Assembly: GCA_964587315.1 (NCBI GenBank) | Contig: CAZPLW010000001.1 | Location: 55,374-119,373, forward strand | From: an uncultured Lysobacter sp. | GTDB lineage: Bacteria > Pseudomonadota > Gammaproteobacteria > Burkholderiales > Usitatibacteraceae | DNA: 64,000 nt | Direction: 5' to 3' | In this document: in pieces, positions 1 to 64,000 of the stretch | Layout of the letters: each line of letters starts with the position of its first letter | Numbering within the stretch: position 1 is the stretch's first letter | The notes under the pieces: generated by a model | What the model saw: only the letters and a program-made list of their open reading frames with translations | Told to the model about the DNA's origin: nothing | The model's database searches: none | Program-made: the position numbers and the translations under genes

Positions 1-896
1 TGGCCCTGCTCGACGACATCGCGACGCTCCTCGACGACGTCGCGGTGATGACGAAGGTCGCCACGCAGAAGACCGCGGGCGTGCTGGGCGACGACCTCGC
101 CCTCAACGCCCAGCAGGTGACGGGCGTGAAGGCTGACCGCGAGCTGCCCGTGGTGTGGGCCGTGGCGCGCGGCTCGCTCGTGAACAAGGCGATCCTCGTG
201 CCGGCGGCGCTCGCCATCAGCGCCTTCGCGCCGTGGGCGATCACGCCGCTGCTCATGATCGGCGGGGCCTACCTGTGCTTCGAGGGGTTCGAGAAGCTCG
301 CACACAAGTTCCTGCACGCCAGGGCCGAGGACGCCGCGCACCACGAGGAGCTGGTGAGGGCCGTCGCGAACCCGCAGGTGGACATGGTGGCGTTCGAGCG
401 GGCGAAGGTGAAGGGCGCGGTGCGCACGGACTTCATCCTCTCGGCCGAGATCATCGTGATCGCGCTGGGCACGGTCGCGGGCGCCACGTTCACCCAGCAG
501 GTCACCGTCCTCGCGCTCATCGCCCTCGTGATGACGGTGGGCGTGTACGGATTCGTCGCGGCCATCGTGAAGCTGGACGACGCGGGGCTGTGGCTCCTCG
601 CGCGCGCGAACGGGGCCGCGAAGGCGCTGGGCCGCGGCATCCTCCTCTTCGCGCCGTGGCTCATGAAGGCACTCTCCGTCGTGGGCACCGCGGCCATGTT
701 CCTCGTGGGCGGCGGCATCCTCGCCCCCGGCATCCCGGGCGCCGAGGGCGCGGTCCACGCCGTCACCAACGGGGCCGGCAAGACGGGCGGGATGCTGCTC
801 GCGATGGGGGCGGACGGAATCCTCGGCGTGGCCGCGGGGGGCGCCGTGCTCGCGGTCGTGACTTTGGTGGGGAAGCTGCGCCGCGCGCGCGCCTGA
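1..896 (+). CDS. DUF808 (YedI-like) inner-membrane protein, 5' end outside the window
   Basis: The frame is open from base 1 ([77 protein letters not shown]). This block is typical of DUF808. Hydrophobic segments follow. Confidence 0.8.
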
Positions 897-922
897 GCGT
901 CCCGCCGGTCACGAATCGTAAC

Positions 923-944
923 GCAACCAAACAGTTGCTTTTTT
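923..944 (+). terminator. Weak intrinsic terminator candidate after the DUF808 gene
   Basis: GCAAC-CAAACA-GTTGC hairpin (only 5 bp of stem) followed by TTTTTT, 27 nt after the stop codon. Confidence 0.3.
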
Positions 945-972
945 CGGCCGAGGGGTCTAGCCTTCCGATGCA

Positions 973-986
973 CAACCATTTGGTTG
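973..986. promoter_or_regulatory. Perfect 14-bp palindrome CAACCATTTGGTTG, candidate ArsR-type operator
   Basis: Sits 18 bp upstream of the SRPBCC-ArsR operon ATG. It shares the GCAAC/GTTGC half-site with the hairpin at 923-938. Confidence 0.3.
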
Positions 987-1003
987 CCTGAGGAGATGCC
1001 CGC

Positions 1004-1489
1004 ATGAACGCCCAGCTGAAGAGCACGACCGCATCCGACACCGACCGCATCGAGCGCACCCTCGTCGTCGAGGCGCCACGCGAGCGCGTCTGGCGCGCCC
1101 TCTCGACCGCCGAGCACTTCGGCGCGTGGTTCGGCGCGGACCTGAAGGGCCAATCCTTCGCGCCCGGTCGGCGCGTGCGAGTGCCCATGACGGGCTGCGG
1201 CCACGAGAACGTCTTCTTCGACGCCGTGATCGACCGCATGGAGCCCCCCTCGCACTTTTCCTGGCGCTGGCACCCCGCCGCCCTCGACCCGGCGGTGGAC
1301 TACGACCAGGAGACGCCGACCCTCGTCACCTTCACGCTCGAGGACGCGCCCGGCAACCGCACGCGCGTCACCGTCGTGGAATCGGGATTCGACCAGGTGC
1401 CGGCGCACCGCCGCGCGGCCGCCTTCCGGATGAACAGCGGGGGATGGGACCACCAGATGGGCAACCTCGCGCGCCATGTCGCCGCGTAG
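1004..1489 (+). CDS. SRPBCC / AHSA1-like (activator of Hsp90 ATPase homolog 1-like) domain protein
   Basis: IERTLVVEAPRERVWRALSTAEHFGAWFG ... VTVVESGF resembles the AHSA1/SRPBCC fold family that commonly pairs with ArsR regulators. Confidence 0.75.
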   Translation: MNAQLKSTTASDTDRIERTLVVEAPRERVWRALSTAEHFGAWFGADLKGQSFAPGRRVRVPMTGCGHENVFFDAVIDRMEPPSHFSWRWHPAALDPAVDYDQETPTLVTFTLEDAPGNRTRVTVVESGFDQVPAHRRAAAFRMNSGGWDHQMGNLARHVAA

Positions 1490-1862
1490 CCGCCACGGCG
1501 TACCCGCGAAGCGCCGGTCCGCCAGGTCGTCCGCGATCGCCGCCTCCCAGGAGGCGGTCGCGGGCATTTTCGCGGCGCTGGGCGATCCCACGCGCCTCAA
1601 GCTCGTGGCCGTGCTGTGCGCGGGCGGCGCGTTCTCCATCGCGCAGCTCACTGCGGGCACCGACATCAGCCGCCAGGGCGTGACCAAGCACCTGCAGGTG
1701 CTGGCCGACGCCGGCGTGGTGAGCGACGCGCGCCAGGGACGCGAGCGCCTGTGGCAGCTCGAGCCGGCGCAGATCGACGAGGCGAAGCGGGCCCTCGATG
1801 CCATCGGCAAGCAGTGGGAAGCCGCCCTCGGCAGGCTCAAGGCCTTCGTCGAGCGGGACTGA
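1476..1862 (+). CDS. ArsR/SmtB family transcriptional regulator
   Basis: IFAALGDPTRLKLVAVLCAGGAFSIAQLTAGTDISRQGVTKHLQVLADAGVV is a winged-HTH ArsR signature. It overlaps the upstream SRPBCC gene by 14 nt. Confidence 0.85.
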   Translation: MSPRSRHGVPAKRRSARSSAIAASQEAVAGIFAALGDPTRLKLVAVLCAGGAFSIAQLTAGTDISRQGVTKHLQVLADAGVVSDARQGRERLWQLEPAQIDEAKRALDAIGKQWEAALGRLKAFVERD

Positions 1863-1916
1863 TCGCGACGCACGATTTATGCGGCAGCCCGGGGCGTGCA
1901 TCGTGGTCCTGCGGGT

Positions 1917-2139
1917 GCGGGACTGTCGGATGCATCCCTTTGCAAATTGACCGCGGGTATGGGACGCGTTCTTTCCGGATTCCGCCGACTCACGGTGGTG
2001 CGACAGGCACGCCCTTGCCTATGTCGACGCCGGCGAAGGGTATCGAGGACCGTGACAAGTTCACTCGGCGGGAACCCGGAAAAACGCACCCCACACCCTC
2101 GGTCCATTGCCGAGAAGGGGATGCATCCGGCAGTCCCGC
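1917..2139. repeat. 223-bp long imperfect palindrome (MITE-like or long-hairpin element)
   Basis: The terminal arms GCGGGACTGTCGGATGCATCCC and GGGGATGCATCCGGCAGTCCCGC are reverse complements with 1 mismatch. Interior arms also pair (CCGCGGGTATGGGACGCGTTCTTTCCGGATTCCGCCGA vs TCGGCGGGAACCCGGAAAAACGCACCCCACACCCTCGG). It lies between convergent genes and is visibly less GC-rich. Confidence 0.6.
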
Positions 2140-2173
2140 TCCCGCAGGACATCGATGCGCGCCTCCTTCGAGG

Positions 2174-3160
2174 CTAGGCCTTGGCCGACGACGCGCGGCC
2201 CGTGCCCGAGCGGTACCACGGCGGTTCGGGCGGGATGTCCTCGCCCGGCGCCTTGCCCTCGGCCGCCAGCGCGCGGAAGTGCTCGGACACGAAGTCCACG
2301 AACGGGCGCACGCGCGGGTTGCGCCGGAAGCTGGGGCGGTAGAAGAGGTTGATGGGCGGCGGGTGGGCCATCTCCCAGTCGACGAGCGCGGAGACGAGCC
2401 GGCCGTCGCGCGTGGGCTCGCGCAGCGTGAAGGTCATGAGGCGCGCGACGCCCATGCCCGCGAGCGCCGCGTCCACGATCACGTTGCGGTCGTCGCTCAC
2501 GAGGTTGCCCTTCACCGCCACGGCTTCCTGGCGCGATCCCTTCGAGAATTCCCAGAGGTCGAGCACCGTGCCCTCGGGATTTCGCATGCACACGCAATTG
2601 TGGCGCTGCAGGTCGCGCGGATGATTCGGGAAGCCGTGCCGCGCCCAGTACTCGGGCGAGGCGCTCGCGAAGGTGCGCGTGCGCGCGAGGACGCGGTGCA
2701 CCAGTCCCGTGGCGAGGGGCCAGCCGAGCACGATGGCCACGTCCGCGCCGCGCGGCTCGGCGTCCGCGAGGCGCGTCATCACGCGGAAATCCACCTGGAT
2801 GTCGGGATAGCTCGCGAGGAAGGCCGGCATCGCGGGCACGAGCCAGTGCTGGATGAGGAAGCCCGGCGCGCCCACGACGAGCGTGCCGCGCGGGCGGGCG
2901 CCGGCGCGCGAGATGACCGAATCGGCCGCCTCGAGCTGCTCGAGGAGCGGGCGGCAGGCGTCGAGGTAGGCCCGTCCGTCGGCCGTGACCACGAGCCCGC
3001 GCGGGCTGCGCTCGACGAGCGTCGCGCCCATGGCGCGCTCGAGGGCATTGATCATCTTGCCCACCGCGGGCACGCTCACCTCCAGCCGTCGCGCGGCGCC
3101 CGAGAAACTGCCCTCCTCGGCGGCCGCGATGAAATACTGGAGCGCTCTCAGCTTGTCCAT
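2174..3160 (-). CDS. LysR family transcriptional regulator
   Basis: MDKLRALQYFIAAAEEGSFSGAARRLEVSVPAVGKMINALERAMGATLVERSPRGL is a canonical LysR HTH. The C-terminal part looks like a substrate-binding domain. Confidence 0.9.
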   Translation of the reverse strand: MDKLRALQYFIAAAEEGSFSGAARRLEVSVPAVGKMINALERAMGATLVERSPRGLVVTADGRAYLDACRPLLEQLEAADSVISRAGARPRGTLVVGAPGFLIQHWLVPAMPAFLASYPDIQVDFRVMTRLADAEPRGADVAIVLGWPLATGLVHRVLARTRTFASASPEYWARHGFPNHPRDLQRHNCVCMRNPEGTVLDLWEFSKGSRQEAVAVKGNLVSDDRNVIVDAALAGMGVARLMTFTLREPTRDGRLVSALVDWEMAHPPPINLFYRPSFRRNPRVRPFVDFVSEHFRALAAEGKAPGEDIPPEPPWYRSGTGRASSAKA

Positions 3161-3189
3161 GGGTCCCCTCCGGGCGCCCCATTCTGCTG

Positions 3190-3202
3190 TAACCGTTGGT
3201 TA
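3190..3202. promoter_or_regulatory. LysR-type T-N11-A box TAACCGTTGGTTA
   Basis: Dyad TAACC-GTT-GGTTA in the divergent lysR / tctC intergenic region, 30 bp from the lysR start. Confidence 0.4.
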
Positions 3203-3283
3203 AAGCCAAATGGTCGCCCCGGCATATTCCCGGACCGGCCGGCGATCCCTAGATTGGCGCCATCGACACGCCGGGAGGTCCCC

Positions 3284-4243
3284 ATGAAGAACCGCACGAT
3301 GCTTCGCACGCTCGCCGCCTCGCTCGCCTTCGCCTTCGGAAGCGCCGGCGCCGCCTGGCCCGACAAGCCCCTGAAGATCCTGCTGCCGTTCCCCGCCGGC
3401 GGCGCCTCGGACGCCACGGCCCGCGCCCTCGGCCAGGCGCTCTCGAAGCGGCTCGGGCAGGCCGTGGTGATCGACAACCGGCCGGGAGCCAGCGGCGGGC
3501 TCGCGGCGCAGGCGGCCATGGCTTCGCCGCCCGACGGCTACACGATCCTCTGGGCATCGGCCGGGATGGTGGGCCTGCCGTACCTCCTCAAGAAGCCGCC
3601 GTACGCCGCGATGACGCAGATGGCGCCCGTCGCCGCCGTAGGCCGCCTGCCCTTCTGCGCCTTCGTGCACCCGTCGGTGCCCGCGAAGACGCTCGCCGAG
3701 TTCAAGGCCGAGGCGAGGAAGAACCCCGGCAAGCTCGACTTCGCCTCCGGGTCGGTCGGCGAATACCTGGCCGGCACGCAGCTCGATGCCGCCACCGGCG
3801 CGCGCATGCAGTTCGTGCCCTACAAGGGCGGCGCGCAGCTCATGCCCGACCTCGTCGCCGGCCGCGTGCAGGTGAACATCGGACCGTGCTCCACGGGCAT
3901 GGCGTTCGTGAACGCCGGAAAGTTGCGCGTCCTCGCGACGCTGCTGCCCGCGCGAAGCAGCCTGCTGCCCGACGTGCCCACGACGGTCGAGGCCGGCATG
4001 CCCGAACTCACCGCGCCCACCTGGCAGTCGCTCGTCGCGCCCCCGCGCACGCCGAAGGACATCGTCGAGAAGCTCGCGCGCGAAGTGGCCGAGGCGCTCA
4101 AGGACCCGCAGACGCTCGAGCAGTTCGCGAAGATCGGCGTGATGGCCGAGTTCGCCGGGCCGGCCGCGCTGGAAGCGCGGATCCGCGAGGAGACGCCCCT
4201 GTGGGACCGGTTCGTGAAGCAGAACGGGATCGAGCCGGAATGA
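3284..4243 (+). CDS. Bug family (TctC-like) tripartite tricarboxylate transporter substrate-binding protein
   Basis: Signal peptide, then WPDKPLKILLPFPAGGASDATARALGQALSKRLGQAVVIDNRPGASGGLAAQ and FVPYKGGAQLMPDLVAGRVQ. These are hallmark Bug motifs. Confidence 0.9.
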   Translation: MKNRTMLRTLAASLAFAFGSAGAAWPDKPLKILLPFPAGGASDATARALGQALSKRLGQAVVIDNRPGASGGLAAQAAMASPPDGYTILWASAGMVGLPYLLKKPPYAAMTQMAPVAAVGRLPFCAFVHPSVPAKTLAEFKAEARKNPGKLDFASGSVGEYLAGTQLDAATGARMQFVPYKGGAQLMPDLVAGRVQVNIGPCSTGMAFVNAGKLRVLATLLPARSSLLPDVPTTVEAGMPELTAPTWQSLVAPPRTPKDIVEKLAREVAEALKDPQTLEQFAKIGVMAEFAGPAALEARIREETPLWDRFVKQNGIEPE

Positions 4244-5259
4244 GCGCCCTGGCGAAAGCCGATCCGCAGCGCCTTCTCGCCCTCGTGGGTGGCAACTGGA
4301 CCACGCAGGCCATCGGCGCGGCCGTGCAGCTGGGCATCGTGGACCAGCTCGCGAAGAGGCCGCGGCGCGCCGCGGAACTCGCGAAGCTCACCGGAAGCGA
4401 CCCCGACGCCCTCGCGCGCCTGCTGCGCTCGCTCGTGTCGATCGACATCTGCGCCGAGGAGGAAGGTCGCCACCGCCTCACGGCCACGGGTGGGCTCCTT
4501 CGCGAGGATGCGGCGGGCAGCATCCGCTGGTGGGCGCTGTGGTGCTGCGGCACCCAGTGGACGCTCTGGGCCGATCTCGCCGAGAGCGTGCGCACGGGTC
4601 GCAGCTTCCGCGCGCGGCACGGCGGCAAGCCGGGCTATGCGCACCTGGAGCGGGATGCCGAGTCGGCGCTCCTTTTCAACCGGGCGATGGCGGGTCTCAC
4701 GCAGCGCGTGGGCCGGGAGGTGGCGCGCGTGGCGAATTGGCGCGGAGTGAAGCGCGTCGTGGACGTGGGCGGCGGACACGGCGAGCTGCTCGTGGCCCTG
4801 CTCGCGGCAAGGCCTTCGCTCGAGGGGGTCATCCTCGACCTGCCCCACGCCGCGAAAGGCGCCACCGCGCGCCTGAAGGCCGAGGGCCTCGCGAAGCGCG
4901 GCCGCTTCATCGCGGGCAGCTTCTTCGAGTCGCTGCCCGAGGGAGCCGACGCCTATCTCCTCAAGAGCATCCTGCACAACTGGGACGACGCGAAATCGCT
5001 CGCGATCCTGAAGCAGGTGCGCGCCGCGATGGCGCCGACGGGGCGCGTGGTGCTCGTCGAGCGCGTGCTGCCCGAACGGCCTCGCGGCGGGAAGCGGGAC
5101 AACGCCATCGTTCGAAGCGATCTCAACATGCTCGTGAGCCTGGGCGGGCGCGAGCGCACGCGGCGGGAGTTCTCAGCGCTGCTCGCGAAGGCCGGCTTCG
5201 GCGCGCCGACCGTGAAGGCGACCACAACCGACTACAGCGTCATCGAAGCGAGTCGTTGA
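4240..5259 (+). CDS. Class I SAM-dependent O-methyltransferase (Methyltransf_2 / dimerisation-domain type)
   Basis: VVDVGGGHGELLVALL SAM motif, ADAYLLKSILHNWDD, and an N-terminal winged-helix dimerisation domain. The ATGA overlap with tctC-like indicates translational coupling. Confidence 0.85.
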   Translation: MSALAKADPQRLLALVGGNWTTQAIGAAVQLGIVDQLAKRPRRAAELAKLTGSDPDALARLLRSLVSIDICAEEEGRHRLTATGGLLREDAAGSIRWWALWCCGTQWTLWADLAESVRTGRSFRARHGGKPGYAHLERDAESALLFNRAMAGLTQRVGREVARVANWRGVKRVVDVGGGHGELLVALLAARPSLEGVILDLPHAAKGATARLKAEGLAKRGRFIAGSFFESLPEGADAYLLKSILHNWDDAKSLAILKQVRAAMAPTGRVVLVERVLPERPRGGKRDNAIVRSDLNMLVSLGGRERTRREFSALLAKAGFGAPTVKATTTDYSVIEASR

Positions 5260-5262
5260 AGG

Positions 5263-5378
5263 TTGAAGGGGACGCACGCCTTCAACCGAGGTGAAGGGGA
5301 CGGAGGGATTTCCGCAACACCTTGTTGTGAAAATCCCTCCGTCCCCTTCAGAAGCGATGAAGGCGTGCGTCCCCTTCA
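5263..5378. repeat. Nested-palindrome intergenic element, copy 1 (A-B-A')
   Basis: TTGAAGGGGACGCACGCCTTCAA .. TGAAGGGGACGGAGGGATTTCCGCAACACCTTGTTGTGAAAATCCCTCCGTCCCCTTCA .. TGAAGGCGTGCGTCCCCTTCA. It fills the gap between convergent stops at 5259 and 5384. Confidence 0.9.
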
Positions 5379-5383
5379 GGAGG

Positions 5384-6217
5384 TCAGGGGGTGAAGCGGA
5401 AGATGGTGACCCTGTGCTTGCCGCCCGCCTCGCGCTCGGCTTTCGTCGCGCGGATGATGCCGGCGATCGTCCCGCTATCGCCCGAGCGGTCCCACGCGAC
5501 GCCCTGGCCGCGGATGTTCATCGGGATCGCGTCGGCCAGCTCCAGCACCGAGCCCGCCTTGGGGAAGCGGATGCGATAGAGCTCGGCGGGGTCGTGGCCC
5601 GTGAGGTAGAGGTTGCCGTCCGGGCCCCACGAGCCGCCGGAGTTGCTCATGTCCTCGAACTTGTCGAGCAGCACCTTGGGCAGCGTCCACATCTGCGTCG
5701 TCTGGAAATCCTTCGTCATCTTCACCACGACCGTGTTCACCTTGTGGCCGTAGGGCGTCTTGTTGGGGCCGATGAGGCGATCGTAATTGGCGAAGCCCAT
5801 CCACCAGTGGCCGTCCTTCCAGTCCACCCAGGTGAGCGAGCCGTAGCGGATGCCGAAGCTGTGCGAGCCCACGTGCTCCATCGTCGCGGCGTCGAAAATC
5901 TCGAGCGAGCTCGTCATGGGCCAGTTCGGCCAGTTGGAGTGCGCGCAGTAGATCTTCCCGTCCATCACCATCGCGCTGTCCAGGTGGATGATGGGGCCGT
6001 CCTTCGGGCCTTCCCACTTCTTCACGAGCTTGCCCGTCTTGCGTTCGTACTTGGCGATGGCGCGGTCGTCGACGGCGTAGAAGTGGTCCTTGTCGATGCC
6101 CACGCCCTGGTTGGCCTCGGGGATGGGGAATTCGGCCACCTGCTCGAGTTTCGGCGCGGCCAGGGCATTCGTGACGCACAGCAGGGCGCCGAGAATGGCG
6201 CCGGCGATTCTTCTCAT
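5384..6217 (-). CDS. Secreted hypothetical protein (beta-propeller-like), unknown function
   Basis: The start MRRIAGAILGALLCVTNALAAP is a signal peptide. The frame shows coherent coding composition. The longer ORF upstream of 6217 is Arg/Gly/Ala-rich shadow sequence. Confidence 0.7.
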   Translation of the reverse strand: MRRIAGAILGALLCVTNALAAPKLEQVAEFPIPEANQGVGIDKDHFYAVDDRAIAKYERKTGKLVKKWEGPKDGPIIHLDSAMVMDGKIYCAHSNWPNWPMTSSLEIFDAATMEHVGSHSFGIRYGSLTWVDWKDGHWWMGFANYDRLIGPNKTPYGHKVNTVVVKMTKDFQTTQMWTLPKVLLDKFEDMSNSGGSWGPDGNLYLTGHDPAELYRIRFPKAGSVLELADAIPMNIRGQGVAWDRSGDSGTIAGIIRATKAEREAGGKHRVTIFRFTP

Positions 6218-6427
6218 CGTGTCGTACTCCTCCAGGGGGTTCGGGCGAGACGCTACACCATCCGCGTGAATCCTGCGCGAAGCGGTTCGCGTCGAGCGCG
6301 GGCATCGCGGCCGGACGGGAAACTCAGCGATCCCTGACAGCGCGATCGCCCGCGTGAAAAGTACCGCGACGGGGCCCCGGGGCGGGAGTAAGCTGCCCTC
6401 CCTGCTCGACGACACCGGGAGGCTTCC

Positions 6428-8026
6428 ATGAAACGGCAATCCACGATCGTCCTCGTCACCGCCGCCGCCCTGCTCCTCGCGGGATCCGCGCGGGCCCACG
6501 AAGGGGAGGCGCCTTCCGGGCGCCTGGGCAAGGTCTCCTTCGCCAACTCCTGCAGCGAGAAGACCAAGCCCAAGCTCGAGCGCGGCGTCGCCATGCTGCA
6601 CTCCTTCTGGTACACCGCCGCCGAGAAGACCTTCGACGAGATCCTCGCCTCGGACCCGCAGTGCGCCGTCGCGGCGTGGGGCCTCGCGTCCATCCTCATG
6701 AACAACCCGCTCGCCGGCGCCGGCGCGTCGCCCGCCGCCGCGAAGAAGGCGAGCGCCGCCCTCGAGAAGGCCCGCGAGGTGCGCGCGGGCACGCTGCGCG
6801 AGCGCGACTACATCGACGCCGTCTCGGCCTACTACGAGGACTACGCCAACCGCGGCGAGAAGGCGCGGCAGGTCGCGCGCTCGGCCGCCTACGCGAAGCT
6901 CGCGGCGCGCTACCCCGAGGACGACGAGGCGCAGATCTTCCATGCGCTCTACCTCGCCGCGACGCAGTCGCAGGCGGACCAGACGTACGCGGCCTACCTG
7001 GGCGCCGCCGCGATCCTGGAGGGGCAGTTCAAGAAGCACCCCGACCACCCGGGCGTCGCGCACTACCTCATCCACAGCTACGACGCGCCGCCCATCGCCG
7101 CCAAGGGCGTGCCCGCGGCCAAGCGCTACGCCGGCATCGCGCCCGACGCGCCGCACGCGCTGCACATGCCCTCGCACATCTTCACGCGCGTGGGCTCGTG
7201 GGAGGAATCCGTCGACACCAACCGCCGCTCGATGGAGGCCGCGCGCCGCGGCGGCGAGCCCGACGAGGCGTACCACGCCGTCGACTACATGGTCTACGCG
7301 TACCTGCAGCTCGGGCGCGATGCGGATGCCGGCCGGATGTGGAACGAGGTCCTCACGGTCTCGGGTTCCAGCCCGGCGCGGTTCACCACCCCGTATGCCG
7401 CGGCCGCGATGCCGGCGCGCCTCGCCCTCGAGCGCGGCGACTGGAAGGCCGCGAGCCAGCTCGCCGTGACCCCGACGACGTACGCGTTCTGCGAGGCGAT
7501 CACGCACTACGCGAAGGCGATCGGCGGCGCGCGGAGCGGCGACCTCGCCACGGCCCGCGCGGCCTTCGACACCCTCGGCGCGCTGCACAAGAAGCTCGAC
7601 GCGGCGCGCAACAACTACTGGGCCACGGAGGTCGAGATCCAGCGCCTGGCGGCCGCCGGCTGGATCGCGTTCGCGGAGAGCAAGCCCGAGGAGGCCGTGA
7701 AGCTCATGCGCGCCGCCGCCGACCTCGAGGACCGCAACGAGAAGCACATCGTCACGCCGGGGCGCGTCATCCCGGCGCGGGAACTGCTGGGCGACATGCT
7801 GATGGAGTTGAAGCAGCCGAAGCTCGCGCTCGCGGAATACCAGGCTTCGCAGCAACGCGAGCCCAACCGCTTCCGCGGCCTCTACGGCGCGGCGGTGGCG
7901 GCCGAGGCGTCCGGCGACAAGGCGCTCGCGGCGAAGTACTTCGCGCAGGTCGCCGAGCAGACGAAGCGAAGCGACGGCAAGCGGCCCGAGATCGCGCGCG
8001 CGCGGATGGTGGTCGCCTCCCGATGA
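6428..8026 (+). CDS. Secreted TPR-like hypothetical protein
   Basis: Signal peptide MKRQSTIVLVTAAALLLAGSARA, followed by helical repeat-like sequence throughout. Confidence 0.7.
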   Translation: MKRQSTIVLVTAAALLLAGSARAHEGEAPSGRLGKVSFANSCSEKTKPKLERGVAMLHSFWYTAAEKTFDEILASDPQCAVAAWGLASILMNNPLAGAGASPAAAKKASAALEKAREVRAGTLRERDYIDAVSAYYEDYANRGEKARQVARSAAYAKLAARYPEDDEAQIFHALYLAATQSQADQTYAAYLGAAAILEGQFKKHPDHPGVAHYLIHSYDAPPIAAKGVPAAKRYAGIAPDAPHALHMPSHIFTRVGSWEESVDTNRRSMEAARRGGEPDEAYHAVDYMVYAYLQLGRDADAGRMWNEVLTVSGSSPARFTTPYAAAAMPARLALERGDWKAASQLAVTPTTYAFCEAITHYAKAIGGARSGDLATARAAFDTLGALHKKLDAARNNYWATEVEIQRLAAAGWIAFAESKPEEAVKLMRAAADLEDRNEKHIVTPGRVIPARELLGDMLMELKQPKLALAEYQASQQREPNRFRGLYGAAVAAEASGDKALAAKYFAQVAEQTKRSDGKRPEIARARMVVASR

Positions 8027-8481
8027 GGATCGGCGGGCTCGCGCTCGCGCTGGCGCTCGCGGGCATCCCCGCGGGCGCCCTCGCCGAGCCGTACGAGTCC
8101 AACCCGACGGCGGCCGAGCGCGACGAGGACTACGCGGCCGGCAAGAAGGCGCTCGAGAAGAAGGACTGGGCCGAAGCGGTGAAGCGCTTCACGGTCGCCG
8201 CGAAGCGCGACCCCGACAGCGCGGACCTGCAGAACTACCTTGGGTATTCGAACCGCAAGCTCCGGCAGTTCGACGCCGCGTTCCGCCACTACAAGCGGGC
8301 GCTCGAGCTCGACCCGCGCCACCGCGGCGCGCACGAGTACATCGGCGAGGCCTACCTCGAGACGAACGACCTCGCGGGCGCCGAGCGCCACCTCGCGGCG
8401 CTTCGCGGCATCTGCCTGCTGCCGTGCGAGGAGCTCACGGACCTCGAGAAGGCGGTGGCGCAGTTCAAGGCGGGGAAATAG
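8023..8481 (+). CDS. Secreted tetratricopeptide-repeat protein
   Basis: ATGA overlap with the upstream gene and a signal peptide. TPR-like WAEAVKRFTVAAKRDPDSADLQNYLGYSNRKLRQFDAAFRHYKRALELDP. Confidence 0.75.
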   Translation: MRIGGLALALALAGIPAGALAEPYESNPTAAERDEDYAAGKKALEKKDWAEAVKRFTVAAKRDPDSADLQNYLGYSNRKLRQFDAAFRHYKRALELDPRHRGAHEYIGEAYLETNDLAGAERHLAALRGICLLPCEELTDLEKAVAQFKAGK

Positions 8482-8497
8482 CCCGCCCGGTCCCGCT

Positions 8498-10471
8498 TCA
8501 GATCAACACGTTCACGACCGCGTTGCCGATCCCCACGAGCGCCGAGCCGGAGATGAGGCCCGCGCAGATGGGCTCGCAGCCTTCCACCCAGATGTCGTGA
8601 CCGCGTGTGCCGCGCTCCTTGTTCATGCGCCCGGCCCACCAGAAGATCATCGCGCCCACCCACATGGCGAAGGTGGCCTCCGGCGGCAGCACCACGCCCA
8701 GGCCGATGGAGACGGCCGAGAGCGGGAAGCGGCCCTTGGTCTTGATCTTCACGATCTCGATCGCCATGGCGGCCACCGCGGCGAAGGCCATCGAGATCAC
8801 GGCCGAGGTGGGCAGGCTCTGCAGGCCCTTGGTGATGATCTCCGCCACGCCCTTCCACTGCAGCGCCGCGGGCATCGCGAACTGCTCCGACACGATGGTC
8901 GCGGCCGAGCGCACGCCGTTCGCGTCCGGGGGCAGGAAGAGCAGGTAGAAGAGCGGCACGCAGGCGAGCGAGCCCGCGAAGATGCCGATGACGTGACCCA
9001 CGGCCTGCTGGCGGGGCTTCGCGCCCAGCATGTAGCCCGGCTTGATGTCGGAGAGCAGGTTCGCGGCGTTCGCGGCGATCTCCGCGGTCATGCCCGCCGG
9101 AATCAGGTTGTTGGCAGGGTTCGTGCGATCCAGCGCGCCCATGGAGAACTGCGTGATCTTCGAAAGCGCGCCGGTCGGGGTCCACGAGGTGAGCGCCATG
9201 GAGTTGGTGCAGATGATCGTGAGCACGAAGATGAGCGGCAGCGAGATGGCGGCCATGTAGACCGGCACGCCGAAGAACGCGTGCGTCACCCAGATGCCCA
9301 GCACGCTGAAGAGCGGCACGCCCAGCGCCGAGATCCACAGGGGGAACTCGATGTGCGCGAGGACGTCCGCGCCTTCCTTCTTCTTGCCGCCCAGGGACTT
9401 GAAGGCGCTCACGAAGAGCTCCGGCCGCGCGAGCAGGCTCGTGAGCGAACCCACCACCATCATCGTGACGCCCCACCAGAGCGACCACTGGTTCACGATC
9501 TCCACGCGCGAGATGGGGACGGTGGCGCCCGTGGGGCCGATGCGCGGGGCGATGTCGCCCAGCTGGATCATCATCGGCGCGAGCACGACGAAGTTGATGA
9601 AGGCGCCCAGCAGGCAGCTGGTCGCCACCGCGATGCCCATGAGACCGCCCACGCCGAGCATGGCGGCATCGAGCGTGAGGCGAAGGCCGAGCTGGCGGAT
9701 GTCCGTGCCCAGGATCGAGGGGATCCAGCCGGTCTTGCCCGCGAAGGCGTAGTAGTAGCTGTCCAGGCGCTCGTGGAAGACCCAAGCCTCCTTCAGGCCC
9801 ATCCACTTGTCCATGGCGAGGATCTTGATCTGCAGCAGCTTCATCCAGCCGTCGCTGATGATGAGCTGGTAGACGCCCGTGCCCACCGCCACCCACGCGA
9901 GGAGCTTCGCCTTGAAGACGCCGGCCGCCGCGTTGCCCGTGTAGAGCGCGTCCAGCACCACGCCGCAGGCACGCCCCTCGGGGAAGGGCATCTGCTCCTC
10001 GTTGATGAAGCGGCGCTTGAGCGGGAAGGCGAGCAGCACGCCGATCATCGACACGACGCTCATCCACAGGATCATCTGCCACCACGGGATGAGCTTCCCG
10101 GTGACCAGCATGTAGGCCGAGAGGCTCGAGATCATGGGCGCCACCATGTAGCCGGCGGCCGTCGCGATGGACTGCGTGCAGTTGTTCTCGAGGATCGTGA
10201 AGTCGGAGGCGATGCCGGTGGAGGCGAAGATGCGGAAGAGCGCGAAGGCGAGGATGACGGAGGTGAGGCCCACGCCGATGGTGATGCCCGTCTTGCCGCC
10301 GATGTAGAGCGCCGTGGCGGAGAGGATCCCCCCCAGGAAGAAGCCGGTGAGGCCCGAGCGGATGGTGAGCTGCGGCATGTCGCCGCGGAAGAGGTTCTCG
10401 AGCCACCAGCGGTCCTTCTGCTCGCGGGACCAGTCGCGGACCTGCTCATCGGTCAGGTGTTGCAGCGCCAT
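8498..10471 (-). CDS. OPT family oligopeptide transporter
   Basis: 657 aa polytopic membrane protein. TIRSGLTGFFLGGILSATALYIGGKTG, PFPEGRACG and IKPGYMLGAKPRQQ are typical of OPT/EspB-type transporters. Confidence 0.88.
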   Translation of the reverse strand: MALQHLTDEQVRDWSREQKDRWWLENLFRGDMPQLTIRSGLTGFFLGGILSATALYIGGKTGITIGVGLTSVILAFALFRIFASTGIASDFTILENNCTQSIATAAGYMVAPMISSLSAYMLVTGKLIPWWQMILWMSVVSMIGVLLAFPLKRRFINEEQMPFPEGRACGVVLDALYTGNAAAGVFKAKLLAWVAVGTGVYQLIISDGWMKLLQIKILAMDKWMGLKEAWVFHERLDSYYYAFAGKTGWIPSILGTDIRQLGLRLTLDAAMLGVGGLMGIAVATSCLLGAFINFVVLAPMMIQLGDIAPRIGPTGATVPISRVEIVNQWSLWWGVTMMVVGSLTSLLARPELFVSAFKSLGGKKKEGADVLAHIEFPLWISALGVPLFSVLGIWVTHAFFGVPVYMAAISLPLIFVLTIICTNSMALTSWTPTGALSKITQFSMGALDRTNPANNLIPAGMTAEIAANAANLLSDIKPGYMLGAKPRQQAVGHVIGIFAGSLACVPLFYLLFLPPDANGVRSAATIVSEQFAMPAALQWKGVAEIITKGLQSLPTSAVISMAFAAVAAMAIEIVKIKTKGRFPLSAVSIGLGVVLPPEATFAMWVGAMIFWWAGRMNKERGTRGHDIWVEGCEPICAGLISGSALVGIGNAVVNVLI

Positions 10472-10576
10472 GGGGGATTTCTTCTCTCGTGGGGAAGGGG
10501 GGGGCGGAGGGAGGGCCGTGTGGGCCGGCGCCAATTGTGACAGAGGCATGGACGCGGGATAAGGGCCGCGGCCGCG

Positions 10577-11491
10577 ATGGGCGGTAAAATTCATCCCATC
10601 GTGCCCGCCAAGCCCTCCCGCCCCCCGAAGACCCGCCTCGAGATGCCGAACCCGTTCCGGCACGAGCGGGGCGTCGTGCGCATGATCGAGCCGCCGGACG
10701 CCGATCGCGGGGACCTCGCCCGGCGCATCGTGGCCGGCACCTACGGCAAGCCCTTCGTGATCGACGACGGGGTGATGCGCGAGCTCTACTTCAAGCGCGA
10801 GATCGTGCAGAGCGGCATGCGCCTGGCCGATCCCTGGGCGCTCGACTTCAGCTACACGCGGCTCGCGATGGCGTTCCTGCTCTTCAACCCGGACCCGCGC
10901 AGGATCCTGCTGCTGGGCCTGGGCGGCGGGTCGCTCGCCAAGTTCTGCCACAGGCACCTGCCTCGGGCCGATCTCACGACGGTGGAGATCGACGAGGACG
11001 TGATCGCGCTTCGCGACGAGTTCCTCGTGCCGCCGGACGGGCCGGGCTTCCACGTGGTGCACGACGACGCCGCGCGGTTCGTGGCGCGCGAGGACGGCTT
11101 CGACGCCATCGTGCTCGACTGCTTCGATCCCGAGGGCTACAGCCCGTCGGTGATGACGCGCGAGTTCTTCCAGGACGCGAGGGACGCGCTCTCGAAGAAG
11201 GGCGTGCTCGTCTCGAACCTGGTGGGGAAGAAGGAGGAGCGGCTGGCGCAGCTCGACCTCATCCGCGCCGCCTTCGGCGACAACATGGCGCTGATGCCCG
11301 ACAAGGAGGACGGCAACCTCGTCGTCTTCGTCTTCCGCGACCCGAACTTCGAGCCGCGCTGGCGCTGGATGGCCGGCGAGGCACCCGCGATGAAGGCCCG
11401 CTTCGGCCTCGACTTTCCCCGCTTCGCCCAGAAGCTCGAGAGGAGCCGCAAGCTCCGCTACCTCGAGCGCACCCTGGGCGAGGCCGCCTGA
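10577..11491 (+). CDS. Spermidine synthase-like class I methyltransferase-fold protein (start uncertain)
   Basis: ILLLGLGGGSLAKF ... TVEIDEDVIALRDEF ... FDAIVLDCFDPEG matches the spermine/spermidine synthase fold. In-frame ATGs at 10643 and 10682 are alternative starts. Confidence 0.7.
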   Translation: MGGKIHPIVPAKPSRPPKTRLEMPNPFRHERGVVRMIEPPDADRGDLARRIVAGTYGKPFVIDDGVMRELYFKREIVQSGMRLADPWALDFSYTRLAMAFLLFNPDPRRILLLGLGGGSLAKFCHRHLPRADLTTVEIDEDVIALRDEFLVPPDGPGFHVVHDDAARFVAREDGFDAIVLDCFDPEGYSPSVMTREFFQDARDALSKKGVLVSNLVGKKEERLAQLDLIRAAFGDNMALMPDKEDGNLVVFVFRDPNFEPRWRWMAGEAPAMKARFGLDFPRFAQKLERSRKLRYLERTLGEAA

Positions 11492-11506
11492 ACGCGGAGG
11501 ATCCCC

Positions 11507-11902
11507 ATGGCCTTGGACCTGCAGAAGGAAACGCTGCTGACGACGCTGGGCATCGAGGTGGTGGAGGCGACGAAGGACCGCGTCGTCGCCCGCATGCCGG
11601 TGGGGCCCCGCGTGCACCAGCCCTTCGGCTTGCTGCACGGCGGCGCCTCGCTCTCGCTCGCCGAGACGGTGGTGTCGATCGGCGCCTGGCACAACATCGA
11701 TCGCGAGAAGGAGTTCGCCGTGGGGATCGAGATCAACGCGAACCACGTGCGCGCCGTGCGCGACGGCGCCGTCACCGCGACCGCCACGCCCATCCACGTG
11801 GGCCGCCGCACGCAGGTGTGGGAGGCCCGGCTCGTGGACGACGACGGCAAGCTCGTCTGCATCTGCCGCTGCACGCTGGGCACCATGCCCCTCTCCCCCT
11901 GA
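11507..11902 (+). CDS. PaaI/YbdB family hotdog-fold thioesterase
   Basis: LGIEVVEATKDRVVARMPV..HQPFGLLHGGASLSLAETV..NANHVRAV..ATPIHVGRRTQVWEARL matches the PaaI thioesterase pattern. Confidence 0.85.
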   Translation: MALDLQKETLLTTLGIEVVEATKDRVVARMPVGPRVHQPFGLLHGGASLSLAETVVSIGAWHNIDREKEFAVGIEINANHVRAVRDGAVTATATPIHVGRRTQVWEARLVDDDGKLVCICRCTLGTMPLSP

Positions 11903-12014
11903 AGGGGACGCACGCCTTCAGCGCCTCTGAAGGGGACGGAGCGGTTTTCACAACAGTGTGTTGCGGAAATCCCTCCGTCCCCTTCACCTCGCGTGAAGGC
12001 GTGCGTCCCCTTCA
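11900..12014. repeat. Nested-palindrome intergenic element, copy 2
   Basis: Same A-B-A' architecture. Its first A unit begins with the thioesterase TGA stop codon. It ends 6 bp from the convergent stop at 12020. Confidence 0.9.
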
Positions 12015-12019
12015 TTCCT

Positions 12020-13669
12020 TCATTTGTTGACCTGGGCGAGGATGGCCTCCAAGGCCGGGTCGCGCCCCTCCCGCACGCTCGCGAAGGTGACCGGCGCCGG
12101 CAGCCGCGGCGCGATCCAGGTGCGCGAATCCTGCGGCTGCGCGTTCTGCCACATGAGGAACGAGATGCTCACCCGCGCGCGGCTCCACGGCAGGATCACC
12201 TCGCTCCCCTCGCCGATGAAGTTCGGGCTGGAACCGGTCGGCTCCCCCACGAACACCGCCGGCGAGTAGCGCTCCAGGATCGCCGCGAAGTTCATGGCGG
12301 CCGAGAAGGTGTGCCGCCCGGCGATGACGAACAGCCCGTTCTCGCGGTGCATCTTGCGCGCGCCCAGGATCGCCTGCAGCAACGGCTTCAGCAGGTCGGT
12401 GTTGCCGCCGCCGTTGAAGCGCAGGTCCACCACGAGCCGCTCGACGTCGTCGCGGTCGATGGCGGCTTCGAGGCGCCTGGCGAGCGCCGCGATCGTCTCG
12501 CCGCCCGGCGCGTCCTGCACGCGGTTGAACTGGAAATAGACCAGCCTCTGCGCCGGCCGCACCTCGAACCAGTGGGCCTCCCGCTGGCGGGGGATCCACG
12601 CGGGCAGCGGCTTGTCGTGGCCCGGCGGCACACGGACGAAGTCGCCGGTGAAGGTCGGAGCCGCTTCCATCTCCACGACGCGCCGCGCGCCGTCCCGCGT
12701 GACCAGCGTGTACGAAGCGCGGCCGGCTTCCCTGGCGAACCCGAGCGGCGCCAGCATCTGGGGAAAGCGCAGGAAGAAGGGGATGCGCGATTTCACGTTG
12801 GCCTCGTTGTCGCGCGAGACGAGCTCGGCCACGGCCGCCATCGCCTCGGACACCGGCCGGCCCCCTACCTCCACGACGCGCGCCCAGAGCAGCGCCTCGT
12901 CGCCCGGGCGCACCGCCGTCACGAAGAGCCCCTCGGGGTAGATCTCCATCGGCAGGGGCACGAGTCGCTGGCCGGCGCCCGCGCGCCAGGTGGGCAGCAG
13001 CTGCGTGTGGCCGTCACCATAAGGAATCAGCAGGCGCATGAGGCGCACCTCGACCTGGTGATCGTCGAGCTTGCCGACGTCCGCCGAGACCGCCGCGATC
13101 TCCGCGTCGAACTGCGCCTCGGTGCGCGCGCGGAACGGCCTGTAGTGCAGGCGCTTGAACTCGGAAGCCAGGATCGCGATGTCTCGCCGCCAGCCTTCGT
13201 CGCGCGTGAGCCCGTTCACGTCCACGTCGAGCGCGGCCGCCTTGAAGCGCGGGTCGTCCTTGATCACGGCGAAGTCGGCGTCGCGCGACCAGCGCTGGCG
13301 CACGGGTGAGCCGGTCTTCACGGCCCGCTCCAGCCAGTCGATGGCGGCCTCCTTGTCGCCCAGGGCCAGGTGGGACTTCGCGATGTCCGGCATCAGGCGC
13401 CAGGGCTGCATCGCGCCGAGGGCCAGGGCCTTCTCGTAGGCGCCGATCGCCTCGCGCGGCCGGCCGGTGCCATGCAGCGAGCGGCCGAGGCAATACCAGG
13501 CGCTGGCGAGGTCGGGATTCGCGGCGACCAGCCGCTCCTGCACGGGCAGCGAGGACGGCCAGTCCCCGGCGCGGCACAGGCGCAGGGCTTCGTCGGCGAG
13601 ATCTTCTGCGTGGGCCGGCACGAGGCAGGCGAGGGCAAGGATGGCGGCGAGGCAGGCGGGGCGCGGCAT
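12020..13669 (-). CDS. Secreted TPR + peptidase S41-like domain protein
   Basis: Signal peptide MPRPACLAAILALACLVPAHA and an N-terminal TPR region. The C-terminal VVDLRFNGGGN...FVIAGRHTFSAAMNFA resembles S41 (tail-specific protease) family cores. Confidence 0.6.
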   Translation of the reverse strand: MPRPACLAAILALACLVPAHAEDLADEALRLCRAGDWPSSLPVQERLVAANPDLASAWYCLGRSLHGTGRPREAIGAYEKALALGAMQPWRLMPDIAKSHLALGDKEAAIDWLERAVKTGSPVRQRWSRDADFAVIKDDPRFKAAALDVDVNGLTRDEGWRRDIAILASEFKRLHYRPFRARTEAQFDAEIAAVSADVGKLDDHQVEVRLMRLLIPYGDGHTQLLPTWRAGAGQRLVPLPMEIYPEGLFVTAVRPGDEALLWARVVEVGGRPVSEAMAAVAELVSRDNEANVKSRIPFFLRFPQMLAPLGFAREAGRASYTLVTRDGARRVVEMEAAPTFTGDFVRVPPGHDKPLPAWIPRQREAHWFEVRPAQRLVYFQFNRVQDAPGGETIAALARRLEAAIDRDDVERLVVDLRFNGGGNTDLLKPLLQAILGARKMHRENGLFVIAGRHTFSAAMNFAAILERYSPAVFVGEPTGSSPNFIGEGSEVILPWSRARVSISFLMWQNAQPQDSRTWIAPRLPAPVTFASVREGRDPALEAILAQVNK

Positions 13670-13757
13670 GGGGACTCCCGGCGTCGGCAGGTGCCCGTAG
13701 GATGCGGCGGCCGACCCGTCCGGATGTTTCCGTTTGTCGCCACCAGTGACGGGTCGA

Positions 13758-13909
13758 TTGAAGGGGACGCACGCCTTCAAATCGGGTGAAGGGGACGGAG
13801 ACCCTCCAAAGGGGACGCAAACATTCACGTCACCTGAATGTGTCTGTCCCCTTTATGGGTCGAAAGCCTCCGTCCCCTTCAGCGCCAGTGAAGGCGTGCG
13901 TCCCCTTCA
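13758..13909. repeat. Nested-palindrome intergenic element, copy 3 (variant with an extra inner palindrome)
   Basis: A .. B-left .. AAAGGGGACGCAAACATTCA-N7-TGAATGTGTCTGTCCCCTTT .. B-right .. A'. It ends 6 bp from the tamB stop. Confidence 0.9.
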
Positions 13910-13914
13910 GGGGG

Positions 13915-16900
13915 TCAGGGAGTGGGACGCAGCTTGATGGGCGCGTCGTCGAGGGAGAAGCGGTATACGCCGTCGAGGCCCGTCTGATAGCCGGCGCGCA
14001 GGATGAGCTGGAAGCTCTTCGTCACCTGCCAGGCCACGCGCATCGACCCCTCGGCGTCGGCGAGGCCCTGCTGGTAGGAGAGGTAGATGTTGTCGGAGAG
14101 CCGCTTGCCCACGGTGAGCATGTCCTGCGTCGCGGCCGTCGAGCCGGTCTTCCCGGCCACCGTGCTCTGCGGCATCGTCCCCAGCAGGCTGCCGCTGTCC
14201 TGCCCCAGGCGGATGTCGTCGGCGGTGAGGCCCAGCCCGCCCAGCAGCCGGCCGGAATTCGGATCGTCGCGCCCGAGGATGGAGCCCGCCGCCGAGACGA
14301 GGATCGCCGCGTCGCTCGCCGCCATCTGTCCCTGCCCGCGGCCGAGCACCAGCCACGCGAGCTTCTCGGGATCGGGCACGTCCGGCTGCGAGACCAGGCG
14401 CACGCGCGGCCGGGCCACGTTGCCCAGGATCTCGACGCCCGCCTCCACCGGCAGGCCCTTCCTCAGCGCGAGGACGTTGAGCCCCGGGTTGTCGAGCGGG
14501 CCCTGGAAGTTGAGCGCGCCGCGCTCGATCGCGAGCTTCTGGCCGTACGCGTCGTAGGTGCCGTACAGGGCGCGGATGGACCCGGTGGCGCGAAGGCCCG
14601 TGCCCACGTCGCCCGCCAGGCGCAGGGAACCCCCGAGCCGCGTGGTGAGGCCGCGCCCCGTGAAGTGCGTGTGATCGCCCAGCGCCACGCGCACGTCGAG
14701 GCGGATGCGTTCGGAGGGCGTCGCATCGGCCGCGGGCTCGCCGCGCTCCACGATCACGTCGTCCGCGACGCTCGGGGCCGCCGAGGCCGGGATGCCGAAC
14801 CAGCCGGCGTCCGCGCGCACGTCGCCCGTGAGGTTGATCGTCGTGCCGTCCAGCGCCGCCTTGGCCTCCCCCGAGACCGCGAGGAAGCGCGACGCGAGCT
14901 GCGTCACCGGGTAGGCGGTGGAGGTCACGCGGATCTCGCCCTTGCGCGTCGCGAAGTTGAGCGCGCCCTCGGCGGAAATGCTGCCGCGGTCGGGGCGCTT
15001 CACGCCCGCGAGGGCCTTCGCGGCATCGGCGTTGGGACGCCACGGCGAATCGAAGGCGAGCCTCTCGAGCCGCAGCTCGTGGTCCTTGAACGCGATGGCG
15101 AGGGTGCCCTCCTTGCCCTCGAAGCCCGAGGCCGGGTCGCGGATGACGAGGCCCGTGCCGTCGATGCGCCCTTCCCACGTGGGCTCGCGCTGCGTGCCGG
15201 AGAGCGAGACGCGGCCCGCGAGCCGGCCGCCGGCCTGCGCGTCGGGACCGAGCCAGCCCGCGGTCCACGCCAGGTCGGGCACGTCCACCTCGAGGCGGCC
15301 CGCGACCGGCGCCACCGGCGAGACCTCCCAGCCGCCGTCGGCACGGCGGATCGACGCCTCGCCCTCCGCGAGCCACTTGCCCACCTGCGCGCCGCGGATG
15401 TCGCCCTTCGCCCTCACGCGCCCGCCCGCGGCATCCACGCGCAGGAAGAGCGTCTCCAGGCCCAGCGCCTGGCGCGCCTCGCCCACGCGCACGTCCCCGC
15501 TCTCGCGCTTCAGCTCCGCGAACCCCTCGATCGTCTCCGCGGCCCGCAGGTCCCAGGCGCCGCCGACGACGAGGTTGGACGAAGGCGCCTGCCGCAGGCC
15601 CGCGAGCCGCGTCACCGTGCGCACCGCGATGCCGCGCGCGGTTCCCTTCGCCTCAAAGGCGGCGGGCGTCCAGCGCGTGGTGACGAGGTCGAGGTTGCCC
15701 CAGTCGCCCGTGAGCCGCGTCTCGCCCAGTTCGACGCGCGTGGCGGCGACGGCCAGCGTGGCCGGCGCGGCGAGCAGGATGGGGTAGCGGCCCGTGGACT
15801 CGAACACCTCGAGCCGGCCGCGCCAGTCGGGCTGCCCGCTCGCGACCCCCGTGACGCCGCCGGAGAGCAGCAGGCGCACCTGCGAGCGCTCGTCCAGGCT
15901 GGCGTCCAGGCGCAGGTCGTGCGCCGCCCGCGTGCCGCGCAGCGAGAGGACGGCCTTTGCGACGAGGGCCTCCTTCGCCCGGTCTTCGCGCAGTCCCGTG
16001 AGCGTCGCATCGCCCGTGAGCGGCGCATCCTCGGCCGCGCCCAGGGCGAGCTTCGCATCGAGCGCGGCCACCCGCATCCCGCCCGGCAGCACGAGGCTCC
16101 CCGCCTTGAACGCGGCGCGGCCGTAGGGCAGGGCGAAGGTGCCCTCGACGAGCGCGTCGCCCTCGACGTGGCCGGCGACCGGGATGCCGAAGGCCTTGCC
16201 CAGCGGCGCGAGGTCGGGCGAGGCGAACTTCACCGAGAGGGCGTCGCCCGCGCGGCCGAAGGCGCCGTTCGCGCTCGCGCGCGTCTCGCCCATCGCGAGG
16301 TTCGCCTCGATGCGGCCCAGGTGCCGGTCGTCGGCGGTCACGTCGACGCGTCCGTCGAGCGCGAGCCCGGCGAACCGGCTCTTCGCGATCTCGACGACGG
16401 CCTGGATCGAGCGCGCGTCGCCGAGGTTGCCGCTCGCCTTGAGGCCGCCGCTGATCTCGCCCTCGGGCACCTTCGCGAATTTCGCCGGGTTCACGCGGTC
16501 CAGCCGGCCCTCCAGCGCGAACGCGCGCCGGCCCTTCAGGCCCAGCGTGCCCGCGGCCTCGATGGCGGAATCGGCGCGCGCGATGCGCATGCGCTCGACT
16601 TCCAGCGTGTCCTTCGCGAAGCGCGCCGCCCCCGCGATCGTGAAGCGCGGGTCGGCGAGATCGAGCGTGAACGATTGCGCGTCCCCGGTCGCCTCGGCGC
16701 GAAGGGGCCCGGCCAGCGCCGTCGGCCTGAGCTTCGTGTGCCAGGCCAGCAGGTCGAGCCCGCGCACGTCGAGGGCGGCGTCGAGCTTGCCCTTCGCCCA
16801 GGCGAGCTCGCCCTTCGCGCTGCCGCCGCCCGCGAACGCGGCCTCGACGCCCTGCGCCTTCGCGCCGCCGTCCTTCGCGATGGCGAGGCGCGCGGCGAGC

Positions 16901-17847
16901 GAGGCGACGGGCACCTGGTTGCGGTCGAGCGGCCCCGCGGCCGTGTTCACGATCTTCACCGGGCCGGCGAGCAGCAGGCCGTCCGCGGGCGCGAGGTTCG
17001 CCTCCACCGCGAGCTTCGTCTGCGGCGCGTTCGCGAAGGCCGCGAGGTCGAGCCCCGAGAGCTTCACCAGGAGGGCGCGCAGCGGCGTCGCCTCGAAGGG
17101 GGCGATGCGCGCAACGCCGCCGCCCTCGAGCCCGCCTTCCGTCCCCGTGAACGCCGCCTCGAGGAGCGCGAGCGGCCCCTTCGCCGCCAGCGTGATGCCG
17201 TACTTGCGCTCGCCGCGCAGGCCCTCCAGCGCGCCCTTGGCATCCAGGGTGAAGGGGCGCGACGCGCCGAGGGTGCCGCTCGCCTGCGCGAGTCCGAAAG
17301 GCGTCCTGGCGCGCGCGTCGCCCACGATCCACGCCGTGGGGTCGCCGGCCAGCTTCACGGAGAGATCCTGCAGCTCCAGCGGCTTCGCCTCGCCGCGCGT
17401 GACGAGCACCAGGCGATCGAGCCCCGCCTGCGCCACGTGGATGGCGAAGGGCGGCGAGAGCGAGAGCGGCTCCTTCGCGGGTTCGTCCGACGGCTCGCTC
17501 TCGACCTCGAGCCGCGCCGCGTGCAGCGTCGTGACGTCCAGCTGTCCGCGCAGCATGCTCCAGGGCTGCCAGTCGAGCGTGAGGCGCGAGATCGTCACGC
17601 GCGTCTTCCCCGTGGTCAGCTCGAGCGACTCGACCGTGACCGGCCCGGCGAGGCTCCCCTGCACGCCGGTGACCGTCCCGCCCGTGAGCGAGAGCGCGCG
17701 CTCCAGCACGAGGCGCGCGCCCGATTCGCTGAAGGCGAGCCACGAGGCGGCGCCCACCACGACGGCGAGCGCGAGGACGAGGCCGCCGGAGCACCAGGCG
17801 AGCGCGCGCTTCAGGCGCCAGGGCGGGCGGGGAGCTTTCTCGTCCAT
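13915..17847 (-). CDS. tamB: Translocation and assembly module subunit TamB (DUF490)
   Basis: 1310 aa with an N-terminal membrane anchor, a long beta-rich body and a C-terminal DUF490-like end (LSYQQGL..VAWQVTKSFQLILRAGYQTGLDGVYRFS). It lies directly downstream of tamA. Confidence 0.85.
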   Translation of the reverse strand: MDEKAPRPPWRLKRALAWCSGGLVLALAVVVGAASWLAFSESGARLVLERALSLTGGTVTGVQGSLAGPVTVESLELTTGKTRVTISRLTLDWQPWSMLRGQLDVTTLHAARLEVESEPSDEPAKEPLSLSPPFAIHVAQAGLDRLVLVTRGEAKPLELQDLSVKLAGDPTAWIVGDARARTPFGLAQASGTLGASRPFTLDAKGALEGLRGERKYGITLAAKGPLALLEAAFTGTEGGLEGGGVARIAPFEATPLRALLVKLSGLDLAAFANAPQTKLAVEANLAPADGLLLAGPVKIVNTAAGPLDRNQVPVASLAARLAIAKDGGAKAQGVEAAFAGGGSAKGELAWAKGKLDAALDVRGLDLLAWHTKLRPTALAGPLRAEATGDAQSFTLDLADPRFTIAGAARFAKDTLEVERMRIARADSAIEAAGTLGLKGRRAFALEGRLDRVNPAKFAKVPEGEISGGLKASGNLGDARSIQAVVEIAKSRFAGLALDGRVDVTADDRHLGRIEANLAMGETRASANGAFGRAGDALSVKFASPDLAPLGKAFGIPVAGHVEGDALVEGTFALPYGRAAFKAGSLVLPGGMRVAALDAKLALGAAEDAPLTGDATLTGLREDRAKEALVAKAVLSLRGTRAAHDLRLDASLDERSQVRLLLSGGVTGVASGQPDWRGRLEVFESTGRYPILLAAPATLAVAATRVELGETRLTGDWGNLDLVTTRWTPAAFEAKGTARGIAVRTVTRLAGLRQAPSSNLVVGGAWDLRAAETIEGFAELKRESGDVRVGEARQALGLETLFLRVDAAGGRVRAKGDIRGAQVGKWLAEGEASIRRADGGWEVSPVAPVAGRLEVDVPDLAWTAGWLGPDAQAGGRLAGRVSLSGTQREPTWEGRIDGTGLVIRDPASGFEGKEGTLAIAFKDHELRLERLAFDSPWRPNADAAKALAGVKRPDRGSISAEGALNFATRKGEIRVTSTAYPVTQLASRFLAVSGEAKAALDGTTINLTGDVRADAGWFGIPASAAPSVADDVIVERGEPAADATPSERIRLDVRVALGDHTHFTGRGLTTRLGGSLRLAGDVGTGLRATGSIRALYGTYDAYGQKLAIERGALNFQGPLDNPGLNVLALRKGLPVEAGVEILGNVARPRVRLVSQPDVPDPEKLAWLVLGRGQGQMAASDAAILVSAAGSILGRDDPNSGRLLGGLGLTADDIRLGQDSGSLLGTMPQSTVAGKTGSTAATQDMLTVGKRLSDNIYLSYQQGLADAEGSMRVAWQVTKSFQLILRAGYQTGLDGVYRFSLDDAPIKLRPTP

Positions 17848-17850
17848 GGG

Positions 17851-19611
17851 CTAGAACGCCACCGAGACGGAGAAGACCGCCCGGACCTTCTTGTCGCGAT
17901 CGGCGTAGGCGACGTCGAGCGCGAGGGGACCGGCCGGGGTGCGCCAGCGCACGCCCACGCCGTAGCCCAGGTTCGCGCCGAGCGTGTCGCGCGTGTCGGC
18001 CGCATCGCCGGCGTCGAGGAACGCCGCCCCGCCCCACGCCGGCGTGAACCAGCGCACGTACTCGACGGTGCCGGTGGCGAGGTAACGGCCGCCCACGGTG
18101 GCGTCGCCTTCCTTCACGCCCAGGCTCTGGTACTTGTAGCCGCGCACCGAGCGCGTGCCGCCCGCGCGGTAGAGGAAGTCCTCCGGCACGCCCTCGCGGC
18201 TCACCGCGAAGGTCTTGCCCAGCTCGGCGCGGACGATGAACTGGTCCTTCGGCGTCGGCGTGAACCAGTGCTGGTACTGCGCGTAGGCCTTCACGAAATC
18301 CTGGTCCGACAGGAACGCCTTCGAGCCGATGGCCCCCTGCACTTGCAGCACCCCGCCCGTCTTCGGATCGAGCACGTCGTCCACGAAGCGCCAGGTGACG
18401 GTCGCGTTGGGCGCGAGGGCGCGCCGCAGGGACTGCTCGCCGCCGTCGGGCCGCGCCTGCTCGATCTGGTAGCTCACGCCCAGGCGGAAGTCGAACTGGC
18501 CCTTGAGGAACTGACGGTAGCCCGCGACGGCCACGCGCCGCGTGTCGAGGCCTTCGATCTTCGTGTGCTCGCCGAGGATACCCACGCTGTCCTTGGTGGC
18601 GAGGGAGCCCACGATGGGCGCGGCGATGGCCCCGGGAGGCAGGTAGAAATCCGCATAGCCGATCTGGCGCTTCGTGTCCGCCTGCAGCGCCGATTGCATG
18701 TCGTAGCCGATGCCGAAGGCGTTGCGGTAGCGCAGCGACACCTCGCCGCGCGCCCCCGAATCGGTGCCGTAGCCGGCGGAGAGGCCGACGTCGGCCACCG
18801 GGCGCTCGATGAGCGTGACGCGCACGGGCACGTGGTCCGGCTTGGCGGGATCGCGCTCGATCTCCACGGTGACGCCCGCGAAATACGGCGTGTTCTGGAG
18901 CGTGCGCTGCAGGTCGAGCAGGCGGTCGCTGCGATAGGGTTCGCCCGGGTCCACGTCGACGAGGCGATCGACCACCTGGCGCGGGTACCTCGCGAGCCCG
19001 GCGATCTCCACCTCGCCCAGCGAGAAGGCCGGGCCGCTGTCGAGGACGATGGCGAGCCTCGCCTTCGCGTTCGGCGCGTCGACGCGCGCCTCGCTCGAGA
19101 CGACGGCGCCCGCCGCGTAGTCGTCGGCGGTGAGCGCCTCCAGCAATCGCGCCTTCGCCTCTTCCCAGTCCGCCGTGCGGAAGGGCCGGCCCTCGACGAG
19201 CGTCCACGACGCCTTCAGCGCGTCGCGGCGCGACTGGCGGAACTCGCCCTCGCCCGCCACGTCGCCCTTGAACGCGATCGAGACGGCGGAGACCACGGTG
19301 CGCGGTCCCGTCTCGACCGTCACGCGGATGGGCTGCACGTCCTCGTCGATGTCGACCTTCGCGTCGAACCAGCCCTCGGCCGCGGCGATCTCGGGCACGC
19401 GCCGGCGCACCTCGCGGATCCAGCGGCGAAGGACCAGGCGGTCCTGCTTCGCCTCGGGCGGCGGGCGCCTCAGGTGCTTCTCGAAATGGACCTTGAGCTC
19501 CAGCGGCGCCTCCCAGGCGACGGACAGCGGGCCATCGGCCTCGTCCTCCGCGTGCGCCGTCGCCGCGAGGAACGTGAGGAGCGCGGCAGCGAGGGCGGCG
19601 TGGAGCTTCAC
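17851..19611 (-). CDS. tamA: Outer-membrane Omp85-family protein TamA
   Basis: Signal peptide, POTRA-like N-terminal part and a C-terminal bacterial surface antigen barrel (RSVRGYKYQSLG ... GVGVRWRTPAGPLALDVAY). GTG start immediately after the fbp TAG. Confidence 0.85.
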   Translation of the reverse strand: MKLHAALAAALLTFLAATAHAEDEADGPLSVAWEAPLELKVHFEKHLRRPPPEAKQDRLVLRRWIREVRRRVPEIAAAEGWFDAKVDIDEDVQPIRVTVETGPRTVVSAVSIAFKGDVAGEGEFRQSRRDALKASWTLVEGRPFRTADWEEAKARLLEALTADDYAAGAVVSSEARVDAPNAKARLAIVLDSGPAFSLGEVEIAGLARYPRQVVDRLVDVDPGEPYRSDRLLDLQRTLQNTPYFAGVTVEIERDPAKPDHVPVRVTLIERPVADVGLSAGYGTDSGARGEVSLRYRNAFGIGYDMQSALQADTKRQIGYADFYLPPGAIAAPIVGSLATKDSVGILGEHTKIEGLDTRRVAVAGYRQFLKGQFDFRLGVSYQIEQARPDGGEQSLRRALAPNATVTWRFVDDVLDPKTGGVLQVQGAIGSKAFLSDQDFVKAYAQYQHWFTPTPKDQFIVRAELGKTFAVSREGVPEDFLYRAGGTRSVRGYKYQSLGVKEGDATVGGRYLATGTVEYVRWFTPAWGGAAFLDAGDAADTRDTLGANLGYGVGVRWRTPAGPLALDVAYADRDKKVRAVFSVSVAF

Positions 19612-20613
19612 CTAGCCCGCGTGATAGCCCGTGGCGCGCTCGACTTCATTCCTGGAGCCGAGGATGACCGCGATGCGCTGGTGGAGGGCCGTGGGCTGCA
19701 CGTCGAGGATCCTCTCGCGGCCCGTGGTGGCGGCCCCGCCCGCCTGCTCGACGATCATCGCCATCGGATTCGCCTCGTACATGAGGCGAAGGCGCCCGGG
19801 CTTGCCGGGTTCCTTGTTGTCCCTCGGGTAGAGGAACACGCCGCCGCGCGAGAGGATGCGGTAGACGTCCGCCACCATCGAGGCGACCCAGCGCATGTTG
19901 AAGTCCGCGCCGCGCGGGCCGGCCTTGCCCGCGATGAGCTCGCCGACGTAGCGCTGCACGGGCGGCTCCCAGTGGCGCTGGTTGGACATGTTGATGGCGA
20001 ATTCCCTCGTGTCCTCCGGGATGCGGATGTCCTCGCGCGTGAGGCGGAAGGAGCCGACCTCGCGGTCCAGCGTGAACGAGTGCACGCCCTGGCCCATCGT
20101 GAGCACGAGCACCGTGGAGGGGCCGTAGACCGCGAAGCCCGCGCACACCTGCTGGGTGCCGGGCTGGAGGAACGCTTCCTCGCTCGTGGGGTCGACGCCC
20201 TCGGGACAACGCAGCACCGAGAAGATGGTGCCCACGGAGACGTTCACGTCGATGTTGGAGGAGCCGTCCAGCGGATCGAAGAGCAGGAGGAACTCGCCCT
20301 TGGGGAAGCGGCGCGGGATGCCCTGCGGGTGCTCCATCTCCTCCGAGGCCATGGCGGCGAGGTGGCCGCCCCATTCGTTGGCCTCGAGGAGGATCCCGTT
20401 CGCGATGACGTCGAGCTTCTGCTGCGCCTCTCCCCGCAAGTTGCCGCTGCCGGCGTCGCCCAGCACGCCCGCGAGGTCGCCCTTGCCCACGGCGATGGAG
20501 ATGGCCTTCACGGCGCGGGAGACGACCTCGACCAGCAGGCGCAGGTCGGAGGGGATGGCCTGCTTCTGCCACTGTTCGTCGATGAGGAAGCGGGAGAGGG
20601 AGACGGAGCGCAT
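19612..20613 (-). CDS. fbp: Class 1 fructose-1,6-bisphosphatase
   Basis: [46 protein letters not shown] and GGVFLYP are canonical FBPase class 1 motifs. Confidence 0.92.
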
Positions 20614-20680
20614 GGTCTTGTGGCAGTCGGGGCGGACAGATGGATTTCGCGCGGCAGGGCCGCAACCCGCAATTATCCGG

Positions 20681-20708
20681 GAAAAGCGCCCGGCTCCCTA
20701 AACCGGGC
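20681..20708 (-). terminator. Intrinsic terminator candidate after the EamA-family gene
   Basis: On the minus strand GCCCGG-UUUAGGGAG-CCGGGC is followed by GCUUUUC, 8 nt after the stop. Confidence 0.4.
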
Positions 20709-20716
20709 ACCGTCCC

Positions 20717-21580
20717 CTATTTTCGGGCGAGCGAGGCGGCGGAGGCGATCACGAGCGCCCCGCCCGCGAGCTGCGCCGGGGTGAGGCTCTCGCCCAGCAC
20801 GAACCACGCGAGGGCGGCCGTGAAGACGGGCTCGAAGGTGGAGACCACGGAGGCCACGGACGGTCCCACGCGCTTGAGCCCCGCGAAGAAGGCGAGGATC
20901 GCGACCACGCCGCCCACGATGCCCAGGGCTGCGACGGCCGCCCAGCCCCACCAGGTGCCGGGAAGGCGCGTGTCGATGAAGAGCGACGCGATGCCGAGCG
21001 TCGTCGCCGCCGAGAGACAGATCACCGTCGAGCTGGCGAGGGCGTCCGTGCCCGCCAGTTCGCGCGACCCCACGAGGATGTACACCGAGTAGATGCCCGC
21101 CGCGGCGAGCCCCAGGCCGATTCCCATGGGCGTGCCGCTGCCGCCGCCCAGCATGAGGGCGAGGCCCGCGAAGCTCACGGCGAGGAGGGCGAGCTTCGTG
21201 CCGGTGAGCTTCTCGTGCAGGAAGGTGGCCGAGAGCAGCACGACGATCGTCGGGTAGACGTACAGCAGGAGCGCGACGAGGCCCGAGGACGCGTACTGCA
21301 GCGCGGTGAAGAAGCACGCGGCCTGGCCCACGTAGCCGATGCCGCCCATGGCGATCGCGAAATGCAACGGCCGCCCGCGGGGAAACCTCTTCCCCGTCGC
21401 GACGAGCAGGATCGCGAGGAGGATGCCGGCGATCGCGAAGCGTCCCGCGAGCAGCCCCGGCACGTTCGCGCCCGAAGCGAACGCCCCGCGCGCGATGACC
21501 GCCATCGCCCCGAACGCGCAGGCCGAAAGCAGGACCAGCAGGATGCCCGGGGTGGATGGGTGCTGCTGAAGGGGACGCAC
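20717..21580 (-). CDS. DMT superfamily (EamA-like) transporter; start lies inside repeat copy 4
   Basis: Ten hydrophobic segments and duplicated EamA-like halves. The only in-frame starts upstream of TM1 (GILLVLLSACAFG) are GTG 21580 and ATG 21640, both inside the repeat element. Confidence 0.75.
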   Translation of the reverse strand: MRPLQQHPSTPGILLVLLSACAFGAMAVIARGAFASGANVPGLLAGRFAIAGILLAILLVATGKRFPRGRPLHFAIAMGGIGYVGQAACFFTALQYASSGLVALLLYVYPTIVVLLSATFLHEKLTGTKLALLAVSFAGLALMLGGGSGTPMGIGLGLAAAGIYSVYILVGSRELAGTDALASSTVICLSAATTLGIASLFIDTRLPGTWWGWAAVAALGIVGGVVAILAFFAGLKRVGPSVASVVSTFEPVFTAALAWFVLGESLTPAQLAGGALVIASAASLARK

Positions 21581-21709
21581 GCCTTCAGCCCTTCTGAAGG
21601 GGACGCACGCCTTCACGGAAACTGAAGGGGACGGAGGCATTTACGCCACAGCGTGTTGCGGAAATCGCTCCGTCCCCTTCATCGAGCCTGAAGGCGTGCG
21701 TCCCCTTCA
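21567..21709. repeat. Nested-palindrome intergenic element, copy 4 (A-A-B-A')
   Basis: Two tandem A units (21567-21587 and 21595-21615), B hairpin 21623-21681 and A' 21689-21709. It ends 7 bp from the ubiJ stop. Confidence 0.9.
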
Positions 21710-21715
21710 ATGGGT

Positions 21716-22300
21716 TCAACGGCGCTCGAGCTGCTCGATGCGCTTCTCGAGCCGCTCCACGGCGTCGCGCAGCAGGCTCACCTCGTCGACGAAACCGGCC
21801 ACCTTCACGCGGGAGGCGATGAGGGGCGATTCCTCGGTGAAGTACTCGGCGGCGGAGGCGGCGAGGCGCTCGGCGGCGTCCTTGCCCCAGCCAGCGGCGG
21901 CGGTGGCGGCGCCGACCGCGCGATGGGCCGCGGCATCGCCCACCACCTTCGAGAGGTCCTCTTCCACGTCCCACTTCAGGTTCTTTGCGAGGAAGGCGAT
22001 CTCCGCGGCGAATTCGGCATCGCCCGTCATCTGCACGTCGCGGAAGGCCGACTCGTCGCGCGCGGCGAGGCGGGGCAGCAGGAACGGCGAGAGCTTCACC
22101 TCCAGATCCTTCGTCGCACTCTCCACGGCAGGCAGCACCTCGCCCGTGGTCTGCACGGTGAAGGTGGCGTCGAAGGGACCGACGTGGAAGACGGCGGTGC
22201 GCCCGGCGAACTTGCCCAGGCGCTCGCGGGAAAGCGGCGCCGCGCCCGTCAGCTTGTTGATGAAGCCGGCCGCGGCATCCGTGGGCGTCGGGCCGATCAC
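21716..22300 (-). CDS. ubiJ: Ubiquinone biosynthesis accessory factor UbiJ (SCP2 domain)
   Basis: Position directly after ubiE with a GTGA overlap. SCP2-like N-terminal part ([16 protein letters not shown]) and a C-terminal amphipathic helix ending [11 protein letters not shown]. Confidence 0.65.
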
Positions 22301-23034
22301 GGCTTGAATCCCCGGTGCAGCGCGACCACGCCCATGGTCAGGTTGTTGTAGTCCACGCGCACCAGGCCCGCGGCTTCCATCATGCCCTTGAGCGTCTCCT
22401 GGTCCGGGTGCATGCGGATGGACTCGGCCAGGTAGCGGTAGGCCGCCTCGTCCTTGGCGACGTGCTTGCCGATGAAGGGCAGCACGTTGAACGAGTAGAG
22501 GTCGTAGGGCTTCTCGAGCGGCTTCCACACCTTGCTGAACTCGAGCACCATCACGCGCCCGCCGGGCTTCGCCACGCGCGTCATCTCCGCGAGCGCCTTG
22601 TCCTTGTGCGTCATGTTGCGAAGGCCGAAGGCCACGGTGATGCAGTCGAAAGTGTCGTCGGGGAAGGGGAGCTTCTCGGCGTCGCAGATGGCGGGCGGGG
22701 CGAGCACGCCGCCGTCGATGGCCTTGTCGCGCCCCACGCGCAGCATGGCGCCGTTGATGTCCGTCATCACCACCTTGCCCGTGGGCCCGGCGATCTTCGC
22801 GAAGGCAAGGGCCAGGTCGCCGCTGCCGCTCGCGACATCCAGCACGGTGCTGCCCGCCTTCACGCCCGAGAGCGCGATGGCGAACCGCTTCCAGAGGCGG
22901 TGAAGCCCCATCGACATGAAGTCGTTCATCAGGTCGTAGTTACCCGCGACCGACGAGAAGACCTCGCCGACCTTGGCGGCCTTCTCGCCTTCCTTCACCT
23001 CCTGGAAGCCGAAATGGGTGGTCTTGTCGTTCAT
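22297..23034 (-). CDS. ubiE: Bifunctional demethylmenaquinone / 2-methoxy-6-polyprenyl-1,4-benzoquinol methyltransferase UbiE
   Basis: [69 protein letters not shown] is a canonical UbiE/MenG pattern. Confidence 0.92.
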
Positions 23035-23399
23035 TTGGGGTCCCGCGAGGCGCCGGCCTGCTCCAGGCGGGCGAGGTAGCTCTTCCAGCTCGATTCCTTC
23101 TTCTCGCCCAGCTCGTAGAGGTAATCCCACGAATAGAGGCCGGTGTCGTGCCCGTCGCTGAAGACGAGCTTCACCGCGTAGGCGCCCACGGGCTCGATCT
23201 CCTTGATCTCGACGTCGCGCTTGCCGACCTGCAGCACTTCCTGGCCCGGGCCGTGGCCGCGGACCTCGGCCGACGGGGAGTAGACGCGCAGGTACTCGCA
23301 GGACAGGCTGAAGCGCTGGCCGTCGTCGAAGGCGATCTCGAGGATGCGCGACTTCTGGTGCAGCTTGATCTCGGTGGGGCGGGGGGCGGCTGGGCTCAT
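23031..23399 (-). CDS. DUF971 (gamma-butyrobetaine hydroxylase-like N-terminal domain) protein
   Basis: [59 protein letters not shown] is typical DUF971. ATGA overlap with ubiE. Confidence 0.75.
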
Positions 23400-23451
23400 G
23401 GGCGTATCTTGGGGGAAGCCGGCATTTTCCCACGGACGGGGTCCTTCGGGG

Positions 23452-23469
23452 CTGTAACCCCCGTGTCAC
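23452..23469 (+). promoter_or_regulatory. Pho box candidate CTGTAAC-CCCC-GTGTCAC
   Basis: Two 7-bp direct repeats with a 4-bp spacer resemble the CTGTCAT-N4-CTGTCAC consensus. A TAACAT -10-like hexamer starts 10 bp downstream, ahead of phoB. Confidence 0.5.
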
Positions 23470-23523
23470 AGACGGACCGTAACATGCCCGAAACATCGAC
23501 TGCTTGAGCCACCCCAAGGTCCC

Positions 23524-24210
23524 ATGCCCGCCCAGATCCTCGTCGTCGAAGACGAGAGCGCCATCCAGGAACTCATCGCCCTCAACCTCGAGCAGGCAGG
23601 GCAGACGCCCATTCTCGCCGGCAGCGCGGAGGAGGCCTGGACGAAGATCCAGTCCGCCCTGCCGGACCTGGTGCTGCTCGACTGGATGCTGCCGGGCCAG
23701 AGCGGCATCGAGTTCGCGCGGTGCCTGAGGGCCGAGTCGCGCACGCGCCTGCTGCCCATCATCATGCTCACGGCGCGCGGGGAGGAGGAGGACAAGCTGC
23801 GGGGCCTGGACACCGGCGCCGACGACTTCATCACCAAGCCCTTCTCCACGAAGGAGCTGCAGGCGCGCATCAAGGCCGTCCTTCGCCGCCGGGCGCCGGA
23901 GATCACCGACGACGCCATCGAGTACCACGGGCTGAAGCTGGACCCGGCCTCGCACCGCATCACCGGCAAGGGGAAGGATCTCGCGATGGGCCCCACGGAG
24001 TTCCGCCTGCTGCATTTCTTCATGACCCACCCGGAACGCGTCTATTCGCGCACGCAGCTCCTGGACCACGTGTGGGGCGACCACGTGTTCATCGAGGAGC
24101 GGACGGTGGACGTGCACATCCGCCGCCTGCGCGCCGCGCTCGAGAAGTCCGGGCTGGAGACCTACATCCAGACCATCCGGGGCAGCGGGTACCGATTTTC
24201 CCGAGGGTAA
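23524..24210 (+). CDS. phoB: Phosphate regulon response regulator PhoB
   Basis: [109 protein letters not shown] matches PhoB closely. Confidence 0.92.
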
Positions 24211-24221
24211 GGGCTGGCTTC

Positions 24222-24364
24222 TGAAGGGGACGCACGCCTTCACCCATCCTGAAGGGGACGCACGCCTTCAGAAGCGGTGAAGGGGACGGAGGCAATTTTG
24301 CAACAGCGTGTTGCGCGATTCCCTCCGTCCCCTTCAAGCGAGTTGAAGGCGTGCGTCCCCTTCA
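24222..24364. repeat. Nested-palindrome intergenic element, copy 5 (A-A-B-A'), inside the phoB-phoR spacer
   Basis: A units at 24222-24242 and 24250-24270, B hairpin 24278-24336 and A' 24344-24364. Confidence 0.9.
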
Positions 24365-24401
24365 CGCCCTTCACGAAGGCGCGCGGCGCCTTTGACCGAT
24401 A

Positions 24402-25757
24402 ATGGACGCCATGCGCGACTGGACCGCCCGACTCTCCCTGCACGGCCTCGCCGCGACCGCCGGCGCCGTGATCGTGGGCTTCGCCGGGGGCTGGGGCGAG
24501 GTGCGCGGATGGGTGATGGCGTGCGTGTTCCTCCTCGCCTACCTCCTCGTCGCCCTGGCCCTGCTGCTGCGCGAACGCGACCGCCTCGCCGACTGGGCCG
24601 CCAGGCCCGCCGCCGAGGACGTCCCCGACGTGGGCGGGCGCTGGGGCGACATCTACGCGGGCCTCTACCGCCTGCTGCGCGAGCAGTCGCGAAGCCGCGC
24701 CGGCCTCTCCCACGCCCTGTGGCGCTTCCGGCAGGCCGGCGAGGCGATGCCCGACGGCGTGGCGGTGCTGGACGCGAACGACCGCATCGAGTGGATGAAC
24801 CCGGTGGCCGAGGAGCACTTCGGCCTCGAGCTGAAGCGCGACCGCCAGCAGCCCCTCACGAACCTCGTGCGCCACCCGGCCTTCGTCGCCTACCTCGCCT
24901 CGCCCACCTACGCCGAGCCGCTGCTGCTGCGCGGGGAGACCGAGCGCATCCTCTCCATCCAGCTCGTGCCCTACGGCGACAACGAGAAGCTGCTGCTCTC
25001 GCGCGACGTGACCCGGTGGGAACGCCTGGAGTCCGTGCGCCGCGACTTCATCGCCAACGTCTCGCACGAGCTGCGCACGCCGCTCACGGTGATGAAGGGC
25101 TTCCTCGAGACGCTCACCGATTCCGAGCGCACGGACGAAAAGGTCTACCGCCGCTCGCTCGCCCTGATGACGGGCCAGGCCGAGCGCATGCAGCGCCTGG
25201 TCGAGGACCTGCTCATGCTCTCGCGCCTGGAGGATTCGCGCTCGCTGCTGCGCGAAGAGCCCCTGGACGTGCCCGCCCTCCTCGCCGCGGTGGTGCACGA
25301 GGGCCAGGCGATCAGCCAGGGCCACCACCGCTTCTCCTTGGAAATCGGGCCCGGCCGCCTCCTCGCAAGCCGCGAGGAGATCCGCAGCGCCTTCACCAAC
25401 CTCGTCACCAACGCCGTGCGCTACACGCCGCCGGGCGGGACCGTCACGGTGACGTGGGGACTCGAGGACGGCGCCCCCGTGATGCGGGTGCGCGACAACG
25501 GCGAGGGAATCGCCCCGGAGCACATCCCGCGCCTCACCGAGCGCTTCTACCGCGTGGACCGCGGCCGCTCGCGCTCCTCCGGCGGCACGGGACTGGGCCT
25601 CGCCATCGTGAAGCACGTGATGCAGCGCCACCAGGGGCGGCTTTCGATCGAGAGCGAGGTGGGCGTGGGCAGCGATTTCGCCTGCGTCTTCCCGCCCGCG
25701 CGCGCCTTGCCGGCCCGCACCGAAGCGGACGAGGCGGCGCCCATCCGGGCGGCGTAG
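24402..25757 (+). CDS. phoR: Phosphate regulon sensor histidine kinase PhoR
   Basis: Two N-terminal TM segments, PAS (MPDGVAVLDANDRIEWMNPVAEEHFG), H-box RRDFIANVSHELRTPLT, and N/G boxes (NLVTNAVRYTP, DNGEGI, GGTGLGLAIVKH). Confidence 0.9.
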   Translation: MDAMRDWTARLSLHGLAATAGAVIVGFAGGWGEVRGWVMACVFLLAYLLVALALLLRERDRLADWAARPAAEDVPDVGGRWGDIYAGLYRLLREQSRSRAGLSHALWRFRQAGEAMPDGVAVLDANDRIEWMNPVAEEHFGLELKRDRQQPLTNLVRHPAFVAYLASPTYAEPLLLRGETERILSIQLVPYGDNEKLLLSRDVTRWERLESVRRDFIANVSHELRTPLTVMKGFLETLTDSERTDEKVYRRSLALMTGQAERMQRLVEDLLMLSRLEDSRSLLREEPLDVPALLAAVVHEGQAISQGHHRFSLEIGPGRLLASREEIRSAFTNLVTNAVRYTPPGGTVTVTWGLEDGAPVMRVRDNGEGIAPEHIPRLTERFYRVDRGRSRSSGGTGLGLAIVKHVMQRHQGRLSIESEVGVGSDFACVFPPARALPARTEADEAAPIRAA

Positions 25758-25804
25758 CGGGGGCGATGGGTGCGGGGGCGACGCCGGTGCCCTAGAATGC
25801 AACG

Positions 25805-26197
25805 ATGATCGGCATCCTCATCGTCTCCCACGGCGCCTTCGGCGAGAGCCTCATCCACTCCGCGAGCCACGTGCTCGGCAAGCGGCCCCTCTACGTGCGC
25901 CAGGTCGGCATCACGGTGCACGACGATCCCGAGACGCTCGTTCCCATGGCGCAGGACCACATCCGCTTCATCGACCGCGGCGCCGGCGTCCTCGTGCTCA
26001 CCGACATCTACGGCGCCACGCCCTCGAACGTCGCCGCGCGCCTGCTCGTGCCCGGCCGCGTCGAAGGCCTCGCCGGCGTGAACCTGCCCATGCTCATCCG
26101 CGCCCTCACCTACCGCGAGGAGCCCCTCGAGACCGTGCTCGCCAAGGCCCTGTCCGGCGGCACCGAGGGCGTGATGCGCATGACGCCCCCCGCCTGA
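25805..26197 (+). CDS. PTS EIIA component, mannose/fructose family
   Basis: MIGILIVSHGAFGESL with the phosphorylatable His near the N-terminus, then VLVLTDIYGATPSN. Confidence 0.85.
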   Translation: MIGILIVSHGAFGESLIHSASHVLGKRPLYVRQVGITVHDDPETLVPMAQDHIRFIDRGAGVLVLTDIYGATPSNVAARLLVPGRVEGLAGVNLPMLIRALTYREEPLETVLAKALSGGTEGVMRMTPPA

Positions 26198-26208
26198 GGA
26201 CCGACCCC

Positions 26209-26478
26209 TTGCAGAAGAAGACCCTCCCGATCGTGAACAAGCTGGGCCTGCACGCGCGCGCCTCCGCCAAGCTCACCCAGATGGCCGGCAGGTTCTCGAG
26301 CAGCGTGTTCCTCTCGCGAAACGGCAAGCGCGTCAACGCCAAGAGCATCATGGGCGTGATGATGCTGGCCGCCGGCAAGGGCTCGAGCGTCGAGCTGGAG
26401 ACCGAGGGCGCCGACGAGCTCGAGGCGATGGACGCGATCGAGAAGCTCATCGCCGACAAGTTCGGCGAAGGCGAGTAG
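26209..26478 (+). CDS. ptsH: HPr family phosphocarrier protein
   Basis: NKLGLHARASAKL (active-site His) and AKSIMGVMMLAAGKGS. 89 aa with a TTG start. Confidence 0.88.
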   Translation: MQKKTLPIVNKLGLHARASAKLTQMAGRFSSSVFLSRNGKRVNAKSIMGVMMLAAGKGSSVELETEGADELEAMDAIEKLIADKFGEGE

Positions 26479-26591
26479 TCGCATGAGCCACCGAGCAGGG
26501 GCCCCTCCGGGGATGCGAGCAAGGCGATCGCGACCGGGCGCCGACACGACGCGGCCGGCCGTTCGCGGCAATCGTCCGGAGGCGCCGAACG

Positions 26592-28355
26592 ATGGCTGAA
26601 GGCACCAGCGCCGACCCCCGCCCCCTGAACGTCTGCTTCACGATGCACGGCATCGGGGTGTCGGGCGGGGTCGCTATCGGCCACGCGCACCTCTTCTCGG
26701 GCATGTCCGCCGAGGTGGACCACTACGGGATCGCCTCCTACGACGTGTCGCGCGAGCAGCGCCGCTACGACCGCGCGGTGAAGGAGGTGCAGGAGGAGCT
26801 GAAGGAGCTCGCCGACAGCGTGCGCCACGGCCCGTCCTCCGAGCTCGCGCCGTTCGTGAACGTGCACCTCATGCTGCTGCAGGATTCGGCCCTGTCCGAG
26901 GCGCCGCGCGACATCATCCGCGAGGAGCGCTGCAACGCCGAGTGGGCCCTGCGCCTGCAGCTCGACGAGCTCACCGCGCAGTTCGACGACATCGAGGACG
27001 AGTACCTGCGCGAGCGCGAGAACGACGTGCGCCAGGTGGCCGAGCGCGTGCTGGGGGCCCTCGCCGGCACCAAGCGCCGCATCGTGCCGCGCACCTCGCG
27101 CGAGGACCCGGCCATCCTCGTGGCGCGCGACCTCTCGCCCGCCGACGTGATCCTCTTCCGCGAGCACCCGTTCGCGGCCTTCGTGACGGACATGGGCGGG
27201 GCCACCTCGCACACGGCGATCATCGCGCGCTCGCTCGCCATCCCCGCCATCGTCGCCCTGCACCACTCGCGCACGATGATCCGCGAGGACGAACTGCTCG
27301 TGATCGACGGCGACCAGGGCGTCGTCATCGTCAACCCGGACCGCGCCGTCCTCGCCGAGTACCGCCTCAAGCAGAACCAGGCCCGGCTCGAGCGCGACAA
27401 GCTCAAGCGCATCCGCACCGCGCCGGCCGCCACGCTCGACGGCACGCCGGTGCAGCTGCACGCCAACATCGAGCTGCCCTCGGACCTGGACGCGGTGCGC
27501 GCGAGCGGCGCCACGGGAATCGGTCTCTTTCGAAGCGAGTTCCTCTTCATGAACCGCCGCGACCTGCCCGACGAGGACGAGCAGTACGAGGCCTACCGCG
27601 AGGTGGTCGAGGGCATGAAGGGCCGGCCGGTCACGATCCGCACGCTCGACATCGGCTCGGACAAGGCGATCGACGGCCAGGAGAGCGAGGCCGAGAACCC
27701 GGCCATGGGCCTGCGCGCGATCCGCTACTGCCTGGCGGAGCCGGAGCTCTTCAACACGCAGCTGCGCGCCATCCTGCGCGCCTCGAAGCACGGCAAGGCG
27801 CTGATCCTCATCCCGATGCTGTGCTCGTGGGGGGAACTCAACCAGTCCATCGCCGCCGTGGCCCGCGCCAAGGAGGAGCTGAAGGCCGAGGGGGTGAAGT
27901 TCGACGAGTTCGTGCCCGTGGGCGGGATGATCGAGATCCCCGCCGCGGCCATCGCGCTGCCGATGTTCATCCGCAAGCTCGACTTCCTCTCGATCGGCAC
28001 GAACGACCTCATCCAGTACACGCTCGCCATCGACCGCGCGGACGACTCGGTCGCGCACCTGTACGACCCGCTGCACCCGGCCGTCCTCTCCCTGCTGCAC
28101 GGGGTCATCCGCACGGCGCACCAGCACGAGAAGCCCATCGCGGTGTGCGGCGAGATGGCGGGCGACGTGGAGCTCACGCGATTGCTGCTGGGCTTCGGCC
28201 TGCGCCACTTCTCCATGCACCCGGCGACCGTCCTCGCCGTGAAGCAGCGCGTGCTCTCGACGAGCCTGCCGGACATCGCGCCGTTCGTGGCGCGCGTGCT
28301 CAAATCGGAGGAGCCGGACAAGATCCGGCTGATCCTGGACAAGCTGAACGGCTGA
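26592..28355 (+). CDS. ptsI: Phosphoenolpyruvate-protein phosphotransferase (PTS Enzyme I)
   Basis: GIGVSGGVAIGHAHL, GGATSHTAIIARSLAIPA (phospho-His) and FLSIGTNDLIQYTLAIDR..CGEMAG. The start may be the internal ATG at 26643. Confidence 0.9.
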   Translation: MAEGTSADPRPLNVCFTMHGIGVSGGVAIGHAHLFSGMSAEVDHYGIASYDVSREQRRYDRAVKEVQEELKELADSVRHGPSSELAPFVNVHLMLLQDSALSEAPRDIIREERCNAEWALRLQLDELTAQFDDIEDEYLRERENDVRQVAERVLGALAGTKRRIVPRTSREDPAILVARDLSPADVILFREHPFAAFVTDMGGATSHTAIIARSLAIPAIVALHHSRTMIREDELLVIDGDQGVVIVNPDRAVLAEYRLKQNQARLERDKLKRIRTAPAATLDGTPVQLHANIELPSDLDAVRASGATGIGLFRSEFLFMNRRDLPDEDEQYEAYREVVEGMKGRPVTIRTLDIGSDKAIDGQESEAENPAMGLRAIRYCLAEPELFNTQLRAILRASKHGKALILIPMLCSWGELNQSIAAVARAKEELKAEGVKFDEFVPVGGMIEIPAAAIALPMFIRKLDFLSIGTNDLIQYTLAIDRADDSVAHLYDPLHPAVLSLLHGVIRTAHQHEKPIAVCGEMAGDVELTRLLLGFGLRHFSMHPATVLAVKQRVLSTSLPDIAPFVARVLKSEEPDKIRLILDKLNG

Positions 28356-28364
28356 GGCGCGCGC

Positions 28365-29630
28365 TCAGGTCGACCCGCCCACGCCCAGCGAATCGCCGGA
28401 CGCGGCGCGCCGCCGGTCCTCCGGATCGCGGAAGTCCGTTTCCACCCCGCGACCGAGGATCTCCAGCTGTTCGCGAAGCGCCGCCGCGCGGTGTGCCGGC
28501 ACCCCGGCGATGAGGCCCTCCAGCATGGCGCGAAGGCGGCGGACGATCTGGATGCTGTCGCGGCCGAAATGGCGGATCTCCGTCACGGCGAGGCCCACGA
28601 AATCCTCCCAGTCGGGCGTCCGGAAGACCAGGCGCAGCTGCCCGGCCTCGTCGTGCACGCGCCCGGTGTCGAGCCGACGGCCGGCGACCACCCGCAGCAG
28701 GCGATGGACCTGGTCGATGGCGAGGACACCCGTGGTCGGGTCGTTGATGGCGGGCGAGAGCGCCTTCGCGGCGATGTCGACGACGATGCGGAAGGCGAAG
28801 GCCGGATCCTGCTCCATCGTGCGCTCCGGCCCGATGGCGACCGCGTGTTCCAGGTCGCCGTCCGCGAGGCGCCCGCCCCCCCGGTAAAGCCGGAACAGGG
28901 GATCGCCCTCGGTCACGAAATCGCCCGCCTGGGGCACGAACTCGATGACGCAGTCGGCCGCGCGGGCGAGCGCCACCAGGCCCGGCACGTCGAAGGCGAG
29001 CACGACCCCCGTGTGGCGGGCCGTGATCGTGCGGATCGGCTCGCCGACGAGCGCCGGCAGGGCGACGGCCGGCGGTTCCGGTTCCGGACCGATGTCCTGC
29101 GGGTAGACATCCCGGATCACCGCCTGCCCGGACGTGCCGACCGAGGCGAGGATGGAGACGGGACGAAGCCCCTTGCCGACGTGGTCGATCATGAAGAGGA
29201 AGACGCCGATGCACACGACGCAGCCGCCGGTGGCGAGCCACATCGACACCTGGGGCACCTTGTCGTCGATGCGGCTGAGCAGGGCCAGCGTGTAGATGAA
29301 CGAGAAGACGAAGATCGTGAGAGCGAGCTTGATGACGCGGTTGCGGTAGACGCGGGCGATGATGCGCGGGGTGAGCTGGGCGCTTGCGAGCTGCACCGCC
29401 AGCAGCAGGATCGAGAAGACGAAGACGATGAACGTGAGCATGGACGAGGAGAGGGCCGCGAGCATCGCGCGCGCGCCATCGGGGCTCACGATGGGCGTCA
29501 CGTCCAGCACGGCATCCACGGCACGCATGAGCGGGAGCGCCACCAGCGCCGCGACCATGCCCAGGAGGGGCGGAAGCCAGACGGCGTTCTGGAGGGTGGC
29601 CTTCAGGCGGTAACGATGCAGCCAGGTCAT
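28365..29630 (-). CDS. DUF2254 family membrane protein
   Basis: N-terminal TM segments (MLTFIVFVFSILLLAVQLASAQLTPRII). The soluble C-terminal part with DPAFAFRIVVDIAAKALSPAINDPTTG is characteristic of DUF2254. Confidence 0.75.
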   Translation of the reverse strand: MTWLHRYRLKATLQNAVWLPPLLGMVAALVALPLMRAVDAVLDVTPIVSPDGARAMLAALSSSMLTFIVFVFSILLLAVQLASAQLTPRIIARVYRNRVIKLALTIFVFSFIYTLALLSRIDDKVPQVSMWLATGGCVVCIGVFLFMIDHVGKGLRPVSILASVGTSGQAVIRDVYPQDIGPEPEPPAVALPALVGEPIRTITARHTGVVLAFDVPGLVALARAADCVIEFVPQAGDFVTEGDPLFRLYRGGGRLADGDLEHAVAIGPERTMEQDPAFAFRIVVDIAAKALSPAINDPTTGVLAIDQVHRLLRVVAGRRLDTGRVHDEAGQLRLVFRTPDWEDFVGLAVTEIRHFGRDSIQIVRRLRAMLEGLIAGVPAHRAAALREQLEILGRGVETDFRDPEDRRRAASGDSLGVGGST

Positions 29631-29643
29631 GGCGGGTTCCTCC

Positions 29644-30570
29644 TCACATTCCGGCGCCCCATCGGTGCTGCCAGGCGATGCCGACGAGGTCGAAGCTGTT
29701 GCCGGTTCGGTCCGAAAGGCCCGTGCTCGCATAGAGCTTGACCGAGTTCTTCCGGTCGACGGGAATCGCGTAGGTGGCCCCGAAGCGCCAGTTCTGCTGG
29801 AGATCGGCCTTCAGGATGCCGTTGACGGTGTTGCGTCCGCCCGCGTAGTACGTGGCGTCCACCGATATCCAGCTTCCGCCGCGGAAGCCGTGGATCACGT
29901 GCCCCTGCAGCGAGTAGAGCGGGTCCTGCTCGCGCTTGTTGCCGCCGAAGAACTCGTGGTTGACGGTGTAGAACGTGGCCGCCGCCGAGCCTTCGAGCGT
30001 CCACGGCCCGAACGTCTTAGACGCGCCGATCTCCGGCTTGAAGGACCAGCGGTTGGTGCCGATGTTGACGAGGCGGTTCTCGTCGTACTGGCTCCAGGGC
30101 GCCGTCACCCGCAGGCTCACGCCGACGACGACGTCCGGTTGCCAGCGGCGGAACTCGCCGAGCGAAAGCGCCGGCGCGCCGTAGAAGTTCCAGCACAGCC
30201 GGACCGACGGGTTGGCGAATCCGTTCACACTGCGCTCGACGGGCTCGCCGTCGGACAGGGCCTGCCCGGAGAGGCCTGTGTAGGGGACGACCACATCCAG
30301 GAGGGCCTCCTTTCCCCCGATCTCGAACGCCCTCGCGTAGGCGAGGACGGCGTTCGAGGTCTTGAGGTGGGCGTCGGTGAGGTCCAGCGCCGAATCGAAC
30401 TGCAGGGCGCCCTGCGTGTGGACGTAGCCGGCGATCAGGAAGTTGATGCCGATCGGCGCGTTGAAGTAGGTGCGCGGCTCGATGTCCTGCGCGAGCGCCG
30501 GCGAGGCCGCGCCCAGGCATGCGCAGGCGATGCCGCCAGCCAGGCGGGCGCGCGAGCGCATTGAGATCAT
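29644..30570 (-). CDS. Outer-membrane transporter, MetA-pathway-of-phenol-degradation-like beta-barrel
   Basis: Signal peptide, then QDIEPRTYFNAPIGINFLIAGY.., alternating beta-strand pattern and a C-terminal aromatic-rich strand. ATGA overlap with hupE-like. Confidence 0.6.
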   Translation of the reverse strand: MISMRSRARLAGGIACACLGAASPALAQDIEPRTYFNAPIGINFLIAGYVHTQGALQFDSALDLTDAHLKTSNAVLAYARAFEIGGKEALLDVVVPYTGLSGQALSDGEPVERSVNGFANPSVRLCWNFYGAPALSLGEFRRWQPDVVVGVSLRVTAPWSQYDENRLVNIGTNRWSFKPEIGASKTFGPWTLEGSAAATFYTVNHEFFGGNKREQDPLYSLQGHVIHGFRGGSWISVDATYYAGGRNTVNGILKADLQQNWRFGATYAIPVDRKNSVKLYASTGLSDRTGNSFDLVGIAWQHRWGAGM

Positions 30571-31574
30571 CTCATCGCTCCCACCATCGCGAAGGTGCGC
30601 TGGATGGCCCAATAGGCACCCAGCGATCCCACGACATAGCCCGGCAGCGCGAGGACGGCCCGGGGCCAGGCGATCCGGATGGCGCCGAAGGCCCGCTCGA
30701 TCGCGAGCGCGATCGCCACGACGAGGAGCTGGCCCGCCTCGACCCCCACGTTGAACAGCAGCAGGGCGAGCGGGATCTCCGCCTGCGGGAAGCCCGCCGT
30801 CGAAAGCCCGCTCGCGAAGCCGAAGCCGTGCAGCAGCCCGAACGCGAAGGCCACCACCCAGGGATGGCGGATCGTGAAGCTCGACTCGCCGCGCCACCGC
30901 CTGACGATCTCCGGCCCGAGGAAGAGGATGCTGAGCGCGATCGCCGCCTCGAGCGGCGGGATGGGCAGGCTGGCATGGCCGAGCGTCGCGAGGGCGAGCG
31001 TGATGCTGTGCGCGAGCGTGAAGGCCGTGATGGTCTTCACCAGCATCCAGCGGTCCGTGACGACGAGGAGCAAGCCCAGCACGAAGAGCAGGTGGTCGGC
31101 CGCCGGCAGGATGTGCCAGAAGCCCAGCCCCAGGTACGAGGCGGCGCGCGCCCAGGCCGTCGTCGGCGCGCCGAGCGTGGCCGAGGCCGACGTGGGCTTG
31201 AGCAGGTGGCTCTCCAGCCGGCCGTCCGCGTGCAGGACGCGCACGATCACGTCGGTGACGGTCGACTCCAGGCCGTCGATGGAAATCGCCTTGCCCGCGA
31301 GGCCGCCCTCGCACCGCACGGTCCCCCGGACCACCACCGCGCCCGGCGTGAGCCGCTGCTGGTCCGGGGCCGCGAGGCGGCAATCCTTCGGCAGCACCGG
31401 CGCGATGAAGATCTCCACCTCGCCGCCCGAGGGCTTCTTCCAGAAGAGCTCGTAGGTGCCGGGCGCCCGCTCGCGAAGCTCGAGGAAGCCGGGACGCATC
31501 TCGTGGGCGAGCGCCGCGCCGGCGAAGACGGGGAGCAGCAGCGCGGCGGCCAGCGCCCGCAGGACGGCGATCAT
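30567..31574 (-). CDS. HupE/UreJ family metal (Ni/Co-type) transporter with an N-terminal periplasmic extension
   Basis: Signal peptide cleaved before His (ALA-HEMRPG). The C-terminal part has HILPAADHLLFVLGLL..TLAHSITLAL..FGLLHGFGFA, which are HupE/UreJ motifs. Confidence 0.8.
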   Translation of the reverse strand: MIAVLRALAAALLLPVFAGAALAHEMRPGFLELRERAPGTYELFWKKPSGGEVEIFIAPVLPKDCRLAAPDQQRLTPGAVVVRGTVRCEGGLAGKAISIDGLESTVTDVIVRVLHADGRLESHLLKPTSASATLGAPTTAWARAASYLGLGFWHILPAADHLLFVLGLLLVVTDRWMLVKTITAFTLAHSITLALATLGHASLPIPPLEAAIALSILFLGPEIVRRWRGESSFTIRHPWVVAFAFGLLHGFGFASGLSTAGFPQAEIPLALLLFNVGVEAGQLLVVAIALAIERAFGAIRIAWPRAVLALPGYVVGSLGAYWAIQRTFAMVGAMR

Positions 31575-32407
31575 GGCGCGCGCTTCTCGATTACTACCCG
31601 GTAGCGCCCGAGCAAGGTCGCGTAGCGCTCGTCGAGGGCGCGGCGGCGGCGGTCGGCGGCGAAGTCGCGCGCGACTTGCGCACGCACTTGCTCGAGCGGC
31701 GCGACCAGGGCCTCCTCGCGCTCGCGCACGAGGACCAGGTGCAGCCCGTAGCCGGACCGGAGGGGACCGATCCAGCGGCCGGGCTCGGCTTTCATCACCG
31801 CTTCGGCGAAGGGCTCGCCGAAATCGCGCGCGAGGTCGCCGTGCGGCAGGCGCGTCATGTCGGCCGGCAGCAGGCGCGAATCGCCGAGCCCCTCGATGCG
31901 CGCATCCGGCCCCGCCTGCGCGAGCTGCGCGAGCCGCTTGCGCGCGTCGGCCTCCAGCGTGCCCGGGTGGCGCTCCGGGCTCAGGTCCACCTGCCGAAGC
32001 GTGATGCGGGGTTCGCGGCGGTACCGGTCGGCGTGCGCGTCGAGCCAGGCCTGCAACTGCGCGTCGGTCGGCGGCGCGGCATCGGCCCCGTCGTCGGCGC
32101 CGAACTCGAACTTCTGCCGCAGCCGGCGGCGGATGACCGTGTCGTCCCGGTCGAGCCCCGCCGCCATCGCCTCGCGCGTGGCGATCTCCTCGCGCACGTA
32201 CTCGTCCAGCAGCGTCTTGAGCTCCGCCTCGGTGGGCGGGCGCTGCCAGGTGCGCGCGAAGCCGGTGGAGATGGCGTCGACCTGCCCGGGCGTGATGACG
32301 ATGCGGCCCGTTCCCGGGCCGCCCGGATCGAACCGGTCGAAGACGAGGAAGAGCGCGAGCCCGATCGCCAGGAAGTGCAGCAGCGGTTCGCGCAGCAGTC
32401 GTCGCAT
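31571..32407 (-). CDS. Membrane-anchored parvulin-type peptidyl-prolyl cis-trans isomerase-like protein
   Basis: N-terminal TM segment (HFLAIGLALFLVF) and a C-terminal rotamase-like part (GDLARDFGEPFAEAVMKAEPGRWIGPLRSGYGLHLVLV). ATGA overlap with hupE-like. Confidence 0.6.
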   Translation of the reverse strand: MRRLLREPLLHFLAIGLALFLVFDRFDPGGPGTGRIVITPGQVDAISTGFARTWQRPPTEAELKTLLDEYVREEIATREAMAAGLDRDDTVIRRRLRQKFEFGADDGADAAPPTDAQLQAWLDAHADRYRREPRITLRQVDLSPERHPGTLEADARKRLAQLAQAGPDARIEGLGDSRLLPADMTRLPHGDLARDFGEPFAEAVMKAEPGRWIGPLRSGYGLHLVLVREREEALVAPLEQVRAQVARDFAADRRRRALDERYATLLGRYRVVIEKRAP

Positions 32408-32433
32408 GCGGTTCGGTTCGAAAGCCGCCCTGG

Positions 32434-34365
32434 CTAGGGCGTGTACCAGATCGGCGAGGTGTACGCGCGCTCCGTGATCGTCATGCGCGTGCCCGGCAAC
32501 GGCTTGATGTTGAATCGCTTCGCGTCGTAGGCCGTCCAGCGCGGCGTCGGGATCTCGATCACGCGCACGTAGTAGAACGCGCGCTGCTGCGGGTCGAACG
32601 CCGGGTCCTTCCACACGGTGCTCAGCTCCGTCGCGCCGATGGAATTGGTCCACGTGGCGTTCGCCACGTCCACGGTGCTGCCGACGGAAGCGCGGGCGCG
32701 GCCGTCCGCGTCGATCTTGCGCCCGCCCGAGACGGCCACGTCGTAGATGCGCTCCTGCGTCCTGCCGTCCTTGTCGAGCCAGCCCTTGATCACCTGGACG
32801 CGGTCGATGTTCGCGCCGATCGGGTCCTTGAGCGCGGCCACGAGGAAGGTGGGCGACTTGCCCGCCGGGGCCTTCGCGAGGTCACCGCCCATCGGCACGC
32901 CCTTGGCGTAGCCGAGCGTGGCGGGCTGGCGATGGGTCGCATCGGCCGGCCCGAAGTCCCAGCCGCCGAAGAAGCGCACGATCATGCGCGGGCCGGTGGT
33001 GGCGTAGGTCTCGCGGCGCTTCATCGCGTCGAAGATCGCCTCGCGCGTGTTCTCGGTGGCCCACACGGCCGCGTAGCCGGAGGCGCCCACTTCCCAGTCC
33101 ATGACCTTCACGCCGGTCTTCGCGTTGTCGAAGAAGGTCTTCGTCAGGCGCTCGGGGCTCGGCTCCTGCGGGGCCGTCTTGCCGAAGAAGTTCTCCTCCT
33201 CGACGGCCACGAGGCCCGTGTGCGCGTCGGTGCTGCCGATGAGGCCGAACTTGTACGGGTTCGCGCCGAACTTCGCCTCGAGGGCGAGGCCGTTGCGGTA
33301 GGCCGAGCGGGCGTACTCGAGCGGGAGCATGTCCTTGCTCTTGGCCGCGCTGCCGTCGAGGTTGCCCTTGTCCCACAGCTCGTAGTCGGCGAACTCGTCG
33401 GTGGTCGACATGAAGGGATGCGACTCGCCGGTGCCCTTGGTCTGGGTGACCTCGTACAGCGGCTCCCAGCGCGCGCGCGTGTCGATGTACTTGCGGTCGA
33501 TGGGCTTGCCGAAGGCCTCGACCATCGGGAACATGCGGCCGTTGCTCAGGTTGCCGTTGTGGGCGATGGCGAGCACCTCGGTGCCGGTCTTCTGCTCCGT
33601 GGCCGCCATCCACTTCCAGAGGTTCTCCGGATTGTCGTTGCCGAGCGGCGGCAGCGTGGTGAACGGCTCGACGAGGCTCGCCTGCGCGCCGTTGCCGCGA
33701 AAGATCACGTTGCGGTGCAGGTTGTTGCCCTCGGTGATGGAGGTCCACTCTTAGCCGATGAAGACGGTGAAGCGGCCCGGGTCGTTGAATGCCTCGGCCG
33801 CCTTGATGGTCTCCTGCCAGGCGTTGCGGTAGGTGCTGGTTCCCGGGACCGGGAACCCCTTGGGCAGCCGGTTGTTGCTGAAGCTCACGATGATGTCGAC
33901 CGCCGCTTCCGCGCCCTGGCCGCCCTTGATCTGGTCGTACCACTTGCGCCCCTGAGGCGTCGCGAGCAGCTCCGGGTCGCCGCTCATGAGCTGCGGGAAG
34001 AAGCCGAAGCCGTCGGAGTGGTCGGCGACCACGAGGAAGTCGAGCGGGCGCGCGAGCTTCACCGACTGGCCGGTCGAGGAGACGACTTCCTCGCCGCGCG
34101 CGAACCGGTAGGCTTCCCGCGGCCCGAGCCGCGCGCCGAAGGCGCCGGCGTCCAGCGAGAACGACGTGTGCAGGTGCGTGTCCCCGAAAAGGGGCCGCGT
34201 CGGATAGCTGCGGCCGGCGTAGGGCGAATAGCCCGGCTTGCTGCCGTGCACGCGCTCGAGCTGCGCCTTCTCGGCGCCGCCGGCGTCGCCTTGCGCGAAG
34301 GCGGCGGACATGCCGCCCGCGAGCAGGGCGAGGCCCACGGCCGTGACGATCTTTCTGGTTTTCAT
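32434..34365 (-). pseudogene. DUF3604 domain protein interrupted by one in-frame TAA (33751-33753)
   Basis: The two ORFs (33751..34365 and 32434..33750) are in the same frame: ..GRFTVFIG-TAA-EWTSITEGNNLHRNVIFRGN... Signal peptide, and GDTHLHTSFSLDAG (PHP-like metal site) near the N-terminus. Confidence 0.8.
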
Positions 34366-34967
34366 GGTGCTGACCTCGATGAGAGAGCCGGGGGAGAGAG
34401 GCGATCGACGAGCGCGGCGATCTCGCGCACGCGTTCCGGTTCGCCGTAGAAGCGGATGAGGCCCCGTTCGCGGGCCGAGCGGGGGGTGAGCGTTCCGTCG
34501 ACGAGCCCGGCGACCACGGGCCGGTCCGTCACGACCACGACGTCGCCCGGAACGGGACCGGTCACGTGGACGGCCATGGCGAGCCCCGCGCCGGCGGGCT
34601 CGAACCGCGCCCAGAGCATCGGCCCGACCAGGACGACGGTGAATGCGGGGACGGCGCCCCTGTCCACGTGGGCGCCCGCGAGGTCTCGGAAGAGACCGAG
34701 CTGGCCGGCGGTGTCGCGATACGCGGCGAGGGCGCGAAGCGCCTCGGGACGCTCGTCCGGCTCCGCCGCCGGCTCGTTCCGGGCGATCACGCCTTCGAGC
34801 TGCGCCATCCAGACGGCCGTGTGGACGTACAGGGCCTTCGGATAGGCGAGGTTGAGCGCGGAGCGGTTCAGGTCCACCGCACCGTGAAAGCCGCAGGCCC
34901 CGGCGGGCCACGCCGCGGCCATGAGCAGGGTCGCCGCGACGGCGTTGCGCCAGTTCCCGGCGCTCAA
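34362..34967 (-). CDS. Hypothetical exported protein (TTG start; alternative ATG at 34922)
   Basis: The stop overlaps the DUF3604 start (ATGA). The N-terminal part is hydrophobic (AVAATLLMAAAWPAGAC). No family recognised. Confidence 0.5.
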   Translation of the reverse strand: MSAGNWRNAVAATLLMAAAWPAGACGFHGAVDLNRSALNLAYPKALYVHTAVWMAQLEGVIARNEPAAEPDERPEALRALAAYRDTAGQLGLFRDLAGAHVDRGAVPAFTVVLVGPMLWARFEPAGAGLAMAVHVTGPVPGDVVVVTDRPVVAGLVDGTLTPRSARERGLIRFYGEPERVREIAALVDRLSPPALSSRSAP

Positions 34968-35005
34968 GAGGCCCCTCCGCCCTTGCGTCGCGGCGTTCCG
35001 GGCGA

Positions 35006-35821
35006 CTACCAGTGGAAGACCGCCGCGATCGCCGGCCCGTTGAAGGTCATGCTCTCGATCTTCTTGCCGGACTTCATGTCGTAGTCGAGATAGCGCCACG
35101 CGGCCACGACGTCGCCCCACTTGAACGAGTAGCCGATGCCGCCCATCGCCTGCCACGTGAGGTCCGATTCGCCGGTGCCGATGTCGACGTACCAGGGCAC
35201 GAACCACTTGCGCTCCTCGCCCAGGGCGAAGCGTCCCTTCGCGCCGACGATCGCATCCCAGTTGGAGATCTTCGCTTCCGACGTGCCCGCGCGGCTGCCC
35301 ACGGGAACCGAGGCGACGTTGCCGGTGATCTCGTACCCGAACGTCTGCTTCAGGTCGAAGAGTCGCGTGCCGCCGATGAGGTCGACCTTCATGGCCGGAT
35401 CGGAGGCGATGCGCCAGGTGCCCGCGAGTGTCCACGCCCAGCCCTTCAGGTCGTAGCTCACGTTGGCGTCGGCGCCGGCGGGAATGGGCGTGCCCCCGAG
35501 CGTGAAGTCGCGGAACCCGCTCTTGGTGTTGCCCAGGTCCATGTAGACGACGTCGGTGTACATGCCCCAGCGGCCGTTGCTCGCCTCGAGGTTCCCCATG
35601 AAAGTCATCTTCAGGCTGTCGAGGATCTTGCTCGAGTCCACCGTGCTGCTGCTTCCGCCGGAGCCGGCAGGGAAAGTCGTGGTCCCGCCGATGTCCGGCA
35701 GGTAGGCGTAGATCGAGCCCTGCCATTTCCAGGTGTCCGCGACCTGCGCGCGGGCGTCGGCGGACGACAGGGTGGCGAGGGCGCAGAGCGCCGCGGCCGT
35801 GAGCTTCATCGGTCTGTTCAT
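35006..35821 (-). CDS. Outer-membrane beta-barrel protein (unknown family)
   Basis: Signal peptide MNRPMKLTAAALCALATLSSADA, alternating beta pattern and a C-terminal ..GPAIAAVFHW aromatic terminus. Confidence 0.7.
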   Translation of the reverse strand: MNRPMKLTAAALCALATLSSADARAQVADTWKWQGSIYAYLPDIGGTTTFPAGSGGSSSTVDSSKILDSLKMTFMGNLEASNGRWGMYTDVVYMDLGNTKSGFRDFTLGGTPIPAGADANVSYDLKGWAWTLAGTWRIASDPAMKVDLIGGTRLFDLKQTFGYEITGNVASVPVGSRAGTSEAKISNWDAIVGAKGRFALGEERKWFVPWYVDIGTGESDLTWQAMGGIGYSFKWGDVVAAWRYLDYDMKSGKKIESMTFNGPAIAAVFHW

Positions 35822-35859
35822 GGTCTGCTCCTCGCGGGCGGGATCGATCCCGCCTCCGG

Positions 35860-36324
35860 TTACTTGATGGTGTAGCCCTTGCCCTCGAGGCACGCGGCGC
35901 GCGCCTTCTGGTAGGCCTGCTGGCCCGCGCTCTGCTGCTGCGAGGCCTGCTGTTGCTGCTGCTGCGAAGCCGCCTGGTTCTGCTTGCGGCTCGCGCTGCG
36001 GGCCACGACCGCGCCGGCCGCGGCGCCGGAACTCGCGTCGCCGCCGACCACCTCGCCCACGACCGCACCCTTCGCCGCGCCGCGCACGCCGGCGCCCGGC
36101 GTCGTGCCGGTCGCCGTCGTCGGGGGCTTGGCGGCCTGCGGGGGCGGCGGCGGATTGGCCGGGTCGTACTTCGACTGCTCGACCGCCCACGTGTGGCAGG
36201 CGCCCTCGTCCTTCTTCTGCTGGTCGGACGTCTGGCCCTTGGCGGGGTACACGAACTGCTGCGCGACGGCGCTGGCGGCGAAGGCCGTCGCGACGATCGC
36301 GGCAAGAAGCGCGGGGGTTCTCAT
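35860..36324 (-). CDS. Small secreted glycine-zipper / Gln-rich protein
   Basis: AAGGAG RBS before MRTPALL and a signal peptide. GAGVRGAAKGAVVGEVVGGDASSGAAAGAVVA is a Gly-zipper, a poly-Q tract follows, and paired Cys residues flank it (GACHTW .. ACLEGKGYTIK). Confidence 0.6.
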   Translation of the reverse strand: MRTPALLAAIVATAFAASAVAQQFVYPAKGQTSDQQKKDEGACHTWAVEQSKYDPANPPPPPQAAKPPTTATGTTPGAGVRGAAKGAVVGEVVGGDASSGAAAGAVVARSASRKQNQAASQQQQQQASQQQSAGQQAYQKARAACLEGKGYTIK

Positions 36325-36335
36325 CGATTTCTCCT

Positions 36336-37304
36336 TCATTGCGGGGCCTTGGCCCATGTCTTGTCGGGATTGAACAGCTTCATCGCGGCCGCGAGCCGGG
36401 CGGTATCGCTGCCCAGGTCCTTCTCGAAGACCACGCCGTCGTGGTTCACGACGAAGGTCTTCACGCCGGAATTGCGGTAGCTGGCGGGCCAGGCGACGAT
36501 CGCGAAGCCGCCGAAGAGCTTGCCCTTCACGAGGTAGTCGTAGGCGCCGCCCGGGGCGTCCTTGCCCTGCGCGGTGAGGATGCGGAAGTAGTAGCCGTGA
36601 TAGGGCATGGGCTTCGCGTCCTTCTTCCCGGCGCCGTACCCTTCGCTCACGGCCTTCGCGGCCAGCGGGCCCAGCGGGCTCGCGGGCTCGCCTGCCTTCG
36701 TCTCCCAGTACAGCCCGTCCTTCTTGCCCGGCGTCGAGCGGATGCGCGCCGCGTAGTGGTGCAGGCCGTCGCCGTCGGCGTCCCGCGCGGCGTACTCGCG
36801 CTGCGCGTCCACGGCGGCCAGCAGGGTCTGGATCGTGTCGAGCTCGTTGCGGCCCACGCGGCGGTTCATGACTTCCTCGCGCCCCGCGTCCGCGTCGAAC
36901 GCCCACTTGTCGCCCTTCTTCACGAGCGGCGCCGGAAAGGGCCAGTCGTCGCCGATGACCAGGATCGCCTTGGCGTCGCCCTCCTTCGCGAGCCGGTTCT
37001 TCGCGTCGTAGCCCGCGAGGAATTTCTTCCAGTCCGACGCGTCCGCGACGCGGTCGCCGGTGAAGAGCCAGCTGCGGGACTTCGGGCCGATCACCGCGAC
37101 CATGCCCTCCACGTCGCTCGCGCGCACCGCCTCGACGAGGGCCTTCACGGCCTCCTCGGGCGTCGCGAACGACTTCTGGACCGCGGCCTTGGGCGCGGCT
37201 TTCGCCGCCGGGGCATTCTTCTGGTCCTGCGCGAGGGCGCCGCCGCCGGCGATCGCGATCGCGGCTCCGGCCAGGACGCCGGCCATCCATCTCGTCGTAT
37301 TCAT
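36336..37304 (-). CDS. DUF2950 domain protein (copy A)
   Basis: Signal peptide, then FATPEEAVKALVEAV..VGRNELDTIQTLLAAVDAQREYA..GLYWETKAGEPASPLGPL..YHGYYFRILTAQG..FAIVAWPASYRNSGVKTFVVNHDGVVFEKDLG. Its start shares one nt with the DUF3300 stop (TGATG). Confidence 0.85.
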   Translation of the reverse strand: MNTTRWMAGVLAGAAIAIAGGGALAQDQKNAPAAKAAPKAAVQKSFATPEEAVKALVEAVRASDVEGMVAVIGPKSRSWLFTGDRVADASDWKKFLAGYDAKNRLAKEGDAKAILVIGDDWPFPAPLVKKGDKWAFDADAGREEVMNRRVGRNELDTIQTLLAAVDAQREYAARDADGDGLHHYAARIRSTPGKKDGLYWETKAGEPASPLGPLAAKAVSEGYGAGKKDAKPMPYHGYYFRILTAQGKDAPGGAYDYLVKGKLFGGFAIVAWPASYRNSGVKTFVVNHDGVVFEKDLGSDTARLAAAMKLFNPDKTWAKAPQ

Positions 37305-38521
37305 CAGCGTCTCCCTCCGCCACTTCGACCACCGCCGCCACCGGCACCGCGGCTCGAGGCGCCCCGGCTGCTGGCCGCCTGCGTGGATGCGCCCGAACCC
37401 GCGCCGGAGAATCCGCCGCTGGAACCGGAGCGCGAACTGGCCGCGGACGTCGAGGCCGACGGCGAACGCGAAGCCCCGGCCCCGGCATCGCGGGAACCCG
37501 CGCCCGCACCCGTCGTGCTGGCCGACGGCGAACGGCCGGCTCCCGCATCGCGAGCACCGGCACCCGCCGCCTGCGTCGAGGCGCCGGCCTGTTCCCGCCC
37601 GCGGTACTGGTCGCGGGCCTGCGCCGACTGGGCGTTCGCGCCCTTGCCGTACTGCGAGGCCGCCGCCTGGTTGCCGTAGGGAACGCCCTTGCGGGATGCC
37701 GTGTTGTGCTGGAAGTTGTTGTTCTGGATGTTGGTCTTGTTGAAGTTGTTGTAGTTGTTCACGTTCACGTTCACGTTGTTGCCGCCCCAGTTGCAGTTGC
37801 CCCAGATGGCGGCGCCTACCACCACGCCGGTGGCGAACGCGAGGCCGGGCGGATAAACGTACGCGGGCGGATACATCGAATAGGGCGGGTACGGATACGG
37901 CCACGTGCCGTAGACCGTCGCCGGGTTGTAGGTCGGGACGTAGACCACCTCCGGCTTCGGGGACTCGATGATGTAGACGGTCTGGCTGCCTTGCTGCTCC
38001 GTCTTCACCGTCTGCTCCGGCGTCGACTTGAGGTTGCCCGCCTTCTGCGCCTTGGCGCGCAGCGACTGGACCGTCGTCATCACGGCCTTCTGGTCCGCGA
38101 GGAAGGCATCGCCCAGCTTCTGCGTCCAGGTGAGGTTCTCGTTCATGTGCCCGAGCACCTTGGGCACGGCGGTGAGCGCCTTCACGGCCGGGTCCCACGC
38201 CTGCTTCTGCATCGCGTCCTCGAGCGCCTTGTCCTTCACGCCCGGGTTGGCCTTCGACCAGCGCGCCGCCTCGACGACCTCGAGCGGGTAGGTGGAGGCC
38301 ATGAGGATCTGCGCGACGAGCGCATCGGGATACAGCGCGATCGGCGCGAGGAGCTGGTCGAGCTCCTGCTGCGGGATGGCGGCGACCGGCGCGGCGGTGC
38401 CCGGTGGCGGCGCGGCGGCGCCCGGCGGCGGTGTGGCGGGTTGCTGGCCCCACGCCGGGAAGGCGCCCATGAGGAGCGCCACGGCCAGGGTCCGGTATCG
38501 GGAGGGGGTCGATTTCGTCAT
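37304..38521 (-). CDS. DUF3300 domain protein (copy A) with a Gly/Ser/Arg-rich C-terminal tail
   Basis: Signal peptide, then QQELDQLLAPIALYPDALVAQILMASTYPLEVVEAARW..KQAWDPAVKALTAVP, which is the DUF3300 core. The last ~110 aa are low complexity. Confidence 0.85.
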   Translation of the reverse strand: MTKSTPSRYRTLAVALLMGAFPAWGQQPATPPPGAAAPPPGTAAPVAAIPQQELDQLLAPIALYPDALVAQILMASTYPLEVVEAARWSKANPGVKDKALEDAMQKQAWDPAVKALTAVPKVLGHMNENLTWTQKLGDAFLADQKAVMTTVQSLRAKAQKAGNLKSTPEQTVKTEQQGSQTVYIIESPKPEVVYVPTYNPATVYGTWPYPYPPYSMYPPAYVYPPGLAFATGVVVGAAIWGNCNWGGNNVNVNVNNYNNFNKTNIQNNNFQHNTASRKGVPYGNQAAASQYGKGANAQSAQARDQYRGREQAGASTQAAGAGARDAGAGRSPSASTTGAGAGSRDAGAGASRSPSASTSAASSRSGSSGGFSGAGSGASTQAASSRGASSRGAGGGGGRSGGGRR

Positions 38522-38717
38522 CTTCGCTTCCTGGCCGGCTCGGGACATCGCCGGAAAAGAGACTGCGATCGGACTTGCGGCGGGAACATCCCGGCGCGGG
38601 CATCGCGCCGTCGAAATCATCTCATGGCGCCGGTGGCGGAAAAGGCGCGCCGCCCCGCGAAAGCGAGACGGCGCAAGTCACCGGGGTACCGGGGAACGGC
38701 GATCGCGCCGATCGGGG

Positions 38718-39281
38718 TCAGAAGCGGAAATCCACCCCGACGAGGTAGCTGTCGACCTCGATCTTGTCGTTCTTCATCCACTCGGCGAACAGGCCGACGT
38801 TCTTCGAGAAGAGATACCGCGCGCCGATGCCGTAGGTGGCACCGGTCTGCTTGTCCGACTCGCCGGCCGTGAAGTTCGCCGTGTTGGCGTTGGCCTTGAT
38901 CTCGGACTCCTCGATGCCGATTCGCCCATAGATCTCGAAGTTCTGGGCAACCGGCGCGATGCCGACGGCCGAGATGCCGAAGGACTTGGCCTTGGCCGAG
39001 CCGCTCACGTCGATGTTGCCCGAGCGGCCGCTGAACGTGTACTTGCCCAGGTCGTAGTAGCCGACCTCGACCGCGAAGTTCGGATGGAACCGGTAACCGC
39101 CGCGGATGGTGTAGGTCTTGTCGCTGTCGTCGATGGTCGCGTCCTGCAGGCCGGTGATGTCCTGGCCGGTCTTGCCGAGGCTGCCGATGCCCGCGCCGAA
39201 TCCGACGTACCAGCTCTGGGCGAACGCGGGGGCGGACACGAGGCCCGCGGCCAATGCGACGGCGGTGATGATCTTCTTCAT
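38718..39281 (-). CDS. Small outer-membrane beta-barrel protein (OmpA-N / OMP_b-brl type)
   Basis: AAGGAG RBS and signal peptide MKKIITAVALAAGLVSAPAFA. QSWYVGFGAGIG.. and terminal YLVGVDFRF are typical of an 8-stranded barrel. Confidence 0.75.
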   Translation of the reverse strand: MKKIITAVALAAGLVSAPAFAQSWYVGFGAGIGSLGKTGQDITGLQDATIDDSDKTYTIRGGYRFHPNFAVEVGYYDLGKYTFSGRSGNIDVSGSAKAKSFGISAVGIAPVAQNFEIYGRIGIEESEIKANANTANFTAGESDKQTGATYGIGARYLFSKNVGLFAEWMKNDKIEVDSYLVGVDFRF

Positions 39282-39344
39282 GGTGCTACTCCTTGCGTGA
39301 GCGGATAGGTTTGCCACGGGTGCGTGAAACGTGCGCGAAGGCTT

Positions 39345-39995
39345 CTACTTGGCCTTCGGCGCTTCAGTCTTGGGCGCGGCGGCCTTCGGGGCGGGGGCCT
39401 TCGCGGCCGGCTCGACGCTGAGCGCGAGGGCTTCCGTGTACTTCACCTCGACCTGGTCGCCCTTCTTCACCACCTTGAACTGCTCGGGATTGCGCACGTC
39501 GAGCGTCACGACCTTGCCCTTCGGGCCCTTGAGCGTGATGGTCTTCTTGGCGGAATCGACGTCGGTCACCTCGGCGATGGCGGTGACCTGCCGGGCGCCT
39601 GCGACGGCGGGCTTCTCGCCCGGCTTCGCCTTCGCCGCTTCTTCGCGGACCGTCGGCTCGCCGGCCGCGACCTTGGTCTTCTTCAGCTCGAGCGAGAGGG
39701 CCTCGACGTAGCGAACGACGACGGAGTCGCCGACCTTGATCTGGTCGAAGTTCTTCACATCGAGACCGGCGACGATGTCGCTCGTCTCGCCGTTGGGGCG
39801 CTTGAGCGACACGGTGCGGGTCGCCTTGTCGATCGCGACCACCAGGGCCGTGGCCTCGACGGCGTTGACGGCCGTGGCCTTGCCGGGTTCGCTCTTCAAC
39901 GCGGAACCGCCGGTGACGCCGGGTTGCTGGGCAATGGCCGCCGTGGCGAAAAGCGCGGCGGCAATGGCGATCGAGAGGCGGGTCTGGGTCTTCAT
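39345..39995 (-). CDS. Secreted protein made of two tandem homologous ~60-aa domains, Lys/Ala/Pro tail
   Basis: Signal peptide. Domain 1 is VVAIDKATRTVSLKRPNGETSDIVAGLDVKNFDQIKVGDSVVVRYVEALSLEL. Domain 2 is IAEVTDVDSAKKTITLKGPKGKVVTLDVRNPEQFKVVKKGDQVEVKYTEALALSV. Confidence 0.65.
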   Translation of the reverse strand: MKTQTRLSIAIAAALFATAAIAQQPGVTGGSALKSEPGKATAVNAVEATALVVAIDKATRTVSLKRPNGETSDIVAGLDVKNFDQIKVGDSVVVRYVEALSLELKKTKVAAGEPTVREEAAKAKPGEKPAVAGARQVTAIAEVTDVDSAKKTITLKGPKGKVVTLDVRNPEQFKVVKKGDQVEVKYTEALALSVEPAAKAPAPKAAAPKTEAPKAK

Positions 39996-40057
39996 GGGGG
40001 ATCCTTCAAGGGGTGAAAGAGGGTAATGGCGCGCCCGCGGACAAGGGGCCAGCCTGA

Positions 40058-40102
40058 ATGATCACTGCCGGCAGTGGTCAACATGTTGATCATTCTCATG
40101 AT
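40058..40102. promoter_or_regulatory. Three abutting palindromes upstream of the 39995 gene
   Basis: TGATCACTGCCGGCAGTGGTCA (core 40062-40075 is perfect), TCAACATGTTGA (40077-40088, perfect) and GATCAT-TCTC-ATGATC (40087-40102). Confidence 0.35.
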
Positions 40103-40344
40103 CCCCTCGAAAGCCGTCCTTCGGCTGGTCCGTTTCGGACAGCGATTGGACGTTTCCGGACAGGGATGGGCCCGAAGGGTCGCTTGGCTCGAGCCGCCAA
40201 GGCGCCCTGGAGGGCCAGTCATTCGACCTTGCCCGGACTTGCAGCGACCGATTGGGCTTTTTGCAGTCTCGGCCCGGGCGGGCGCGCCGTCTATCGGAAA
40301 AGCGCAAATCCGGGGCCGGGATCGCGGAGCCCACGATCGCGCTC

Positions 40345-40640
40345 CTGTTCGGGTGCCCTCGTCGGCCAGCTCCCGCATCGCGGCTGCAGCGAACTGCGGC
40401 GCGGCCCATCGGCGCACGTCGACTTCGTTCCGGATGTACCCGTGCCCGCGCATGAAGTCCTTCGCGACCTCGATCGCGTCAAGGTTCGCGGATGAGGCCC
40501 CTCAGGAAGGCGACGACCAGCTCGGGATGCGCCTCGGCAAGGGTCGCGTCGACCGTGAGCGCATAGGGGCTGTTGGCGACCTGGAGCATCGCGTCCGGAT
40601 ACCGGTCCAGGCGCTCTTCACGGGCCACGCCGGGGAAGTC
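40345..40640 (-). pseudogene. Frameshifted remnant of an unidentified gene
   Basis: ..RYPDAMLQVANSPYALTVDATLAEAHPELVVAFLRGLIR stops at 40479. The sequence continues sensibly in another frame (ANLDAIEVAKDFMRGHGYIRNEVDVRRWAAPQFAAAAMRELADEG). No start, RBS or N-terminal part is present. Confidence 0.3.
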
Positions 40641-40892
40641 GAGGTGGCCGCGATCTTCTCCATGCATCCGCGCACCTTGAGCCGTCGCCTCGCCGCGGCC
40701 GGCACCAGTTTCCGGCAGCTCGTGGACGAGTGCTCGTTCGAGATCGCGCGCCACCTGCTCGAGTTCTCCCGGCAGGACGTGGCCCAGATCACCGCCGCGC
40801 TCGACTACGCCGACCCGAGCGCCTTCACGCGGGCTTTCCGGCGCTGGAGCGGCACGACACCGGCGTGCTGGCGGGCGTCTAGGACACGCTGA
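40632..40892 (+). pseudogene. AraC/XylS family regulator, C-terminal HTH fragment only
   Basis: EVAAIFSMHPRTLSRRLAAAGTSFRQLVDECSFEIARHLLEFSRQDVAQITAALDYADPSAFTRAFRRWSGTTP is a complete second half of an AraC DNA-binding domain. No ligand-binding domain lies upstream. Confidence 0.45.
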
Positions 40893-41016
40893 GAGAGGCT
40901 TTCGCGGTTCGCCCACCCATTGCCGGAGACCAACCCGGAGCCCCCCGCCGGACCCTGTAATATGGAAGCCCGACTCCGGCCACGCCGGTCTCGTTTCCGT
41001 CCCCAGAGGCCCAGAG

Positions 41017-41565
41017 ATGCGATTTCGTCGCGGAATTCCCGCAGCCCTCGCCGCCGCCGCGGCGCTTGTGCCCGTTGCCGCCCACGCATCCTTCCTCTCG
41101 GGCGACGCGCTCGACGCCATGGCGAACGTCATCGCCTGGATCGTGCTCATCTTCGTGCCGGTCGGCGGCATCGTCCTCTTCTGGATCGTGCACGTGATGC
41201 CCGAGAAGATCGCGGAGAAAAGCCACCATCCCCAGCAGCAGGCGATCAAGACGCTTTGCCTGCTCTCGCTGGTGTTCGGCGGGCTCCTGTGGCCGATCGC
41301 GTGGCTCTGGGCGTACACGCGGCCGGTCGCCTACCGGATGGCGTACGGCACCGACAAGCACGAGGAGTACTACGAGAAGATGGCCGAACGGGCTCGCCGC
41401 GGGGAACTCGACGCCGGCGAGATCGCGCACCTGAAGTCGGAGATCGACTACATCGAGTCGCGGGGCAACCTCAGCGCGCACCTGCGGGAGCTGCGCGAGA
41501 CCCTGGCGCACGCTAAGCCGGCGACGCCCGTACCGGCGGCCGCACCCAAGGAAGGAGCCGCCTAG
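41017..41565 (+). CDS. DUF3302 (YiaW-like) membrane protein
   Basis: IVLIFVPVGGIVLFWIVHVMPEKIAEKSHHPQQQAIKTLCLLSLVFGGLLWPIAWLWAY matches the YiaW pattern. It is immediately followed by a YiaV-like HlyD gene. Confidence 0.75.
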   Translation: MRFRRGIPAALAAAAALVPVAAHASFLSGDALDAMANVIAWIVLIFVPVGGIVLFWIVHVMPEKIAEKSHHPQQQAIKTLCLLSLVFGGLLWPIAWLWAYTRPVAYRMAYGTDKHEEYYEKMAERARRGELDAGEIAHLKSEIDYIESRGNLSAHLRELRETLAHAKPATPVPAAAPKEGAA

Positions 41566-42786
41566 ATGGACGCCCTCCTCCTTGCCATCTACGCGTTCTT
41601 CGTCTGGTTCGTCTTCATCAAGAAGAAGTGGCTGCCGTGGAACACCACGTCGCAGGTGATCGTGGTCATCATCCCGGTCGTCGCCCTCACGATCCTGGTC
41701 CTGCTCCTGAACGTCTTCGCGCCGACCTCGGCCGACGTGCGCGTCGTGAAGTACGTCGTGAACATCGTGCCGCAGGTGCGCGGGCGCGTGACCGAGGTGC
41801 CGGTCGAGCCCAACCGCCCGGTGAAGAAGGGCGACGTGCTGTTCCGGATCGATCCCACGCCCTACCAGCTCAACGTGCGCGCGCTCGAGGCGCAGCTCGC
41901 CAATGCCGTGGGCAGCTCCAAGGAGCTCGAGGAGCAGCTCGTCGCCGCCACCGGCAAGGTGACGGAGGCCCGAGGCGCCATCTCCCAGGCTTCCGCCCGC
42001 GTCCGGGAGGTATCGGCCCGCGCGGAACTCGCCCGGCTTCGCGTGACGCAGAACCGGGAACTGGTCGCCTCCGGCGCCGGCAACCAGTTCGACCTCGAGC
42101 AGGCCGAGGCCAACCTGAAGGAGTTGGAAGGCACCCTCGACAACGCGCGCGCCGCCGAGGCGCAGGCCCGCGCCGCCGAGGTACAGGCCATGGCCGGCGA
42201 GCGCCAGGTGAAGCAGCGCCTGGGCGCGCAGGCGAACGGCGAGTACGCGCAGGTCGCGCAGGTGCGCGCGCAACTCGAGAACGCGAAGTGGGAGCTTTCG
42301 CAGACGACCGTCGTCGCCCCCGCCAACGGCTACGCCATCAACGTCCAGCTGCGGCCCGGCGCGATGACGGCGGCCTTCCCCGTCACGCCCGCGCTCACCT
42401 TCGTCGAGGAGGAGTTCCAGATCATCGCCCTCTTCGGACAGAACGAGCTGCACCAGGTAATGCCCGGCAACCGCGCCGAGATCTCGCTCAACACCCATCC
42501 GGGCGACATCATCAAGGCGACGGTGGACTCGATCGTCTGGGCGCAGGGCCAGGGCCAGGTGCCTTTGTCCACGATCCTGCCGACGACGGGCGTGCAGGCG
42601 CCCCCGCCCAACCGTTTCCCGGTGAAGCTCACCGTGGACCCGGCGCAGAAGGACCTCTTCCTCGCCGCCGGCGCGGCCGGCAACGCGGCGATCTACACCG
42701 ACGGGTTCAAGGCGATCCACGTGATCCGCATGGTGTTCCTGCGCGTCGGCGCCAAGGTCAACTACCTCGTGCTCAAGCTGCACTGA
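41566..42786 (+). CDS. HlyD family membrane-fusion (periplasmic adaptor) protein, YiaV-like
   Basis: N-terminal TM segment, VRGRVTEVPVEPNRPVKKGDVLFRIDPTPYQ lipoyl-like motif, a long coiled coil and TVVAPANGYAINVQLRPG. Confidence 0.88.
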   Translation: MDALLLAIYAFFVWFVFIKKKWLPWNTTSQVIVVIIPVVALTILVLLLNVFAPTSADVRVVKYVVNIVPQVRGRVTEVPVEPNRPVKKGDVLFRIDPTPYQLNVRALEAQLANAVGSSKELEEQLVAATGKVTEARGAISQASARVREVSARAELARLRVTQNRELVASGAGNQFDLEQAEANLKELEGTLDNARAAEAQARAAEVQAMAGERQVKQRLGAQANGEYAQVAQVRAQLENAKWELSQTTVVAPANGYAINVQLRPGAMTAAFPVTPALTFVEEEFQIIALFGQNELHQVMPGNRAEISLNTHPGDIIKATVDSIVWAQGQGQVPLSTILPTTGVQAPPPNRFPVKLTVDPAQKDLFLAAGAAGNAAIYTDGFKAIHVIRMVFLRVGAKVNYLVLKLH

Positions 42787-44234
42787 TGCGACTGCCCGAC
42801 CGCCCCTCTCGAAGGGCCCCGCGCCTCGCGGCGATGGCGGTCTGCCTTGCCATTGCCGGCTGCGTGCTCAATCCGCCTCCCGACAAGGAGGCGCTCATGG
42901 CCGATGCGCTGCCGACGGTGAAGGCGCCCGGGGCGTGGATATCGCCGGGCGGCGGCACCGGCGCCGTCCAGGACGACTGGCTCGCGACCTTCTCGGACGC
43001 GCGGCTCGCGGCGCTCGTGACGGAGGCGCTCGCCAACAACCTCGACCTCCGCGTCGCCGCGGCGCGCATGGAGCGGGCCGCCGCCTACGCGAAGCAGGCC
43101 GGCGCGACTCTCTACCCGCAGGTGAACCTGCTCGGCACCGGCAGCTTCACCGGCTCCGATTCGGGCAGCGCCTTCAACACGTTCGGCCTCTTCGTCAACT
43201 GGGAGCTGGATCTCTGGGGCCGCGTGCGATCGCAGGCCGGGGCCGGATCGGCGCAGTACGAGGCCGCGGCCAGGGACACCGAATTCGCGCGCCAGTCGAT
43301 CGCCGCGCTCACCGCCAAGAGCTGGTTCCTCGCCATCGAGGCGCGCCGCCAGCGCGCGATCGCCCAGGAGATGGTGGCGGCCGCGGAGAGGATCGTGTCG
43401 CTCGCCGGCGAACGCGCCCGCGTCGGCCGGGGCGACGAATACGACGTTCGCGTGGCCACGGCGGGACTGCAGGCCTACCGCGATGCCGTCCTGCAGTTCC
43501 AGTTGGCCGAGTCGCAGGCCCTGCGCGCGATCGAGACGATCGTCGGACGGTATCCGGCCGCGACGCTCGAGCTCGCGCCGCAGTTCCCTCCCTTCCCGGG
43601 CGCCGTGCCCGCGGGTCTTCCCTCGGAGATCCTCGAGCGCCGCCTCGACGTCGCCGCCGCGGAGCGGCGCGTGGCTTCGGCCTTCTACCTCGTGGGCGAA
43701 GCCCAGGCCGCGCGACTGCCGCGCATCGCGCTCACGGCCAGCGTGAGCAGCATCACGAGCGACCTCGTCTTCCTCAAGGACCGCGACAATCCCGCCTGGA
43801 GCGCCGGCGGCAACCTCGTGATGCCCCTGTTCGCCGGAGGCGCCCTGAAGGCGCAGGTGGAGGTGCGCACCGCCGAGCAGAAGGCGGCGGTGGCGGACTA
43901 TGGCCGCATCGGCGCTCGCGCCTTCGCGGAAGTCGAGAACGCGCTCTCGGCGACCTTCAACCTCGCCCAGCGCGTTCCGGTGCTCGAATCGTCCGTCGCC
44001 GAGAACGAGCGGGCCCTCGAGCTCGCGCAGGTGCGCTACCGCGTCGGCTCGGCCGACCAGCGCGCCGTCCAGCAGCAGCTGCTCGCGACGTCCGCGGCGC
44101 GCGCGGCGCTCACGCGCGCCTTGAGCGAGCGCCTCGTCCAGCGCGTGAACCTGCACCTGGCGCTCGGCGGCAGCTTCGCCCCGACCGCCGTCGCGGCGGC
44201 CTCCGCGCCGGCGTCCAACCCCCCGCCGCAATAG
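42786..44234 (+). CDS. Efflux outer-membrane factor lipoprotein, NodT family
   Basis: Lipobox LAIAGC, then WLATFSDARLAALVTEALANNLDLRVAAARMERA and a duplicated TolC-like repeat. The start overlaps the HlyD stop. Confidence 0.9.
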   Translation: MRLPDRPSRRAPRLAAMAVCLAIAGCVLNPPPDKEALMADALPTVKAPGAWISPGGGTGAVQDDWLATFSDARLAALVTEALANNLDLRVAAARMERAAAYAKQAGATLYPQVNLLGTGSFTGSDSGSAFNTFGLFVNWELDLWGRVRSQAGAGSAQYEAAARDTEFARQSIAALTAKSWFLAIEARRQRAIAQEMVAAAERIVSLAGERARVGRGDEYDVRVATAGLQAYRDAVLQFQLAESQALRAIETIVGRYPAATLELAPQFPPFPGAVPAGLPSEILERRLDVAAAERRVASAFYLVGEAQAARLPRIALTASVSSITSDLVFLKDRDNPAWSAGGNLVMPLFAGGALKAQVEVRTAEQKAAVADYGRIGARAFAEVENALSATFNLAQRVPVLESSVAENERALELAQVRYRVGSADQRAVQQQLLATSAARAALTRALSERLVQRVNLHLALGGSFAPTAVAAASAPASNPPPQ

Positions 44235-44276
44235 CCGCCATCCGGCGAGCGGCGACGCCCAGGAAAGTCGCTCGAC

Positions 44277-45833
44277 ATGGAACGCAAAAGGACAGTTCGA
44301 TGGGTCGCGGCCGGGTTCATCGCCCTCGTGGCCGGCTGCGCGAGCCTGCCCACGCCCGAGGGTCGCACCGCCTCGAGCGCGCTCACCGGGACGTCGCAGA
44401 CCCGGCTGGGCCTCGGTGTCGCGCCCCTCGTGTCCGCACACCCCGGAAAGACCGGCATCCACCCGCTCTTCGAGCCGAGGGACGCCTTCGCCGCCCGCGT
44501 GCTGCTCGCCGCCGCCGCCGAGAAGTCGATCGACGCGCAGTACTACATCTGGCACGGCGACACCGTCGGCAACCTCGTCTTCCAGGCCCTGCGGCAAGCG
44601 GCGGATCGCGGAGTGCGCGTGCGCCTGCTGCTCGACGACATGAACACGAAGGGACTCGACCCGGTGATCGCGGCGCTCGACGCGCACCCGAACATCGAGA
44701 TCCGCCTCTACAACCCGTTCGCGCACCGGGGCGCCCGCGCCCTCGATTTCCTCACGGACTTCTCGCGCGTGAACCGGCGCATGCACAACAAGTCGTTCAC
44801 CGCGGACAACCGGGTGAGCGTCGTCGGCGGACGCAACATCGGCAACGAGTACTACGGCGTGGGCGAGGGCACGGTGTTCGCCGACCTCGACGTGGTGGCC
44901 ATCGGCGAGGCCGTTCGCGACATCTCGCGGCAGTTCGACGGCTTCTGGAACAGCGCGTCCGCCTATCCGGCCGCGGGCCTCGTTGCGGCTGCCGTGCCGG
45001 CCGACCTCGACGCTCGGTTCGCCACGACGCGCGCCAGCCCCGACGCGGTTGCCTACCTCGAGACCCTGCGCACCACGCCGCTCGTGCGCGACCTGCTCGA
45101 TCGCCGGCTGCCGCTGGAGTGGACGGACGCCCGGCTCGTGCACGACGACCCGGCCAAGACGCTCGACACGACGGCCCGCAAGGACATCCTGCTCTTCCCG
45201 GCTTTGGTCGAGGCGATCGGCCGGCCCGAGAAGTCGCTCGACCTCGTCTCGCCCTATTTCGTGCCGGGCGACGAGGGCACCGAGGCCCTGGCCGCGCTCG
45301 CCCGCCGGGGCGTGAAGGTGCGCGTCCTCACGAACTCCCTCGAATCGTCCGAGGCGAACGTCGTTCACGCGGGCTATGCGAAGCGCCGGGAAGCCTTGCT
45401 GCGCGCGGGCGTCCGGCTCTACGAGCTCAAGGCCACGGCCGCGGCGGAACGCAAGCCGCACGACGACAAGGCCGGCGTGGGATCGGGTTCCGGCTCGAGC
45501 TCGGGGTCTGCCCTCCACGCGAAGACCTTCGCCGTGGACGCGAGCCGCATCTTCGTCGGCTCGTTCAATTTCGACCTGCGCTCGGCGCTGCTCAACACCG
45601 AGATGGGCCTCGTGATCGCGAGCCCCGCGCTGGCCGGTCGGCTCGCCGAGATGCTCGACAAGTCCGCACCGCTCGCCGCGTACGAAGTCCGGCTGCGCGC
45701 CGACGGCGCGCTGGAATGGGTCGAACGGACCGCCTCCGGCGAGAAGATCCACGAGAGCGAACCGGGCGCGGGATGGTTCCGGCGCTTCGCCGTCGAGGTC
45801 CTGTCCGCGCTTCCGATCGACTGGATGCTGTAA
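44277..45833 (+). CDS. Phospholipase D family lipoprotein (two HKD motifs)
   Basis: Lipobox LVAGC, plus HNKSFTADNRVSVVGGRNIGNEY and LHAKTFAVDASRIFVGSFNFDLRS. Confidence 0.88.
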   Translation: MERKRTVRWVAAGFIALVAGCASLPTPEGRTASSALTGTSQTRLGLGVAPLVSAHPGKTGIHPLFEPRDAFAARVLLAAAAEKSIDAQYYIWHGDTVGNLVFQALRQAADRGVRVRLLLDDMNTKGLDPVIAALDAHPNIEIRLYNPFAHRGARALDFLTDFSRVNRRMHNKSFTADNRVSVVGGRNIGNEYYGVGEGTVFADLDVVAIGEAVRDISRQFDGFWNSASAYPAAGLVAAAVPADLDARFATTRASPDAVAYLETLRTTPLVRDLLDRRLPLEWTDARLVHDDPAKTLDTTARKDILLFPALVEAIGRPEKSLDLVSPYFVPGDEGTEALAALARRGVKVRVLTNSLESSEANVVHAGYAKRREALLRAGVRLYELKATAAAERKPHDDKAGVGSGSGSSSGSALHAKTFAVDASRIFVGSFNFDLRSALLNTEMGLVIASPALAGRLAEMLDKSAPLAAYEVRLRADGALEWVERTASGEKIHESEPGAGWFRRFAVEVLSALPIDWML

Positions 45834-45851
45834 CCGCAAGGGATCGATGCC

Positions 45852-47519
45852 ATGAACGCTGCCGTGCCGAAGCTCGAGGGCGAACGGGAAAAGGGCTTCG
45901 TCGCCGACCTCCTGCCCGGACTCACCACCGCCGCCGTCGTCGTGCCGAAGGCGCTCGCCTACGCGACGATCGCCGGGCTGCCCGTGCAGGCGGGTCTCTT
46001 CGCCGCGCTCGTGCCGATGGTCGTCTACGCGGTGCTCGGCACCTCGCGCGTGCTCTCCGTGAGCACCACCACGCCCATCGCCATCCTCTGCGCCACGGGG
46101 ATCGGCGAGGCGCTGCGTGCCGATCCGACGCTCTCCCCGCTCACCGCGGCCGCGACGCTGTCCGTGCTGGTCGGCTTGATGCTCATCGCCGCACGCGTCG
46201 CGAGGCTGGGCTTCCTCGCCGACTTCATCTCCGAGCCGGTGCTCACCGGATTCAAGGCGGGCGTGGGCTGCGTCATCGTCGTGGACCAGGTGCCGAAGCT
46301 GCTCGGCATCCACATCGACAAGGCGGGTTTCTTCCGCGACGTGGGATCGATCGTGGCGCACGTGCCGGAGCTGTCCGTGCCCACCTTCGCCGTCGCGCTG
46401 GGGACCCTCGCCATCATCTTCGTTTCGAAGCGCTTCCTGCCGAAGGCCCCGGCGCCACTGCTCGCCGTCGCGGCCGGCATCGGCGCCTCGGCCTTCCTCG
46501 GGCTGCAGGCCGCCGGCGTGAGCGTGATCGGGACGATCCAGGGCGGGATGCCCACGCTTCAGCTGCCGAAGCTCGGGCTCGTCGAGGCCATGTGGCCGGC
46601 CGCCGCCGGCGTGGCGCTCATCGCCTTCACCGAGTCGATCGCCGCCGCGCGCGCCTTCGCGAAGTCCTCGGATCCGCCGATCAACGCCAACCGCGAGCTC
46701 CTCGCCCTGGGCGCCGCCAACGCCGCCGGCGCCTTCATCGGCTCCATGCCCGCCGGAGGCGGCACCTCGCAGACGGCCGTGGCCCGGACGGCCGGCGCCC
46801 AGTCGCAGGCGTATTCGTACGTGGTCGCGGCCGTGGCCCTCGCCACGATCCTCTTCCTCGCGCCCGTGCTCGCGCTCATGCCCAACGCGACCCTCGCCGC
46901 GGTGGTCATCGCCTACTCGGTCGGGCTCCTCGACCCGGCGCAGATGATGGCCATCCGCCGCGTTCGCACAATGGAGTTCCGCTGGGCCGTCGCCGCGTGC
47001 CTGGGCGTGATGGTGCTCGGGACGCTCCACGGCATCCTCGCGGCCATCATGCTCTCGATGGCGGGCCTCATCGCGCGCGCCACGAACCCGCGCGTCGATG
47101 CGCTCGGACGCAAGCCCGGCACCCACGTCTACCGCCCGCGCTCGAAGGAGCACCCGGAGGACGAGAGCGTGCCGGGACTGCTCGTCGCGCGGCCGGAGGG
47201 ACGCATTTACTTCGGCAACGCCGCGAACGTGGCCGCGAAGCTGCGGGCCCTCGCGAACGAAGTCTCGCCCCGGGTGCTCCTGCTCGACTTCTCCGCGGTG
47301 CCGGGTCTCGAGTACACCGCGCTCAAGATGCTCGTCGAGGCCGACGAGAAGCTCCACGGGGAAGGCATCGAGCTGTGGCTCGCCGCGCTCAACCCCGAGG
47401 CGCTCGAACTCGTCCGGGCCACGCCCCTCGCCGAGCGGATGGGGCGCGAGCGGATGTTCTTCACCGTCGAGGATGCGGTGAAGGCCTACGAATCACGCTA
47501 CGCCAGGGAGGGCGCATGA
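45852..47519 (+). CDS. SulP family inorganic anion transporter with a C-terminal STAS domain
   Basis: GLTTAAVVVPKALAYATIAGLPVQAGLFAALVP.., about 11 TM segments and a STAS-like end (LLLDFSAVPGLEYTALKML). Confidence 0.9.
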   Translation: MNAAVPKLEGEREKGFVADLLPGLTTAAVVVPKALAYATIAGLPVQAGLFAALVPMVVYAVLGTSRVLSVSTTTPIAILCATGIGEALRADPTLSPLTAAATLSVLVGLMLIAARVARLGFLADFISEPVLTGFKAGVGCVIVVDQVPKLLGIHIDKAGFFRDVGSIVAHVPELSVPTFAVALGTLAIIFVSKRFLPKAPAPLLAVAAGIGASAFLGLQAAGVSVIGTIQGGMPTLQLPKLGLVEAMWPAAAGVALIAFTESIAAARAFAKSSDPPINANRELLALGAANAAGAFIGSMPAGGGTSQTAVARTAGAQSQAYSYVVAAVALATILFLAPVLALMPNATLAAVVIAYSVGLLDPAQMMAIRRVRTMEFRWAVAACLGVMVLGTLHGILAAIMLSMAGLIARATNPRVDALGRKPGTHVYRPRSKEHPEDESVPGLLVARPEGRIYFGNAANVAAKLRALANEVSPRVLLLDFSAVPGLEYTALKMLVEADEKLHGEGIELWLAALNPEALELVRATPLAERMGRERMFFTVEDAVKAYESRYAREGA

Positions 47520-48187
47520 ACAGCAGCGACATCGCGGAAGAGGTGCCGCGCGAACCGATCCTCAACCCGGTGGACCGCATCTCGGAGATGCTCTTCGGCC
47601 TCTTCATGGCGCTCACCTTCGTGGGCGCCGTGACCGTGGCCGGCAGGGGCCAGGAAGAGGTCCGGACGCTCTTCGTGACCGCCTTCGGCTGCAACATCGC
47701 GTGGGGCCTGGTGGACGCCGTGATGTACCTCGTGCGCACGACGACCGACCGCGGGCGGCAGCTGAGACTCGTGCACGCGGTGCGCGCCACGCAGGATGAG
47801 GAGCGCGGCCGCGCGCTCGTGCGAAGCGAACTGCGGGCCGCCTTCCCCCGCGTGACCACGGAGGAGCAGGTCGAGCAGATCCGCGCGCGCCTCCTCGCGT
47901 TGGACGGCGTGCCCCGGAAGGTCGAACTTGACGGCAAGGATGCGCTCGCCGCCTTCGCCATCTTCCTCATCGTCGTCGCGTCGACATTCCCCGTCGTGCT
48001 GCCCTTCGCCTTCTTCACCGACGTCGCCACGGCGAAGTGGGTCTCGCGCGGGCTCTCGCTCGGGATGCTGTTCGCGGGCGGACTCGCCCTCGGCCGCTAC
48101 GCGGGATACGGCAGCTGGAAGGCGGGTCTCATGATGGTGGGCCTCGGCACCGCGCTCACCGTGGCGATCGTCGCCCTCGGCGGATGA
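47516..48187 (+). CDS. Membrane protein, VIT1/CCC1-like family (tentative)
   Basis: ATGA overlap with sulP. NPVDRISEMLFGLFMALTFVG, a soluble helical insert, then C-terminal TM segments. The family assignment is from memory only. Confidence 0.5.
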   Translation: MNSSDIAEEVPREPILNPVDRISEMLFGLFMALTFVGAVTVAGRGQEEVRTLFVTAFGCNIAWGLVDAVMYLVRTTTDRGRQLRLVHAVRATQDEERGRALVRSELRAAFPRVTTEEQVEQIRARLLALDGVPRKVELDGKDALAAFAIFLIVVASTFPVVLPFAFFTDVATAKWVSRGLSLGMLFAGGLALGRYAGYGSWKAGLMMVGLGTALTVAIVALGG

Positions 48188-48834
48188 AGACCGTCCTCGC
48201 CGCCGCGCTCGTGCTGGCATCGCTCGGTGCCGCGTCCGCCTTCGCCGACGATGCGGCGATGCCCGGCCGCCGCGCCTCGCCGCCCTCGAAGGAGCCGTGG
48301 GAATTCGCGATCACGGCCTATCCGACGCAGGTGCGCGGCGGCGACAGCACCACCTCCGCCATCGCGGCGGCCGACCGCGGTCCGCTGCATCTCGAGGCGC
48401 GCTACGGCTACGAGACGAAGGATTCGCGCTCGGCCTTCGCGGGCTGGACGTTCTCGGGCGGGGAGACGGTGACGTGGGAACTCACGCCCCTCCTGGGCGG
48501 CGGGTGGGGGCCGGTGAAGGCCTTCATCCCCGGGTTCGAGGCGAGCCTCGGCTGGGGCAAGTTCGACTTCTATGTCGAGGCCGAATTCGTGCGCGACCGG
48601 AACGACAGCGCCGCCAATTACAACTATGCCTGGAGCGAGCTGGGCTTCAAGGCGGCCGAGTGGCTGCGGATCGGCGCCGTCGGCCAGCGCACGAAACTCT
48701 ACGGCGGCGAGCGCGAGTTCCAGCGCGGGCCCTTCGTGCAGGTGACCTGGAAGCGCGCGACCTTCGGCGCCTTCTGGTTCAACCCGGGATCGAGCGAGCA
48801 GGTGTTCGTCGGCGCGATCGGCGTCGCGTTCTAG
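48184..48834 (+). CDS. Secreted hypothetical protein, probably a beta-barrel
   Basis: ATGA overlap with the upstream gene. Signal peptide MKTVLAAALVLASLGAASAFA, beta-strand alternation and an aromatic C-terminus (GAIGVAF). Confidence 0.6.
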   Translation: MKTVLAAALVLASLGAASAFADDAAMPGRRASPPSKEPWEFAITAYPTQVRGGDSTTSAIAAADRGPLHLEARYGYETKDSRSAFAGWTFSGGETVTWELTPLLGGGWGPVKAFIPGFEASLGWGKFDFYVEAEFVRDRNDSAANYNYAWSELGFKAAEWLRIGAVGQRTKLYGGEREFQRGPFVQVTWKRATFGAFWFNPGSSEQVFVGAIGVAF

Positions 48835-49709
48835 TCGCGCTGCAGGTCCGCGCCCGACCGGCGCCGCCACACCATGTACGGGACGACGGTGAGCGCCGAG
48901 ACGAGCAGGTAGGCCACGATCACCGCATAGATGGGCGAGGCCGCGTTGTTGAGCGAGGCCACGAGCAGCGCGAGGCCCGGATTGCGCGCCGCCGCGGTGA
49001 TGGCCACGGCCGTTCGCGTGCCCGGCTCCGGCCCGCCCAGCAGCTGGCCCATGGCGAGCGCGCCGAGGGTGACGAGGACGATGGCGACCCCCACCTTCGT
49101 GCCCGCCAGCAGGACGAGCGGGAACATCTCGACGACGGCGAGGATGGCGAGCACGAGGAGCAACGCGGTCCCCGCGGGCGAGAGCTTCGCCTCCAGCCAC
49201 GCGGCGCCCGACGCGGTGAAGTGGCGCACGAGCATGCCCAGACCCAGCGGCAGCAACTGCGCCATGCAAACCTGCTTGGCGAGCGGCCAGGGCTCGATGG
49301 CGGCGCTTCCGCCGTAGTACTCGTTGAGCCCCGCGATCGACAGCGGCATCGACACCACCGCGAGGATCGCCACCGAGATCTGCAGTCCCGGCGCGAAGGC
49401 CTTGTGCCCGCCCGACTTGAGCGACTTGCGCAGCGCCACCGGCGCGCCCGGCGAGACGGCCATGAGCACGAGGCCCACCTCCGCCAGGCGCGGGAGCCCG
49501 AGCGCGTGGGCGACGAGGATCGCCAGCGCCGGCACGGCGACCAGCACCGCGAAGAGCGCCTTCAGCATGATTCCCGGCCGGCGCCAGATCCAGCGGAATT
49601 CGCCGAACGCGACGCCCAGGCCGATCGAGAACATGACCGTGAACACCGTCGCCATCGCGACGGCGGCGAGGAGCCAGTCCGGGACGACCCCGGTCATCCC
49701 GGCGGGCAT
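48831..49709 (-). CDS. Bile acid:Na+ symporter (BASS/SBF-like) family membrane protein
   Basis: Polytopic. LMAVSPGAPVA.. and TAVAITAAARNPGLAL resemble SBF-like cores. Confidence 0.55.
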   Translation of the reverse strand: MPAGMTGVVPDWLLAAVAMATVFTVMFSIGLGVAFGEFRWIWRRPGIMLKALFAVLVAVPALAILVAHALGLPRLAEVGLVLMAVSPGAPVALRKSLKSGGHKAFAPGLQISVAILAVVSMPLSIAGLNEYYGGSAAIEPWPLAKQVCMAQLLPLGLGMLVRHFTASGAAWLEAKLSPAGTALLLVLAILAVVEMFPLVLLAGTKVGVAIVLVTLGALAMGQLLGGPEPGTRTAVAITAAARNPGLALLVASLNNAASPIYAVIVAYLLVSALTVVPYMVWRRRSGADLQRD

Positions 49710-49714
49710 GGGCG

Positions 49715-50725
49715 CTAGATCAGGAGCCGCTTGGCTTCGGCGAACACGTCGCGGGCGCGGATCGCGTCGCGGGGAATGGCGATGGGCAGCACGACGATGG
49801 CCTGGCCGCCCGAGTTGCGCACCTCCACGAGGTCGAGCTGCACCGTCGTGCCGCCGGGCTCGTCCTGGCGGATGCCCAGGCGGTCCATGAGGATGGAGAG
49901 CGGCTGCGCGAAGAGCTGTTCCGGCGCCTTGTCGAGCGTCTCCACGAGGATGTCGAGGTGGCGCGGCAGCGTCGCGGCGCCCGTGCCCGTGGCCACGAGG
50001 TCCCGCTCGATCTGCGCGAGCTTCGCCTCGAGCGTGGCCGCGTCCGCGCTCTCGCCGGACTCGCCGCCCGCGAGGCCGAAATTGGACGACTGCAGCGCCC
50101 GCACCTTGGCCTTGAGCACCGACTGGCCGGCCTCGAGCGCCTCGCGCTCCTTGCTCGCCAGGGTGATCTGCGTGAGGGCCCGGGTGAGGATCTGGTCGAA
50201 CGCGCGGCGCATGACGAGACGGCGGTTCTCCTCCGCGCTCGCCTGCGGCTCGAGCAGGCGGTGCTTGTCGAAGCTCACCTGCACCTGCGAGACCTCGCGC
50301 TGCAGGTGCTCGCCCTGCATCGCCATGCCGAGCACCTTCTTCTCCGTGCGCTCGACGACGAGGAGCGCGTACACGGGATCGGCGCCGCCCTGGGGGCTCT
50401 CGAGGAAATCGAGGAGCGCGCGGTCGGCGCCGAAGACCTCCGCCATGCGCGCGGGCGAGGCGAAGAACGAGGCGAGGCGATCGTCCTCGCCGTAGGTGCG
50501 CGCGCTGGCCTCCACGGGGGCCGGCAGCGCGCCCACCAGCGCGATGACGTGGTCGATGGCCTTCACGACGGCGGGCTCGAGGCGCTTCCGGTGCCCGGAG
50601 ATCGAGCGCAGGCGCGGATCGGTGGCGTCGAGGGCGCGGTCGATGGCCGCCTCGATCACGATCCGGTCGTAGAGGGCGTTGCCCGCCGGCTTCGCGCCGA
50701 AGAGGGACTGGAAGAGCTTCAGCAT
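49715..50725 (-). CDS. Hypothetical cytoplasmic protein with a central coiled coil
   Basis: Coherent coding frame with start MLKLFQSLFG. No TM segment or signal peptide, and no family recognised. It lies 5 bp upstream of the BASS-like gene. Confidence 0.6.
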   Translation of the reverse strand: MLKLFQSLFGAKPAGNALYDRIVIEAAIDRALDATDPRLRSISGHRKRLEPAVVKAIDHVIALVGALPAPVEASARTYGEDDRLASFFASPARMAEVFGADRALLDFLESPQGGADPVYALLVVERTEKKVLGMAMQGEHLQREVSQVQVSFDKHRLLEPQASAEENRRLVMRRAFDQILTRALTQITLASKEREALEAGQSVLKAKVRALQSSNFGLAGGESGESADAATLEAKLAQIERDLVATGTGAATLPRHLDILVETLDKAPEQLFAQPLSILMDRLGIRQDEPGGTTVQLDLVEVRNSGGQAIVVLPIAIPRDAIRARDVFAEAKRLLI

Positions 50726-50878
50726 GGGTCCCCCATCAGGCCACGGCTCGCGAGCCGGCGTCAATTCGTGCCGATGCGGCATTTCTTGACGGGCGACAAA
50801 TGGCGGGTCGATTCACGCCGGCCGCGGTGACACAATGGGCGGGTGAGCCCCGCGCATCGCGGGGCGAAGGAGGATTCC

Positions 50879-51781
50879 ATGGCGAAGAAGACGAAGGCCG
50901 CGAAGGCCAAGGACGTGAAGGCCGCGAAATCGAAGCCGGCGAAAGCGGTGAAGCCGGGCAAGTCCGCGAAGCCGGGCAAGAAGAAGGCGGCCGCCGCGGA
51001 ATCCCCGGAACCGATGGGGAACAAGGAATACGCCCGCGAGATGAAGAAGCTGCACATCGAGCTCGTGAAGCTGCAGGAGTGGGTGAAGCACGCCGGGCTC
51101 AAGGTCCTGGTCATCTTCGAAGGCCGCGACACGGCCGGCAAGGGCGGCACCATCAAGGCGATCACCGAGCGCGTGAGCCCGCGCACCTTCCGCGTGATCG
51201 CGCTGCCGGCGCCTTCGGACCGCGAGAAGTCGCAGATGTACATCCAGCGCTACATCCAGCACTTCCCCGCCGCGGGCGAAGTGGTGATCTTCGACCGCAG
51301 CTACTACAACCGCGCGGGCGTCGAGCGCGTGATGGGCTTCTGCCCCGAGCCGGCGGTGCTCAAGTTCCTCGAGGACGTGCCCAAGGTCGAGAAGGCGATG
51401 GTCGACTCCGGCATCATCCTCATCAAGTACTGGCTCGAGGTGAGCGCGGACGAGCAGACGCGGCGCCTGTCGGCGCGCATCGATGACGGGCGCAAGACCT
51501 GGAAGCTCTCGCCGATGGACCTCAAGAGCTACTCCAAGTGGTACGACTATTCGCGGGCGCGCGACGACATGTTCAAGTACACGCACACGGCCTGGGCGCC
51601 CTGGATCGTGGCCGACTCCAACGACAAGCAGCGGGCGCGCCTGAACATCATCAGCGACCTGCTGGCGCGGGTGCCGTACAAGGAAGCCCCGCGCGAGACG
51701 ACCAAGCTGCCCAAGCGGGAGAAGGACAAGTCCTACCGCGAGCCGGAGCACGAGGTGGCCCGCGTGAAGGAACGCTACTGA
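50879..51781 (+). CDS. ppk2: Polyphosphate kinase 2 with a Lys/Ala/Pro-rich N-terminal tail
   Basis: GAAGGAGG RBS. VIFEGRDTAGKGGTIK (Walker A), QMYIQRYIQHFPAAGEVVIFDRSYYNRAGVERVMGF, and WKLSPMDL. Confidence 0.9.
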   Translation: MAKKTKAAKAKDVKAAKSKPAKAVKPGKSAKPGKKKAAAAESPEPMGNKEYAREMKKLHIELVKLQEWVKHAGLKVLVIFEGRDTAGKGGTIKAITERVSPRTFRVIALPAPSDREKSQMYIQRYIQHFPAAGEVVIFDRSYYNRAGVERVMGFCPEPAVLKFLEDVPKVEKAMVDSGIILIKYWLEVSADEQTRRLSARIDDGRKTWKLSPMDLKSYSKWYDYSRARDDMFKYTHTAWAPWIVADSNDKQRARLNIISDLLARVPYKEAPRETTKLPKREKDKSYREPEHEVARVKERY

Positions 51782-51785
51782 CCCG

Positions 51786-52316
51786 CTAGGACGGCGGAAT
51801 GGCGAGGCGGCAGACCCGCAGGCTGAAATCGTCGGGATGCCGCTTCACCTCGAACCCCAGGCGCGCCGCGAGTCGCAGCATCGCCGCGTTCTCGGCGAGC
51901 ACGAAGCCTTCCATCTCGCGCTCGCCGTTCGCGCCCGCCGCCTGCACGAGCGTCTCGAGCAGCACGCGTCCCAGGCCCGCGCCGGTCCAGGCGTCGGTGA
52001 CGCTCATCGCGAACTCGCAGGACGCGCCGCGGGGCTCGCCGAGGTACATGGCGGTGCCCACGATGTCGATGCCGTCGTCCGCGGGCACCGTCGCCGCGAT
52101 GCCCAGCCCGCACCGGGCGAGCTTGCCGAAGGCCGTGCGAAGCGCCTCGACGTTCGCCTCGCGCACCGGGCGCATGAAGCGCGTGTAGCGCGCGTCCGGT
52201 CCCAGCCGGCCGAAGGCCTGGAGCAGTTCGGCCTCGTCGGAGGCAGCGATCGCGCGGAGATGGACGGTGCGGCCGTCCCGGAGGAGGACGTCGCGGGGTT
52301 CGAACAGGGCGGGCAT
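51786..52316 (-). CDS. GNAT family N-acetyltransferase
   Basis: VHLRAIAASDEAELLQAF .. VTDAWTGAGLGRVLLETLVQAAGANGEREMEGFVLAENAAMLRLAARLGF includes an acetyl-CoA binding motif. Confidence 0.8.
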   Translation of the reverse strand: MPALFEPRDVLLRDGRTVHLRAIAASDEAELLQAFGRLGPDARYTRFMRPVREANVEALRTAFGKLARCGLGIAATVPADDGIDIVGTAMYLGEPRGASCEFAMSVTDAWTGAGLGRVLLETLVQAAGANGEREMEGFVLAENAAMLRLAARLGFEVKRHPDDFSLRVCRLAIPPS

Positions 52317-52338
52317 GACCCGGCCATGCTACACGCGC

Positions 52339-53487
52339 CTAGCGCCAGGCGCTCCCCATGATGAGGTAGACCGCCTTGTCCTCGGGGCCGCGCGCCACGT
52401 CGATGCCCACGCGCATCCCGAGCGCCCGCGTGAGCAGGTAGCGGAACCCCACGCCGACGGTCGTGCGCGAGGGCTCGTCGCGCAGCGCCGAGTTCGAACC
52501 GGCCGCCCGGCCCGCGCCCGCGAAGCCCACGAGCGACCAGCGCCCGTCGAGGTTCCAGCGCCCCTCGATCTCGGCGAGGGCGACGCGGTCGCCCTGGTAG
52601 CGCATCGCCGGGATGCCGCGCAGCTCGATGAAGGGACGCGCGTAGAACGGCGCGTCGCCGTCGACGGCTTGCACGTCGGCGCGAAGGCCCACGACGAGCG
52701 AATCGCCGACCGGGTGGAAGCCCTGCAGCGCGAGGCGCGAGCGGGTGAACTCGTAGTCGCTGCCGAGCGAGGGCGCGAACCGGATCGCCTCGAAGTAGGC
52801 GCGAAGCCCGGCATTGGGCGTAAAGATGTTGTCGCGCCCGTCGTACTCCACCACCGGGCCCAGGCCCGACATCGCGGCGTCGAGGTCGGCCCGCGGCGGC
52901 TCCGGGGAGCCGTCCCGCGCGAACTTCACCTTCACGTTCGAGCCCATGTAGCGAAGGCCCGCCCACCACTCCGTATCGCCGAAGCGCCGGCGCACGTCCG
53001 CCACGGCGAGCGAGCCATCGAGGTTCACGTCGCGCCCGTCCGCGGTGGCGCCGGTGCCGATGCCGGGCGTGCCGTACCAGGCGAGGTTGATCGAGCCGCG
53101 CGCCAATCCGGCGAGGTAGCGCCAGCGCCGGCCCTCGCTGAAGCCCAGGTGGCCGATGCCGCCGCCCTTCGTGCCGTTCTCCGTGCCGAACGCGGCGCCG
53201 GCCGTGATGTCGGGCGGCTCGAACGTGCGTACGCCCGCGGGACTCGGCGGGGCATCCGGGTTTCGATGGAAGAAGAGAAGCGCCGCGCCACCGCCGTAGC
53301 CGATCGCGGGCTCGGTGATGACGATGGGGACCGGCAGGAAGCCCTTGCGCTCGAGGAGCCAGCGGCTGGCGTCCAGGCGGCCATCGACCGGATCGCGGAA
53401 GATCTCGTCGTCCCAGGGGGCGGCGGACGAGGCGGCGGGAGCCAGCGCGGTGAGCGCGGCGAGCCCCGCCAGGCGAAGCGACTTCAA
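52339..53487 (-). CDS. Omp85 (BamA/TamA)-superfamily outer-membrane barrel lacking obvious POTRA domains
   Basis: TTG start overlapping the upstream stop (TTGA) and a signal peptide. FIELRGIPAMRYQGDRVALAEIEGRW..GVGFRYLLTRALGMRVGIDVARGPED resembles the surface-antigen barrel C-terminus. Confidence 0.65.
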   Translation of the reverse strand: MKSLRLAGLAALTALAPAASSAAPWDDEIFRDPVDGRLDASRWLLERKGFLPVPIVITEPAIGYGGGAALLFFHRNPDAPPSPAGVRTFEPPDITAGAAFGTENGTKGGGIGHLGFSEGRRWRYLAGLARGSINLAWYGTPGIGTGATADGRDVNLDGSLAVADVRRRFGDTEWWAGLRYMGSNVKVKFARDGSPEPPRADLDAAMSGLGPVVEYDGRDNIFTPNAGLRAYFEAIRFAPSLGSDYEFTRSRLALQGFHPVGDSLVVGLRADVQAVDGDAPFYARPFIELRGIPAMRYQGDRVALAEIEGRWNLDGRWSLVGFAGAGRAAGSNSALRDEPSRTTVGVGFRYLLTRALGMRVGIDVARGPEDKAVYLIMGSAWR

Positions 53488-54047
53488 TTCAGCTCGGTGT
53501 CCTTGTAGTACTTGGTGCCCTTGGCGGTGAGCTCGGCGGCGAGCCCGTCGTCGGTGAGCTGGTAGAGCCAGACGCCCGGCGAGATGGACATCGCGCCGGC
53601 ATAGACCTCCGAGCCCTTGCCGCTCACCTGGGCCGAGGCGGTGGCCTGCGCGCCCAGTTCCCAGCCGGCGTTGATGAACTTGTCCAGGTCGGACTGCTTC
53701 TCGAAGACCCAGACCAGACGGAACTTCTTCACGCCGACGCCCAGGCCCGCCTGGACCTCGACCATCTTCATGAAGGTCTCCTTCTTCGCCTTGCGGTTCA
53801 CGGCGAGGCCGGACCCCGAGCCGCCGCCCGCGAAGAGGATCTTCATGCCGAAATTGCTGAAGACCGCGTAGCCGGCGGAGCGCTCGATGGCGTCCTTCGC
53901 GTGGGGCTGCGACTTGTAGAGGCGCTGGAGCGTGTTCTCCGTGACGTCGCGCACGTCCTGGCGCTTCTCTTCCACCGAGGCCGCGAAGGCCGGCCCGCCC
54001 AGCGCGAGCACGGCGGCGAGGCAAAGCGATGCGATGCGGGGGTTCAT
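53484..54047 (-). CDS. Secreted SYLF (DUF500/Ysc84-like) domain protein (tentative)
   Basis: Signal peptide, then SAGYAVFSNFGMKILFAGGGSGSGLAV..QAGLGVGVKKFRLVWVF..WELGAQATASAQ..GVWLYQLTDDGLAAELTAKGTKYY follows the SYLF pattern as I recall it. ATGA overlap with DUF2950. Confidence 0.5.
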   Translation of the reverse strand: MNPRIASLCLAAVLALGGPAFAASVEEKRQDVRDVTENTLQRLYKSQPHAKDAIERSAGYAVFSNFGMKILFAGGGSGSGLAVNRKAKKETFMKMVEVQAGLGVGVKKFRLVWVFEKQSDLDKFINAGWELGAQATASAQVSGKGSEVYAGAMSISPGVWLYQLTDDGLAAELTAKGTKYYKDTELN

Positions 54048-55042
54048 TGGGGAGCCTTTTTCCAGCGCTTGTCGGGATCGAAGCGCGTCAACTTTCCGGC
54101 GACGGCCGCCGTGTCCTTGCCCAGATCCGCCTCGTAGACCACGCCGTCGTGGTTCACGATGAAGGACATCACGCCCGAGACGCCGTACTTGGCCGGGTAC
54201 GCGACGACCGCGAAGCCGCCGAAGAGCATGCCGTTCACCAGGTAATCGTACTTGCCGCCCGGCGCGAAGCCGCCCTGGCCCGTGAGGATGCGGAAGTAGT
54301 ACCCGTTGTAGGGTGCGGGCTGGCCACTGGCCAGCTTCCCCTTGCCGTAGCCCTTTTCCGCCGCCCGGGCCACCAGGGGGCCGAGCGGGCTCTGCGGCTC
54401 GCCGGACTTCGTCTCCCAGTACAGGCCGTCCTTCTTGCCGGAGGTCGAAAGCAGGCGCGCGGCGTAATTGCGCACGCCGTTGCCGTCCGAATCGTTGGCC
54501 GCGTACTCGCGCTGCGCGTCCACGATGGCGAGCAGCGTCTGGATGGTGTCGAGCTCGTTGCGGCCCACGCGGCGGTTGGTGATCTCCTCGCGGCCGGCCT
54601 CGGCATCGAAGGCCCAGGCGCTGCCGCGCTTCACGATCGGCGCGGCGAACGGGTAGTCGTCCTTGCCGACGACGAGGGTCGCCTTGGCGTCGCCGTCCTT
54701 CACGAGCGCGTTCTTCTCGTCGTAGGCGGCGGCGAAGCGCTTCCAGGCGTTGGCGTCGGCCACCTTGTCGCCGGTGAAGATCCAGCTGCGCGAGGCGGGG
54801 CCCACGACACCGACGAGCGCGTCCACGTCGGCGGCCTTCACCGCATCCACGAGGGCCTTGGCGGCCTCCTCGGGCGTGGCGAAGGTGCGCTGCTTGGCCG
54901 GGGCTTTCTTCGGCGCCGCGGCGGCCGGCTTGGCGGCGGCCTTGGCTTCGGGGGCCGCCTGCGCGTGGGCGCCGGCGGACAGGGTCAGGGTGAACGCCGC
55001 GGCGAGCGAGGCGACGATCGGGGTCAGCTTGTTCATGTTCAT
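54044..55042 (-). CDS. DUF2950 domain protein (copy B)
   Basis: Paralog of 36336..37304 (FATPEEAAKALVDAV..VGRNELDTIQTLLAIVDAQREYA..GLYWETKSGEPQSPLGPL..YNGYYFRILTGQG..SFIVNHDGVVYEADLG). Confidence 0.85.
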   Translation of the reverse strand: MNMNKLTPIVASLAAAFTLTLSAGAHAQAAPEAKAAAKPAAAAPKKAPAKQRTFATPEEAAKALVDAVKAADVDALVGVVGPASRSWIFTGDKVADANAWKRFAAAYDEKNALVKDGDAKATLVVGKDDYPFAAPIVKRGSAWAFDAEAGREEITNRRVGRNELDTIQTLLAIVDAQREYAANDSDGNGVRNYAARLLSTSGKKDGLYWETKSGEPQSPLGPLVARAAEKGYGKGKLASGQPAPYNGYYFRILTGQGGFAPGGKYDYLVNGMLFGGFAVVAYPAKYGVSGVMSFIVNHDGVVYEADLGKDTAAVAGKLTRFDPDKRWKKAPQ

Positions 55043-55066
55043 GGTCTCCGTGTCCTGGGGTATGGG

Positions 55067-56359
55067 TCAGCCGCGACGTCCGCCGCCACGCCCACCGCCG
55101 CCACCACCGGCACCGCCGCCACCGCCCATCGAGGACCGGCTCGAACTGCCGCGCGAACTCGCGTCGCGCGTCGAGGCGCCGGACCCGGACCCGGAGAATC
55201 CGCCGCCGCCACCGCCCTGGCGGGTTGAGGCCCCACCTCCGCCCATGTCGCGGCTGCCGGTGCTCGCCGACCCGCGCGAGCCCATGCCCTGCGTGTTGGC
55301 CTGGGCGGCGCGGTTGCCCGCGTCGCGACCGCCGGCGTCGCGGCTGCCCGCGCTGGCGCGATCGGCCTGCGAGACGCGGTCGTTCAGCTGGCCCTTGTCC
55401 ATGGATTTCAACTCCCCGCGTCCCTGCTCGGCGTGACCCCGGAACTGCTCGCGAGACTGCGCGGCCTTCGCGTCGCCGCCGCGGTTGTACTTCTGCGCGG
55501 TGGCGTTGTCGCGGTAGCTCACGCCCTTGCGGTGGTCGGCGTTGTGCTGGAAGTTGTTGTTCTGGAGGTTCGTCCGGTTGAAGTTGTTGTAGTTGTTCCG
55601 GTTGATGTTGATCTCGTTGCCGCCCCAGTTGCAGCCGCCCCAGATGGCCGCGCCCACGAAGACGCCGGTGGCGAACGCGACGCCCGGCGCGTAGACGTAT
55701 CCGGGCGGATACATGTAGTACGGCGGATACGAGTACCACCAGGAACCGTAGACGACCGACGGGTTGTACGTCGGCACGTAGACCGTCTCGGGCTTGGCGG
55801 ACTCGATGATGTAGACCGTCTTGTTCTCGACGGTCTCCGTCTTCACGTTCTGCTCGGGCGTCGTCTTCAGGTTGCCCGCGGCCTGGGCCTTGGCGCGAAG
55901 CGACTGGACCGTCGCCATCACCGGCTTCTGGTCGACGAGAAAGGCGTCGCCCAGCTTCTGCGTCCAGGAGAGGTTCTCGTTCATCTGCTTGAGCACCTGG
56001 GGCACGGCGGTGAGCGCCTTCACGGCCGGGTCCCACGCCTGCTTCTGCATCGCGTCCTCGAGCGCCTTGTCCTTCACGCCCGGGTTGGCCTTCGACCAGC
56101 GCGCCGCCTCGACGACCTCGAGCGGGTAGGTGGAGGCCATGAGGATCTGGGCGATGAGCGCGTCCGGATAGAGCGCGATCGGCGCGAGGAGCTGGTCGAG
56201 CTCCTGCTGGCTGACGGCGGCGGCGGGTGCGGCAGCGGGTGTCGTGGCCGGCGCGGCAGCCGGGGCGGGGGCCGGAGCCTGGCCCTGGACGACGGGCATC
56301 ACGAGGCAGGCGGAAACGGCCAAAGCGAGCGCGCGGGAAGAGCGAGCGGTAAGGGACAT
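55067..56359 (-). CDS. DUF3300 domain protein (copy B) with a Gly/Ser/Arg-rich tail
   Basis: Paralog of 37304..38521. The N-terminal domain is nearly identical (QQELDQLLAPIALYPDALIAQILMASTYPLEVVEAARW...). Start taken at MSLTARSS. Confidence 0.85.
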   Translation of the reverse strand: MSLTARSSRALALAVSACLVMPVVQGQAPAPAPAAAPATTPAAAPAAAVSQQELDQLLAPIALYPDALIAQILMASTYPLEVVEAARWSKANPGVKDKALEDAMQKQAWDPAVKALTAVPQVLKQMNENLSWTQKLGDAFLVDQKPVMATVQSLRAKAQAAGNLKTTPEQNVKTETVENKTVYIIESAKPETVYVPTYNPSVVYGSWWYSYPPYYMYPPGYVYAPGVAFATGVFVGAAIWGGCNWGGNEININRNNYNNFNRTNLQNNNFQHNADHRKGVSYRDNATAQKYNRGGDAKAAQSREQFRGHAEQGRGELKSMDKGQLNDRVSQADRASAGSRDAGGRDAGNRAAQANTQGMGSRGSASTGSRDMGGGGASTRQGGGGGGFSGSGSGASTRDASSRGSSSRSSMGGGGGAGGGGGGRGGGRRG

Positions 56360-56434
56360 TTTTCGTTCTCGCAGCGTGGGGAACACCCATTGTACCCGCC
56401 GGCCGGATGTCCCCCTACGCGGGGCCGGGCGGGT

Positions 56435-56707
56435 TCAGTCGCGGATGCGCGCGCCCTTGATCGTGCCCTTGGGCAGGGTCGCTTCCTTCCAGAAGGCGCC
56501 CGCGGGACCGCGCAGGGCCATGTACTTGATGTTGGCGACCGGGAAGATGAGCAGCCCCCCGTCGGAATCGATGACGAGGTGCTTCGCCGCCAGGAAATCG
56601 GCCACCTTCATCTGCTTGGCGGCCGTGTTGGCGGCCTGTTCGGGAAAGTCGAAGGAGAGCTTGCTGCCGTCGACGAAATGGATGGTGAGGATGCGGTCGT
56701 TCTGCAC
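56435..56707 (-). CDS. Small hypothetical protein (90 aa, GTG start)
   Basis: GGAG RBS 8 nt upstream of the GTG and coding-like composition. It lies 75 bp upstream of DUF3300 copy B on the same strand. Confidence 0.5.
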
Positions 56708-56764
56708 GATGTTCTCCGGTCGCGAGGGGATCCACCGACGATAGCAGAGCCGCGCCGGGGCGGA

Positions 56765-56794
56765 TTGTCCCGGCCGGCGCGGCGGCCGTATAAT
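56765..56794 (+). promoter_or_regulatory. Sigma-70-type promoter candidate for metX (TTGTCC-N18-TATAAT)
   Basis: Perfect TATAAT at 56789-56794 and a -35-like TTGTCC at 56765-56770. Confidence 0.4.
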
Positions 56795-56800
56795 CCCCCC

Positions 56801-56925
56801 GACGCGCCGAATTTGAACTCAGCTTGCGGGCGCTTAATAAATGCGGCTAAAGCGAGATCAGGCGTCCCGAATCCCGAGAGCCCGACCTTCGCGAAAGCCG
56901 GTCGGGCTTTGCTTTTCATCGGACC
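56801..56925 (+). promoter_or_regulatory. Structured metX 5' leader, riboswitch / attenuator candidate (SAM-II-like?)
   Basis: GCGCC (56804-08) pairs with GGCGC (56829-33). Loop GCUU (56822-25) can pair with the downstream AAGC (56850-53), giving an H-type pseudoknot. A terminator hairpin follows. Confidence 0.3.
56879..56917 (+). terminator. Intrinsic terminator / attenuator hairpin inside the metX leader
   Basis: AGCCCGACC-N12-GGTCGGGCT (9 bp stem) followed by TTGCTTTTC, ending 9 nt before the metX ATG. Confidence 0.5.
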
Positions 56926-58149
56926 ATGACCGCCATACCGCCAGGCTCCGTGGGAGAGGTCGCGCCGCAGCGCGCGGGCTTCCTCGAGCCGCTCATCCTC
57001 AAGGCCGGCCGCACGCTCGCCTCGTACGAGCTCGTCTACGAGACGTACGGGACGCTGAACGCCGACCGCTCCAACGCCCTCCTCGTGTGCCACGCGCTCT
57101 CGGGCAACCACCACGTGGCCGGCTGGCACGCCGACAACCCGAAGAAGCCCGGTTGGTGGGACAACATGATCGGGCCCGGCAAGGCCGTCGACACCAACCG
57201 CTTCTTCGTGATCGGGGTGAACAACCTCGGCGGCTGCCACGGGTCCACCGGGCCCGCGTCCATCGACCGCGCCACGGGCCAGCCCTACGGCGCGACCTTC
57301 CCGGTGATCACCGTCGAGGACTGGGTCGCTTCCCAGGCGCGCCTCATGGACCGCCTGGGCATCGAGCGCCTCGCGGGCGCCCTGGGCGGCTCGCTGGGCG
57401 GCATGCAGGCGCTCCAGTGGACGCTGTCGTACCCCTCGCGCATCCGCCACGCGCTCGTCATCGCGGCCGCGCCCAAGCTGAGCACGCAGAACATCGCCTT
57501 CAACGACGTGGCGCGGCAGGCGATCGTCTCGGACCCGGACTTCCACGGCGGCAACTTCTACGCGCACGGCGCCATCCCCGCGACCGGTCTCAAGCTCGCG
57601 CGCATGCTCGGGCACATCACCTACCTGTCGGAAGACCTGCTGGGCGCGAAGTTCGGCCGCGACGTGAAGGGCGGCGAGTACGGCTTCAACTACGAGGTGG
57701 AGTTCGAGATCGAGTCGTACCTGCGCTACCAGGGCGACAAGTTCGCGCAGGTGTTCGACGCCAACACGTACCTGCTCATGACCAAGGCCCTCGACTACTT
57801 CGACCCGGCCAAGGAGGCGGGCGGCGACCTCGCGAAGGCGCTGTCGGTGGCAGAGGCCGGGTTCCTGCTCGCGTCCTTCAAGAGCGACTGGCGCTTCCCG
57901 CCGGAGCGCTCGCGCGAGATCGTGCAGGCCCTCGTGAAGGCGAAGCGGCGCGTCACGTACGCGGAGATCGACGCACCCCATGGCCACGACGCGTTCCTGC
58001 TGGACGACGCGCGCTACCACCGCCTCGTCGCGGCCTACCTCGACAACGTGGCCGGCGAGATCGGCGCCGGGGCGCGCCAGGGGCCGCTCATCGTGGGCGG
58101 CGCGGAGCTCGAGGAGATGAAGGGATTCGAAAGAAAGGGGGCAGCGTGA
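56926..58149 (+). CDS. metX: Homoserine O-acyltransferase MetX (acetyl- or succinyl-transferring)
   Basis: [71 protein letters not shown] are canonical MetX motifs. Confidence 0.92.
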
Positions 58150-58252
58150 GGCACCCGGCGAGGGACCCGCTTGCGGGATCGACGGCAAGCCGAGCGCTGC
58201 CGGGCGCCGACACGATGACTGTTGCACTGGCTTCTTCGGTCAAGGAGGCGCC

Positions 58253-58849
58253 GTGAGCACCGCCCGTTACGACTTCCAGCTCATCTCCTCGTGGATTCCC
58301 GAGGGCTCGCGCGTGCTCGACCTGGGATGCGGCGACGGCACGCTGCTCGCGGGCCTCGTGGCCACCAACGGCGTCGAGGGCTACGGCATCGAGCGCGACG
58401 ACGAGCGCGTGATCGCCAGCGTGGGCCACGGCATCAACGTGCTGCAGATGGACCTCGAGACGGGACTCTCGGCCTTCGAGGACGACGCCTTCGACTTCGT
58501 GATCCTCTCGCAGACGCTGCAGGCCATGCACCGCTCGGACCGCATCCTGGGCGAGATGCTGCGCGTGGGGCGCGAGGGCATCGTCACGTTCCCGAACTTC
58601 GGGTTCTGGAAGCATCGCCTGGCCATTCTCCGGGGTCGCATGCCCGTCTCCGACGAGCTGCCCTACCAGTGGTACGACACGCCCAACATCCACCTGTGCA
58701 CGGTGAAGGACTTCGAGGACCTCTGCGCGAAGGTGGGCGCCGAGATCCTGGACGAGAGCGTGATCCACGACGGGCGCCCGGTCACGACGCTGCCCAACCT
58801 GCTCGGGAGCCTCGCGGTCTTCCGCTTCAGGCGCGCGCGAAGGGATTGA
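58253..58849 (+). CDS. metW: Methionine biosynthesis protein MetW
   Basis: RVLDLGCGDGTLL..FDFVILSQTLQAM..IVTFPNFGFWKHR..MPVSDELPYQWYDTPNIHLCTVKDFE is canonical MetW. GTG start after an AAGGAGG RBS. Confidence 0.9.
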   Translation: MSTARYDFQLISSWIPEGSRVLDLGCGDGTLLAGLVATNGVEGYGIERDDERVIASVGHGINVLQMDLETGLSAFEDDAFDFVILSQTLQAMHRSDRILGEMLRVGREGIVTFPNFGFWKHRLAILRGRMPVSDELPYQWYDTPNIHLCTVKDFEDLCAKVGAEILDESVIHDGRPVTTLPNLLGSLAVFRFRRARRD

Positions 58850-59246
58850 AGACCCGCACCCCGGCGTAGTCCTGCCCGTCCGAGAGGTCCTCGCTCACGA
58901 GCACCGCGGCGCCGAGGCGATGGGTCGCTGCGACGACCGCCGCATCCCAGTACGCCAGGCCGTAGCGCCCCTTGAGATGCAGGGCGTGGCGCACGAGCGC
59001 GGCATCCACGGCGGCAACCGGCCGCGAGTCGGCGATTTCCGCGATCATCGCGACGGCATCCTCGTGCACGAGCGATTGCGGCGCGCGAACGGCGTTGACG
59101 CAGAACTCCTGGAGCACCTGGGCGCTCACGCCCCAATCCTCGCGCGCGATCCACTCCCGGACGATTCGCGCCTTGGCCGCCTCGCGGGGATTGCGCGATA
59201 CCGCGTAGAGCAGGACGTTGGTGTCCAGGCAGTGCGCGATCTCCAT
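58827..59246 (-). CDS. vapC: PIN-domain type II toxin VapC
   Basis: CLDTNVLLYAV (first acidic residue), about 139 aa, and directly downstream of an RHH antitoxin gene with a 2-nt gap. Confidence 0.8.
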   Translation of the reverse strand: MEIAHCLDTNVLLYAVSRNPREAAKARIVREWIAREDWGVSAQVLQEFCVNAVRAPQSLVHEDAVAMIAEIADSRPVAAVDAALVRHALHLKGRYGLAYWDAAVVAATHRLGAAVLVSEDLSDGQDYAGVRVFNPFARA

Positions 59247-59248
59247 CG

Positions 59249-59560
59249 TCAGGACCCGCTCTTGCGAAGGCGTTCGCGATCGTGCGCCTGCTCCCGCGTC
59301 AGGCGCTTGGACGCGTCGACGCCGCGGTCGCCGGCAATCGCGAGAAGCCGCTCCAGGAGCCTGTCGCCCGGTGGCGCGGGCGACGCGGCCCCGTAGGCCG
59401 CCACGGTTGTGCCTGCCCTGATGGCGGCTGGCTCGCTCGCCGCCGACTCGAGGATGGCCATGAGTTCGCCCTGCAGCGAGCGATGGTTGCGCTCGGCCCG
59501 GCGCCTCAACCGGGCGGCGAGGGATTCGGGGACGCTTTTCACGGAGAGGTTGACGGGCAT
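59249..59560 (-). CDS. Ribbon-helix-helix (Arc/FitA-like) antitoxin
   Basis: MPVNLSVKSVPESLAARLRRRAERNHRSLQGELMAILE is an RHH N-terminal domain. Confidence 0.7.
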   Translation of the reverse strand: MPVNLSVKSVPESLAARLRRRAERNHRSLQGELMAILESAASEPAAIRAGTTVAAYGAASPAPPGDRLLERLLAIAGDRGVDASKRLTREQAHDRERLRKSGS

Positions 59561-59728
59561 GGTGGCTCCAGAATGACTCCAATGGCTCCATTCGGGCTCC
59601 ACTCGGGCGTGGCCGCAAGGAACCCGCCCGTCCGAGCCGTCCCGCGCCGATGCGGGTCGCGGCCAAACGCTCTACCATCTCGAATCGGGGATCCTGCCCA
59701 TCGGGCGACAACGGGACGTGATCGAGCC

Positions 59729-60691
59729 ATGAGAATCCTCATCACCGGCGGGGCGGGCTTCCTCGGGCTGCGGCTCGCGAAGCGGATCCTGCAAACGGGC
59801 GCGATCGCCGGCCCGGACGGGAATGCGCAGCCCGTGACGCGCATCGTGCTCGCGGACATCGCGACGGCCGCCCTCGACGACCCGCGCGTCACCTCGCTCG
59901 CGGGCGACATCGCGGACCCGGCCTTCGTCGACGAGGCGCTGGGAGGCGACACCGCGAGCGTCTTCCACCTCGCCGCGGTGGTGAGCGGCCAGGCCGAGGC
60001 GGATTTCGACCTCGGCCTTCGCGTGAACCTCGACGCGACGCGCGCGCTGCTGGAAGCCTGCCGCCAGCTGCCGCGCCCGCCGCGCTTCGTCTTCACGAGC
60101 AGCGTCGCCGTCTTCGGCGGGCCGCTGCCCACGCCCGTACCTGAGACTTGGATCCTCAACCCGCAGAACTCCTACGGCACGCAGAAGGCCATCGGCGAGC
60201 TGCTGGTGAACGACTATTCGAGGAAGGGCTTCGTCGACGGCCGCGCGCTGCGCCTGCCGACCATCAGCGTGCGGCCGGGGCGCCCCAACAAGGCCGCCTC
60301 GTCGTTCGCGAGCGGCATCATCCGCGAACCGCTGGCCGGCGAGATCTCGCCCTGCCCCGTGCCGCGCGAGACGCCGATGTGGCTCTCCTCGCCGCGCGCG
60401 GTGACCGGGCACTTCCTGCAGGCGCACGACGCGCCGGCCGCCGCGTACGGCACCAGCCGCTCGCTCAACTTGCCGGGCCTCACGGTGACGGCGGGCGAGA
60501 TGGTGGCGACGCTCGAGCGCGTGGCCGGGCGCGAGGTTGCTGCCCGCGTGCTCTGGGAGCCCGACGAGGCCGTGGCCGCCATCGTCACGCGCTGGCCGGC
60601 GCGCCTCGAGACGGTACGCGCCGAGGCGATGGGCATGAGGGCCGAGCCGGATTTCGAGTCGATCGTGCGCGCGTACATCGCCGGCGAATAG
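59729..60691 (+). CDS. NAD-dependent epimerase/dehydratase family protein, D-erythronate dehydrogenase (DenD)-like
   Basis: ILITGGAGFLG Rossmann motif, VFHLAAVVSGQAEADFDLGLRVNLDATR, NSYGTQKAIGELLVNDYSRKGFVDGRALRLPTISVRPGRPNKAASSFASGIIREPL. Confidence 0.65.
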   Translation: MRILITGGAGFLGLRLAKRILQTGAIAGPDGNAQPVTRIVLADIATAALDDPRVTSLAGDIADPAFVDEALGGDTASVFHLAAVVSGQAEADFDLGLRVNLDATRALLEACRQLPRPPRFVFTSSVAVFGGPLPTPVPETWILNPQNSYGTQKAIGELLVNDYSRKGFVDGRALRLPTISVRPGRPNKAASSFASGIIREPLAGEISPCPVPRETPMWLSSPRAVTGHFLQAHDAPAAAYGTSRSLNLPGLTVTAGEMVATLERVAGREVAARVLWEPDEAVAAIVTRWPARLETVRAEAMGMRAEPDFESIVRAYIAGE

Positions 60692-60729
60692 TTCGCGCCT
60701 CCCTGCGGCGGTTGCGGCAGAATTCCCGC

Positions 60730-61521
60730 ATGCCCCGCCTCGCCGCCAACGTCTCCTGCCTGTATCCCGACCGGCCGTTCCTCGACCGGTTCGCCGACGC
60801 GGCGCGCGACGGCTTCCGCGGCGTGGAGATGGACTTCCCCTACGAGTACGGCGTGCACGAGATCCGCGCGCGGCTCAAGGCCTACGGCCTCAAGCTGGCC
60901 CTTTTCATCGCGCCGGCCGGCGACTGGGCGGCCGGCGAGCGCGGCATCGCGTCCATCCCCGGCCGCGAGCGGGAGTTCCGGGAAGGCCTCGCCCTCGCGT
61001 TCGAGTACGCGCGCGTGCTGGGCAACCGGGGCGTGCAGGTAATGGCGGGCTCGTTGGCCCGGGACGAGGACCCGGCGCCGCGGCGCGAGGCCTTCGTGCG
61101 CAACCTCGCCTGGGCCGCGGGCGAGGCGGCGCTGCATGGCGTGACGCTCACGATCGAGCCGCTCAACCCGGTGGACTTTCCCGGATACCTCCTGTCGAGG
61201 CAGGAAGACGCCCACGCCATTCTCGCCGAGGTGAAGTCGCCCCACCTCAAGGTGCAGCTCGACCTCTACCACGCGCGCATGGTCGAGGGCGACCTGCGCG
61301 GGCACCTGCGCCGTCACTTCAAGGACGTAGGCCACGTGCAGGTCGCGGGCTTTCCCGGCCGCCACGAGCCCGACGCCGGCGAGATCGACGTCGCCGCGCT
61401 CTTCGAGCAGCTGGACCACCTGGGCTACGGCGGCTGGATCGGCTGCGAATACCACCCGCGCGGCGACACGAGCCGGGGCCTCGCGTGGGCGCGGCCGTGG
61501 CTGGACCCGAGGTACTGGTGA
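60730..61521 (+). CDS. Hydroxypyruvate isomerase family protein (OtnI / 2-oxo-tetronate isomerase-like TIM barrel)
   Basis: PRLAANVSCLYPDRPFLDRFADAARDGFRGVEM..TIEPLNP..PGYLLSR..LKVQLDLYHA..HVQVAGFPGRHEP..GWIGCEYHP. Confidence 0.8.
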   Translation: MPRLAANVSCLYPDRPFLDRFADAARDGFRGVEMDFPYEYGVHEIRARLKAYGLKLALFIAPAGDWAAGERGIASIPGREREFREGLALAFEYARVLGNRGVQVMAGSLARDEDPAPRREAFVRNLAWAAGEAALHGVTLTIEPLNPVDFPGYLLSRQEDAHAILAEVKSPHLKVQLDLYHARMVEGDLRGHLRRHFKDVGHVQVAGFPGRHEPDAGEIDVAALFEQLDHLGYGGWIGCEYHPRGDTSRGLAWARPWLDPRYW

Positions 61522-62714
61522 ACGGCGCGCGCGGTCTCGTCCTCGCGAGCGCGGCCTCGCAGTTCCTGCTCGCGATCGGCTGGGCCGTCTACGTCATCTA
61601 CCTGCCGGCGCTCGCGGCGCAGGCGGGCATCGACAAGCGCTGGGTGCCGTGGATCCTGCTCATGGACCAGGCGATCTTCGCGGCCATGGACTGGACGCTC
61701 GGGATGGCGGCCGATCGCGTGGCCGCGGCGACCGGACGCCTCGCGAACGCGATCGCGCTCGCGACCGTGGTGTCCTGCGGGGCCTTCCTCGCGATGCCCC
61801 TCGTCGCGCCGCAAGGCTCGCCCGCGCTCTTTCTCGCGCTCACGGTCGCGTGGTCCGCGACGTCCTCCGCGCTGCGCGCGCCGCCCTTCGTCCTCCTGGG
61901 ACGCCACGTGCCCGGGCCCTCGCAACCGGCGGCCGCGGCGTGGTTCCTCTTCGGGCTGGGCGTGGCCGGAGCGATCGGGCCCTATCTCGCGAGCGCCCTC
62001 AAGGGAGCCGACCCGCGCCTGCCCTTCGCGCTCGCCGCGATCTCGCTCGCGCTCGCGACGATGGTCCTCGTGCGCGCCATCCACGCGAACCCCGCGCCCG
62101 CCCCCGAGGCCACCGCGCGCCGGGCCGAACTGCCGGCGGGGCCGGTCACCGCCTTCCTCCTCGCCGTTCTGCTCGCGGGGCTCGCCTTCCAGGTGCACTT
62201 CGCGCTGAACGCCGCGCCCGCCTTCCTGCGCTTCGCCAGCCCCAAGGACCTCGAGAACCTGATGCCCGTCTTCTGGATCGGGTTCAACGTGATGCTCGCG
62301 CCCGGCGTCCTCGCCACGAAGCGCGTGGGCGGCATCGCGGCCTTCGCGCTGGGCTCGGCGGTGGGCGGCGTGGGCGCGGTGGTCGCGGCGAGCGCGGGGT
62401 CGCTCTCCTTGCTGGTGGCGGCGCAGTTCGTCGCGGGCGCGGGATGGGGCATCGCCATCGCGAGCGCCGCGGCGGCGGCCCTCGCCATCGGGCGCACGGG
62501 ACGCGAGGGCTTCGTGAGCGGGGCGCTCTGGTCGCTGCTCGCGGTGGCCGCGTTCACGCGCATCGCGCTCGTGATCGCGCAGGTGCCGCAGGACGCGGCC
62601 TGGAAGCCGATGCTCCCCTGGCTTCCCGCGACGCTCTGGCTCGCCGCGGGACTGCTGGTGGCGGGCGCCGCTACTGCTTCGCGAAAAGGCGCGAGGGATC
62701 CTCGAACGCCTTGA
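61518..62714 (+). CDS. MFS transporter (start either GTG 61518 overlapping the upstream stop, or 61485)
   Basis: About 12 hydrophobic segments and a GTGA overlap with the isomerase gene. Confidence 0.65.
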
Positions 62715-63093
62715 ACTCGAGGGCGTTGCCCGACGGGTCCAGGAAGAACATCGTCGCCTGCTCCCCCGGCAGCCCCTTGAAGCGGATGTGCGGCTCGATC
62801 ACGAACGCGATCCCGGCCGCCTTCAGGCGATCGGCCATCGCGTGCCAGTCCGCCATCGGAAGCACGAGCCCGAAGTGACGCACCGGCACGTTGTCGCCGT
62901 CGACGGCGCTGGTGTTGCGGTGACCGGCCTCGGCCGGCGAGAGGTGGGCCACGATCTGGTGGCCGTGGAAGTCGAAGTCGATCCAGTCGGGGCTGGAGCG
63001 CCCCTCGGGGCAGCCCAGGAGCTTGCAGTAGAAGGCACGGGCCTCCTCGAGATCGCGCACGGGGAAGGCGAGGTGGAAGGGGGGCATCGTCAT
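62671..63093 (-). CDS. VOC (glyoxalase/bleomycin resistance/dioxygenase) family protein
   Basis: [55 protein letters not shown]. Confidence 0.8.
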
Positions 63094-63119
63094 GGCGTCG
63101 TTCCGGTGGTCGAAGGTTG

Positions 63120-64000
63120 TCAGGTGGCCGGCTTGTCCAGCGCCTCGATCGTCGCGCGCTTCCAGGCGAGGAGCGCGAGGCCCGGCAGCGCGACGAGGAA
63201 GGTGAGGAAGAAGAACGTGGTCCACGCGAGCCCGAGCTGCTTCGGGTCCGTGGCGTAGCCCGCGGCCGGGCCCACGTACACGCGGCCGAAGGCGGAGAGC
63301 GCGGAGATGAGCGCGTACTGCGTCGCGGTGAAGCGCCGGTCGCAAAGGGCCATCATCAGCGCCACGAAGGCCGCGGTGCCCATGCCGCCGGTGAGGTTCT
63401 CGAAGCCCACGGCGAAGACCATCATCCCGTAGCTCTTGCCCGCCCACGCGAGCGCCATGAAGCCCAGGTTGGAGACGGCCTGCAGGACGCCGAAGACCAT
63501 GAGCGCGCGGTAAAGGCCCAGCTTCACCATGATCGCGCCGCCGAAGAGCGCGCCCGCGATGGTGGCCGCCAGGCCCATGCCCTTGTTCACGTAGCCCACC
63601 ACGTCCAGCGGAAAGCCCACGCCGCGCAGCAGGAAGGCCGTGGTGAGCGAGCCCGCGAACGCGTCGCCCAGCTTGTAGAGGATGACGAGCGCGAGGAGCA
63701 CCCAGGCGCCCGGCCGGGAGAAGTACTCGCGCAAGGGGAGCAGCACCGCCTCCTCCAGCGTGCGCGGCGGGGGCACCTGCACGTCCGGCTCCCGGCCCGC
63801 GAGCGTGACGAACGCCGCCACGACCATGAGGCATGCCATGACGAGGTAGGTGTTCTTCCAGCCCAACGCCGGGATCAATCCCGATCCCGCCACGAGCACC
63901 AGCGCTGCGGCGCCGGAGGTGAGCATCGCGACGCGGTAGCCGACCACCGTGAGGGCCGCGGCGAGCCCGCGCTGCTCGGGCTTCGCGACGTCCGTGCGGT
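63120..64000 (-). CDS. ampG: AmpG family muropeptide MFS transporter, N-terminus outside the window
   Basis: [80 protein letters not shown]. The frame stays open to the window edge. Confidence 0.85.

Follow-up and report, generated by a model that had tools for sequence, protein, structure and literature searches.

Five palindromic arrays next to stop codons in an uncultured bacterium: a likely lineage-specific repeat family of the REP/BIME type

The window, which is the whole 64-kb stretch of DNA analysed here, has a GC content of 70% and was read as deriving from an uncultured betaproteobacterium. Five intergenic arrays in this window are built from a 21-nt unit, A (TGAAGGGGACGCACGCCTTCA). 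Unit A occurs exactly 12 times (0 expected; none in 100 shuffles), seven times on the plus strand and five times as the exact reverse complement (A'), with no mismatch in any of the 12. All of these occurrences are confined to the five arrays, and no near-copies with up to three mismatches were found elsewhere in the 64 kb. The unit has 6-nt inverted arms, TGAAGG-N9-CCTTCA, which enclose the core GGACGCACG in the window, and it folds by itself with a 6-bp stem (−5.7 kcal/mol as DNA, z = −3.4). A length of 21 nt is within the range of the short palindromic unit of REP/BIME elements (20–40 nt). The second module, B, is a 59-nt hairpin carrying the head TGAAGGGGACG, as in unit A, and its arm TGAAGGGGACGGAG occurs exactly 10 times, forming five inverted pairs. 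The sequence AAGGGGAC was found 24 times (1.4 expected), always within the five arrays, and a profile search (nhmmer) with the 115-nt core gave no further match at E<1 in the window. The unit starts in each array are spaced exactly 28 nt apart, which corresponds to the regular spacing of REP/BIME elements, and the units are arranged in direct and then inverted orientation (A A B B' A'; A A A' A'), not in strict alternation.

No strand is assigned to the arrays. Array 1 (5264–5378) is a composite of 115 nt, consisting of A (5264–5284), the linker ACCGAGG, the B hairpin (5292–5350), the linker GAAGCGA, and A' (5358–5378). It fills the gap between two convergent genes, with the stop codons of an O-methyltransferase gene (5259) and a cycloisomerase-like gene (5384) 4 and 5 nt away, respectively. 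Array 2 (11900–12014), also a 115-nt composite, comprises A (11900–11920), the B hairpin (11928–11986), and A' (11994–12014). The TGA formed by the first three nucleotides of this A unit serves as the stop codon of a thioesterase gene (a gap of 0 nt), and that of a TPR/S41 peptidase gene (12020, minus strand) is 5 nt off. Logan contigs assembled from short reads of this organism are interrupted within the B hairpin of the array. Array 3 (13759–13909) is a nested palindrome of 151 nt, in which A (13759–13779) and A' (13889–13909) flank the B arms (13787–13800 and 13868–13881). Its B loop contains an extra, diverged inverted doublet, C (13808–13827) and C' (13835–13855), separated by a 7-nt linker. 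The TamB stop codon (13915, minus strand) is at a distance of 5 nt, and the array is upstream of the start of an S41 gene. Array 4 (21567–21709) has two A units (21567–21587 and 21595–21615), the B hairpin (21623–21681), and A' (21689–21709). The stop codon of a gene encoding 194 amino acids (21716, minus strand) is 6 nt away, and the predicted GTG start (21580) of an EamA transporter gene falls within the first A unit. Array 5 (24222–24395) is located in the phoB-phoR spacer and is composed of two A units (24222–24242 and 24250–24270), the B hairpin (24278–24336), A' (24344–24364), and a decayed second A' (CGAAGGCGCGCGGCGCCTTTGA, 24374–24395). The phoB TAA (24210) precedes the array by 11 nt, and phoR starts at 24402.

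The preliminary description of this DNA had reported five copies of a nested element, and both our reading of the sites and the independent searches agree with it. Its boundaries are accurate to within 1 nt, with two starts shifted (5264 instead of 5263, and 13759 instead of 13758). The proposed A-B-A' structure applies to copies 1, 2, 4, and 5 but not to copy 3, the B loop of which holds the C/C' doublet. The closing A' is indeed the exact reverse complement of A (five units, no mismatch), the second tandem A of copies 4 and 5 is present, and AAGGGGAC is the common core that it was said to be. A mini-hairpin, GCAACA-N3-TGTTGC, which had been placed in the loop of B, has a perfect form in copy 5 alone; copies 1, 2, and 4 contain imperfect versions, and copy 3 has none. 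The 28-nt phasing of the unit starts and the decayed extra A' after copy 5 had escaped notice.

The order A, 7-nt linker, B, 7-nt linker, and A' makes the composite a nested palindrome of 115 nt. Copies 1 and 2 are inverted with respect to each other (91% complementary); an inversion of the central loop of copy 1 relative to copies 2, 4, and 5 had been pointed out. When flips are allowed, the linkers of copies 1, 2, and 5 and those of the composite at site 1 of a related genome, L038, agree at 10–12 of 14 nt (null mean, 6.2; P = 0.01 to 0.0002). The spacers of array 4 showed no agreement with the common linker types. The linkers that become common once small inversions are allowed show that the A-B-A' composite is copied as a whole, in a REPIN-like manner. 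The composite also corresponds to the definition of a REPIN, namely two inverted REPs and a spacer that form one hairpin and are replicated as a unit. Folding of the arrays, proposed earlier as a check, gave −91 to −108 kcal/mol as RNA, very stable on both strands, and −54 kcal/mol as DNA.

The distances to stop codons were judged on a gene map based on GC3. All of them are between 0 and 11 nt, in accordance with the limit of 12 bp that had been claimed. This adjacency arises in part because the unit ends in TGA/TCA and at times itself supplies the stop codon. All five arrays are extragenic and downstream of genes, as is typical of REP/BIME elements, and the same holds in relatives. The two arrays between convergent genes take up nearly the entire gap, and copies 3, 4, and 5 have gene starts rather than stops on their far sides. 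Among the junctions facing a gene 3' end, 5 of 17 are occupied in the first 25 kb and none of 35 beyond it, where the absence of copies had also been remarked on (Fisher p = 0.002 for a split chosen post hoc).

The TGAAGG-N9-CCTTCA family occupies the same intergenic sites in related metagenome genomes. The unit TGAAGGGGACGCACACCTTCA is carried by L013, L014, L036, L038, and L032, and the unit TGAAGGTGACGGACACCTTCA by L033, with the arms, the 21-nt length, the 28-nt period, and the intergenic sites as in the window. L032 has in addition a variant with an 8-bp stem, TGGAGGGGACGCACCCCTTCA. No units were found in the more distant relatives examined. The core is lineage-specific: all 12 window units have G at position 15, where every intact unit of L013, L014, L036, and L038 has A. 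The number and orientation of the units vary between relatives. At site 1, despite this difference at position 15, L038 has an orthologous composite that is identical to that of the window at 103 of 115 positions in one orientation (12 of 14 in the linkers, flips allowed), and the adjoining gene has a third-codon identity of 0.77 between the two. L039 and L042, close relatives whose cycloisomerase-like proteins are 93% and 91% identical, have none or one decayed unit. In L032, L033, and L038, site 2 holds other unit arrangements and site 3 holds two units. Site 4 carries an array in the window and in L014 but is empty in L013, L017, L019, and L021. At site 5, only the window, L013, and L014 have units, arranged as A A A' A' in the latter two; the spacers of L017, L019, and L015 are short and contain none. 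Linkers are repeated together with units: L038 has tandem A' units with the identical linker GGGGCGA at site 2, and L014 repeats GGCAAGG at site 5. In the five carrier stretches of at least 20 kb, the local density is one array per 4–21 kb. REP/BIME elements have high copy numbers, more than 100 per genome.

These comparisons show that sites have been gained or lost between close relatives. They also show that 28-nt tandem duplications, nesting, and very small inversions reshape the arrays, and that the unit sequence is homogenised within a genome, i.e., by concerted evolution. Across relatives, the family occupies short intergenic gaps just past stop codons.

Searches for a named family gave no match. 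Rfam returned nothing for the array sequences at the gathering threshold or at E≤1, consistent with the earlier failure to assign a family. No match to the family was found in the plasmids and viral contigs searched or in a literature search with the repeat sequence, and exact unit A is absent from 185,579 species genomes. The two described REP superfamilies, tagged with GTAG or CGTC, do not fit, the ends being TGAAGG/CCTTCA and CGTC occurring only internally in A'. Integron attC sites, in which R''/R' core sites (RYYYAAC ... GTTRRRY) bound mobile gene cassettes, were rejected on the basis of the same array ends. The cassette reading is also opposed by the flanking tamB, phoB/phoR, and FBPase neighbours, which are core genes with conserved synteny in relatives. 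No transposase, RAYT, or integrase domain was found in about 58 predicted genes of the window, where the absence of a transposase had already been stated. A tblastn search of about 510 kb of related sequence detected no RAYT or transposase.

Taken together, the five arrays are likely to represent a lineage-specific family of repetitive extragenic palindromes of the REP/BIME type. The earlier reading, REP/BIME- or MITE-like, is supported, and the arrays of the relatives strengthen its REP/BIME side. MITEs are derived from insertion sequences and have terminal inverted repeats and target-site duplications. A classical MITE here would be an internally deleted insertion sequence of 115–143 nt with 21-nt terminal inverted repeats (A/A'), mobilised in trans by a DDE transposase from another part of the genome. 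The size (115–151 nt), the perfect 21-nt terminal inverted repeats, the copying of entire composites including linkers, the occurrence of both orientations, and the filled and empty sites among relatives agree with such an origin. However, none of the ten ends shows a consistent target-site duplication, no direct repeat flanks any copy, and comparison of filled and empty forms of site 4 reveals no discernible duplication. The supposed terminal repeat folds on itself and occurs alone, in tandem (A A; A' four times), and as A A A' A' without an internal segment; the spacing is fixed at 28 nt, and the window and the related sequence examined contain no parent insertion sequence. We therefore consider a MITE quite unlikely, and BIME-like mosaic arrays with a REPIN-like 115-nt composite are a better description, given the lack of a visible target-site duplication and the occurrence of the terminal repeats by themselves and in direct tandem.

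Two further explanations dispense with mobility. Every array follows a stop codon, the hairpin foot includes TGA/TCA, and in more distant relatives, simple hairpins sharing the GAAGGGGACG stem sit precisely where genes end (in L019, one separates the TamB stop codon from a convergent one, and in L021, one follows ptsP). Each array might accordingly have been elaborated in place as a terminator, without copying between sites. We regard this as very improbable: 12 identical 21-mers and common linkers at unrelated loci cannot arise independently, and one array is within the phoB-phoR operon. Intrinsic (Rho-independent) terminators consist of a GC-rich stem followed by a T tract. None of the five arrays has a T run after its stem, and none coincides with the seven terminator-like sites detected by a scan of 5001–25000. 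The arrays may instead be binding sites for a nucleoid-associated protein, a gyrase/IHF-like protein, or a dimeric regulator recognizing TGAAGG-N9-CCTTCA, their identity being kept by selection for binding. The 6-N9-6 inverted arms resemble an operator and stay constant between lineages in spite of drift in the core, the phasing is regular, and known REP/BIMEs bind IHF, gyrase, and Pol I (PMC2817692). Selection at independent sites, however, fails to explain the genome-wide joint change of one core base and leaves unexplained the neutral linkers common to whole composites, and the arrays are at gene 3' ends, not at promoters. As a full account, protein binding has a low probability; it is compatible with the REP explanation and does not exclude it.

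In the REP/BIME explanation, the units would be copied and homogenised by an enzyme of the RAYT/IS200 type that acts specifically on hairpins of single-stranded DNA and is encoded elsewhere in the genome, neither the window nor the related sequence having revealed such a gene. Ectopic gene conversion between copies may act instead or in addition. A rather doubtful non-RAYT alternative is that the repeats are self-organising and phase-locked, with 21-nt modules exchanged or corrected singly throughout the genome and 7-nt linkers flipping individually between the 6-bp arms. Such exchange is suggested by the finding that all units switched the same core base with the neighbouring linkers at an orthologous site unchanged. 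If true, it would imply an undescribed mechanism of hairpin-directed strand transfer or templated repair acting on tracts of about 21–28 nt, which fall below the usual homology requirement of RecA-mediated gene conversion. As for the function of the REP/BIME-type arrays, they may serve as barriers or double-strand RNA processing sites, since transcription would place them, as hairpins of −91 to −108 kcal/mol, at the 3' ends of mRNAs. The hairpins have no T tails and no match in the terminator scan, so any role at the RNA level is an inference; they probably are not canonical intrinsic terminators. The arrays may insulate convergent and adjacent genes, and that in the phoB-phoR spacer would uncouple the expression of the two cistrons.

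The arrays share features with several known systems. MITEs such as Correia elements are likewise intergenic, 100–160 nt long, bounded by terminal inverted repeats, and found in either orientation, but the present arrays have no target-site duplication, free-standing terminal repeats, and no known parent insertion sequence. The betaproteobacterial NIME/dRS3 repeats of Neisseria also form syntenic arrays that differ in repeat number between genomes, with a 20-bp unit and 6-bp arms (ATTCCC-N8-GGGAAT), and dRS3 is a phage integration target (PMC1797815). The centres of dRS3 vary within a genome and the repeats flank RS elements of 50–150 bp (PMC1797815), whereas the present core does not vary within a genome. 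Membership was rejected on account of the different arm sequence, the 9-nt centre, and the 7-nt linkers (PMC1797815). GTAG/CGTC-tagged REPs are small palindromes that lie mainly downstream of genes and often occur as head-to-head or tail-to-tail dimers able to form larger hairpins, with structured or conserved spacers in some dimer families; the CGTC families have no known dedicated transposase (PMC3733652). Unit A differs from them in lacking an unpaired terminal GTAG or CGTC tag, and their 8–9 bp stem starting with A/T pairs, 4–5-nt loop, and CCA tail have no counterpart here (PMC3733652).

The properties of the arrays match those published for REP/BIME and REPIN populations (PMC2817692, PMC3733652, 10.1101/2021.07.10.451892). 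The REP/BIMEs of Enterobacteria and Pseudomonas similarly are regularly spaced extragenic palindromes that form mosaic arrays with specific linkers and follow coding regions in the gaps between convergent or co-directional genes (PMC2817692). Their units are species-specific, array positions may be common to relatives, and they form very stable hairpins once transcribed (PMC2817692). Unlike these strictly alternating repeats, the 21-nt unit, with just a 6-bp self-stem and a 9-nt core, is arranged in direct tandem and then inverted, with linkers of only 7 nt and no GTAG head (PMC2817692); it has no sequence similarity to any described REP. REPINs resemble the composite in that inverted doublets form one long hairpin that is copied whole, a master sequence dominates each genome, and patchy presence or decay in close lineages accompanies vertical persistence at orthologous sites (PMC3116915; 10.1101/2021.07.10.451892). 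The associated RAYT groups, without a counterpart in the window or the approximately 510 kb of related sequence, have been described from Enterobacteria and Pseudomonas (PMC3116915; 10.1101/2021.07.10.451892). All 12 sampled units are the master here, compared with under half in the cited E. coli strain (10.1101/2021.07.10.451892; PMC3116915), and three nested layers (A, B, and C) take the place of one doublet. The family is real and neatly structured, and provides a new example of a well-known type of bacterial repeat.

The 21-nt hairpin unit A (TGAAGGGGACGCACGCCTTCA; TGAAGG-N9-CCTTCA), from which the five intergenic arrays in the first 25 kb are composed, occurs in 12 mismatch-free copies in the whole 64 kb, seven on the plus strand and five as the exact reverse complement A'. 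It gave no match in 100 dinucleotide-preserving shuffles, and no additional match appeared in the 64 kb with up to three mismatches allowed. The 14-nt arm of the inner B hairpin (TGAAGGGGACGGAG) has ten exact copies forming five inverted pairs, and the octamer AAGGGGAC, common to the units, was found 24 times against an expected 1.4, with all 24 occurrences inside the five arrays. All arrays have a strict 28-nt period from one unit start to the next, 21 nt being taken up by the unit and 7 nt by a linker. Arrays 1, 2, 4, and 5 have in common a 115-nt core composed of A, a linker, the 59-nt B hairpin, a linker, and A', and a profile HMM of this core detected no window site beyond the five arrays at E<1. 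Array 1 is an inverted form of array 2; arrays 4 and 5 carry an extra outer A, and array 5 also has a second, decayed A' at 24374–24395. In array 3, a diverged inverted doublet with a 7-nt linker (C/C') is nested within the B loop. Direct reading and independent searches bore out the preliminary description of the five sites to within one base, and the repeats far exceed what chance would give. The idea that the 28-nt period supplies TGA in all three frames held for three-headed arrays only; in the 115-nt core, one frame stays open.

RNA folding of either strand predicted a single long hairpin for every array, with energies between −91 and −108 kcal/mol (z from −10 to −13), in which the two opposed linkers form a largely unpaired internal loop. 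Array 2 folded as single-stranded DNA gave −54 kcal/mol, and a lone unit A forms a weak 6-bp hairpin (−5.7 kcal/mol). No T tract follows the hairpin at any array, and a terminator scan gave no match at any of the five. The readings as intrinsic terminators, integron attC sites, and CRISPR were ruled out on their defining features. A second long palindrome (1893–2163), unrelated to the arrays, fills a 311-nt convergent gap between an ArsR/HTH_20 gene (1476–1862, plus strand) and a LysR gene (2174–3160, minus strand). The two 49-nt arms, 88% complementary to each other, are separated by 173 nt; one of them ends with AAGGGGATGCATCC, and most of the interior can pair with itself as well. Folded as RNA, 1880–2175 gave −194 kcal/mol (z = −11.4). 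At the counterpart LysR/DUF808 junction of the ENA contig L038, a large unit array (14529–14760) is found instead.

The window has a GC content of 69–73% and encodes ordinary betaproteobacterial housekeeping functions (TctC/Bug receptor, OPT transporter, TamA/TamB, fructose-1,6-bisphosphatase, UbiE, PhoB/PhoR, and PtsP). On a gene map built on third-codon GC, array 1 begins 4 nt after the stop of an O-methyltransferase gene, and the stop of a convergent cycloisomerase-like gene is located 5 nt beyond it. The first TGA of array 2 is itself the thioesterase stop codon, and the convergent TPR/S41 peptidase gene stops 5 nt from the array. Array 3 follows the tamB stop by 5 nt and lies upstream of the S41 gene start. 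Array 4 follows the stop of a gene for a 194-aa protein by 6 nt and overlaps the predicted GTG start of EamA. Array 5 begins 11 nt after the phoB stop, and phoR starts 6 nt past the decayed A' and 37 nt past the last intact unit. Five of the 17 junctions in the first 25 kb are occupied, as compared with none of the 35 in the remainder of the window (p = 0.002 for a post hoc split); within this window the arrays do cluster, but the post hoc choice of the split makes the meaning of this uncertain.

The only in-frame start codon of EamA upstream of its conserved N-terminus is the GTG at 21580, inside the first A of array 4 (21567–21587). The EamA gene of L014, a contig of a related Betaproteobacteria MAG, has a normal ATG (MRQPST...) outside the L014 array, and array 4 may have replaced the native start. 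A C-rich leader (CCCCCTGACC) considered as a part of the element donating Pro-stop to its neighbors was rejected, as the cycloisomerase-like gene natively ends in FRFTP-stop in relatives that have no array. Replacement of a native gene end by inserted sequence, A[TC]GGGTTCAA, was found at site 4 only. Elsewhere in the window, a two-gene block encoding DUF2950 and DUF3300 proteins is duplicated at 36336–38521 and 54044–56140 (DNA 76–93% identical, about 17.8 kb apart, same strand). A DUF3604 protein is split over consecutive ORFs at 32434–33708 (profile positions 175–591) and 33751–34365 (3–158), which may reflect a frameshift, a pseudogene, or an assembly error. A long ORF at 58827–59711 (minus strand) with a PIN domain (residues 161–275), in an 879-nt stretch left blank on the GC3 gene map, may belong to a toxin-antitoxin module.

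Logan short-read contigs from SRR13723393 and SRR13723394 were 99.9% identical to the window, arrays 4 and 5 included, and two further Logan contigs terminate within the B hairpin of array 2, as expected for a repeat that breaks assemblies. Close relatives, all of them metagenome assemblies, were retrieved by protein-guided searches; among their assemblies are GCA_016709665.1 (contig JADJMI010000008.1), JADJSD010000001.1, and ENA ERZ15185498 (NODE_387). A version of the unit altered at a single core position, TGAAGGGGACGCACACCTTCA, is present in two Betaproteobacteria MAGs whose PhoR is 84–85% identical (L013 and L014/L036), in L038, and in the JGI contig L032. Another JGI contig, L033, carries TGAAGGTGACGGACACCTTCA, with the arms, the 21-nt length, and the 28-nt period all unchanged. 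No unit was found in relatives at or below about 73% identity for the same proteins. Two of these unit-less relatives, L019 and L021, have simple hairpins with the same GAAGGGGACG stem at gene ends (AAAGGGGACGGTTCC..GGAACCGTCCCCTTT at 708–742 of L019 and TTGAAGGGGACGTTACCCAATTGGGTAACGTCCCCTTCAA at 15660–15700 of L021), both exactly between or after stop codons. The B and C hairpins may be descended from such a form. The presence of the unit is patchy even at closer range: L039 encodes a cycloisomerase-like protein 93% identical to that of the window, yet has no unit, and L042 (91%) has one decayed unit.

The arrangement of units differs at the same sites among these relatives. The phoB–phoR spacer is filled by A A B A' in the window, whereas L013 and L014 both have A A A' A'; the spacer of L017 and L019 contains no unit and is just 15–30 nt or so in length. 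The EamA/194-aa junction is filled in the window and L014 and is empty in L013, L017, L019, and L021; the flanking A[TC]GGGTTCAA common to the two filled sites introduces a new TGA and makes the 194-aa protein shorter. At the S41/thioesterase junction, the window has the composite, L032 one unit, L033 two direct units, and L038 one A followed by four tandem A' with an identical GGGGCGA linker, the L038 case showing growth by 28-nt tandem duplication. In all four, the stop codon of the thioesterase gene is the unit's own TGA. In L039, the region orthologous to array 2 (1130–1200) contains a different, AT-richer perfect palindrome (GGGGTCAGGTTCAATTTTCCGCC...GGCGGAAAATTGAACCTGACCCC) with no TGAAGG units; this junction holds different palindrome families in different lineages. 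At the FBPase/EamA junction, L014 has intact A A A* units (6493–6580), L013 a decayed version (6460–6530), and the window only a possible 9-nt remnant, CCGTCCCCT (20710–20721). The 1.65-kb TPR/S41 peptidase gene, flanked in the window by arrays 2 and 3 (11900–13909), is missing from the L014 lineage, in which a single array (L036, JADJMI010000008.1, 3843–3977) separates the tamB and thioesterase stops. This loss, a likely deletion, is consistent with recombination between the two arrays.

At site 1, L038 has the same A-B-A' composite, identical to array 1 at 103 of 115 positions in one orientation, and 12 of the 14 linker nucleotides match once flips are allowed; the adjacent gene has a third-codon identity of 0.77. 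Unit position 15 is nevertheless G in 12 of 12 window units, whereas every intact unit of L013, L014, L036, and L038 has A. Since this position changed in concert despite the shared descent of site 1, the units are homogenized within each genome. Compared position by position, the linkers are only 26–29% identical. The possibility that the linkers are random and the units inserted singly was ruled out, because two common linker types, GAAGCGN and NSCGAGG, emerge in arrays 1, 2, and 5 and in the L038 composite once linkers may flip or swap (10–12 of 14 nt matching against a null mean of 6.2; P = 0.01 to 0.0002). The linkers of array 4 differ from these, with array 3 in between. The common linker types led us to conclude that the 115-nt composite is a copied entity. 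The 28-nt module also behaves independently, since units are found free, in direct tandem, and in A A A' A' arrays. To judge from the linker comparison, single 7-nt linkers bounded by CCTTCA/TGAAGG arms appear to invert independently of each other, and independent inversion of hairpin loops is a behavior known from other genomes. The oddest aspect of the family is the concerted change of units beside conserved linkers, together with these singly flipping linkers.

The exact unit had no match in 185,579 species-representative genomes, in viral contigs, or in plasmids. A profile of the peptide encoded by the open frame of the element (KGTHAF..EGDGG..SVPF..EGVRPLQ) matched none of 5.8 billion proteins and indexed no further copies. 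No Rfam family reached the gathering threshold, and only meaningless microRNA-type matches appeared at E<=1, in line with the preliminary description, which had assigned no named family. Ten metagenomic JGI contigs (L001–L010) contain the exact 21-nt unit, somewhat above the 0.2 or so expected by chance on our rough estimate, as single units in unrelated, mostly low-GC contexts. Eight represent one locus (47–54% GC, with A and T runs on the flanks) where the unit overlaps the 3' end of an opposite-strand ORF, one lies within a TonB-receptor coding sequence, and in one (L002, 64% GC) the unit adjoins a second hairpin (GAAGGGGAC / GAAGGGGACTGTCCCCTTC). We treated all ten as chance or unrelated matches.

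An origin as a classical MITE, suggested by the inverted ends of the composite, is unlikely: no consistent target-site duplication was visible at any of the array ends, all of which were inspected, and the putative terminal repeats are free-standing modules. No transposase, RAYT, or integrase domain was detected among the approximately 58 predicted window genes, which bears out the earlier statement that the stretch encodes neither a RAYT nor a transposase. A tblastn search for RAYT in about 510 kb of related sequence, with an unverified E. coli YafM sequence as the query, gave only short spurious matches. The anatomy, extragenic placement, copying, turnover, and homogenization of the family are established here. 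The copying may be driven by a single-strand enzyme of the RAYT type with its gene elsewhere in the genome, by gene conversion, or by the two together. In the cell, the hairpins at 3' ends would block exonucleases or polymerase, or be cut by double-strand-specific RNases, and that of array 5 may uncouple phoB from phoR.

The family is real, well structured, and previously uncatalogued. Described REP families are mostly from Gamma- and Alphaproteobacteria; the lineage here is uncultured, high in GC, betaproteobacterial, and represented solely by metagenome assemblies, and its arrays add a REP/BIME-type family with a clean structure. The relatives provide an unusually readable record of array evolution, comprising differing unit arrangements at the same sites, concerted unit change, 28-nt tandem duplication, minute linker inversions, decay in some sister lineages, and one likely inter-array gene deletion. 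In practice, the arrays break short-read assemblies, supply stop codons, and part phoB from phoR by a hairpin of about −100 kcal/mol. The relevance lies in annotating and interpreting these MAGs, and knowledge of this kind of element is unchanged.

As the preliminary description had proposed, the properties of the arrays match those of repetitive extragenic palindromes in BIME-like mosaics, here with a REPIN-like composite, according to the definitions of REP and BIME (PMC2817692, PMC3733652). This assignment is based on the short palindromic extragenic units, their regular spacing, specific linkers, and location after stop codons, as well as on lineage-specific master sequences, dynamic arrays at conserved sites, and patchy spread in close lineages. 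Lacking a GTAG or CGTC head, the family falls outside the superfamilies tagged in this way. NIME/dRS3 (PMC1797815) has a similar 6-N-6 unit design and syntenic, dynamic arrays, but the window family is not NIME/dRS3. The patchy presence between the window and L039/L042 resembles the gain, persistence, and decay of REPIN populations (10.1101/2021.07.10.451892).

Follow-up and report, generated by a model that had tools for sequence, protein, structure and literature searches.

Two paralogous DUF3300–DUF2950 gene pairs, each within its own operon of envelope genes, in a 64-kb bacterial DNA window

Twice within the window (the whole stretch of DNA analysed here, 64,000 nucleotides) a DUF3300 gene and a DUF2950 gene are accompanied by genes for a small secreted protein and an outer-membrane (OM) beta-barrel, which raises the question of whether the four form one fixed system, as a sequence-only reading had proposed, or which of them belong together. 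The co-localisation of the two families (PF11737/PF11453) was published by Seshadri et al. 2015 without a function; these authors reported that the pair is induced in root nodules and found no informative neighbourhood for it (PMC4653623). Thus, the statement that the pair has no published function stands, while the association itself is not new. The window pairs share with the published one the same families, DUF3300 upstream, signal peptides on both proteins and no known function, and differ from it in being two old paralogous copies, each with accessory envelope genes added to make a longer operon. The window is a real though not unusual case of an already noted gene pair.

The genes, the Pfam assignments of DUF3300 and DUF2950, the signal peptides and the TGATG junction that had been read from the sequence were confirmed by profile search and by the sequence itself. 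GC3 is 88-95% in all claimed frames, and a Sec-type N-terminus was found on all components by a simple n/h/c-region test. Both modules lie on the minus strand. In module A, DUF3300-A (405 aa, 37304..38521; PF11737, 2e-83) precedes DUF2950-A (322 aa, 36336..37304; PF11453, 6e-113), the stop of the former (TGA 37306-37304) and the start of the latter (ATG 37304-37302) sharing 1 nt in TGATG. DUF3300-A and DUF3300-B score 279.8 and 288.5 bits against a PF11737 gathering cut-off of 25 (profile positions 1-222 of 227), and DUF2950-A and DUF2950-B 377 and 376 bits against 20.2 for PF11453 (positions 1-273 of 274), so that all four are members of their families. A gene for a secreted, Gly/Ala-rich Gly-zipper/poly-Q protein (154 aa, 35860..36324) follows DUF2950-A after 11 nt, with the Shine-Dalgarno sequence AAGGAG. 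This protein carries conserved motifs at its N-terminal (YPAKGQ..C..WA) and C-terminal (C.EG.GYT) ends and is broadly of the kind of the Gly-zipper envelope proteins (Gly-zipper_Omp/YMGG/OmpA; SlyB/17-kDa-antigen type); it differs from the Pfam Gly-zipper proteins in these Cys-containing end motifs and in staying below the cut-offs, with no match to PF13488, PF13441 or PF13436 and none to Pfam at large. Two members of its family, in loci L066 and L059, pass the Pfam cut-off (27.0 and 26.6 against 25 bits) and a third, in L051, falls just under it at 24.3.

The proposed extent of module A, 35860-39281, needs revision at both ends. Downstream of 35860 the operon continues with a 271-aa OM beta-barrel (35006..35821), which ends in an aromatic beta-signal (...AVFHW) and belongs to a family without a Pfam model of its own, one member of which matches OMP_b-brl at 2.8e-8; a 201-aa ORF with a lipoprotein-like signal (…AAAWPAGAC; 34362..34967; no Pfam match, GC3 88%); and, as the final gene, a secreted DUF3604 protein (32434..34365; PF12228, 2.5e-245 with the stop read as Y), whose start overlaps the stop of the 201-aa ORF (ATGA) and whose frame is broken by a TAA at 33753-33751. 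Operon A is therefore DUF3300–DUF2950–Gly-zipper–271-aa barrel–lipoprotein-like ORF–DUF3604. The 271-aa barrel was missing from the sequence-only list of genes. At the other end lies an 8-stranded OmpA/OmpX-type barrel (38718..39281; PF13505 OMP_b-brl, 1.2e-21, plus OmpA_membrane), identified by 78.1 bits against a cut-off of 28.7 in the PF13505/PF01389 test, a signal peptide and the C-terminus ...VDFRF. The spacer of 196 nt between this gene and DUF3300-A contains a terminator-like hairpin (38640..38675, minus strand) with a 13-bp GC-rich stem, a UUUC loop and then CCUUUU, and an 88-nt region here folds at -44.6 kcal/mol (z -2.4); a consensus terminator scan overlooked this hairpin because its U-run has 4 U only. 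The 8-stranded barrel is probably a transcription unit apart from the DUF operon, and probably shares a transcript with the gene at 39345..39995 (minus strand), which encodes a 216-aa secreted protein of two small beta-domain repeats with a weak CusF-like match. The latter protein belongs to one of the accessory families that recur near the DUF3300–DUF2950 pair; its homologues in L039, L055, L058, L061, L062, L098, L111, L117, L137 and L165 neighbour either the pair or the 271-aa barrel.

The second pair, reported at 54044-56359 together with a small secreted SYLF protein and an OM barrel, was likewise verified. DUF3300-B (430 aa from the ATG at 56359, 55067..56359; PF11737, 4e-86) is followed after 24 nt, with the Shine-Dalgarno sequence GGAGA, by DUF2950-B (332 aa, 54044..55042; PF11453, 1e-112), whose stop overlaps the start of a secreted SYLF/Ysc84-domain protein (ATGA; 187 aa, 53484..54047; PF04366, 28.2 bits against a cut-off of 25.1), whose stop in turn overlaps the TTG start of an Omp85-superfamily barrel (TTGA; 382 aa, 52339..53487). 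Operon B is thus DUF3300–DUF2950–SYLF–Omp85-like, its genes joined by a short gap or by overlapping stops and starts. The SYLF protein is broadly of the kind of SYLF lipoproteins such as BPSL1445; an assignment to the BPSL1445 family itself (NF049970) was rejected, at 63.9 bits against an equivalog cut-off of 200 and with neither a lipobox nor a Cys at the predicted cleavage site. The barrel passes the PF01103 cut-off (31.6 against 24 bits), yet just profile positions 114-185 are aligned, NCBIfam Omp85_fam reaches 52.9 against a cut-off of 200, and a search for a POTRA domain of the BamA/TamA type found no match in the 382-aa protein. The relative in L170 gives a faint POTRA match. A 90-aa ORF 75 nt upstream of DUF3300-B (56435..56707, minus strand), without signal peptide or Pfam match and kept in the close relative L082, may or may not belong to module B.

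The two copies had been taken to follow the same logic. This holds for the pair, with 69% identity between the DUF3300 and 65% between the DUF2950 paralogues, and fails for the accessory genes, barrels included, which are unrelated between A and B. The window pairs go back to an old duplication of a secreted unit of two proteins that is very widespread. Of 80 loci from genomes of several phyla (Beta- and Deltaproteobacteria, Nitrospirota, NC10, Binatia), 72 could be evaluated for order, and in 70 of these DUF2950 directly follows a same-strand DUF3300 gene, which bears out the tight coupling claimed for the two genes; the pair is also present in Sinorhizobium, Ralstonia and Klebsiella. The gap between the genes has a median of 36 nt and is at most 101 nt in 61 of 68 loci. 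A stop/start overlap as in module A is real there and exceptional elsewhere (2/68). By the 1-nt overlap in A, the gap in B and the export signals on both proteins the window conforms to the definition of a DUF3300→DUF2950 operon, and across bacteria the conserved element is this pair only.

DUF3300-A consists of a signal peptide, a helical domain, beta hairpins, a Pro/Tyr-rich stretch, a conserved hydrophobic Gly-rich segment, a conserved Asn-rich motif (NVNINVNNYNNFN) and a disordered Gly/Ser/Arg tail of net charge +12 ending in GGGRR; the tail of DUF3300-B has a net charge of +13 and ends in GGGRRG. All 60 tails examined carry a net positive charge (median +14), and of 68 C-termini 44 finish with RR and 12 with GR. 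A predicted model of DUF3300 was poor (pLDDT 45) and a structural search with it gave no match. Escherichia coli YacH (b0117) shares the DUF3300 core, the Gly-rich segment, NINIDVNNFN, an R-x-G-V-P-Y motif and a polycationic tail, which is +18 despite an unrelated sequence; in it, helical repeats of the SPEQRQ type, rich in Gln and Arg, and an insert rich in Asp and His take the place of the Gly/Ser/Arg sequence of the window tails. The Klebsiella lpdA-acnB locus has DUF3300 plus DUF2950, and E. coli yacH stands at the same locus; no DUF2950 gene was found beside yacH in E. coli K-12. The gene yacH is under CpxR and Rob control, and deleting it alters survival in protamine (PMC9600279, PMC7537768), these being the only phenotypes of YacH.

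A structure model of DUF2950-A (pLDDT 74 overall) suggests a signal peptide, an NTF2-like domain (approximately residues 45-137, an alpha+beta cone with pLDDT near 95), a long helix and a pilin-like four-stranded sheet. The top Foldseek matches were minor type IV pilins and NTF2-like proteins and were weak (best E 0.02); the model thus joins two domains, one NTF2-like and one pilin-like. The cone matches 3gwr, TerC and ketosteroid isomerases; it has less than the usual length of an NTF2 domain, catalytic residues were not identified in it, and a search for sequence similarity of DUF2950 to NTF2-like/SnoaL-like domains, which bind small molecules and lipids, found none. The likeness to type IV pilins and type II secretion pseudopilins (ComP, PilX; E 0.02-0.3) concerns the C-terminal half, a long helix on a four-stranded antiparallel sheet, whereas in DUF2950 the NTF2-like domain precedes the helix, and both the prepilin-peptidase leader and the hydrophobic N-terminal half of the helix are absent. 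DUF2950 as a pilin or pseudopilin was rejected, the protein having no G↓F-x-x-x-E leader and an ordinary Sec signal instead (MNTTRWMAGVLAGAAIAIAGGGALA↓QDQ). In one lineage DUF3300 and DUF2950 are fused in frame as a single continuous ORF, which keeps the DUF3300 signal and has no internal signal peptide. The fusion proteins P0244 and P0245 share 70% identity and are encoded on at least 13 contigs, which different assemblers produced; other two-domain fusions in the database are mostly gene-calling artefacts. The fusion without an internal signal, together with the near-invariant adjacency, therefore suggests that the pair is one periplasmic unit. The polycationic character of the tail is not obvious in the fused lineage, and thus the main role of the tail may be that of a linker or docking peptide.

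If DUF3300, DUF2950, the small secreted protein and the OM barrel formed a fixed four-component system across periplasm and outer membrane, of which the window had two copies, this would account for the composition of both modules, for the joined genes of module B and for the close betaproteobacterial relatives, where barrels of differing families stand within two genes of the pair in five of six Pfam-labelled loci. These relatives alone soften the result from the broad set, where the predicted neighbourhood enrichment of barrels failed to appear: in the 80 loci five barrel families occur at 2.35 per 100 kb near the pair and 1.95 farther off (1.2-fold, p 0.45), any of them lies within 3 kb in 6/80, and a family-independent OMP heuristic finds OMP-like ORFs within 2.5 kb in 5/80. 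Homologues of the 8-stranded barrel occur in two loci, where the pair is over 6 kb away, one of the Omp85-like barrel in a single locus and not within 3 kb, and the 271-aa family in 7-9 of the 80; conversely, 80 homologues of the 271-aa barrel have the pair nearby in three loci only, two being identical copies. With the barrels of A and B unrelated and the 8-stranded one set apart by the hairpin, such a fixed system is improbable, and the barrels adjoining the pair are local additions and no regular component. The small partner, the other half of that proposal, does recur. Within 1.5 kb of the pair the density of small envelope families is 13.1 per 100 kb, and at 3-10 kb it is 1.8, in a test for which some families were picked after the loci had been inspected; the window-seeded small families alone are 6.3-fold enriched within 1.5 kb (p 1.8e-5). 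The Gly-zipper family occurs in 9/80 loci, with seven homologues within 1.5 kb against one at 3-10 kb (p 2e-4), and the SYLF family in 7/80, with six against four (p 0.013), the SYLF homologues that adjoin the pair scoring 27.7-114.7 bits for PF04366. That such neighbours are meaningless, a self-contained pair sitting where envelope genes abound and the accessory set reflecting shared ancestry plus chance, would agree with the 47 of 80 loci (~60%) without accessory families within 10 kb, with the high diversity of genes downstream of the pair, with the metabolic or general stress genes beside it in Sinorhizobium, Klebsiella and Ralstonia, and with the many loci that are related MAGs, the counts not being independent. 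Nevertheless, we regard it as rather unlikely: the density of Gly-zipper and SYLF genes drops sharply with distance inside the same loci, the Gly-zipper homologues share the strand of the pair in 9/9, and the families recur in differing orders in Betaproteobacteria, Deltaproteobacteria, Nitrospirota and an unrelated soil contig. In the distant metagenome locus L111 a Gly-zipper protein, a SYLF protein, a 271-aa barrel and a 216-aa protein surround a single pair.

The location of the proteins bears on two further explanations. DUF3300 might be a single-pass inner-membrane protein with its signal peptide cleaved, the Gly-rich segment as anchor, the Arg-rich tail in the cytoplasm and DUF2950 as periplasmic partner, in a signalling or anti-sigma-like role. 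The 19-residue Kyte-Doolittle maximum of the segment, 1.28-1.83 in 32 homologues, is borderline for a membrane span and reaches 1.8 in some; the strongly positive tail suits the positive-inside rule, LuxR-type two-component genes adjoin the pair in L082, L111, L170 and L171, and JGI labels many members 'membrane protein YgcG'. However, the fusion would place a DUF2950 without signal after the tail and hence in the cytoplasm, yet free DUF2950 always carries an export signal of its own; the equivalent segment of YacH is too weakly hydrophobic for a membrane span, the 19-residue maximum past residue 60 being 1.25 and elsewhere in the protein, and is followed by the Asp/His-rich insert; and about 24 residues separate the segment from the first basic residue. 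This topology thus has a low probability. Still less probable is export of the pair past the periplasm to build a surface or matrix structure through an amyloid-prone Asn-rich DUF3300 stretch and the DUF2950 pilin-like domain, for which the conserved motif, the modelled fold and the predicted location of YacH as 'Extracellular' in a published table (PMC9600279) could be adduced. DUF2950 lacks the pilin features named above, secretion-system genes are not consistently beside the pair, and the Asn-rich motif is one short, highly conserved element and no repeat array.

We lean towards the reading that each module is an operon around a DUF3300–DUF2950 periplasmic pair, with neighbours that are interchangeable accessories and not fixed subunits. 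DUF3300 and DUF2950 would act jointly as one complex in the periplasm, with DUF3300, its tail included, wholly on the periplasmic side. DUF3300 would contribute the helical domain, the Gly-rich hydrophobic element, which may contact a membrane leaflet or promote self-association, and the long disordered polycationic tail, usually ending in Arg; DUF2950 would contribute the cup-shaped NTF2-like domain and the pilin-like alpha/beta domain, a likely binder of a ligand or partner. Gly-zipper, SYLF and OmpA-like proteins, DUF3313 lipoproteins and, here, OM barrels would make up a loose, co-expressed and interchangeable envelope gene set. More speculatively, the tail might attach to negatively charged parts of the envelope, for instance LPS, the head groups of phospholipids or the cell wall, and the complex might serve envelope maintenance under stress, a link to which the regulation and protamine phenotype of yacH and the induction of the pair in nodules point. 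It is conceivable, at well under even chances, that diderm bacteria have a widespread but unrecognised system for envelope homeostasis with this pair at its core. Anionic lipid or LPS material would then be bound by the polycationic tail and the NTF2/pilin-like partner of a periplasmic complex, and Gly-zipper, SYLF, OmpA-like and barrel proteins would work with it interchangeably. If this is true, the pair would adjust outer-membrane properties, the sensitivity to cationic peptides included.

The feature proposed from the sequence alone is real and its annotation is correct. All the open reading frames that it named are present on the minus strand, at the positions given for them, and each claimed frame is backed by codon-position GC content (GC3 88-95%). 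Pfam searches upheld both DUF3300 calls (37304-38521, 2e-83; 55067-56359, 4e-86) and both DUF2950 calls (36336-37304, 6e-113; 54044-55042, 1e-112), and matched, all on the minus strand, an OmpA/OmpX-type barrel (38718-39281), a SYLF/Ysc84 protein (53484-54047) and an Omp85-type barrel (52339-53487); NCBIfam profiles gave nothing further for the two DUFs in the window. The TGATG overlap of stop and start codons at 37304 in module A is seen in the sequence, and the claim that all components carry signal peptides agrees with the Sec-type N-termini found by a simple test of n-, h- and c-regions. Modules A and B are 69% identical in DUF3300 and 65% in DUF2950. For DUF3300-B the frame beginning at ATG 56359 (430 aa) is preferred over the publicly deposited call P0205 (410 aa), whose start lies 20 residues further in and would drop the signal peptide.

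Operon A extends beyond the interval first assigned to it. The Gly-zipper/poly-Q gene lies directly after DUF2950-A, with an 11-nt gap and an AAGGAG. On the same strand there follow a 271-aa outer membrane barrel with an aromatic C-terminus (35006-35821), absent from the original list and without a Pfam model, although one member of its family matches OMP_b-brl, and then a 201-aa frame that has a lipoprotein-like signal and matches no Pfam family (34362-34967, minus). The stop of the latter overlaps the start of a gene for a secreted DUF3604 protein (ATGA; 32434-34365, minus), indicating translational coupling. This gene contains an in-frame TAA at 33751-33753 (FIG*EWTS) and gives a full-length DUF3604 match when the codon is read as Tyr; it is either a pseudogene or the product of an assembly error, selenocysteine being ruled out because the stop codon is TAA. 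Upstream of DUF3300-A, the 8-stranded barrel is accompanied by a 216-aa secreted protein (39345-39995, minus). Both genes are separated from DUF3300-A by a 196-nt spacer in which a GC hairpin of 13 bp precedes a UUUU run, and therefore they probably form their own transcript, apart from operon A. A DUF3302–HlyD-family–outer-membrane-factor cluster is encoded on the other strand (41017-44234, plus), two genes upstream of module A; DUF3302/HlyD genes stand beside the pair again in five loci from elsewhere (L001, L007, L009, L062 and L111).

Operon B is formed by DUF3300, a 24-nt gap, DUF2950, the SYLF gene (ATGA overlap) and the Omp85-like barrel (TTGA overlap), with a GNAT gene 22 nt after the barrel. 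Upstream of DUF3300-B lies a 90-aa cytoplasmic-looking frame without a Pfam family (56435-56707, minus), which is kept in a close relative (L082). Scans of both operons for sigma-70 and terminator consensus sequences were uninformative. Both operons recur in the same form in the closest relative (81% identity; ENA contig NODE_424), which indicates that the duplication is old, yet this relative brings no independent information. Elsewhere in the window, two large frames of 1310 and 586 aa (13915-19611, minus) resemble TamB and TamA in size and order, as judged by eye from the translations.

The pair is abundant: each of the two families comprises at least about 8000 clusters at 90% identity, and the genome scan gave upwards of 560 matches. 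A set of 80 loci, drawn from a genome-collection scan and covering Betaproteobacteria, Deltaproteobacteria, Nitrospirota, NC10 and Binatia, was analysed by tblastn and iterated HMMs. Of the 72 loci with enough upstream sequence, 70 have DUF3300 as the gene immediately before DUF2950, in the same orientation; one of the two exceptions retains a remnant. The median gap between both genes is 36 nt and they overlap in only 2/68 loci, so the overlap in module A is a local feature. When all flanking frames were clustered de novo, no family besides the pair appeared in more than 28 loci, the number reached by generic response regulators, the most frequent other family. The conserved unit is the pair alone. 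It is distributed among rhizobia, Burkholderiales, Klebsiella and many uncultured lineages, and replicons of Sinorhizobium, Ralstonia and Klebsiella have it among their annotated genes. On S. meliloti pB (L175) it sits between an arginine deiminase operon and genes for ornithine decarboxylase and a putrescine antiporter, and on Ralstonia p56D2 (L176) amid the stress genes ftsH, hsp20 and HPF.

The sequence-only reading went further and proposed a four-part system made of the pair, a small secreted partner and an outer membrane barrel. The pair and the recurrence of small secreted partners are supported; a fixed barrel is not, there being no barrel enrichment near the pair. The two barrels put forward as recurrent partners occur in 2/80 and 1/80 loci, none within 3 kb. 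When five barrel families were pooled (OMP_b-brl, MetA-pathway type, DUF2490, Omp85 and the 271-aa family), any of them lay within 3 kb of the pair in 6 loci of the 80-locus set, and their density was 2.35 per 100 kb near the pair versus 1.95 at 3-10 kb (p 0.45); a family-independent heuristic for outer membrane proteins agrees. In the reverse test, 80 metagenomic homologues of the 271-aa barrel were retrieved with a five-sequence alignment; the pair stood within 10 kb of the barrel at no more than three of these loci, two of which are identical copies. Among close relatives, a barrel of some family stands beside the pair in 5/6 Pfam-labelled loci. Set against the broad set, this indicates that the barrel is a frequent local companion in this clade and not a general part of the system.

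The small envelope proteins behave differently from the barrels in this respect. Gly-zipper homologues occur in 9/80 loci, 7 of them within 1.5 kb and all on the strand of the pair, and SYLF proteins in 7 loci, with 6/10 copies within 1.2 kb and every copy tested above the Pfam cut-off. The families seeded from the window (Gly-zipper, SYLF and the 216-aa protein) are 6.3-fold denser within 1.5 kb than at 3-10 kb (p 1.8e-5, indicative only, as the loci are phylogenetically non-independent). Adding DUF3313, OmpA_C, the 17-kDa antigen and a 160-aa helical protein raises the value to 7.3-fold, with a post-hoc bias since these families were noticed in the loci themselves. At least one accessory family is found within 1.5 kb in 21/80 loci and within 10 kb in 33/80. 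A distant soil contig (L111, 7316-19419; DUF2950 46% identical) carries a run of kinase, regulator, 271-aa barrel, patatin, 216-aa protein, Gly-zipper, SYLF, helical protein, DUF3300, DUF2950, DUF3302 and HlyD, and thus joins at one locus the accessory families that are split between modules A and B in the window. With its single pair, this contig combines a LuxR-type two-component system and a patatin-like lipase with nearly all accessory families of both modules; in L082, L170 and L171, too, the pair has LuxR-type two-component genes next to it.

A chimeric DUF3300+DUF2950 query retrieved 13 two-domain clusters. Most of these hits were rejected as fusions, being gene-calling artefacts in which the DUF2950 signal peptide is kept inside or the sequence is frame-shifted and Arg-rich; in P0241, P0243 and P0246-P0252 the two genes are joined through a frameshift, or through loss of the stop codon, in the GC-rich Gly/Arg tail. 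The database proteins P0244 and P0245 are 70% identical across both domains, show no signal peptide in any frame at the junction, and belong to a lineage seen in at least 13 contigs, short-read assemblies included. The natural in-frame fusions (L172 4800-6890, 696 aa; L173 650-2671, 673 aa) are both followed by a phosphoglycerate-mutase-like gene. Whenever DUF2950 is a free protein it carries an export signal of its own, and the fusion has none at the junction. The DUF3300 tail would accordingly be periplasmic and the hydrophobic segment would not span a membrane, so that the natural fusion would fix the topology of the pair. The equivalent segment in E. coli YacH is weakly hydrophobic, in agreement with this.

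Searches of PDB by sequence and profile gave no match to a solved structure for either protein. The DUF2950 model (pLDDT 74) shows an NTF2-like alpha+beta domain (residues ~45-137, pLDDT near 95), a long helix and a 4-stranded sheet; its top Foldseek matches, all weak, are minor type IV pilins and NTF2-like proteins. Model confidence is low in the loop GKKDGLYW…SPLGP, which is strongly conserved; this would be expected of a putative binding site ordering on contact. The DUF3300 model was poor and unusable. The DUF3300 sequence comprises a helical domain, beta hairpins, a Pro/Tyr-rich stretch, a conserved Gly-rich hydrophobic segment, an Asn-rich motif, an R-x-G-V-P-Y motif and a low-complexity tail. 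The tail is net positive in 60/60 homologues (median +14), and the C-termini (n=68) end in RR in 44 cases and in GR in 12. Its composition varies, Gly/Ser/Arg in most and Gln/Arg in Klebsiella and E. coli. A Gly/Arg tail acting as a specific docking peptide for DUF2950 was ruled out, since the DUF3300 that accompanies DUF2950 in Klebsiella has a Gln/Arg-rich tail of non-Gly type; what remains shared is a polycationic character ending in Arg. Judged from the homologues, such an Arg-terminated polycationic tail is a conserved property of DUF3300.

The association itself is of an already-noted kind, and the window adds no unique element beyond a tidy two-copy example. Seshadri et al. 2015 described the two DUFs as "universally co-localized", with signal peptides, nodule-induced and of unknown function; the co-localisation was already published there (PMC4653623). 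In E. coli the DUF3300 gene is yacH, which is CpxR-regulated and strongly down in a rob mutant, and whose deletion improves survival in protamine (PMC9600279, PMC7537768). E. coli K-12 holds yacH without DUF2950 between acnB and lpdA (L084, 1908-3761), whereas Klebsiella has both genes there (L174, NZ_OP378649.1, 5319-7744), which indicates that E. coli has lost the DUF2950 partner. The Klebsiella record is labelled a plasmid; carrying aceEF-lpdA-acnB-speED, it looks like a chromosomal segment.

The evidence fits best with DUF3300 and DUF2950 acting as a two-protein complex in the periplasm, often expressed together with small envelope proteins; it does not support a fixed system of four parts that includes an outer membrane barrel. 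As to biochemical role, we can only infer that the polycationic DUF3300 tail may bind anionic envelope material and that its NTF2/pilin-like partner DUF2950 may bind a ligand. The family is large and uncharacterised and now has testable properties; the few existing data sets show a response of the pair to envelope stress or symbiosis. The locus shared by yacH and the Klebsiella pair makes tractable models available (Klebsiella, Sinorhizobium and Cupriavidus/Ralstonia), together with a concrete hypothesis.

Follow-up and report, generated by a model that had tools for sequence, protein, structure and literature searches.

A run of four minus-strand genes encoding a DUF3300 protein, a DUF2950 protein, a SYLF protein and an Omp85-superfamily barrel raises the question of whether these products share a task in the cell envelope, and which task that might be. 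An earlier note on this DNA had described an operon without a name. SYLF and Omp85/BamA proteins were not found together in the literature searched, and to that extent the description stood; it needed amendment in that the class of the barrel has already been named ('noNterm Omp85') and that the coupling of the genes is facultative.

Layout of the operon and its flanking genes

The operon was located in a stretch of 64,000 nucleotides, which is referred to as the window. The genes were as follows:

Gene A: 56435-56707, minus strand; 90-aa protein, GTG start
Gene B: 55067-56359, minus strand; DUF3300 protein, 430 aa, ATG start, 75 bp after gene A
Gene C: 54044-55042, minus strand; DUF2950 protein, 332 aa, 24 bp after gene B
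Gene D: 53484-54047, minus strand; SYLF protein, 187 aa, ATG start
Gene E: 52339-53487, minus strand; Omp85 barrel, 382 aa, TTG start
Gene F: 51786-52316, minus strand; GNAT acetyltransferase, 176 aa, 22 bp after gene E

The coordinates, strand and two overlaps of the earlier note were all reproduced, as was its 90-aa open reading frame 75 bp upstream of the DUF3300 gene (gene A, 56435-56707). Genes B and C were separated by a short gap without overlap. The ATG of gene D shared bases with the TGA of gene C (ATGA at 54044-54047), and the TTG of gene E shared bases with the TGA of gene D (TTGA at 53484-53487). Sec signal peptides were present on all four core products (B, C, D, and E). Genes B to E are a compact same-strand unit, which is probably led by gene A and trailed by the GNAT gene.

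The product of gene A carried no signal peptide and belonged to no named family. Its GC3 of 0.92 was coding-like, and homologues were found in 93 cluster representatives at E ≤ 1e-3, with a length of ~85–90 aa in most of the matches listed. Copies were located directly upstream of DUF3300 in locus L092 (78% identical), upstream of DUF3300 in L177 (56%), and directly downstream of the barrel gene in L176 (58%); gene A was not found in L004. Gene A represents a genuine conserved protein family, and it probably either heads the unit or has an accessory part in it.

Gene F, which was absent from the earlier reading, encodes a cytoplasmic GNAT N-acetyltransferase (PF13302 and PF00583). The 22-bp gap between genes E and F contained no significant or convincing terminator, and because of this and the short spacing gene F is probably on the same transcript as gene E. 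It followed the barrel gene in L004 and was nearby in L006, L007, L008, L047, L084, and L177; its linkage to the operon was seen only within this lineage.

The core proteins

The domain calls that had been made from the raw sequence were each backed by profile, solved-structure and fold evidence. Gene B matched DUF3300 (PF11737) with an E-value of 4e-86 and 288.5 bits against a Pfam cut-off of 25. Its product combined a signal peptide with a helical N-terminal domain, an aromatic and proline-rich stretch, a hydrophobic segment and a tail. The hydrophobic segment (residues 222–243) was glycine-zipper-like and borderline for a transmembrane helix (Kyte-Doolittle 1.1–1.9), and the tail of 168 aa was rich in Gly, Ser, Ala, and Arg and terminated in GGGRRG. 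Such a segment and tail, with a GGGRR(R) terminus, occurred in most of 14 DUF3300 proteins from other loci.

Gene C matched DUF2950 (PF11453; E 1e-112, 376.3 bits against a Pfam cut-off of 20.2) and lay directly downstream of DUF3300, in the gene order previously reported (PMC4653623). Its product carried an Ala/Pro/Lys linker in addition to a signal peptide. In the AF2 model (pLDDT 75), an NTF2-like domain was followed by a long helix and a β-sheet. The Foldseek matches of this model were weak and included the minor type IV pilins ComP and PilX (pilin-like, E 0.02–0.2) and the NTF2-like structure 3gwr; no solved relative was found by sequence search. Homologues of the pair numbered about 7000, and in the full-text literature search DUF3300 or DUF2950 was mentioned in only three papers. 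In a 2015 survey, the two were always co-located, carried signal peptides and were induced in nodule transcriptome studies, and no informative neighbours were reported (PMC4653623). In E. coli, the DUF3300 gene yacH is regulated by CpxR, and its deletion altered protamine survival (PMC9600279).

The product of gene D scored 28.2 bits for Ysc84/SYLF (PF04366) against a Pfam cut-off of 25.1, and matched the solved structures of BefA (7rfq; E 2.6e-20, residues 25–186) and BPSL1445 (7ofn; E 4e-11). Its signal peptide, as read from the sequence, was of type I, terminated in ...GGPAFA/AS and had no lipobox. The third gene encodes a soluble, secreted SYLF protein, as had been proposed; membership of the 53484-54047 product in the SYLF family is clear, and it did not fall into another well-characterised family. 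The best 120 of its 6570 homologues were 65–93% identical. Its score of 63.9 bits for the NCBIfam equivalog NF049970 (BPSL1445 family lipoprotein) was below the cut-off of 200, and assignment to that family was rejected on this score and the absent lipobox. BefA, BPSL1445, and eukaryotic SYLF proteins are known to bind anionic phospholipids. For BefA, binding of phosphatidylserine and cardiolipin and permeabilisation of vesicles are described in a preprint (bioRxiv 10.1101/2022.03.24.485696), a text search of which turned up neither an operon nor gene neighbours of BefA. The BefA arginine reported to be important for lipid binding appeared opposite Asp120 of gene D in a HMMER alignment of uncertain numbering, and may not be conserved in gene D. 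The SYLF-like protein EipA has been tied to envelope integrity (PMC10787603).

Gene E matched Omp85 (PF01103) with 31.6 bits against a cut-off of 24, the match covering residues 206–275 only. The TTG codon was the only start yielding a signal peptide, and it agreed with the N-termini of homologues and with the 382-aa protein on record for the contig. The AF2 model (pLDDT 89, pTM 0.85) contained 16 strands; the signal peptide extended to ~residue 23 and strand 1 began at residue 50, with ~25 residues between them. No POTRA domain was found by Pfam or in the model. The best Foldseek match was TamA (4c00, E 4e-11), followed by BamA and Sam50; there were 112 PDB matches at E ≤ 1e-3, and all 50 of the 50 matches listed were TamA, BamA/BAM, or Sam50 (SAM). 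Residues Arg290 and Gly291, located between strands 11 and 12 within F-I-E-L-R-G-I-P, were invariant in 92 sequences. They correspond to the Arg-Gly motif at the tip of Omp85 loop 6, (V/I)RG(F/Y), in the predicted loop 6 of gene E, with Ile after the Gly instead of Phe/Tyr. The reading of the terminal gene as an Omp85-superfamily barrel without POTRA repeats thus held on the profile, the 16-stranded model and the TamA/BamA matches.

Gene E had more than 1000 homologues, for which the NCBI name is 'BamA/TamA family outer membrane protein'. Assignment to the BamA, TamA, or TpsB type was rejected, as POTRA was absent and the score for NCBIfam Omp85_fam (52.9 bits) was far under the cut-off of 200. 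Nor were genes for TamB, for AsmA-like proteins, or for Bam lipoproteins located near gene E. It belongs to the known 'noNterm Omp85' class, defined as an Omp85 barrel without an N-terminal functional domain (PMC4104836, PMC11358297) and exemplified by Leptospira LIC12252/12254/12258, whose gene neighbourhoods are variable (PMC11358297). Within that class, the DUF5982 subgroup of Leptospira and Bacteroidetes was rejected: the DUF5982 region, which comprises the first two strands, gave no Pfam match in gene E at E ≤ 0.1. The subgroup of gene E has its own conserved N-terminal motif, D-P-x-D-G-x-x-D-x-S-x-W-L-L-x-x-K-G-F-L-P-V-P, and a W-R C-terminus.

The TTGA overlap translationally couples genes D and E, and SYLF-barrel adjacency was seen in several phyla. 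Some proteins of the Omp85 family, FhaC among them, export the product of a neighbouring gene. These points would suit a two-partner-secretion-like barrel that moves the SYLF protein to the surface or the medium as a BefA-like membrane-permeabilising effector, with DUF3300 and DUF2950 as mere neighbours; BefA is present in culture supernatants and permeabilises membranes. However, gene E has no POTRA, which is the cargo-recognising domain of TpsB transporters, no TPS domain was found in gene D by Pfam, and a barrel was near only 3 of 80 D-type SYLF genes. Furthermore, L092 retains A-B-C-D without the barrel, and heterologous BefA was secreted by E. coli Nissle without a dedicated partner. Export of the SYLF protein by the barrel is considered unlikely.

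Recurrence of the gene set and a parallel module in the window

The synteny in relatives that the earlier note had called for was found, partly in rearranged form. The four-gene set in the same order was limited to the close relatives L004 and L047. The order in L008 was D, D', gz, B, C, E, and that in L177 was A, B, C, D, h, E, whereas in L012 and L103 gene E was divergent from gene D, followed by B-C. A Planctomycetia MAG (L060) had E-B-C, and L092, a close relative, had A-B-C-D with the barrel missing. Among the barrel-centred genome loci, a SYLF gene lay within 5 kb in 12 of 80; the chance expectation was less than one case in the ~1 Mb examined, assuming 1–3 SYLF genes per 4–5 Mb. SYLF-barrel pairs ranged from Betaproteobacteria to Desulfobacterota, and the 12 loci included Desulfobacterota and Deltaproteobacteria MAGs (L031, L050, L052, and L074). 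Two anecdotal links were also observed: in Roseateles violae a SYLF gene immediately precedes a patatin-Omp85 gene, and in Vibrio a patatin gene is two genes away from the barrel.

When SYLF-centred metagenome loci were examined, at least one network partner was present in 37 of 80; of the 20 loci that extended 1.5 kb or more on each side, 14 had one. The partners in the 80 loci were gz (14), the 271-aa barrel (12), DUF3300 (8), DUF2950 (6), a helical protein (8), and barrel E (3). The D-type SYLF subfamily was linked in these metagenome loci to a helical 167-aa protein, an arylsulfatase, the glycine-zipper protein (gz), and the 271-aa barrel, a small group of unnamed envelope proteins with which the genes of the operon also trade places. 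About 56 of 80 barrel loci had none of the partners, and typical DUF3300-DUF2950 pairs stood alone. Because the majority of genes in each family lack the others as neighbours, the coupling is facultative and no partnership is obligatory.

A paralogous module with the same four-slot layout, module A, was located in the window 17 kb from the operon (35006-38521, minus strand):

DUF3300': 37304-38521, minus strand; 72% identity to gene B (tblastn)
DUF2950': 36336-37304, minus strand; 69% identity to gene C (tblastn), TGATG overlap
Glycine-zipper protein: 35860-36339, minus strand; 159 aa, ATGA overlap
Unnamed outer-membrane barrel: 35006-35821, minus strand; 271 aa

In module A, the glycine-zipper protein fills the SYLF slot and the 271-aa barrel fills the Omp85 slot. 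Homologues of both the 159-aa and the 271-aa protein flanked D-type SYLF genes in other loci.

The arrangement could also be a juxtaposition, by lineage-specific rearrangement, of two units that share no function, DUF3300-DUF2950 and SYLF-barrel (plus GNAT). Each family is mostly found without the others, the same-order arrangement is confined to close relatives, and the region is rearrangement-prone among relatives, with L004, L084, L092, L176, and L177 all differing. Nevertheless, SYLF adjoined DUF3300-DUF2950 in ~10 of 80 independent metagenome contigs, most of which were short, in the orders D-B-C and C-D, and all four genes occurred together in at least three different arrangements. In addition, the ATGA overlap of genes C and D crosses the supposed boundary, and module A repeats the slot structure. 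An accidental neighbourhood of this kind is therefore thought improbable. The recurrence of the same genes in shuffled orders in distant bacteria indicates that the proteins probably work together. Given the second module and the metagenome links, the operon represents one permutation within a mosaic neighbourhood of envelope genes, a description of which was not found in the literature searched.

Two further explanations arise from the neighbours of the barrel and SYLF genes. An 838-aa secreted protein was encoded directly upstream of the barrel in 11 barrel loci, and its copy in L063 has an aromatic and Gly-rich segment and a G/S/N/R tail ending in GGGGFRRR. The barrel might anchor or thread such a tail, and the Gly-zipper segment and Gly/Ser/Arg tail of DUF3300, into or across the outer membrane, with SYLF and DUF2950 as periplasmic helpers. 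The GGGRR(R) ending after a Gly-zipper-like segment in most DUF3300 proteins examined would fit, as would a true DUF3300 near the barrel in five further loci, including a Planctomycetia MAG without SYLF in the stretch searched. However, no DUF3300 domain was found in the 838-aa protein by Pfam, the two resembled each other solely in low-complexity sequence (phmmer E 4e-4, for a single case), and most DUF3300 genes have no barrel nearby, which makes a tail-threading role doubtful. A link between the two proteins by an iterated HMM was discounted because the profile had drifted.

The second explanation concerns sulfated or other anionic substrates, for whose uptake or processing the barrel would be a channel and SYLF a periplasmic binder feeding an arylsulfatase-type pathway, the present operon being an enzyme-less variant. 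In at least 10 metagenome loci, D-type SYLF was directly preceded by the gene for a 783-aa arylsulfatase. L176 has a sulfatase gene between SYLF and the barrel, and in L042 and L091 sulfatase genes are adjacent or close to the barrel. These links are anecdotal and by adjacency only, however, and no sulfatase gene was present in or beside this operon. Omp85 barrels are not known to serve as nutrient channels. This explanation is regarded as very improbable.

Proposed role and comparison with known systems

The operon may be one permutation of a modular envelope-maintenance system, most likely with a role in outer-membrane lipid and barrier homeostasis under envelope stress, a reading to which we attach about an even chance. 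DUF3300-DUF2950 would be the core pair: the Gly-rich segment would anchor DUF3300 in a membrane, and DUF2950 would partner it in the periplasm. The SYLF protein would bind anionic lipid on the periplasmic side of a membrane, and the POTRA-less barrel would provide an outer-membrane site for docking of the assembly or for lipid or protein handling. Lipid and barrier homeostasis would be favoured over general OMP assembly or classical secretion. The link to lipids is drawn from lipid binding by BefA, the tie of EipA to envelope integrity, and the anecdotal patatin neighbours in Roseateles and Vibrio; that to envelope stress is drawn from CpxR regulation and protamine survival for E. coli yacH and from the nodule induction of DUF3300/DUF2950.

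More tentatively, the operon could be a piece of a widespread, so far unrecognised modular system that spans the periplasm to the outer membrane and handles anionic lipids or polymers. Such a system would centre on the SYLF subfamily, which is highly conserved, together with the DUF3300-DUF2950 pair. Its outer-membrane barrels (POTRA-less Omp85 or the 271-aa barrel) and its periplasmic accessories (the glycine-zipper protein, the 167-aa helical protein, the arylsulfatase, and the 90-aa protein A) would be swappable. If true, this would be the first physiological role for POTRA-less Omp85 and bacterial SYLF proteins. With the families repeatedly encoded together, in varied orders and with few alternative partners, four previously separate problems become a single testable hypothesis on outer-membrane and periplasmic maintenance. 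Should the link to anionic lipids or to cationic-peptide resistance hold, it would inform the understanding of outer-membrane lipid homeostasis and of what BefA-like proteins, which have known host-cell effects, do in the bacteria that produce them.

When compared with two-partner secretion and PlpD-type patatin-Omp85 proteins, the operon shares an Omp85 barrel whose gene adjoins, or is fused to, that of a partner which is lipid-active or secreted. TpsA/TpsB systems combine a TPS-domain cargo with a two-POTRA TpsB, whereas the five proteins here gave no TPS or POTRA match; a two-partner secretion system was rejected on the absence of both domains by Pfam and of POTRA in the barrel model. PlpD (type Vd) fuses patatin, POTRA, and Omp85 barrel, whereas the window genes have no patatin domain; this type was also rejected, a patatin domain being present only in the neighbour gene of Roseateles violae.

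TamA and BamA, the best structural matches of gene E, share its 16 strands and the loop-6 Arg-Gly motif, but they bear POTRA domains and are only 11–17% identical to it in sequence. The 'noNterm' Omp85 proteins (Heinz & Lithgow 2014, PMC4104836) resemble gene E in the 16-stranded barrel, the short N-terminal stretch and the lack of POTRA. Gene D is a single-domain, secreted protein of ~190 aa, the typical length of bacterial SYLF proteins, and its SYLF domain spans nearly the whole mature protein, as in BefA of Aeromonas and BPSL1445 of Burkholderia. However, it lacks the three N-terminal helices of BefA and, unlike BPSL1445, is not a lipoprotein.

The closest known arrangement is the DUF3300-DUF2950 pair itself, represented by rhizobial 'plant interaction determinant' candidates and, for DUF3300, by E. 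coli YacH, with the same Pfam families, DUF3300 upstream and signal peptides on both proteins. In comparison, the pair is extended here by SYLF and the Omp85 barrel (module B), and module A extends it with the glycine-zipper protein and the 271-aa barrel.

Gene layout and products of the operon

The region, with a G+C content of 70%, contained six genes on the minus strand.

56435-56707, minus strand: gene A, 90 aa, GTG start
55067-56359, minus strand: gene B, DUF3300, 430 aa
54044-55042, minus strand: gene C, DUF2950, 332 aa
53484-54047, minus strand: gene D, SYLF, 187 aa
52339-53487, minus strand: gene E, barrel, 382 aa, TTG start
51786-52316, minus strand: gene F, GNAT acetyltransferase, the sixth gene, 22 bp after gene E

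The intergenic gaps were 75 bp (A-B) and 24 bp (B-C), and the overlaps claimed in the earlier note, ATGA at C/D and TTGA at D/E, were located exactly at the positions it had given. Signal peptides, read from the sequences, started the products of genes B, C, D, and E. Genes B to E formed a compact unit for four exported proteins, and the locus is very probably a real envelope operon. The metX-metW genes were located upstream, divergent from gene A, and gene F was convergent with a PPK2 gene; the linkage of GNAT and PPK2 appeared to be lineage-level synteny only. Promoter and terminator scans of the region gave counts no higher than in shuffled sequence, so the transcript ends were not fixed by these scans. 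Scans of the whole 64-kb window (positions 1-64000) yielded no tRNA gene and no Rfam family at the gathering threshold.

The product of gene A had no signal peptide and no name in Pfam or NCBIfam. Gene A was considered a real gene because its GC3 was coding-like and because a library of 1.8 billion proteins gave 93 cluster representatives of comparable length. The alternative that gene A goes with the divergent metX and not with the operon was weakened by two comparison loci: in L176 the gene A homologue came after the barrel, and in L084 metX was present and gene A absent.

Gene B encoded a DUF3300 protein (PF11737, E 4e-86) and gene C a DUF2950 protein (PF11453, E 1e-112). The gene B product had a hydrophobic, glycine-zipper-like segment (residues 222-243), and its C-terminal part contained a 168-residue tail rich in Gly, Ser, Ala, and Arg. 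Of 14 DUF3300 proteins encoded elsewhere, among them copies from a Paraburkholderia plasmid and a Planctomycetia MAG, most shared this architecture of segment and tail, with a GGGRR(R) end. The DUF2950 model (pLDDT 75) was composed of an NTF2-like domain, a long helix, and a sheet. Its Foldseek matches, minor type IV pilins and NTF2-like proteins, were weak, and no fold family was assigned. A sequence search of solved structures gave no relative of DUF3300 or DUF2950.

Gene D proved to encode a SYLF protein, as had been proposed, with a Pfam SYLF/Ysc84 score of 28.2 bits against a cut-off of 25.1. It matched the solved SYLF proteins BefA (7rfq, E 2.6e-20 across residues 25-186) and BPSL1445 (7ofn, E 4e-11). 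A BPSL1445-type lipoprotein was rejected: the equivalog score was 63.9, below the cut-off of 200, and a lipobox was absent.

The gene E product passed the Omp85 Pfam cut-off over a 70-residue stretch, in agreement with the proposed Omp85-superfamily barrel. Its AlphaFold2 model, built with 92 homologues, was confident (pLDDT 89, pTM 0.85) and contained 16 strands. The first strand began at residue 50, which left no space for a POTRA domain, and the model thus upheld the proposed absence of POTRA repeats. A Foldseek search of the PDB with this model gave TamA first (E 4e-11), followed by BamA and Sam50, and the predicted loop 6 held an invariant Arg-Gly pair. The barrel family comprised more than 1000 homologues of about 380 aa, and its members were recorded in Beta-, Gamma-, and Deltaproteobacteria, Bdellovibrio, Planctomycetia, Verrucomicrobia, and Lentisphaeria.

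A second DUF3300-DUF2950 module in the window

A tblastn search of the window with the gene B and C products revealed paralogues at 36336-38521, with 72% and 69% identity, within a second module.

35006-39995, minus strand: module A overall
within 35006-39995, minus strand: 216-aa secreted protein, first in the module order
38718-39281, minus strand: OmpA-like small barrel, preceding DUF3300′
37304-38521, minus strand: DUF3300′
36336-37304, minus strand: DUF2950′, 1-nt TGATG overlap with DUF3300′
35860-36339, minus strand: 159-aa glycine-zipper protein, ATGA overlap with DUF2950′
35006-35821, minus strand: 271-aa unnamed barrel, C-terminal FHW

Homologues of the glycine-zipper protein and the 271-aa barrel, neither named in Pfam or NCBIfam, flanked D-type SYLF genes elsewhere. 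From this and the layout, module A and the operon (module B) are built alike: each has DUF3300-DUF2950 as its core, a small exported protein whose gene is joined on through an ATGA overlap, and a barrel of the outer membrane.

Gene neighbourhoods in other genomes

Synteny in relatives, which the earlier note had proposed to compare, was confirmed in the closest relative (L004, barrel 85% identical) and in L047, both with the order B-C-D-E(-GNAT) unchanged. Among 80 barrel-centred genome loci, a SYLF gene was located within 5 kb of the barrel in 12, a true DUF3300-DUF2950 pair in 5, and a 271-aa barrel homologue in 7, and about 56 had none of these. The arrangements included D, a second SYLF gene, a glycine-zipper gene, B, C, and E (L008); E divergent from D, then B-C (L012); and E-B-C in Planctomycetia (L060). 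A separately consulted locus, L177, had A, B, C, D, a helical protein, and E. SYLF-barrel pairs without B-C were found in Desulfobacterota/Deltaproteobacteria and other MAGs, and DUF3300-DUF2950 pairs of Rhodobacter and Paraburkholderia replicons stood alone.

The D-type SYLF subfamily (60-85% identity) was surveyed in 80 metagenome loci, many on contigs shorter than 3 kb, and 37 of these had at least one partner gene; where both flanks extended for 1.5 kb or more, the fraction was 14/20. The partners were the glycine-zipper protein (14/80), the 271-aa barrel (12/80), DUF3300 and/or DUF2950 (about 10/80, in D-B-C as well as C-D order), a helical 167-aa protein (8/80), and barrel E (3/80). The trio of 271-aa barrel, D-type SYLF, and 167-aa helical periplasmic protein was conserved in L086:5145-7085 and L087:4003-5976, and the helical homologue was located between SYLF and barrel in L047 and L177. 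The four families adjoined far above chance, in several arrangements and lineages, with no obligate partnership among them. Pure juxtaposition of B-C and D-E was weakened as an explanation by the ATGA overlap, which spans the junction of C and D, and by the D-B-C and C-D adjacencies seen independently in metagenomes; the genes of the operon are probably functionally linked.

A less likely alternative, attractive because BefA itself is secreted, is export of SYLF protein D by the barrel. However, the barrel has no POTRA and D no TPS domain, and most D orthologues occur without a barrel, including the one in the close relative L092, in which metW-metX is followed by A-B-C-D.

A 783-aa arylsulfatase was encoded upstream of D-type SYLF in at least 10 of the 80 metagenome loci, in the order sulfatase, glycine-zipper protein, SYLF in L107, L116, L131, and L132, and also in L084 (with a CSPTR signature), L110, L117, L120, L124, and L130. 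L176:1457-5255 contained SYLF, sulfatase, barrel (4-bp overlap), and the gene A homologue. A sulfatase-centred substrate pathway is possible for such loci, but no such enzyme was present in the operon described here. Sulfatase genes were also observed beside or near the barrel in L042 and Pseudoalteromonas (L091).

In 11 genome loci (L063:4398-6914; also L009, L010, L020, L026, L034, L042, L058, L066, L069, and L070), the gene immediately upstream of the barrel encoded an 838-aa secreted protein. The L063 copy had an aromatic/Gly-rich segment followed by a G/S/N/R tail ending in GGGGFRRR, and its sequence may resemble the C-terminal half of DUF3300, as a lead only. An iterated HMM on six-frame ORFs picked these proteins up as DUF3300. 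This was treated as drift, because a single phmmer pass, with just the DUF3300 domain as query, gave only one marginal match (E 4e-4), restricted to the aromatic/Gly-rich stretch, and Pfam found no DUF3300 domain. The position 5′ of the barrel and the similar Gly-rich segment and RRR-ending tail suggested that a DUF3300-type tail could be the client of the barrel, but the similarity is of low complexity only.

Several flanking genes were also observed. In L004:24-4046, the space upstream of DUF3300 encoded, in place of gene A and metX, a repeat protein of 1340 aa whose end was IPTL-CTERM-like (VPTLSP, then hydrophobic residues, then RRR), and DNA homology to the window began just 46 bp 5′ of the DUF3300 start codon. 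The window also contained the following pair.

49715-50782, minus strand: 355-aa conserved cytoplasmic protein, adjoining an SBF-family transporter
48831-49709, minus strand: SBF-family transporter, next to the 355-aa protein

Homologues of the 355-aa protein were located directly after SYLF in L092 and before the barrel in L003/L005, and this shifting position indicates a rearrangement hot spot among relatives. Neither this protein nor the 167-aa helical and 838-aa proteins had a name in Pfam or NCBIfam.

In Roseateles violae (L002:4193-7029, = L029), a 190-aa SYLF gene immediately preceded a 728-aa patatin-Omp85 (PlpD-like) gene in the same orientation, with the POTRA-less barrel about 1 kb away; SYLF and the Omp85 family are thus paired in a second way here. 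On Vibrio alfacsensis plasmid pYa108 (L175:1897-5119), three consecutive genes of one strand encoded a patatin-like phospholipase, a TRIC channel protein, and a 'BamA/TamA family' barrel lacking POTRA. In Klebsiella aerogenes NCTC10006 (L174:3385-5534), the gene for a 337-aa unnamed protein shared a 4-bp overlap with that for a POTRA-less 'OMA87' barrel of 379 aa, a distant relative of E, the pair being inserted between yidA and the dgo genes.

Proposed role and relation to known systems

The four proteins may be part of a modular envelope system, for which the likeliest theme would be upkeep of lipids and barrier in the outer membrane or periplasm; this statement as a whole is evenly balanced. 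The theme was drawn from four lines of evidence. BefA permeabilises membranes and binds phosphatidylserine and cardiolipin (bioRxiv 10.1101/2022.03.24.485696). EipA, structurally similar to SYLF proteins, is required for envelope integrity in Brucella (PMC10787603). Lipid-active partners accompany Omp85-family barrels: in Roseateles a patatin-Omp85 gene adjoins SYLF, and in Vibrio the barrel has a patatin gene nearby. In E. coli, yacH (DUF3300) is controlled by CpxR and influences protamine survival (PMC9600279). A specific lipid-docking mechanism is unlikely.

In the literature searched, DUF3300 or DUF2950 was named in only three papers; their pairing was noted in 2015, when the gene neighbourhood gave 'no other hints' (PMC4653623). 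Among the papers listed by the search, none named SYLF together with Omp85 or BamA, consistent with the earlier note, in which the operon type could not be named.

Membership of the operon in two-partner secretion was rejected because POTRA and TPS domains are absent, and membership in PlpD because patatin and POTRA domains are absent. E is a member of the 'noNterm Omp85' class, which was named in 2014 (PMC4104836) and studied in Leptospira in 2024 (PMC11358297), and whose neighbourhoods vary. Unlike the Leptospira subgroup, E has no DUF5982 region. The known frame is an Omp85-family barrel with genetically linked partners, and from the literature on its parts and on SYLF and Omp85, the operon is a new combination of parts that are known yet uncharacterised.
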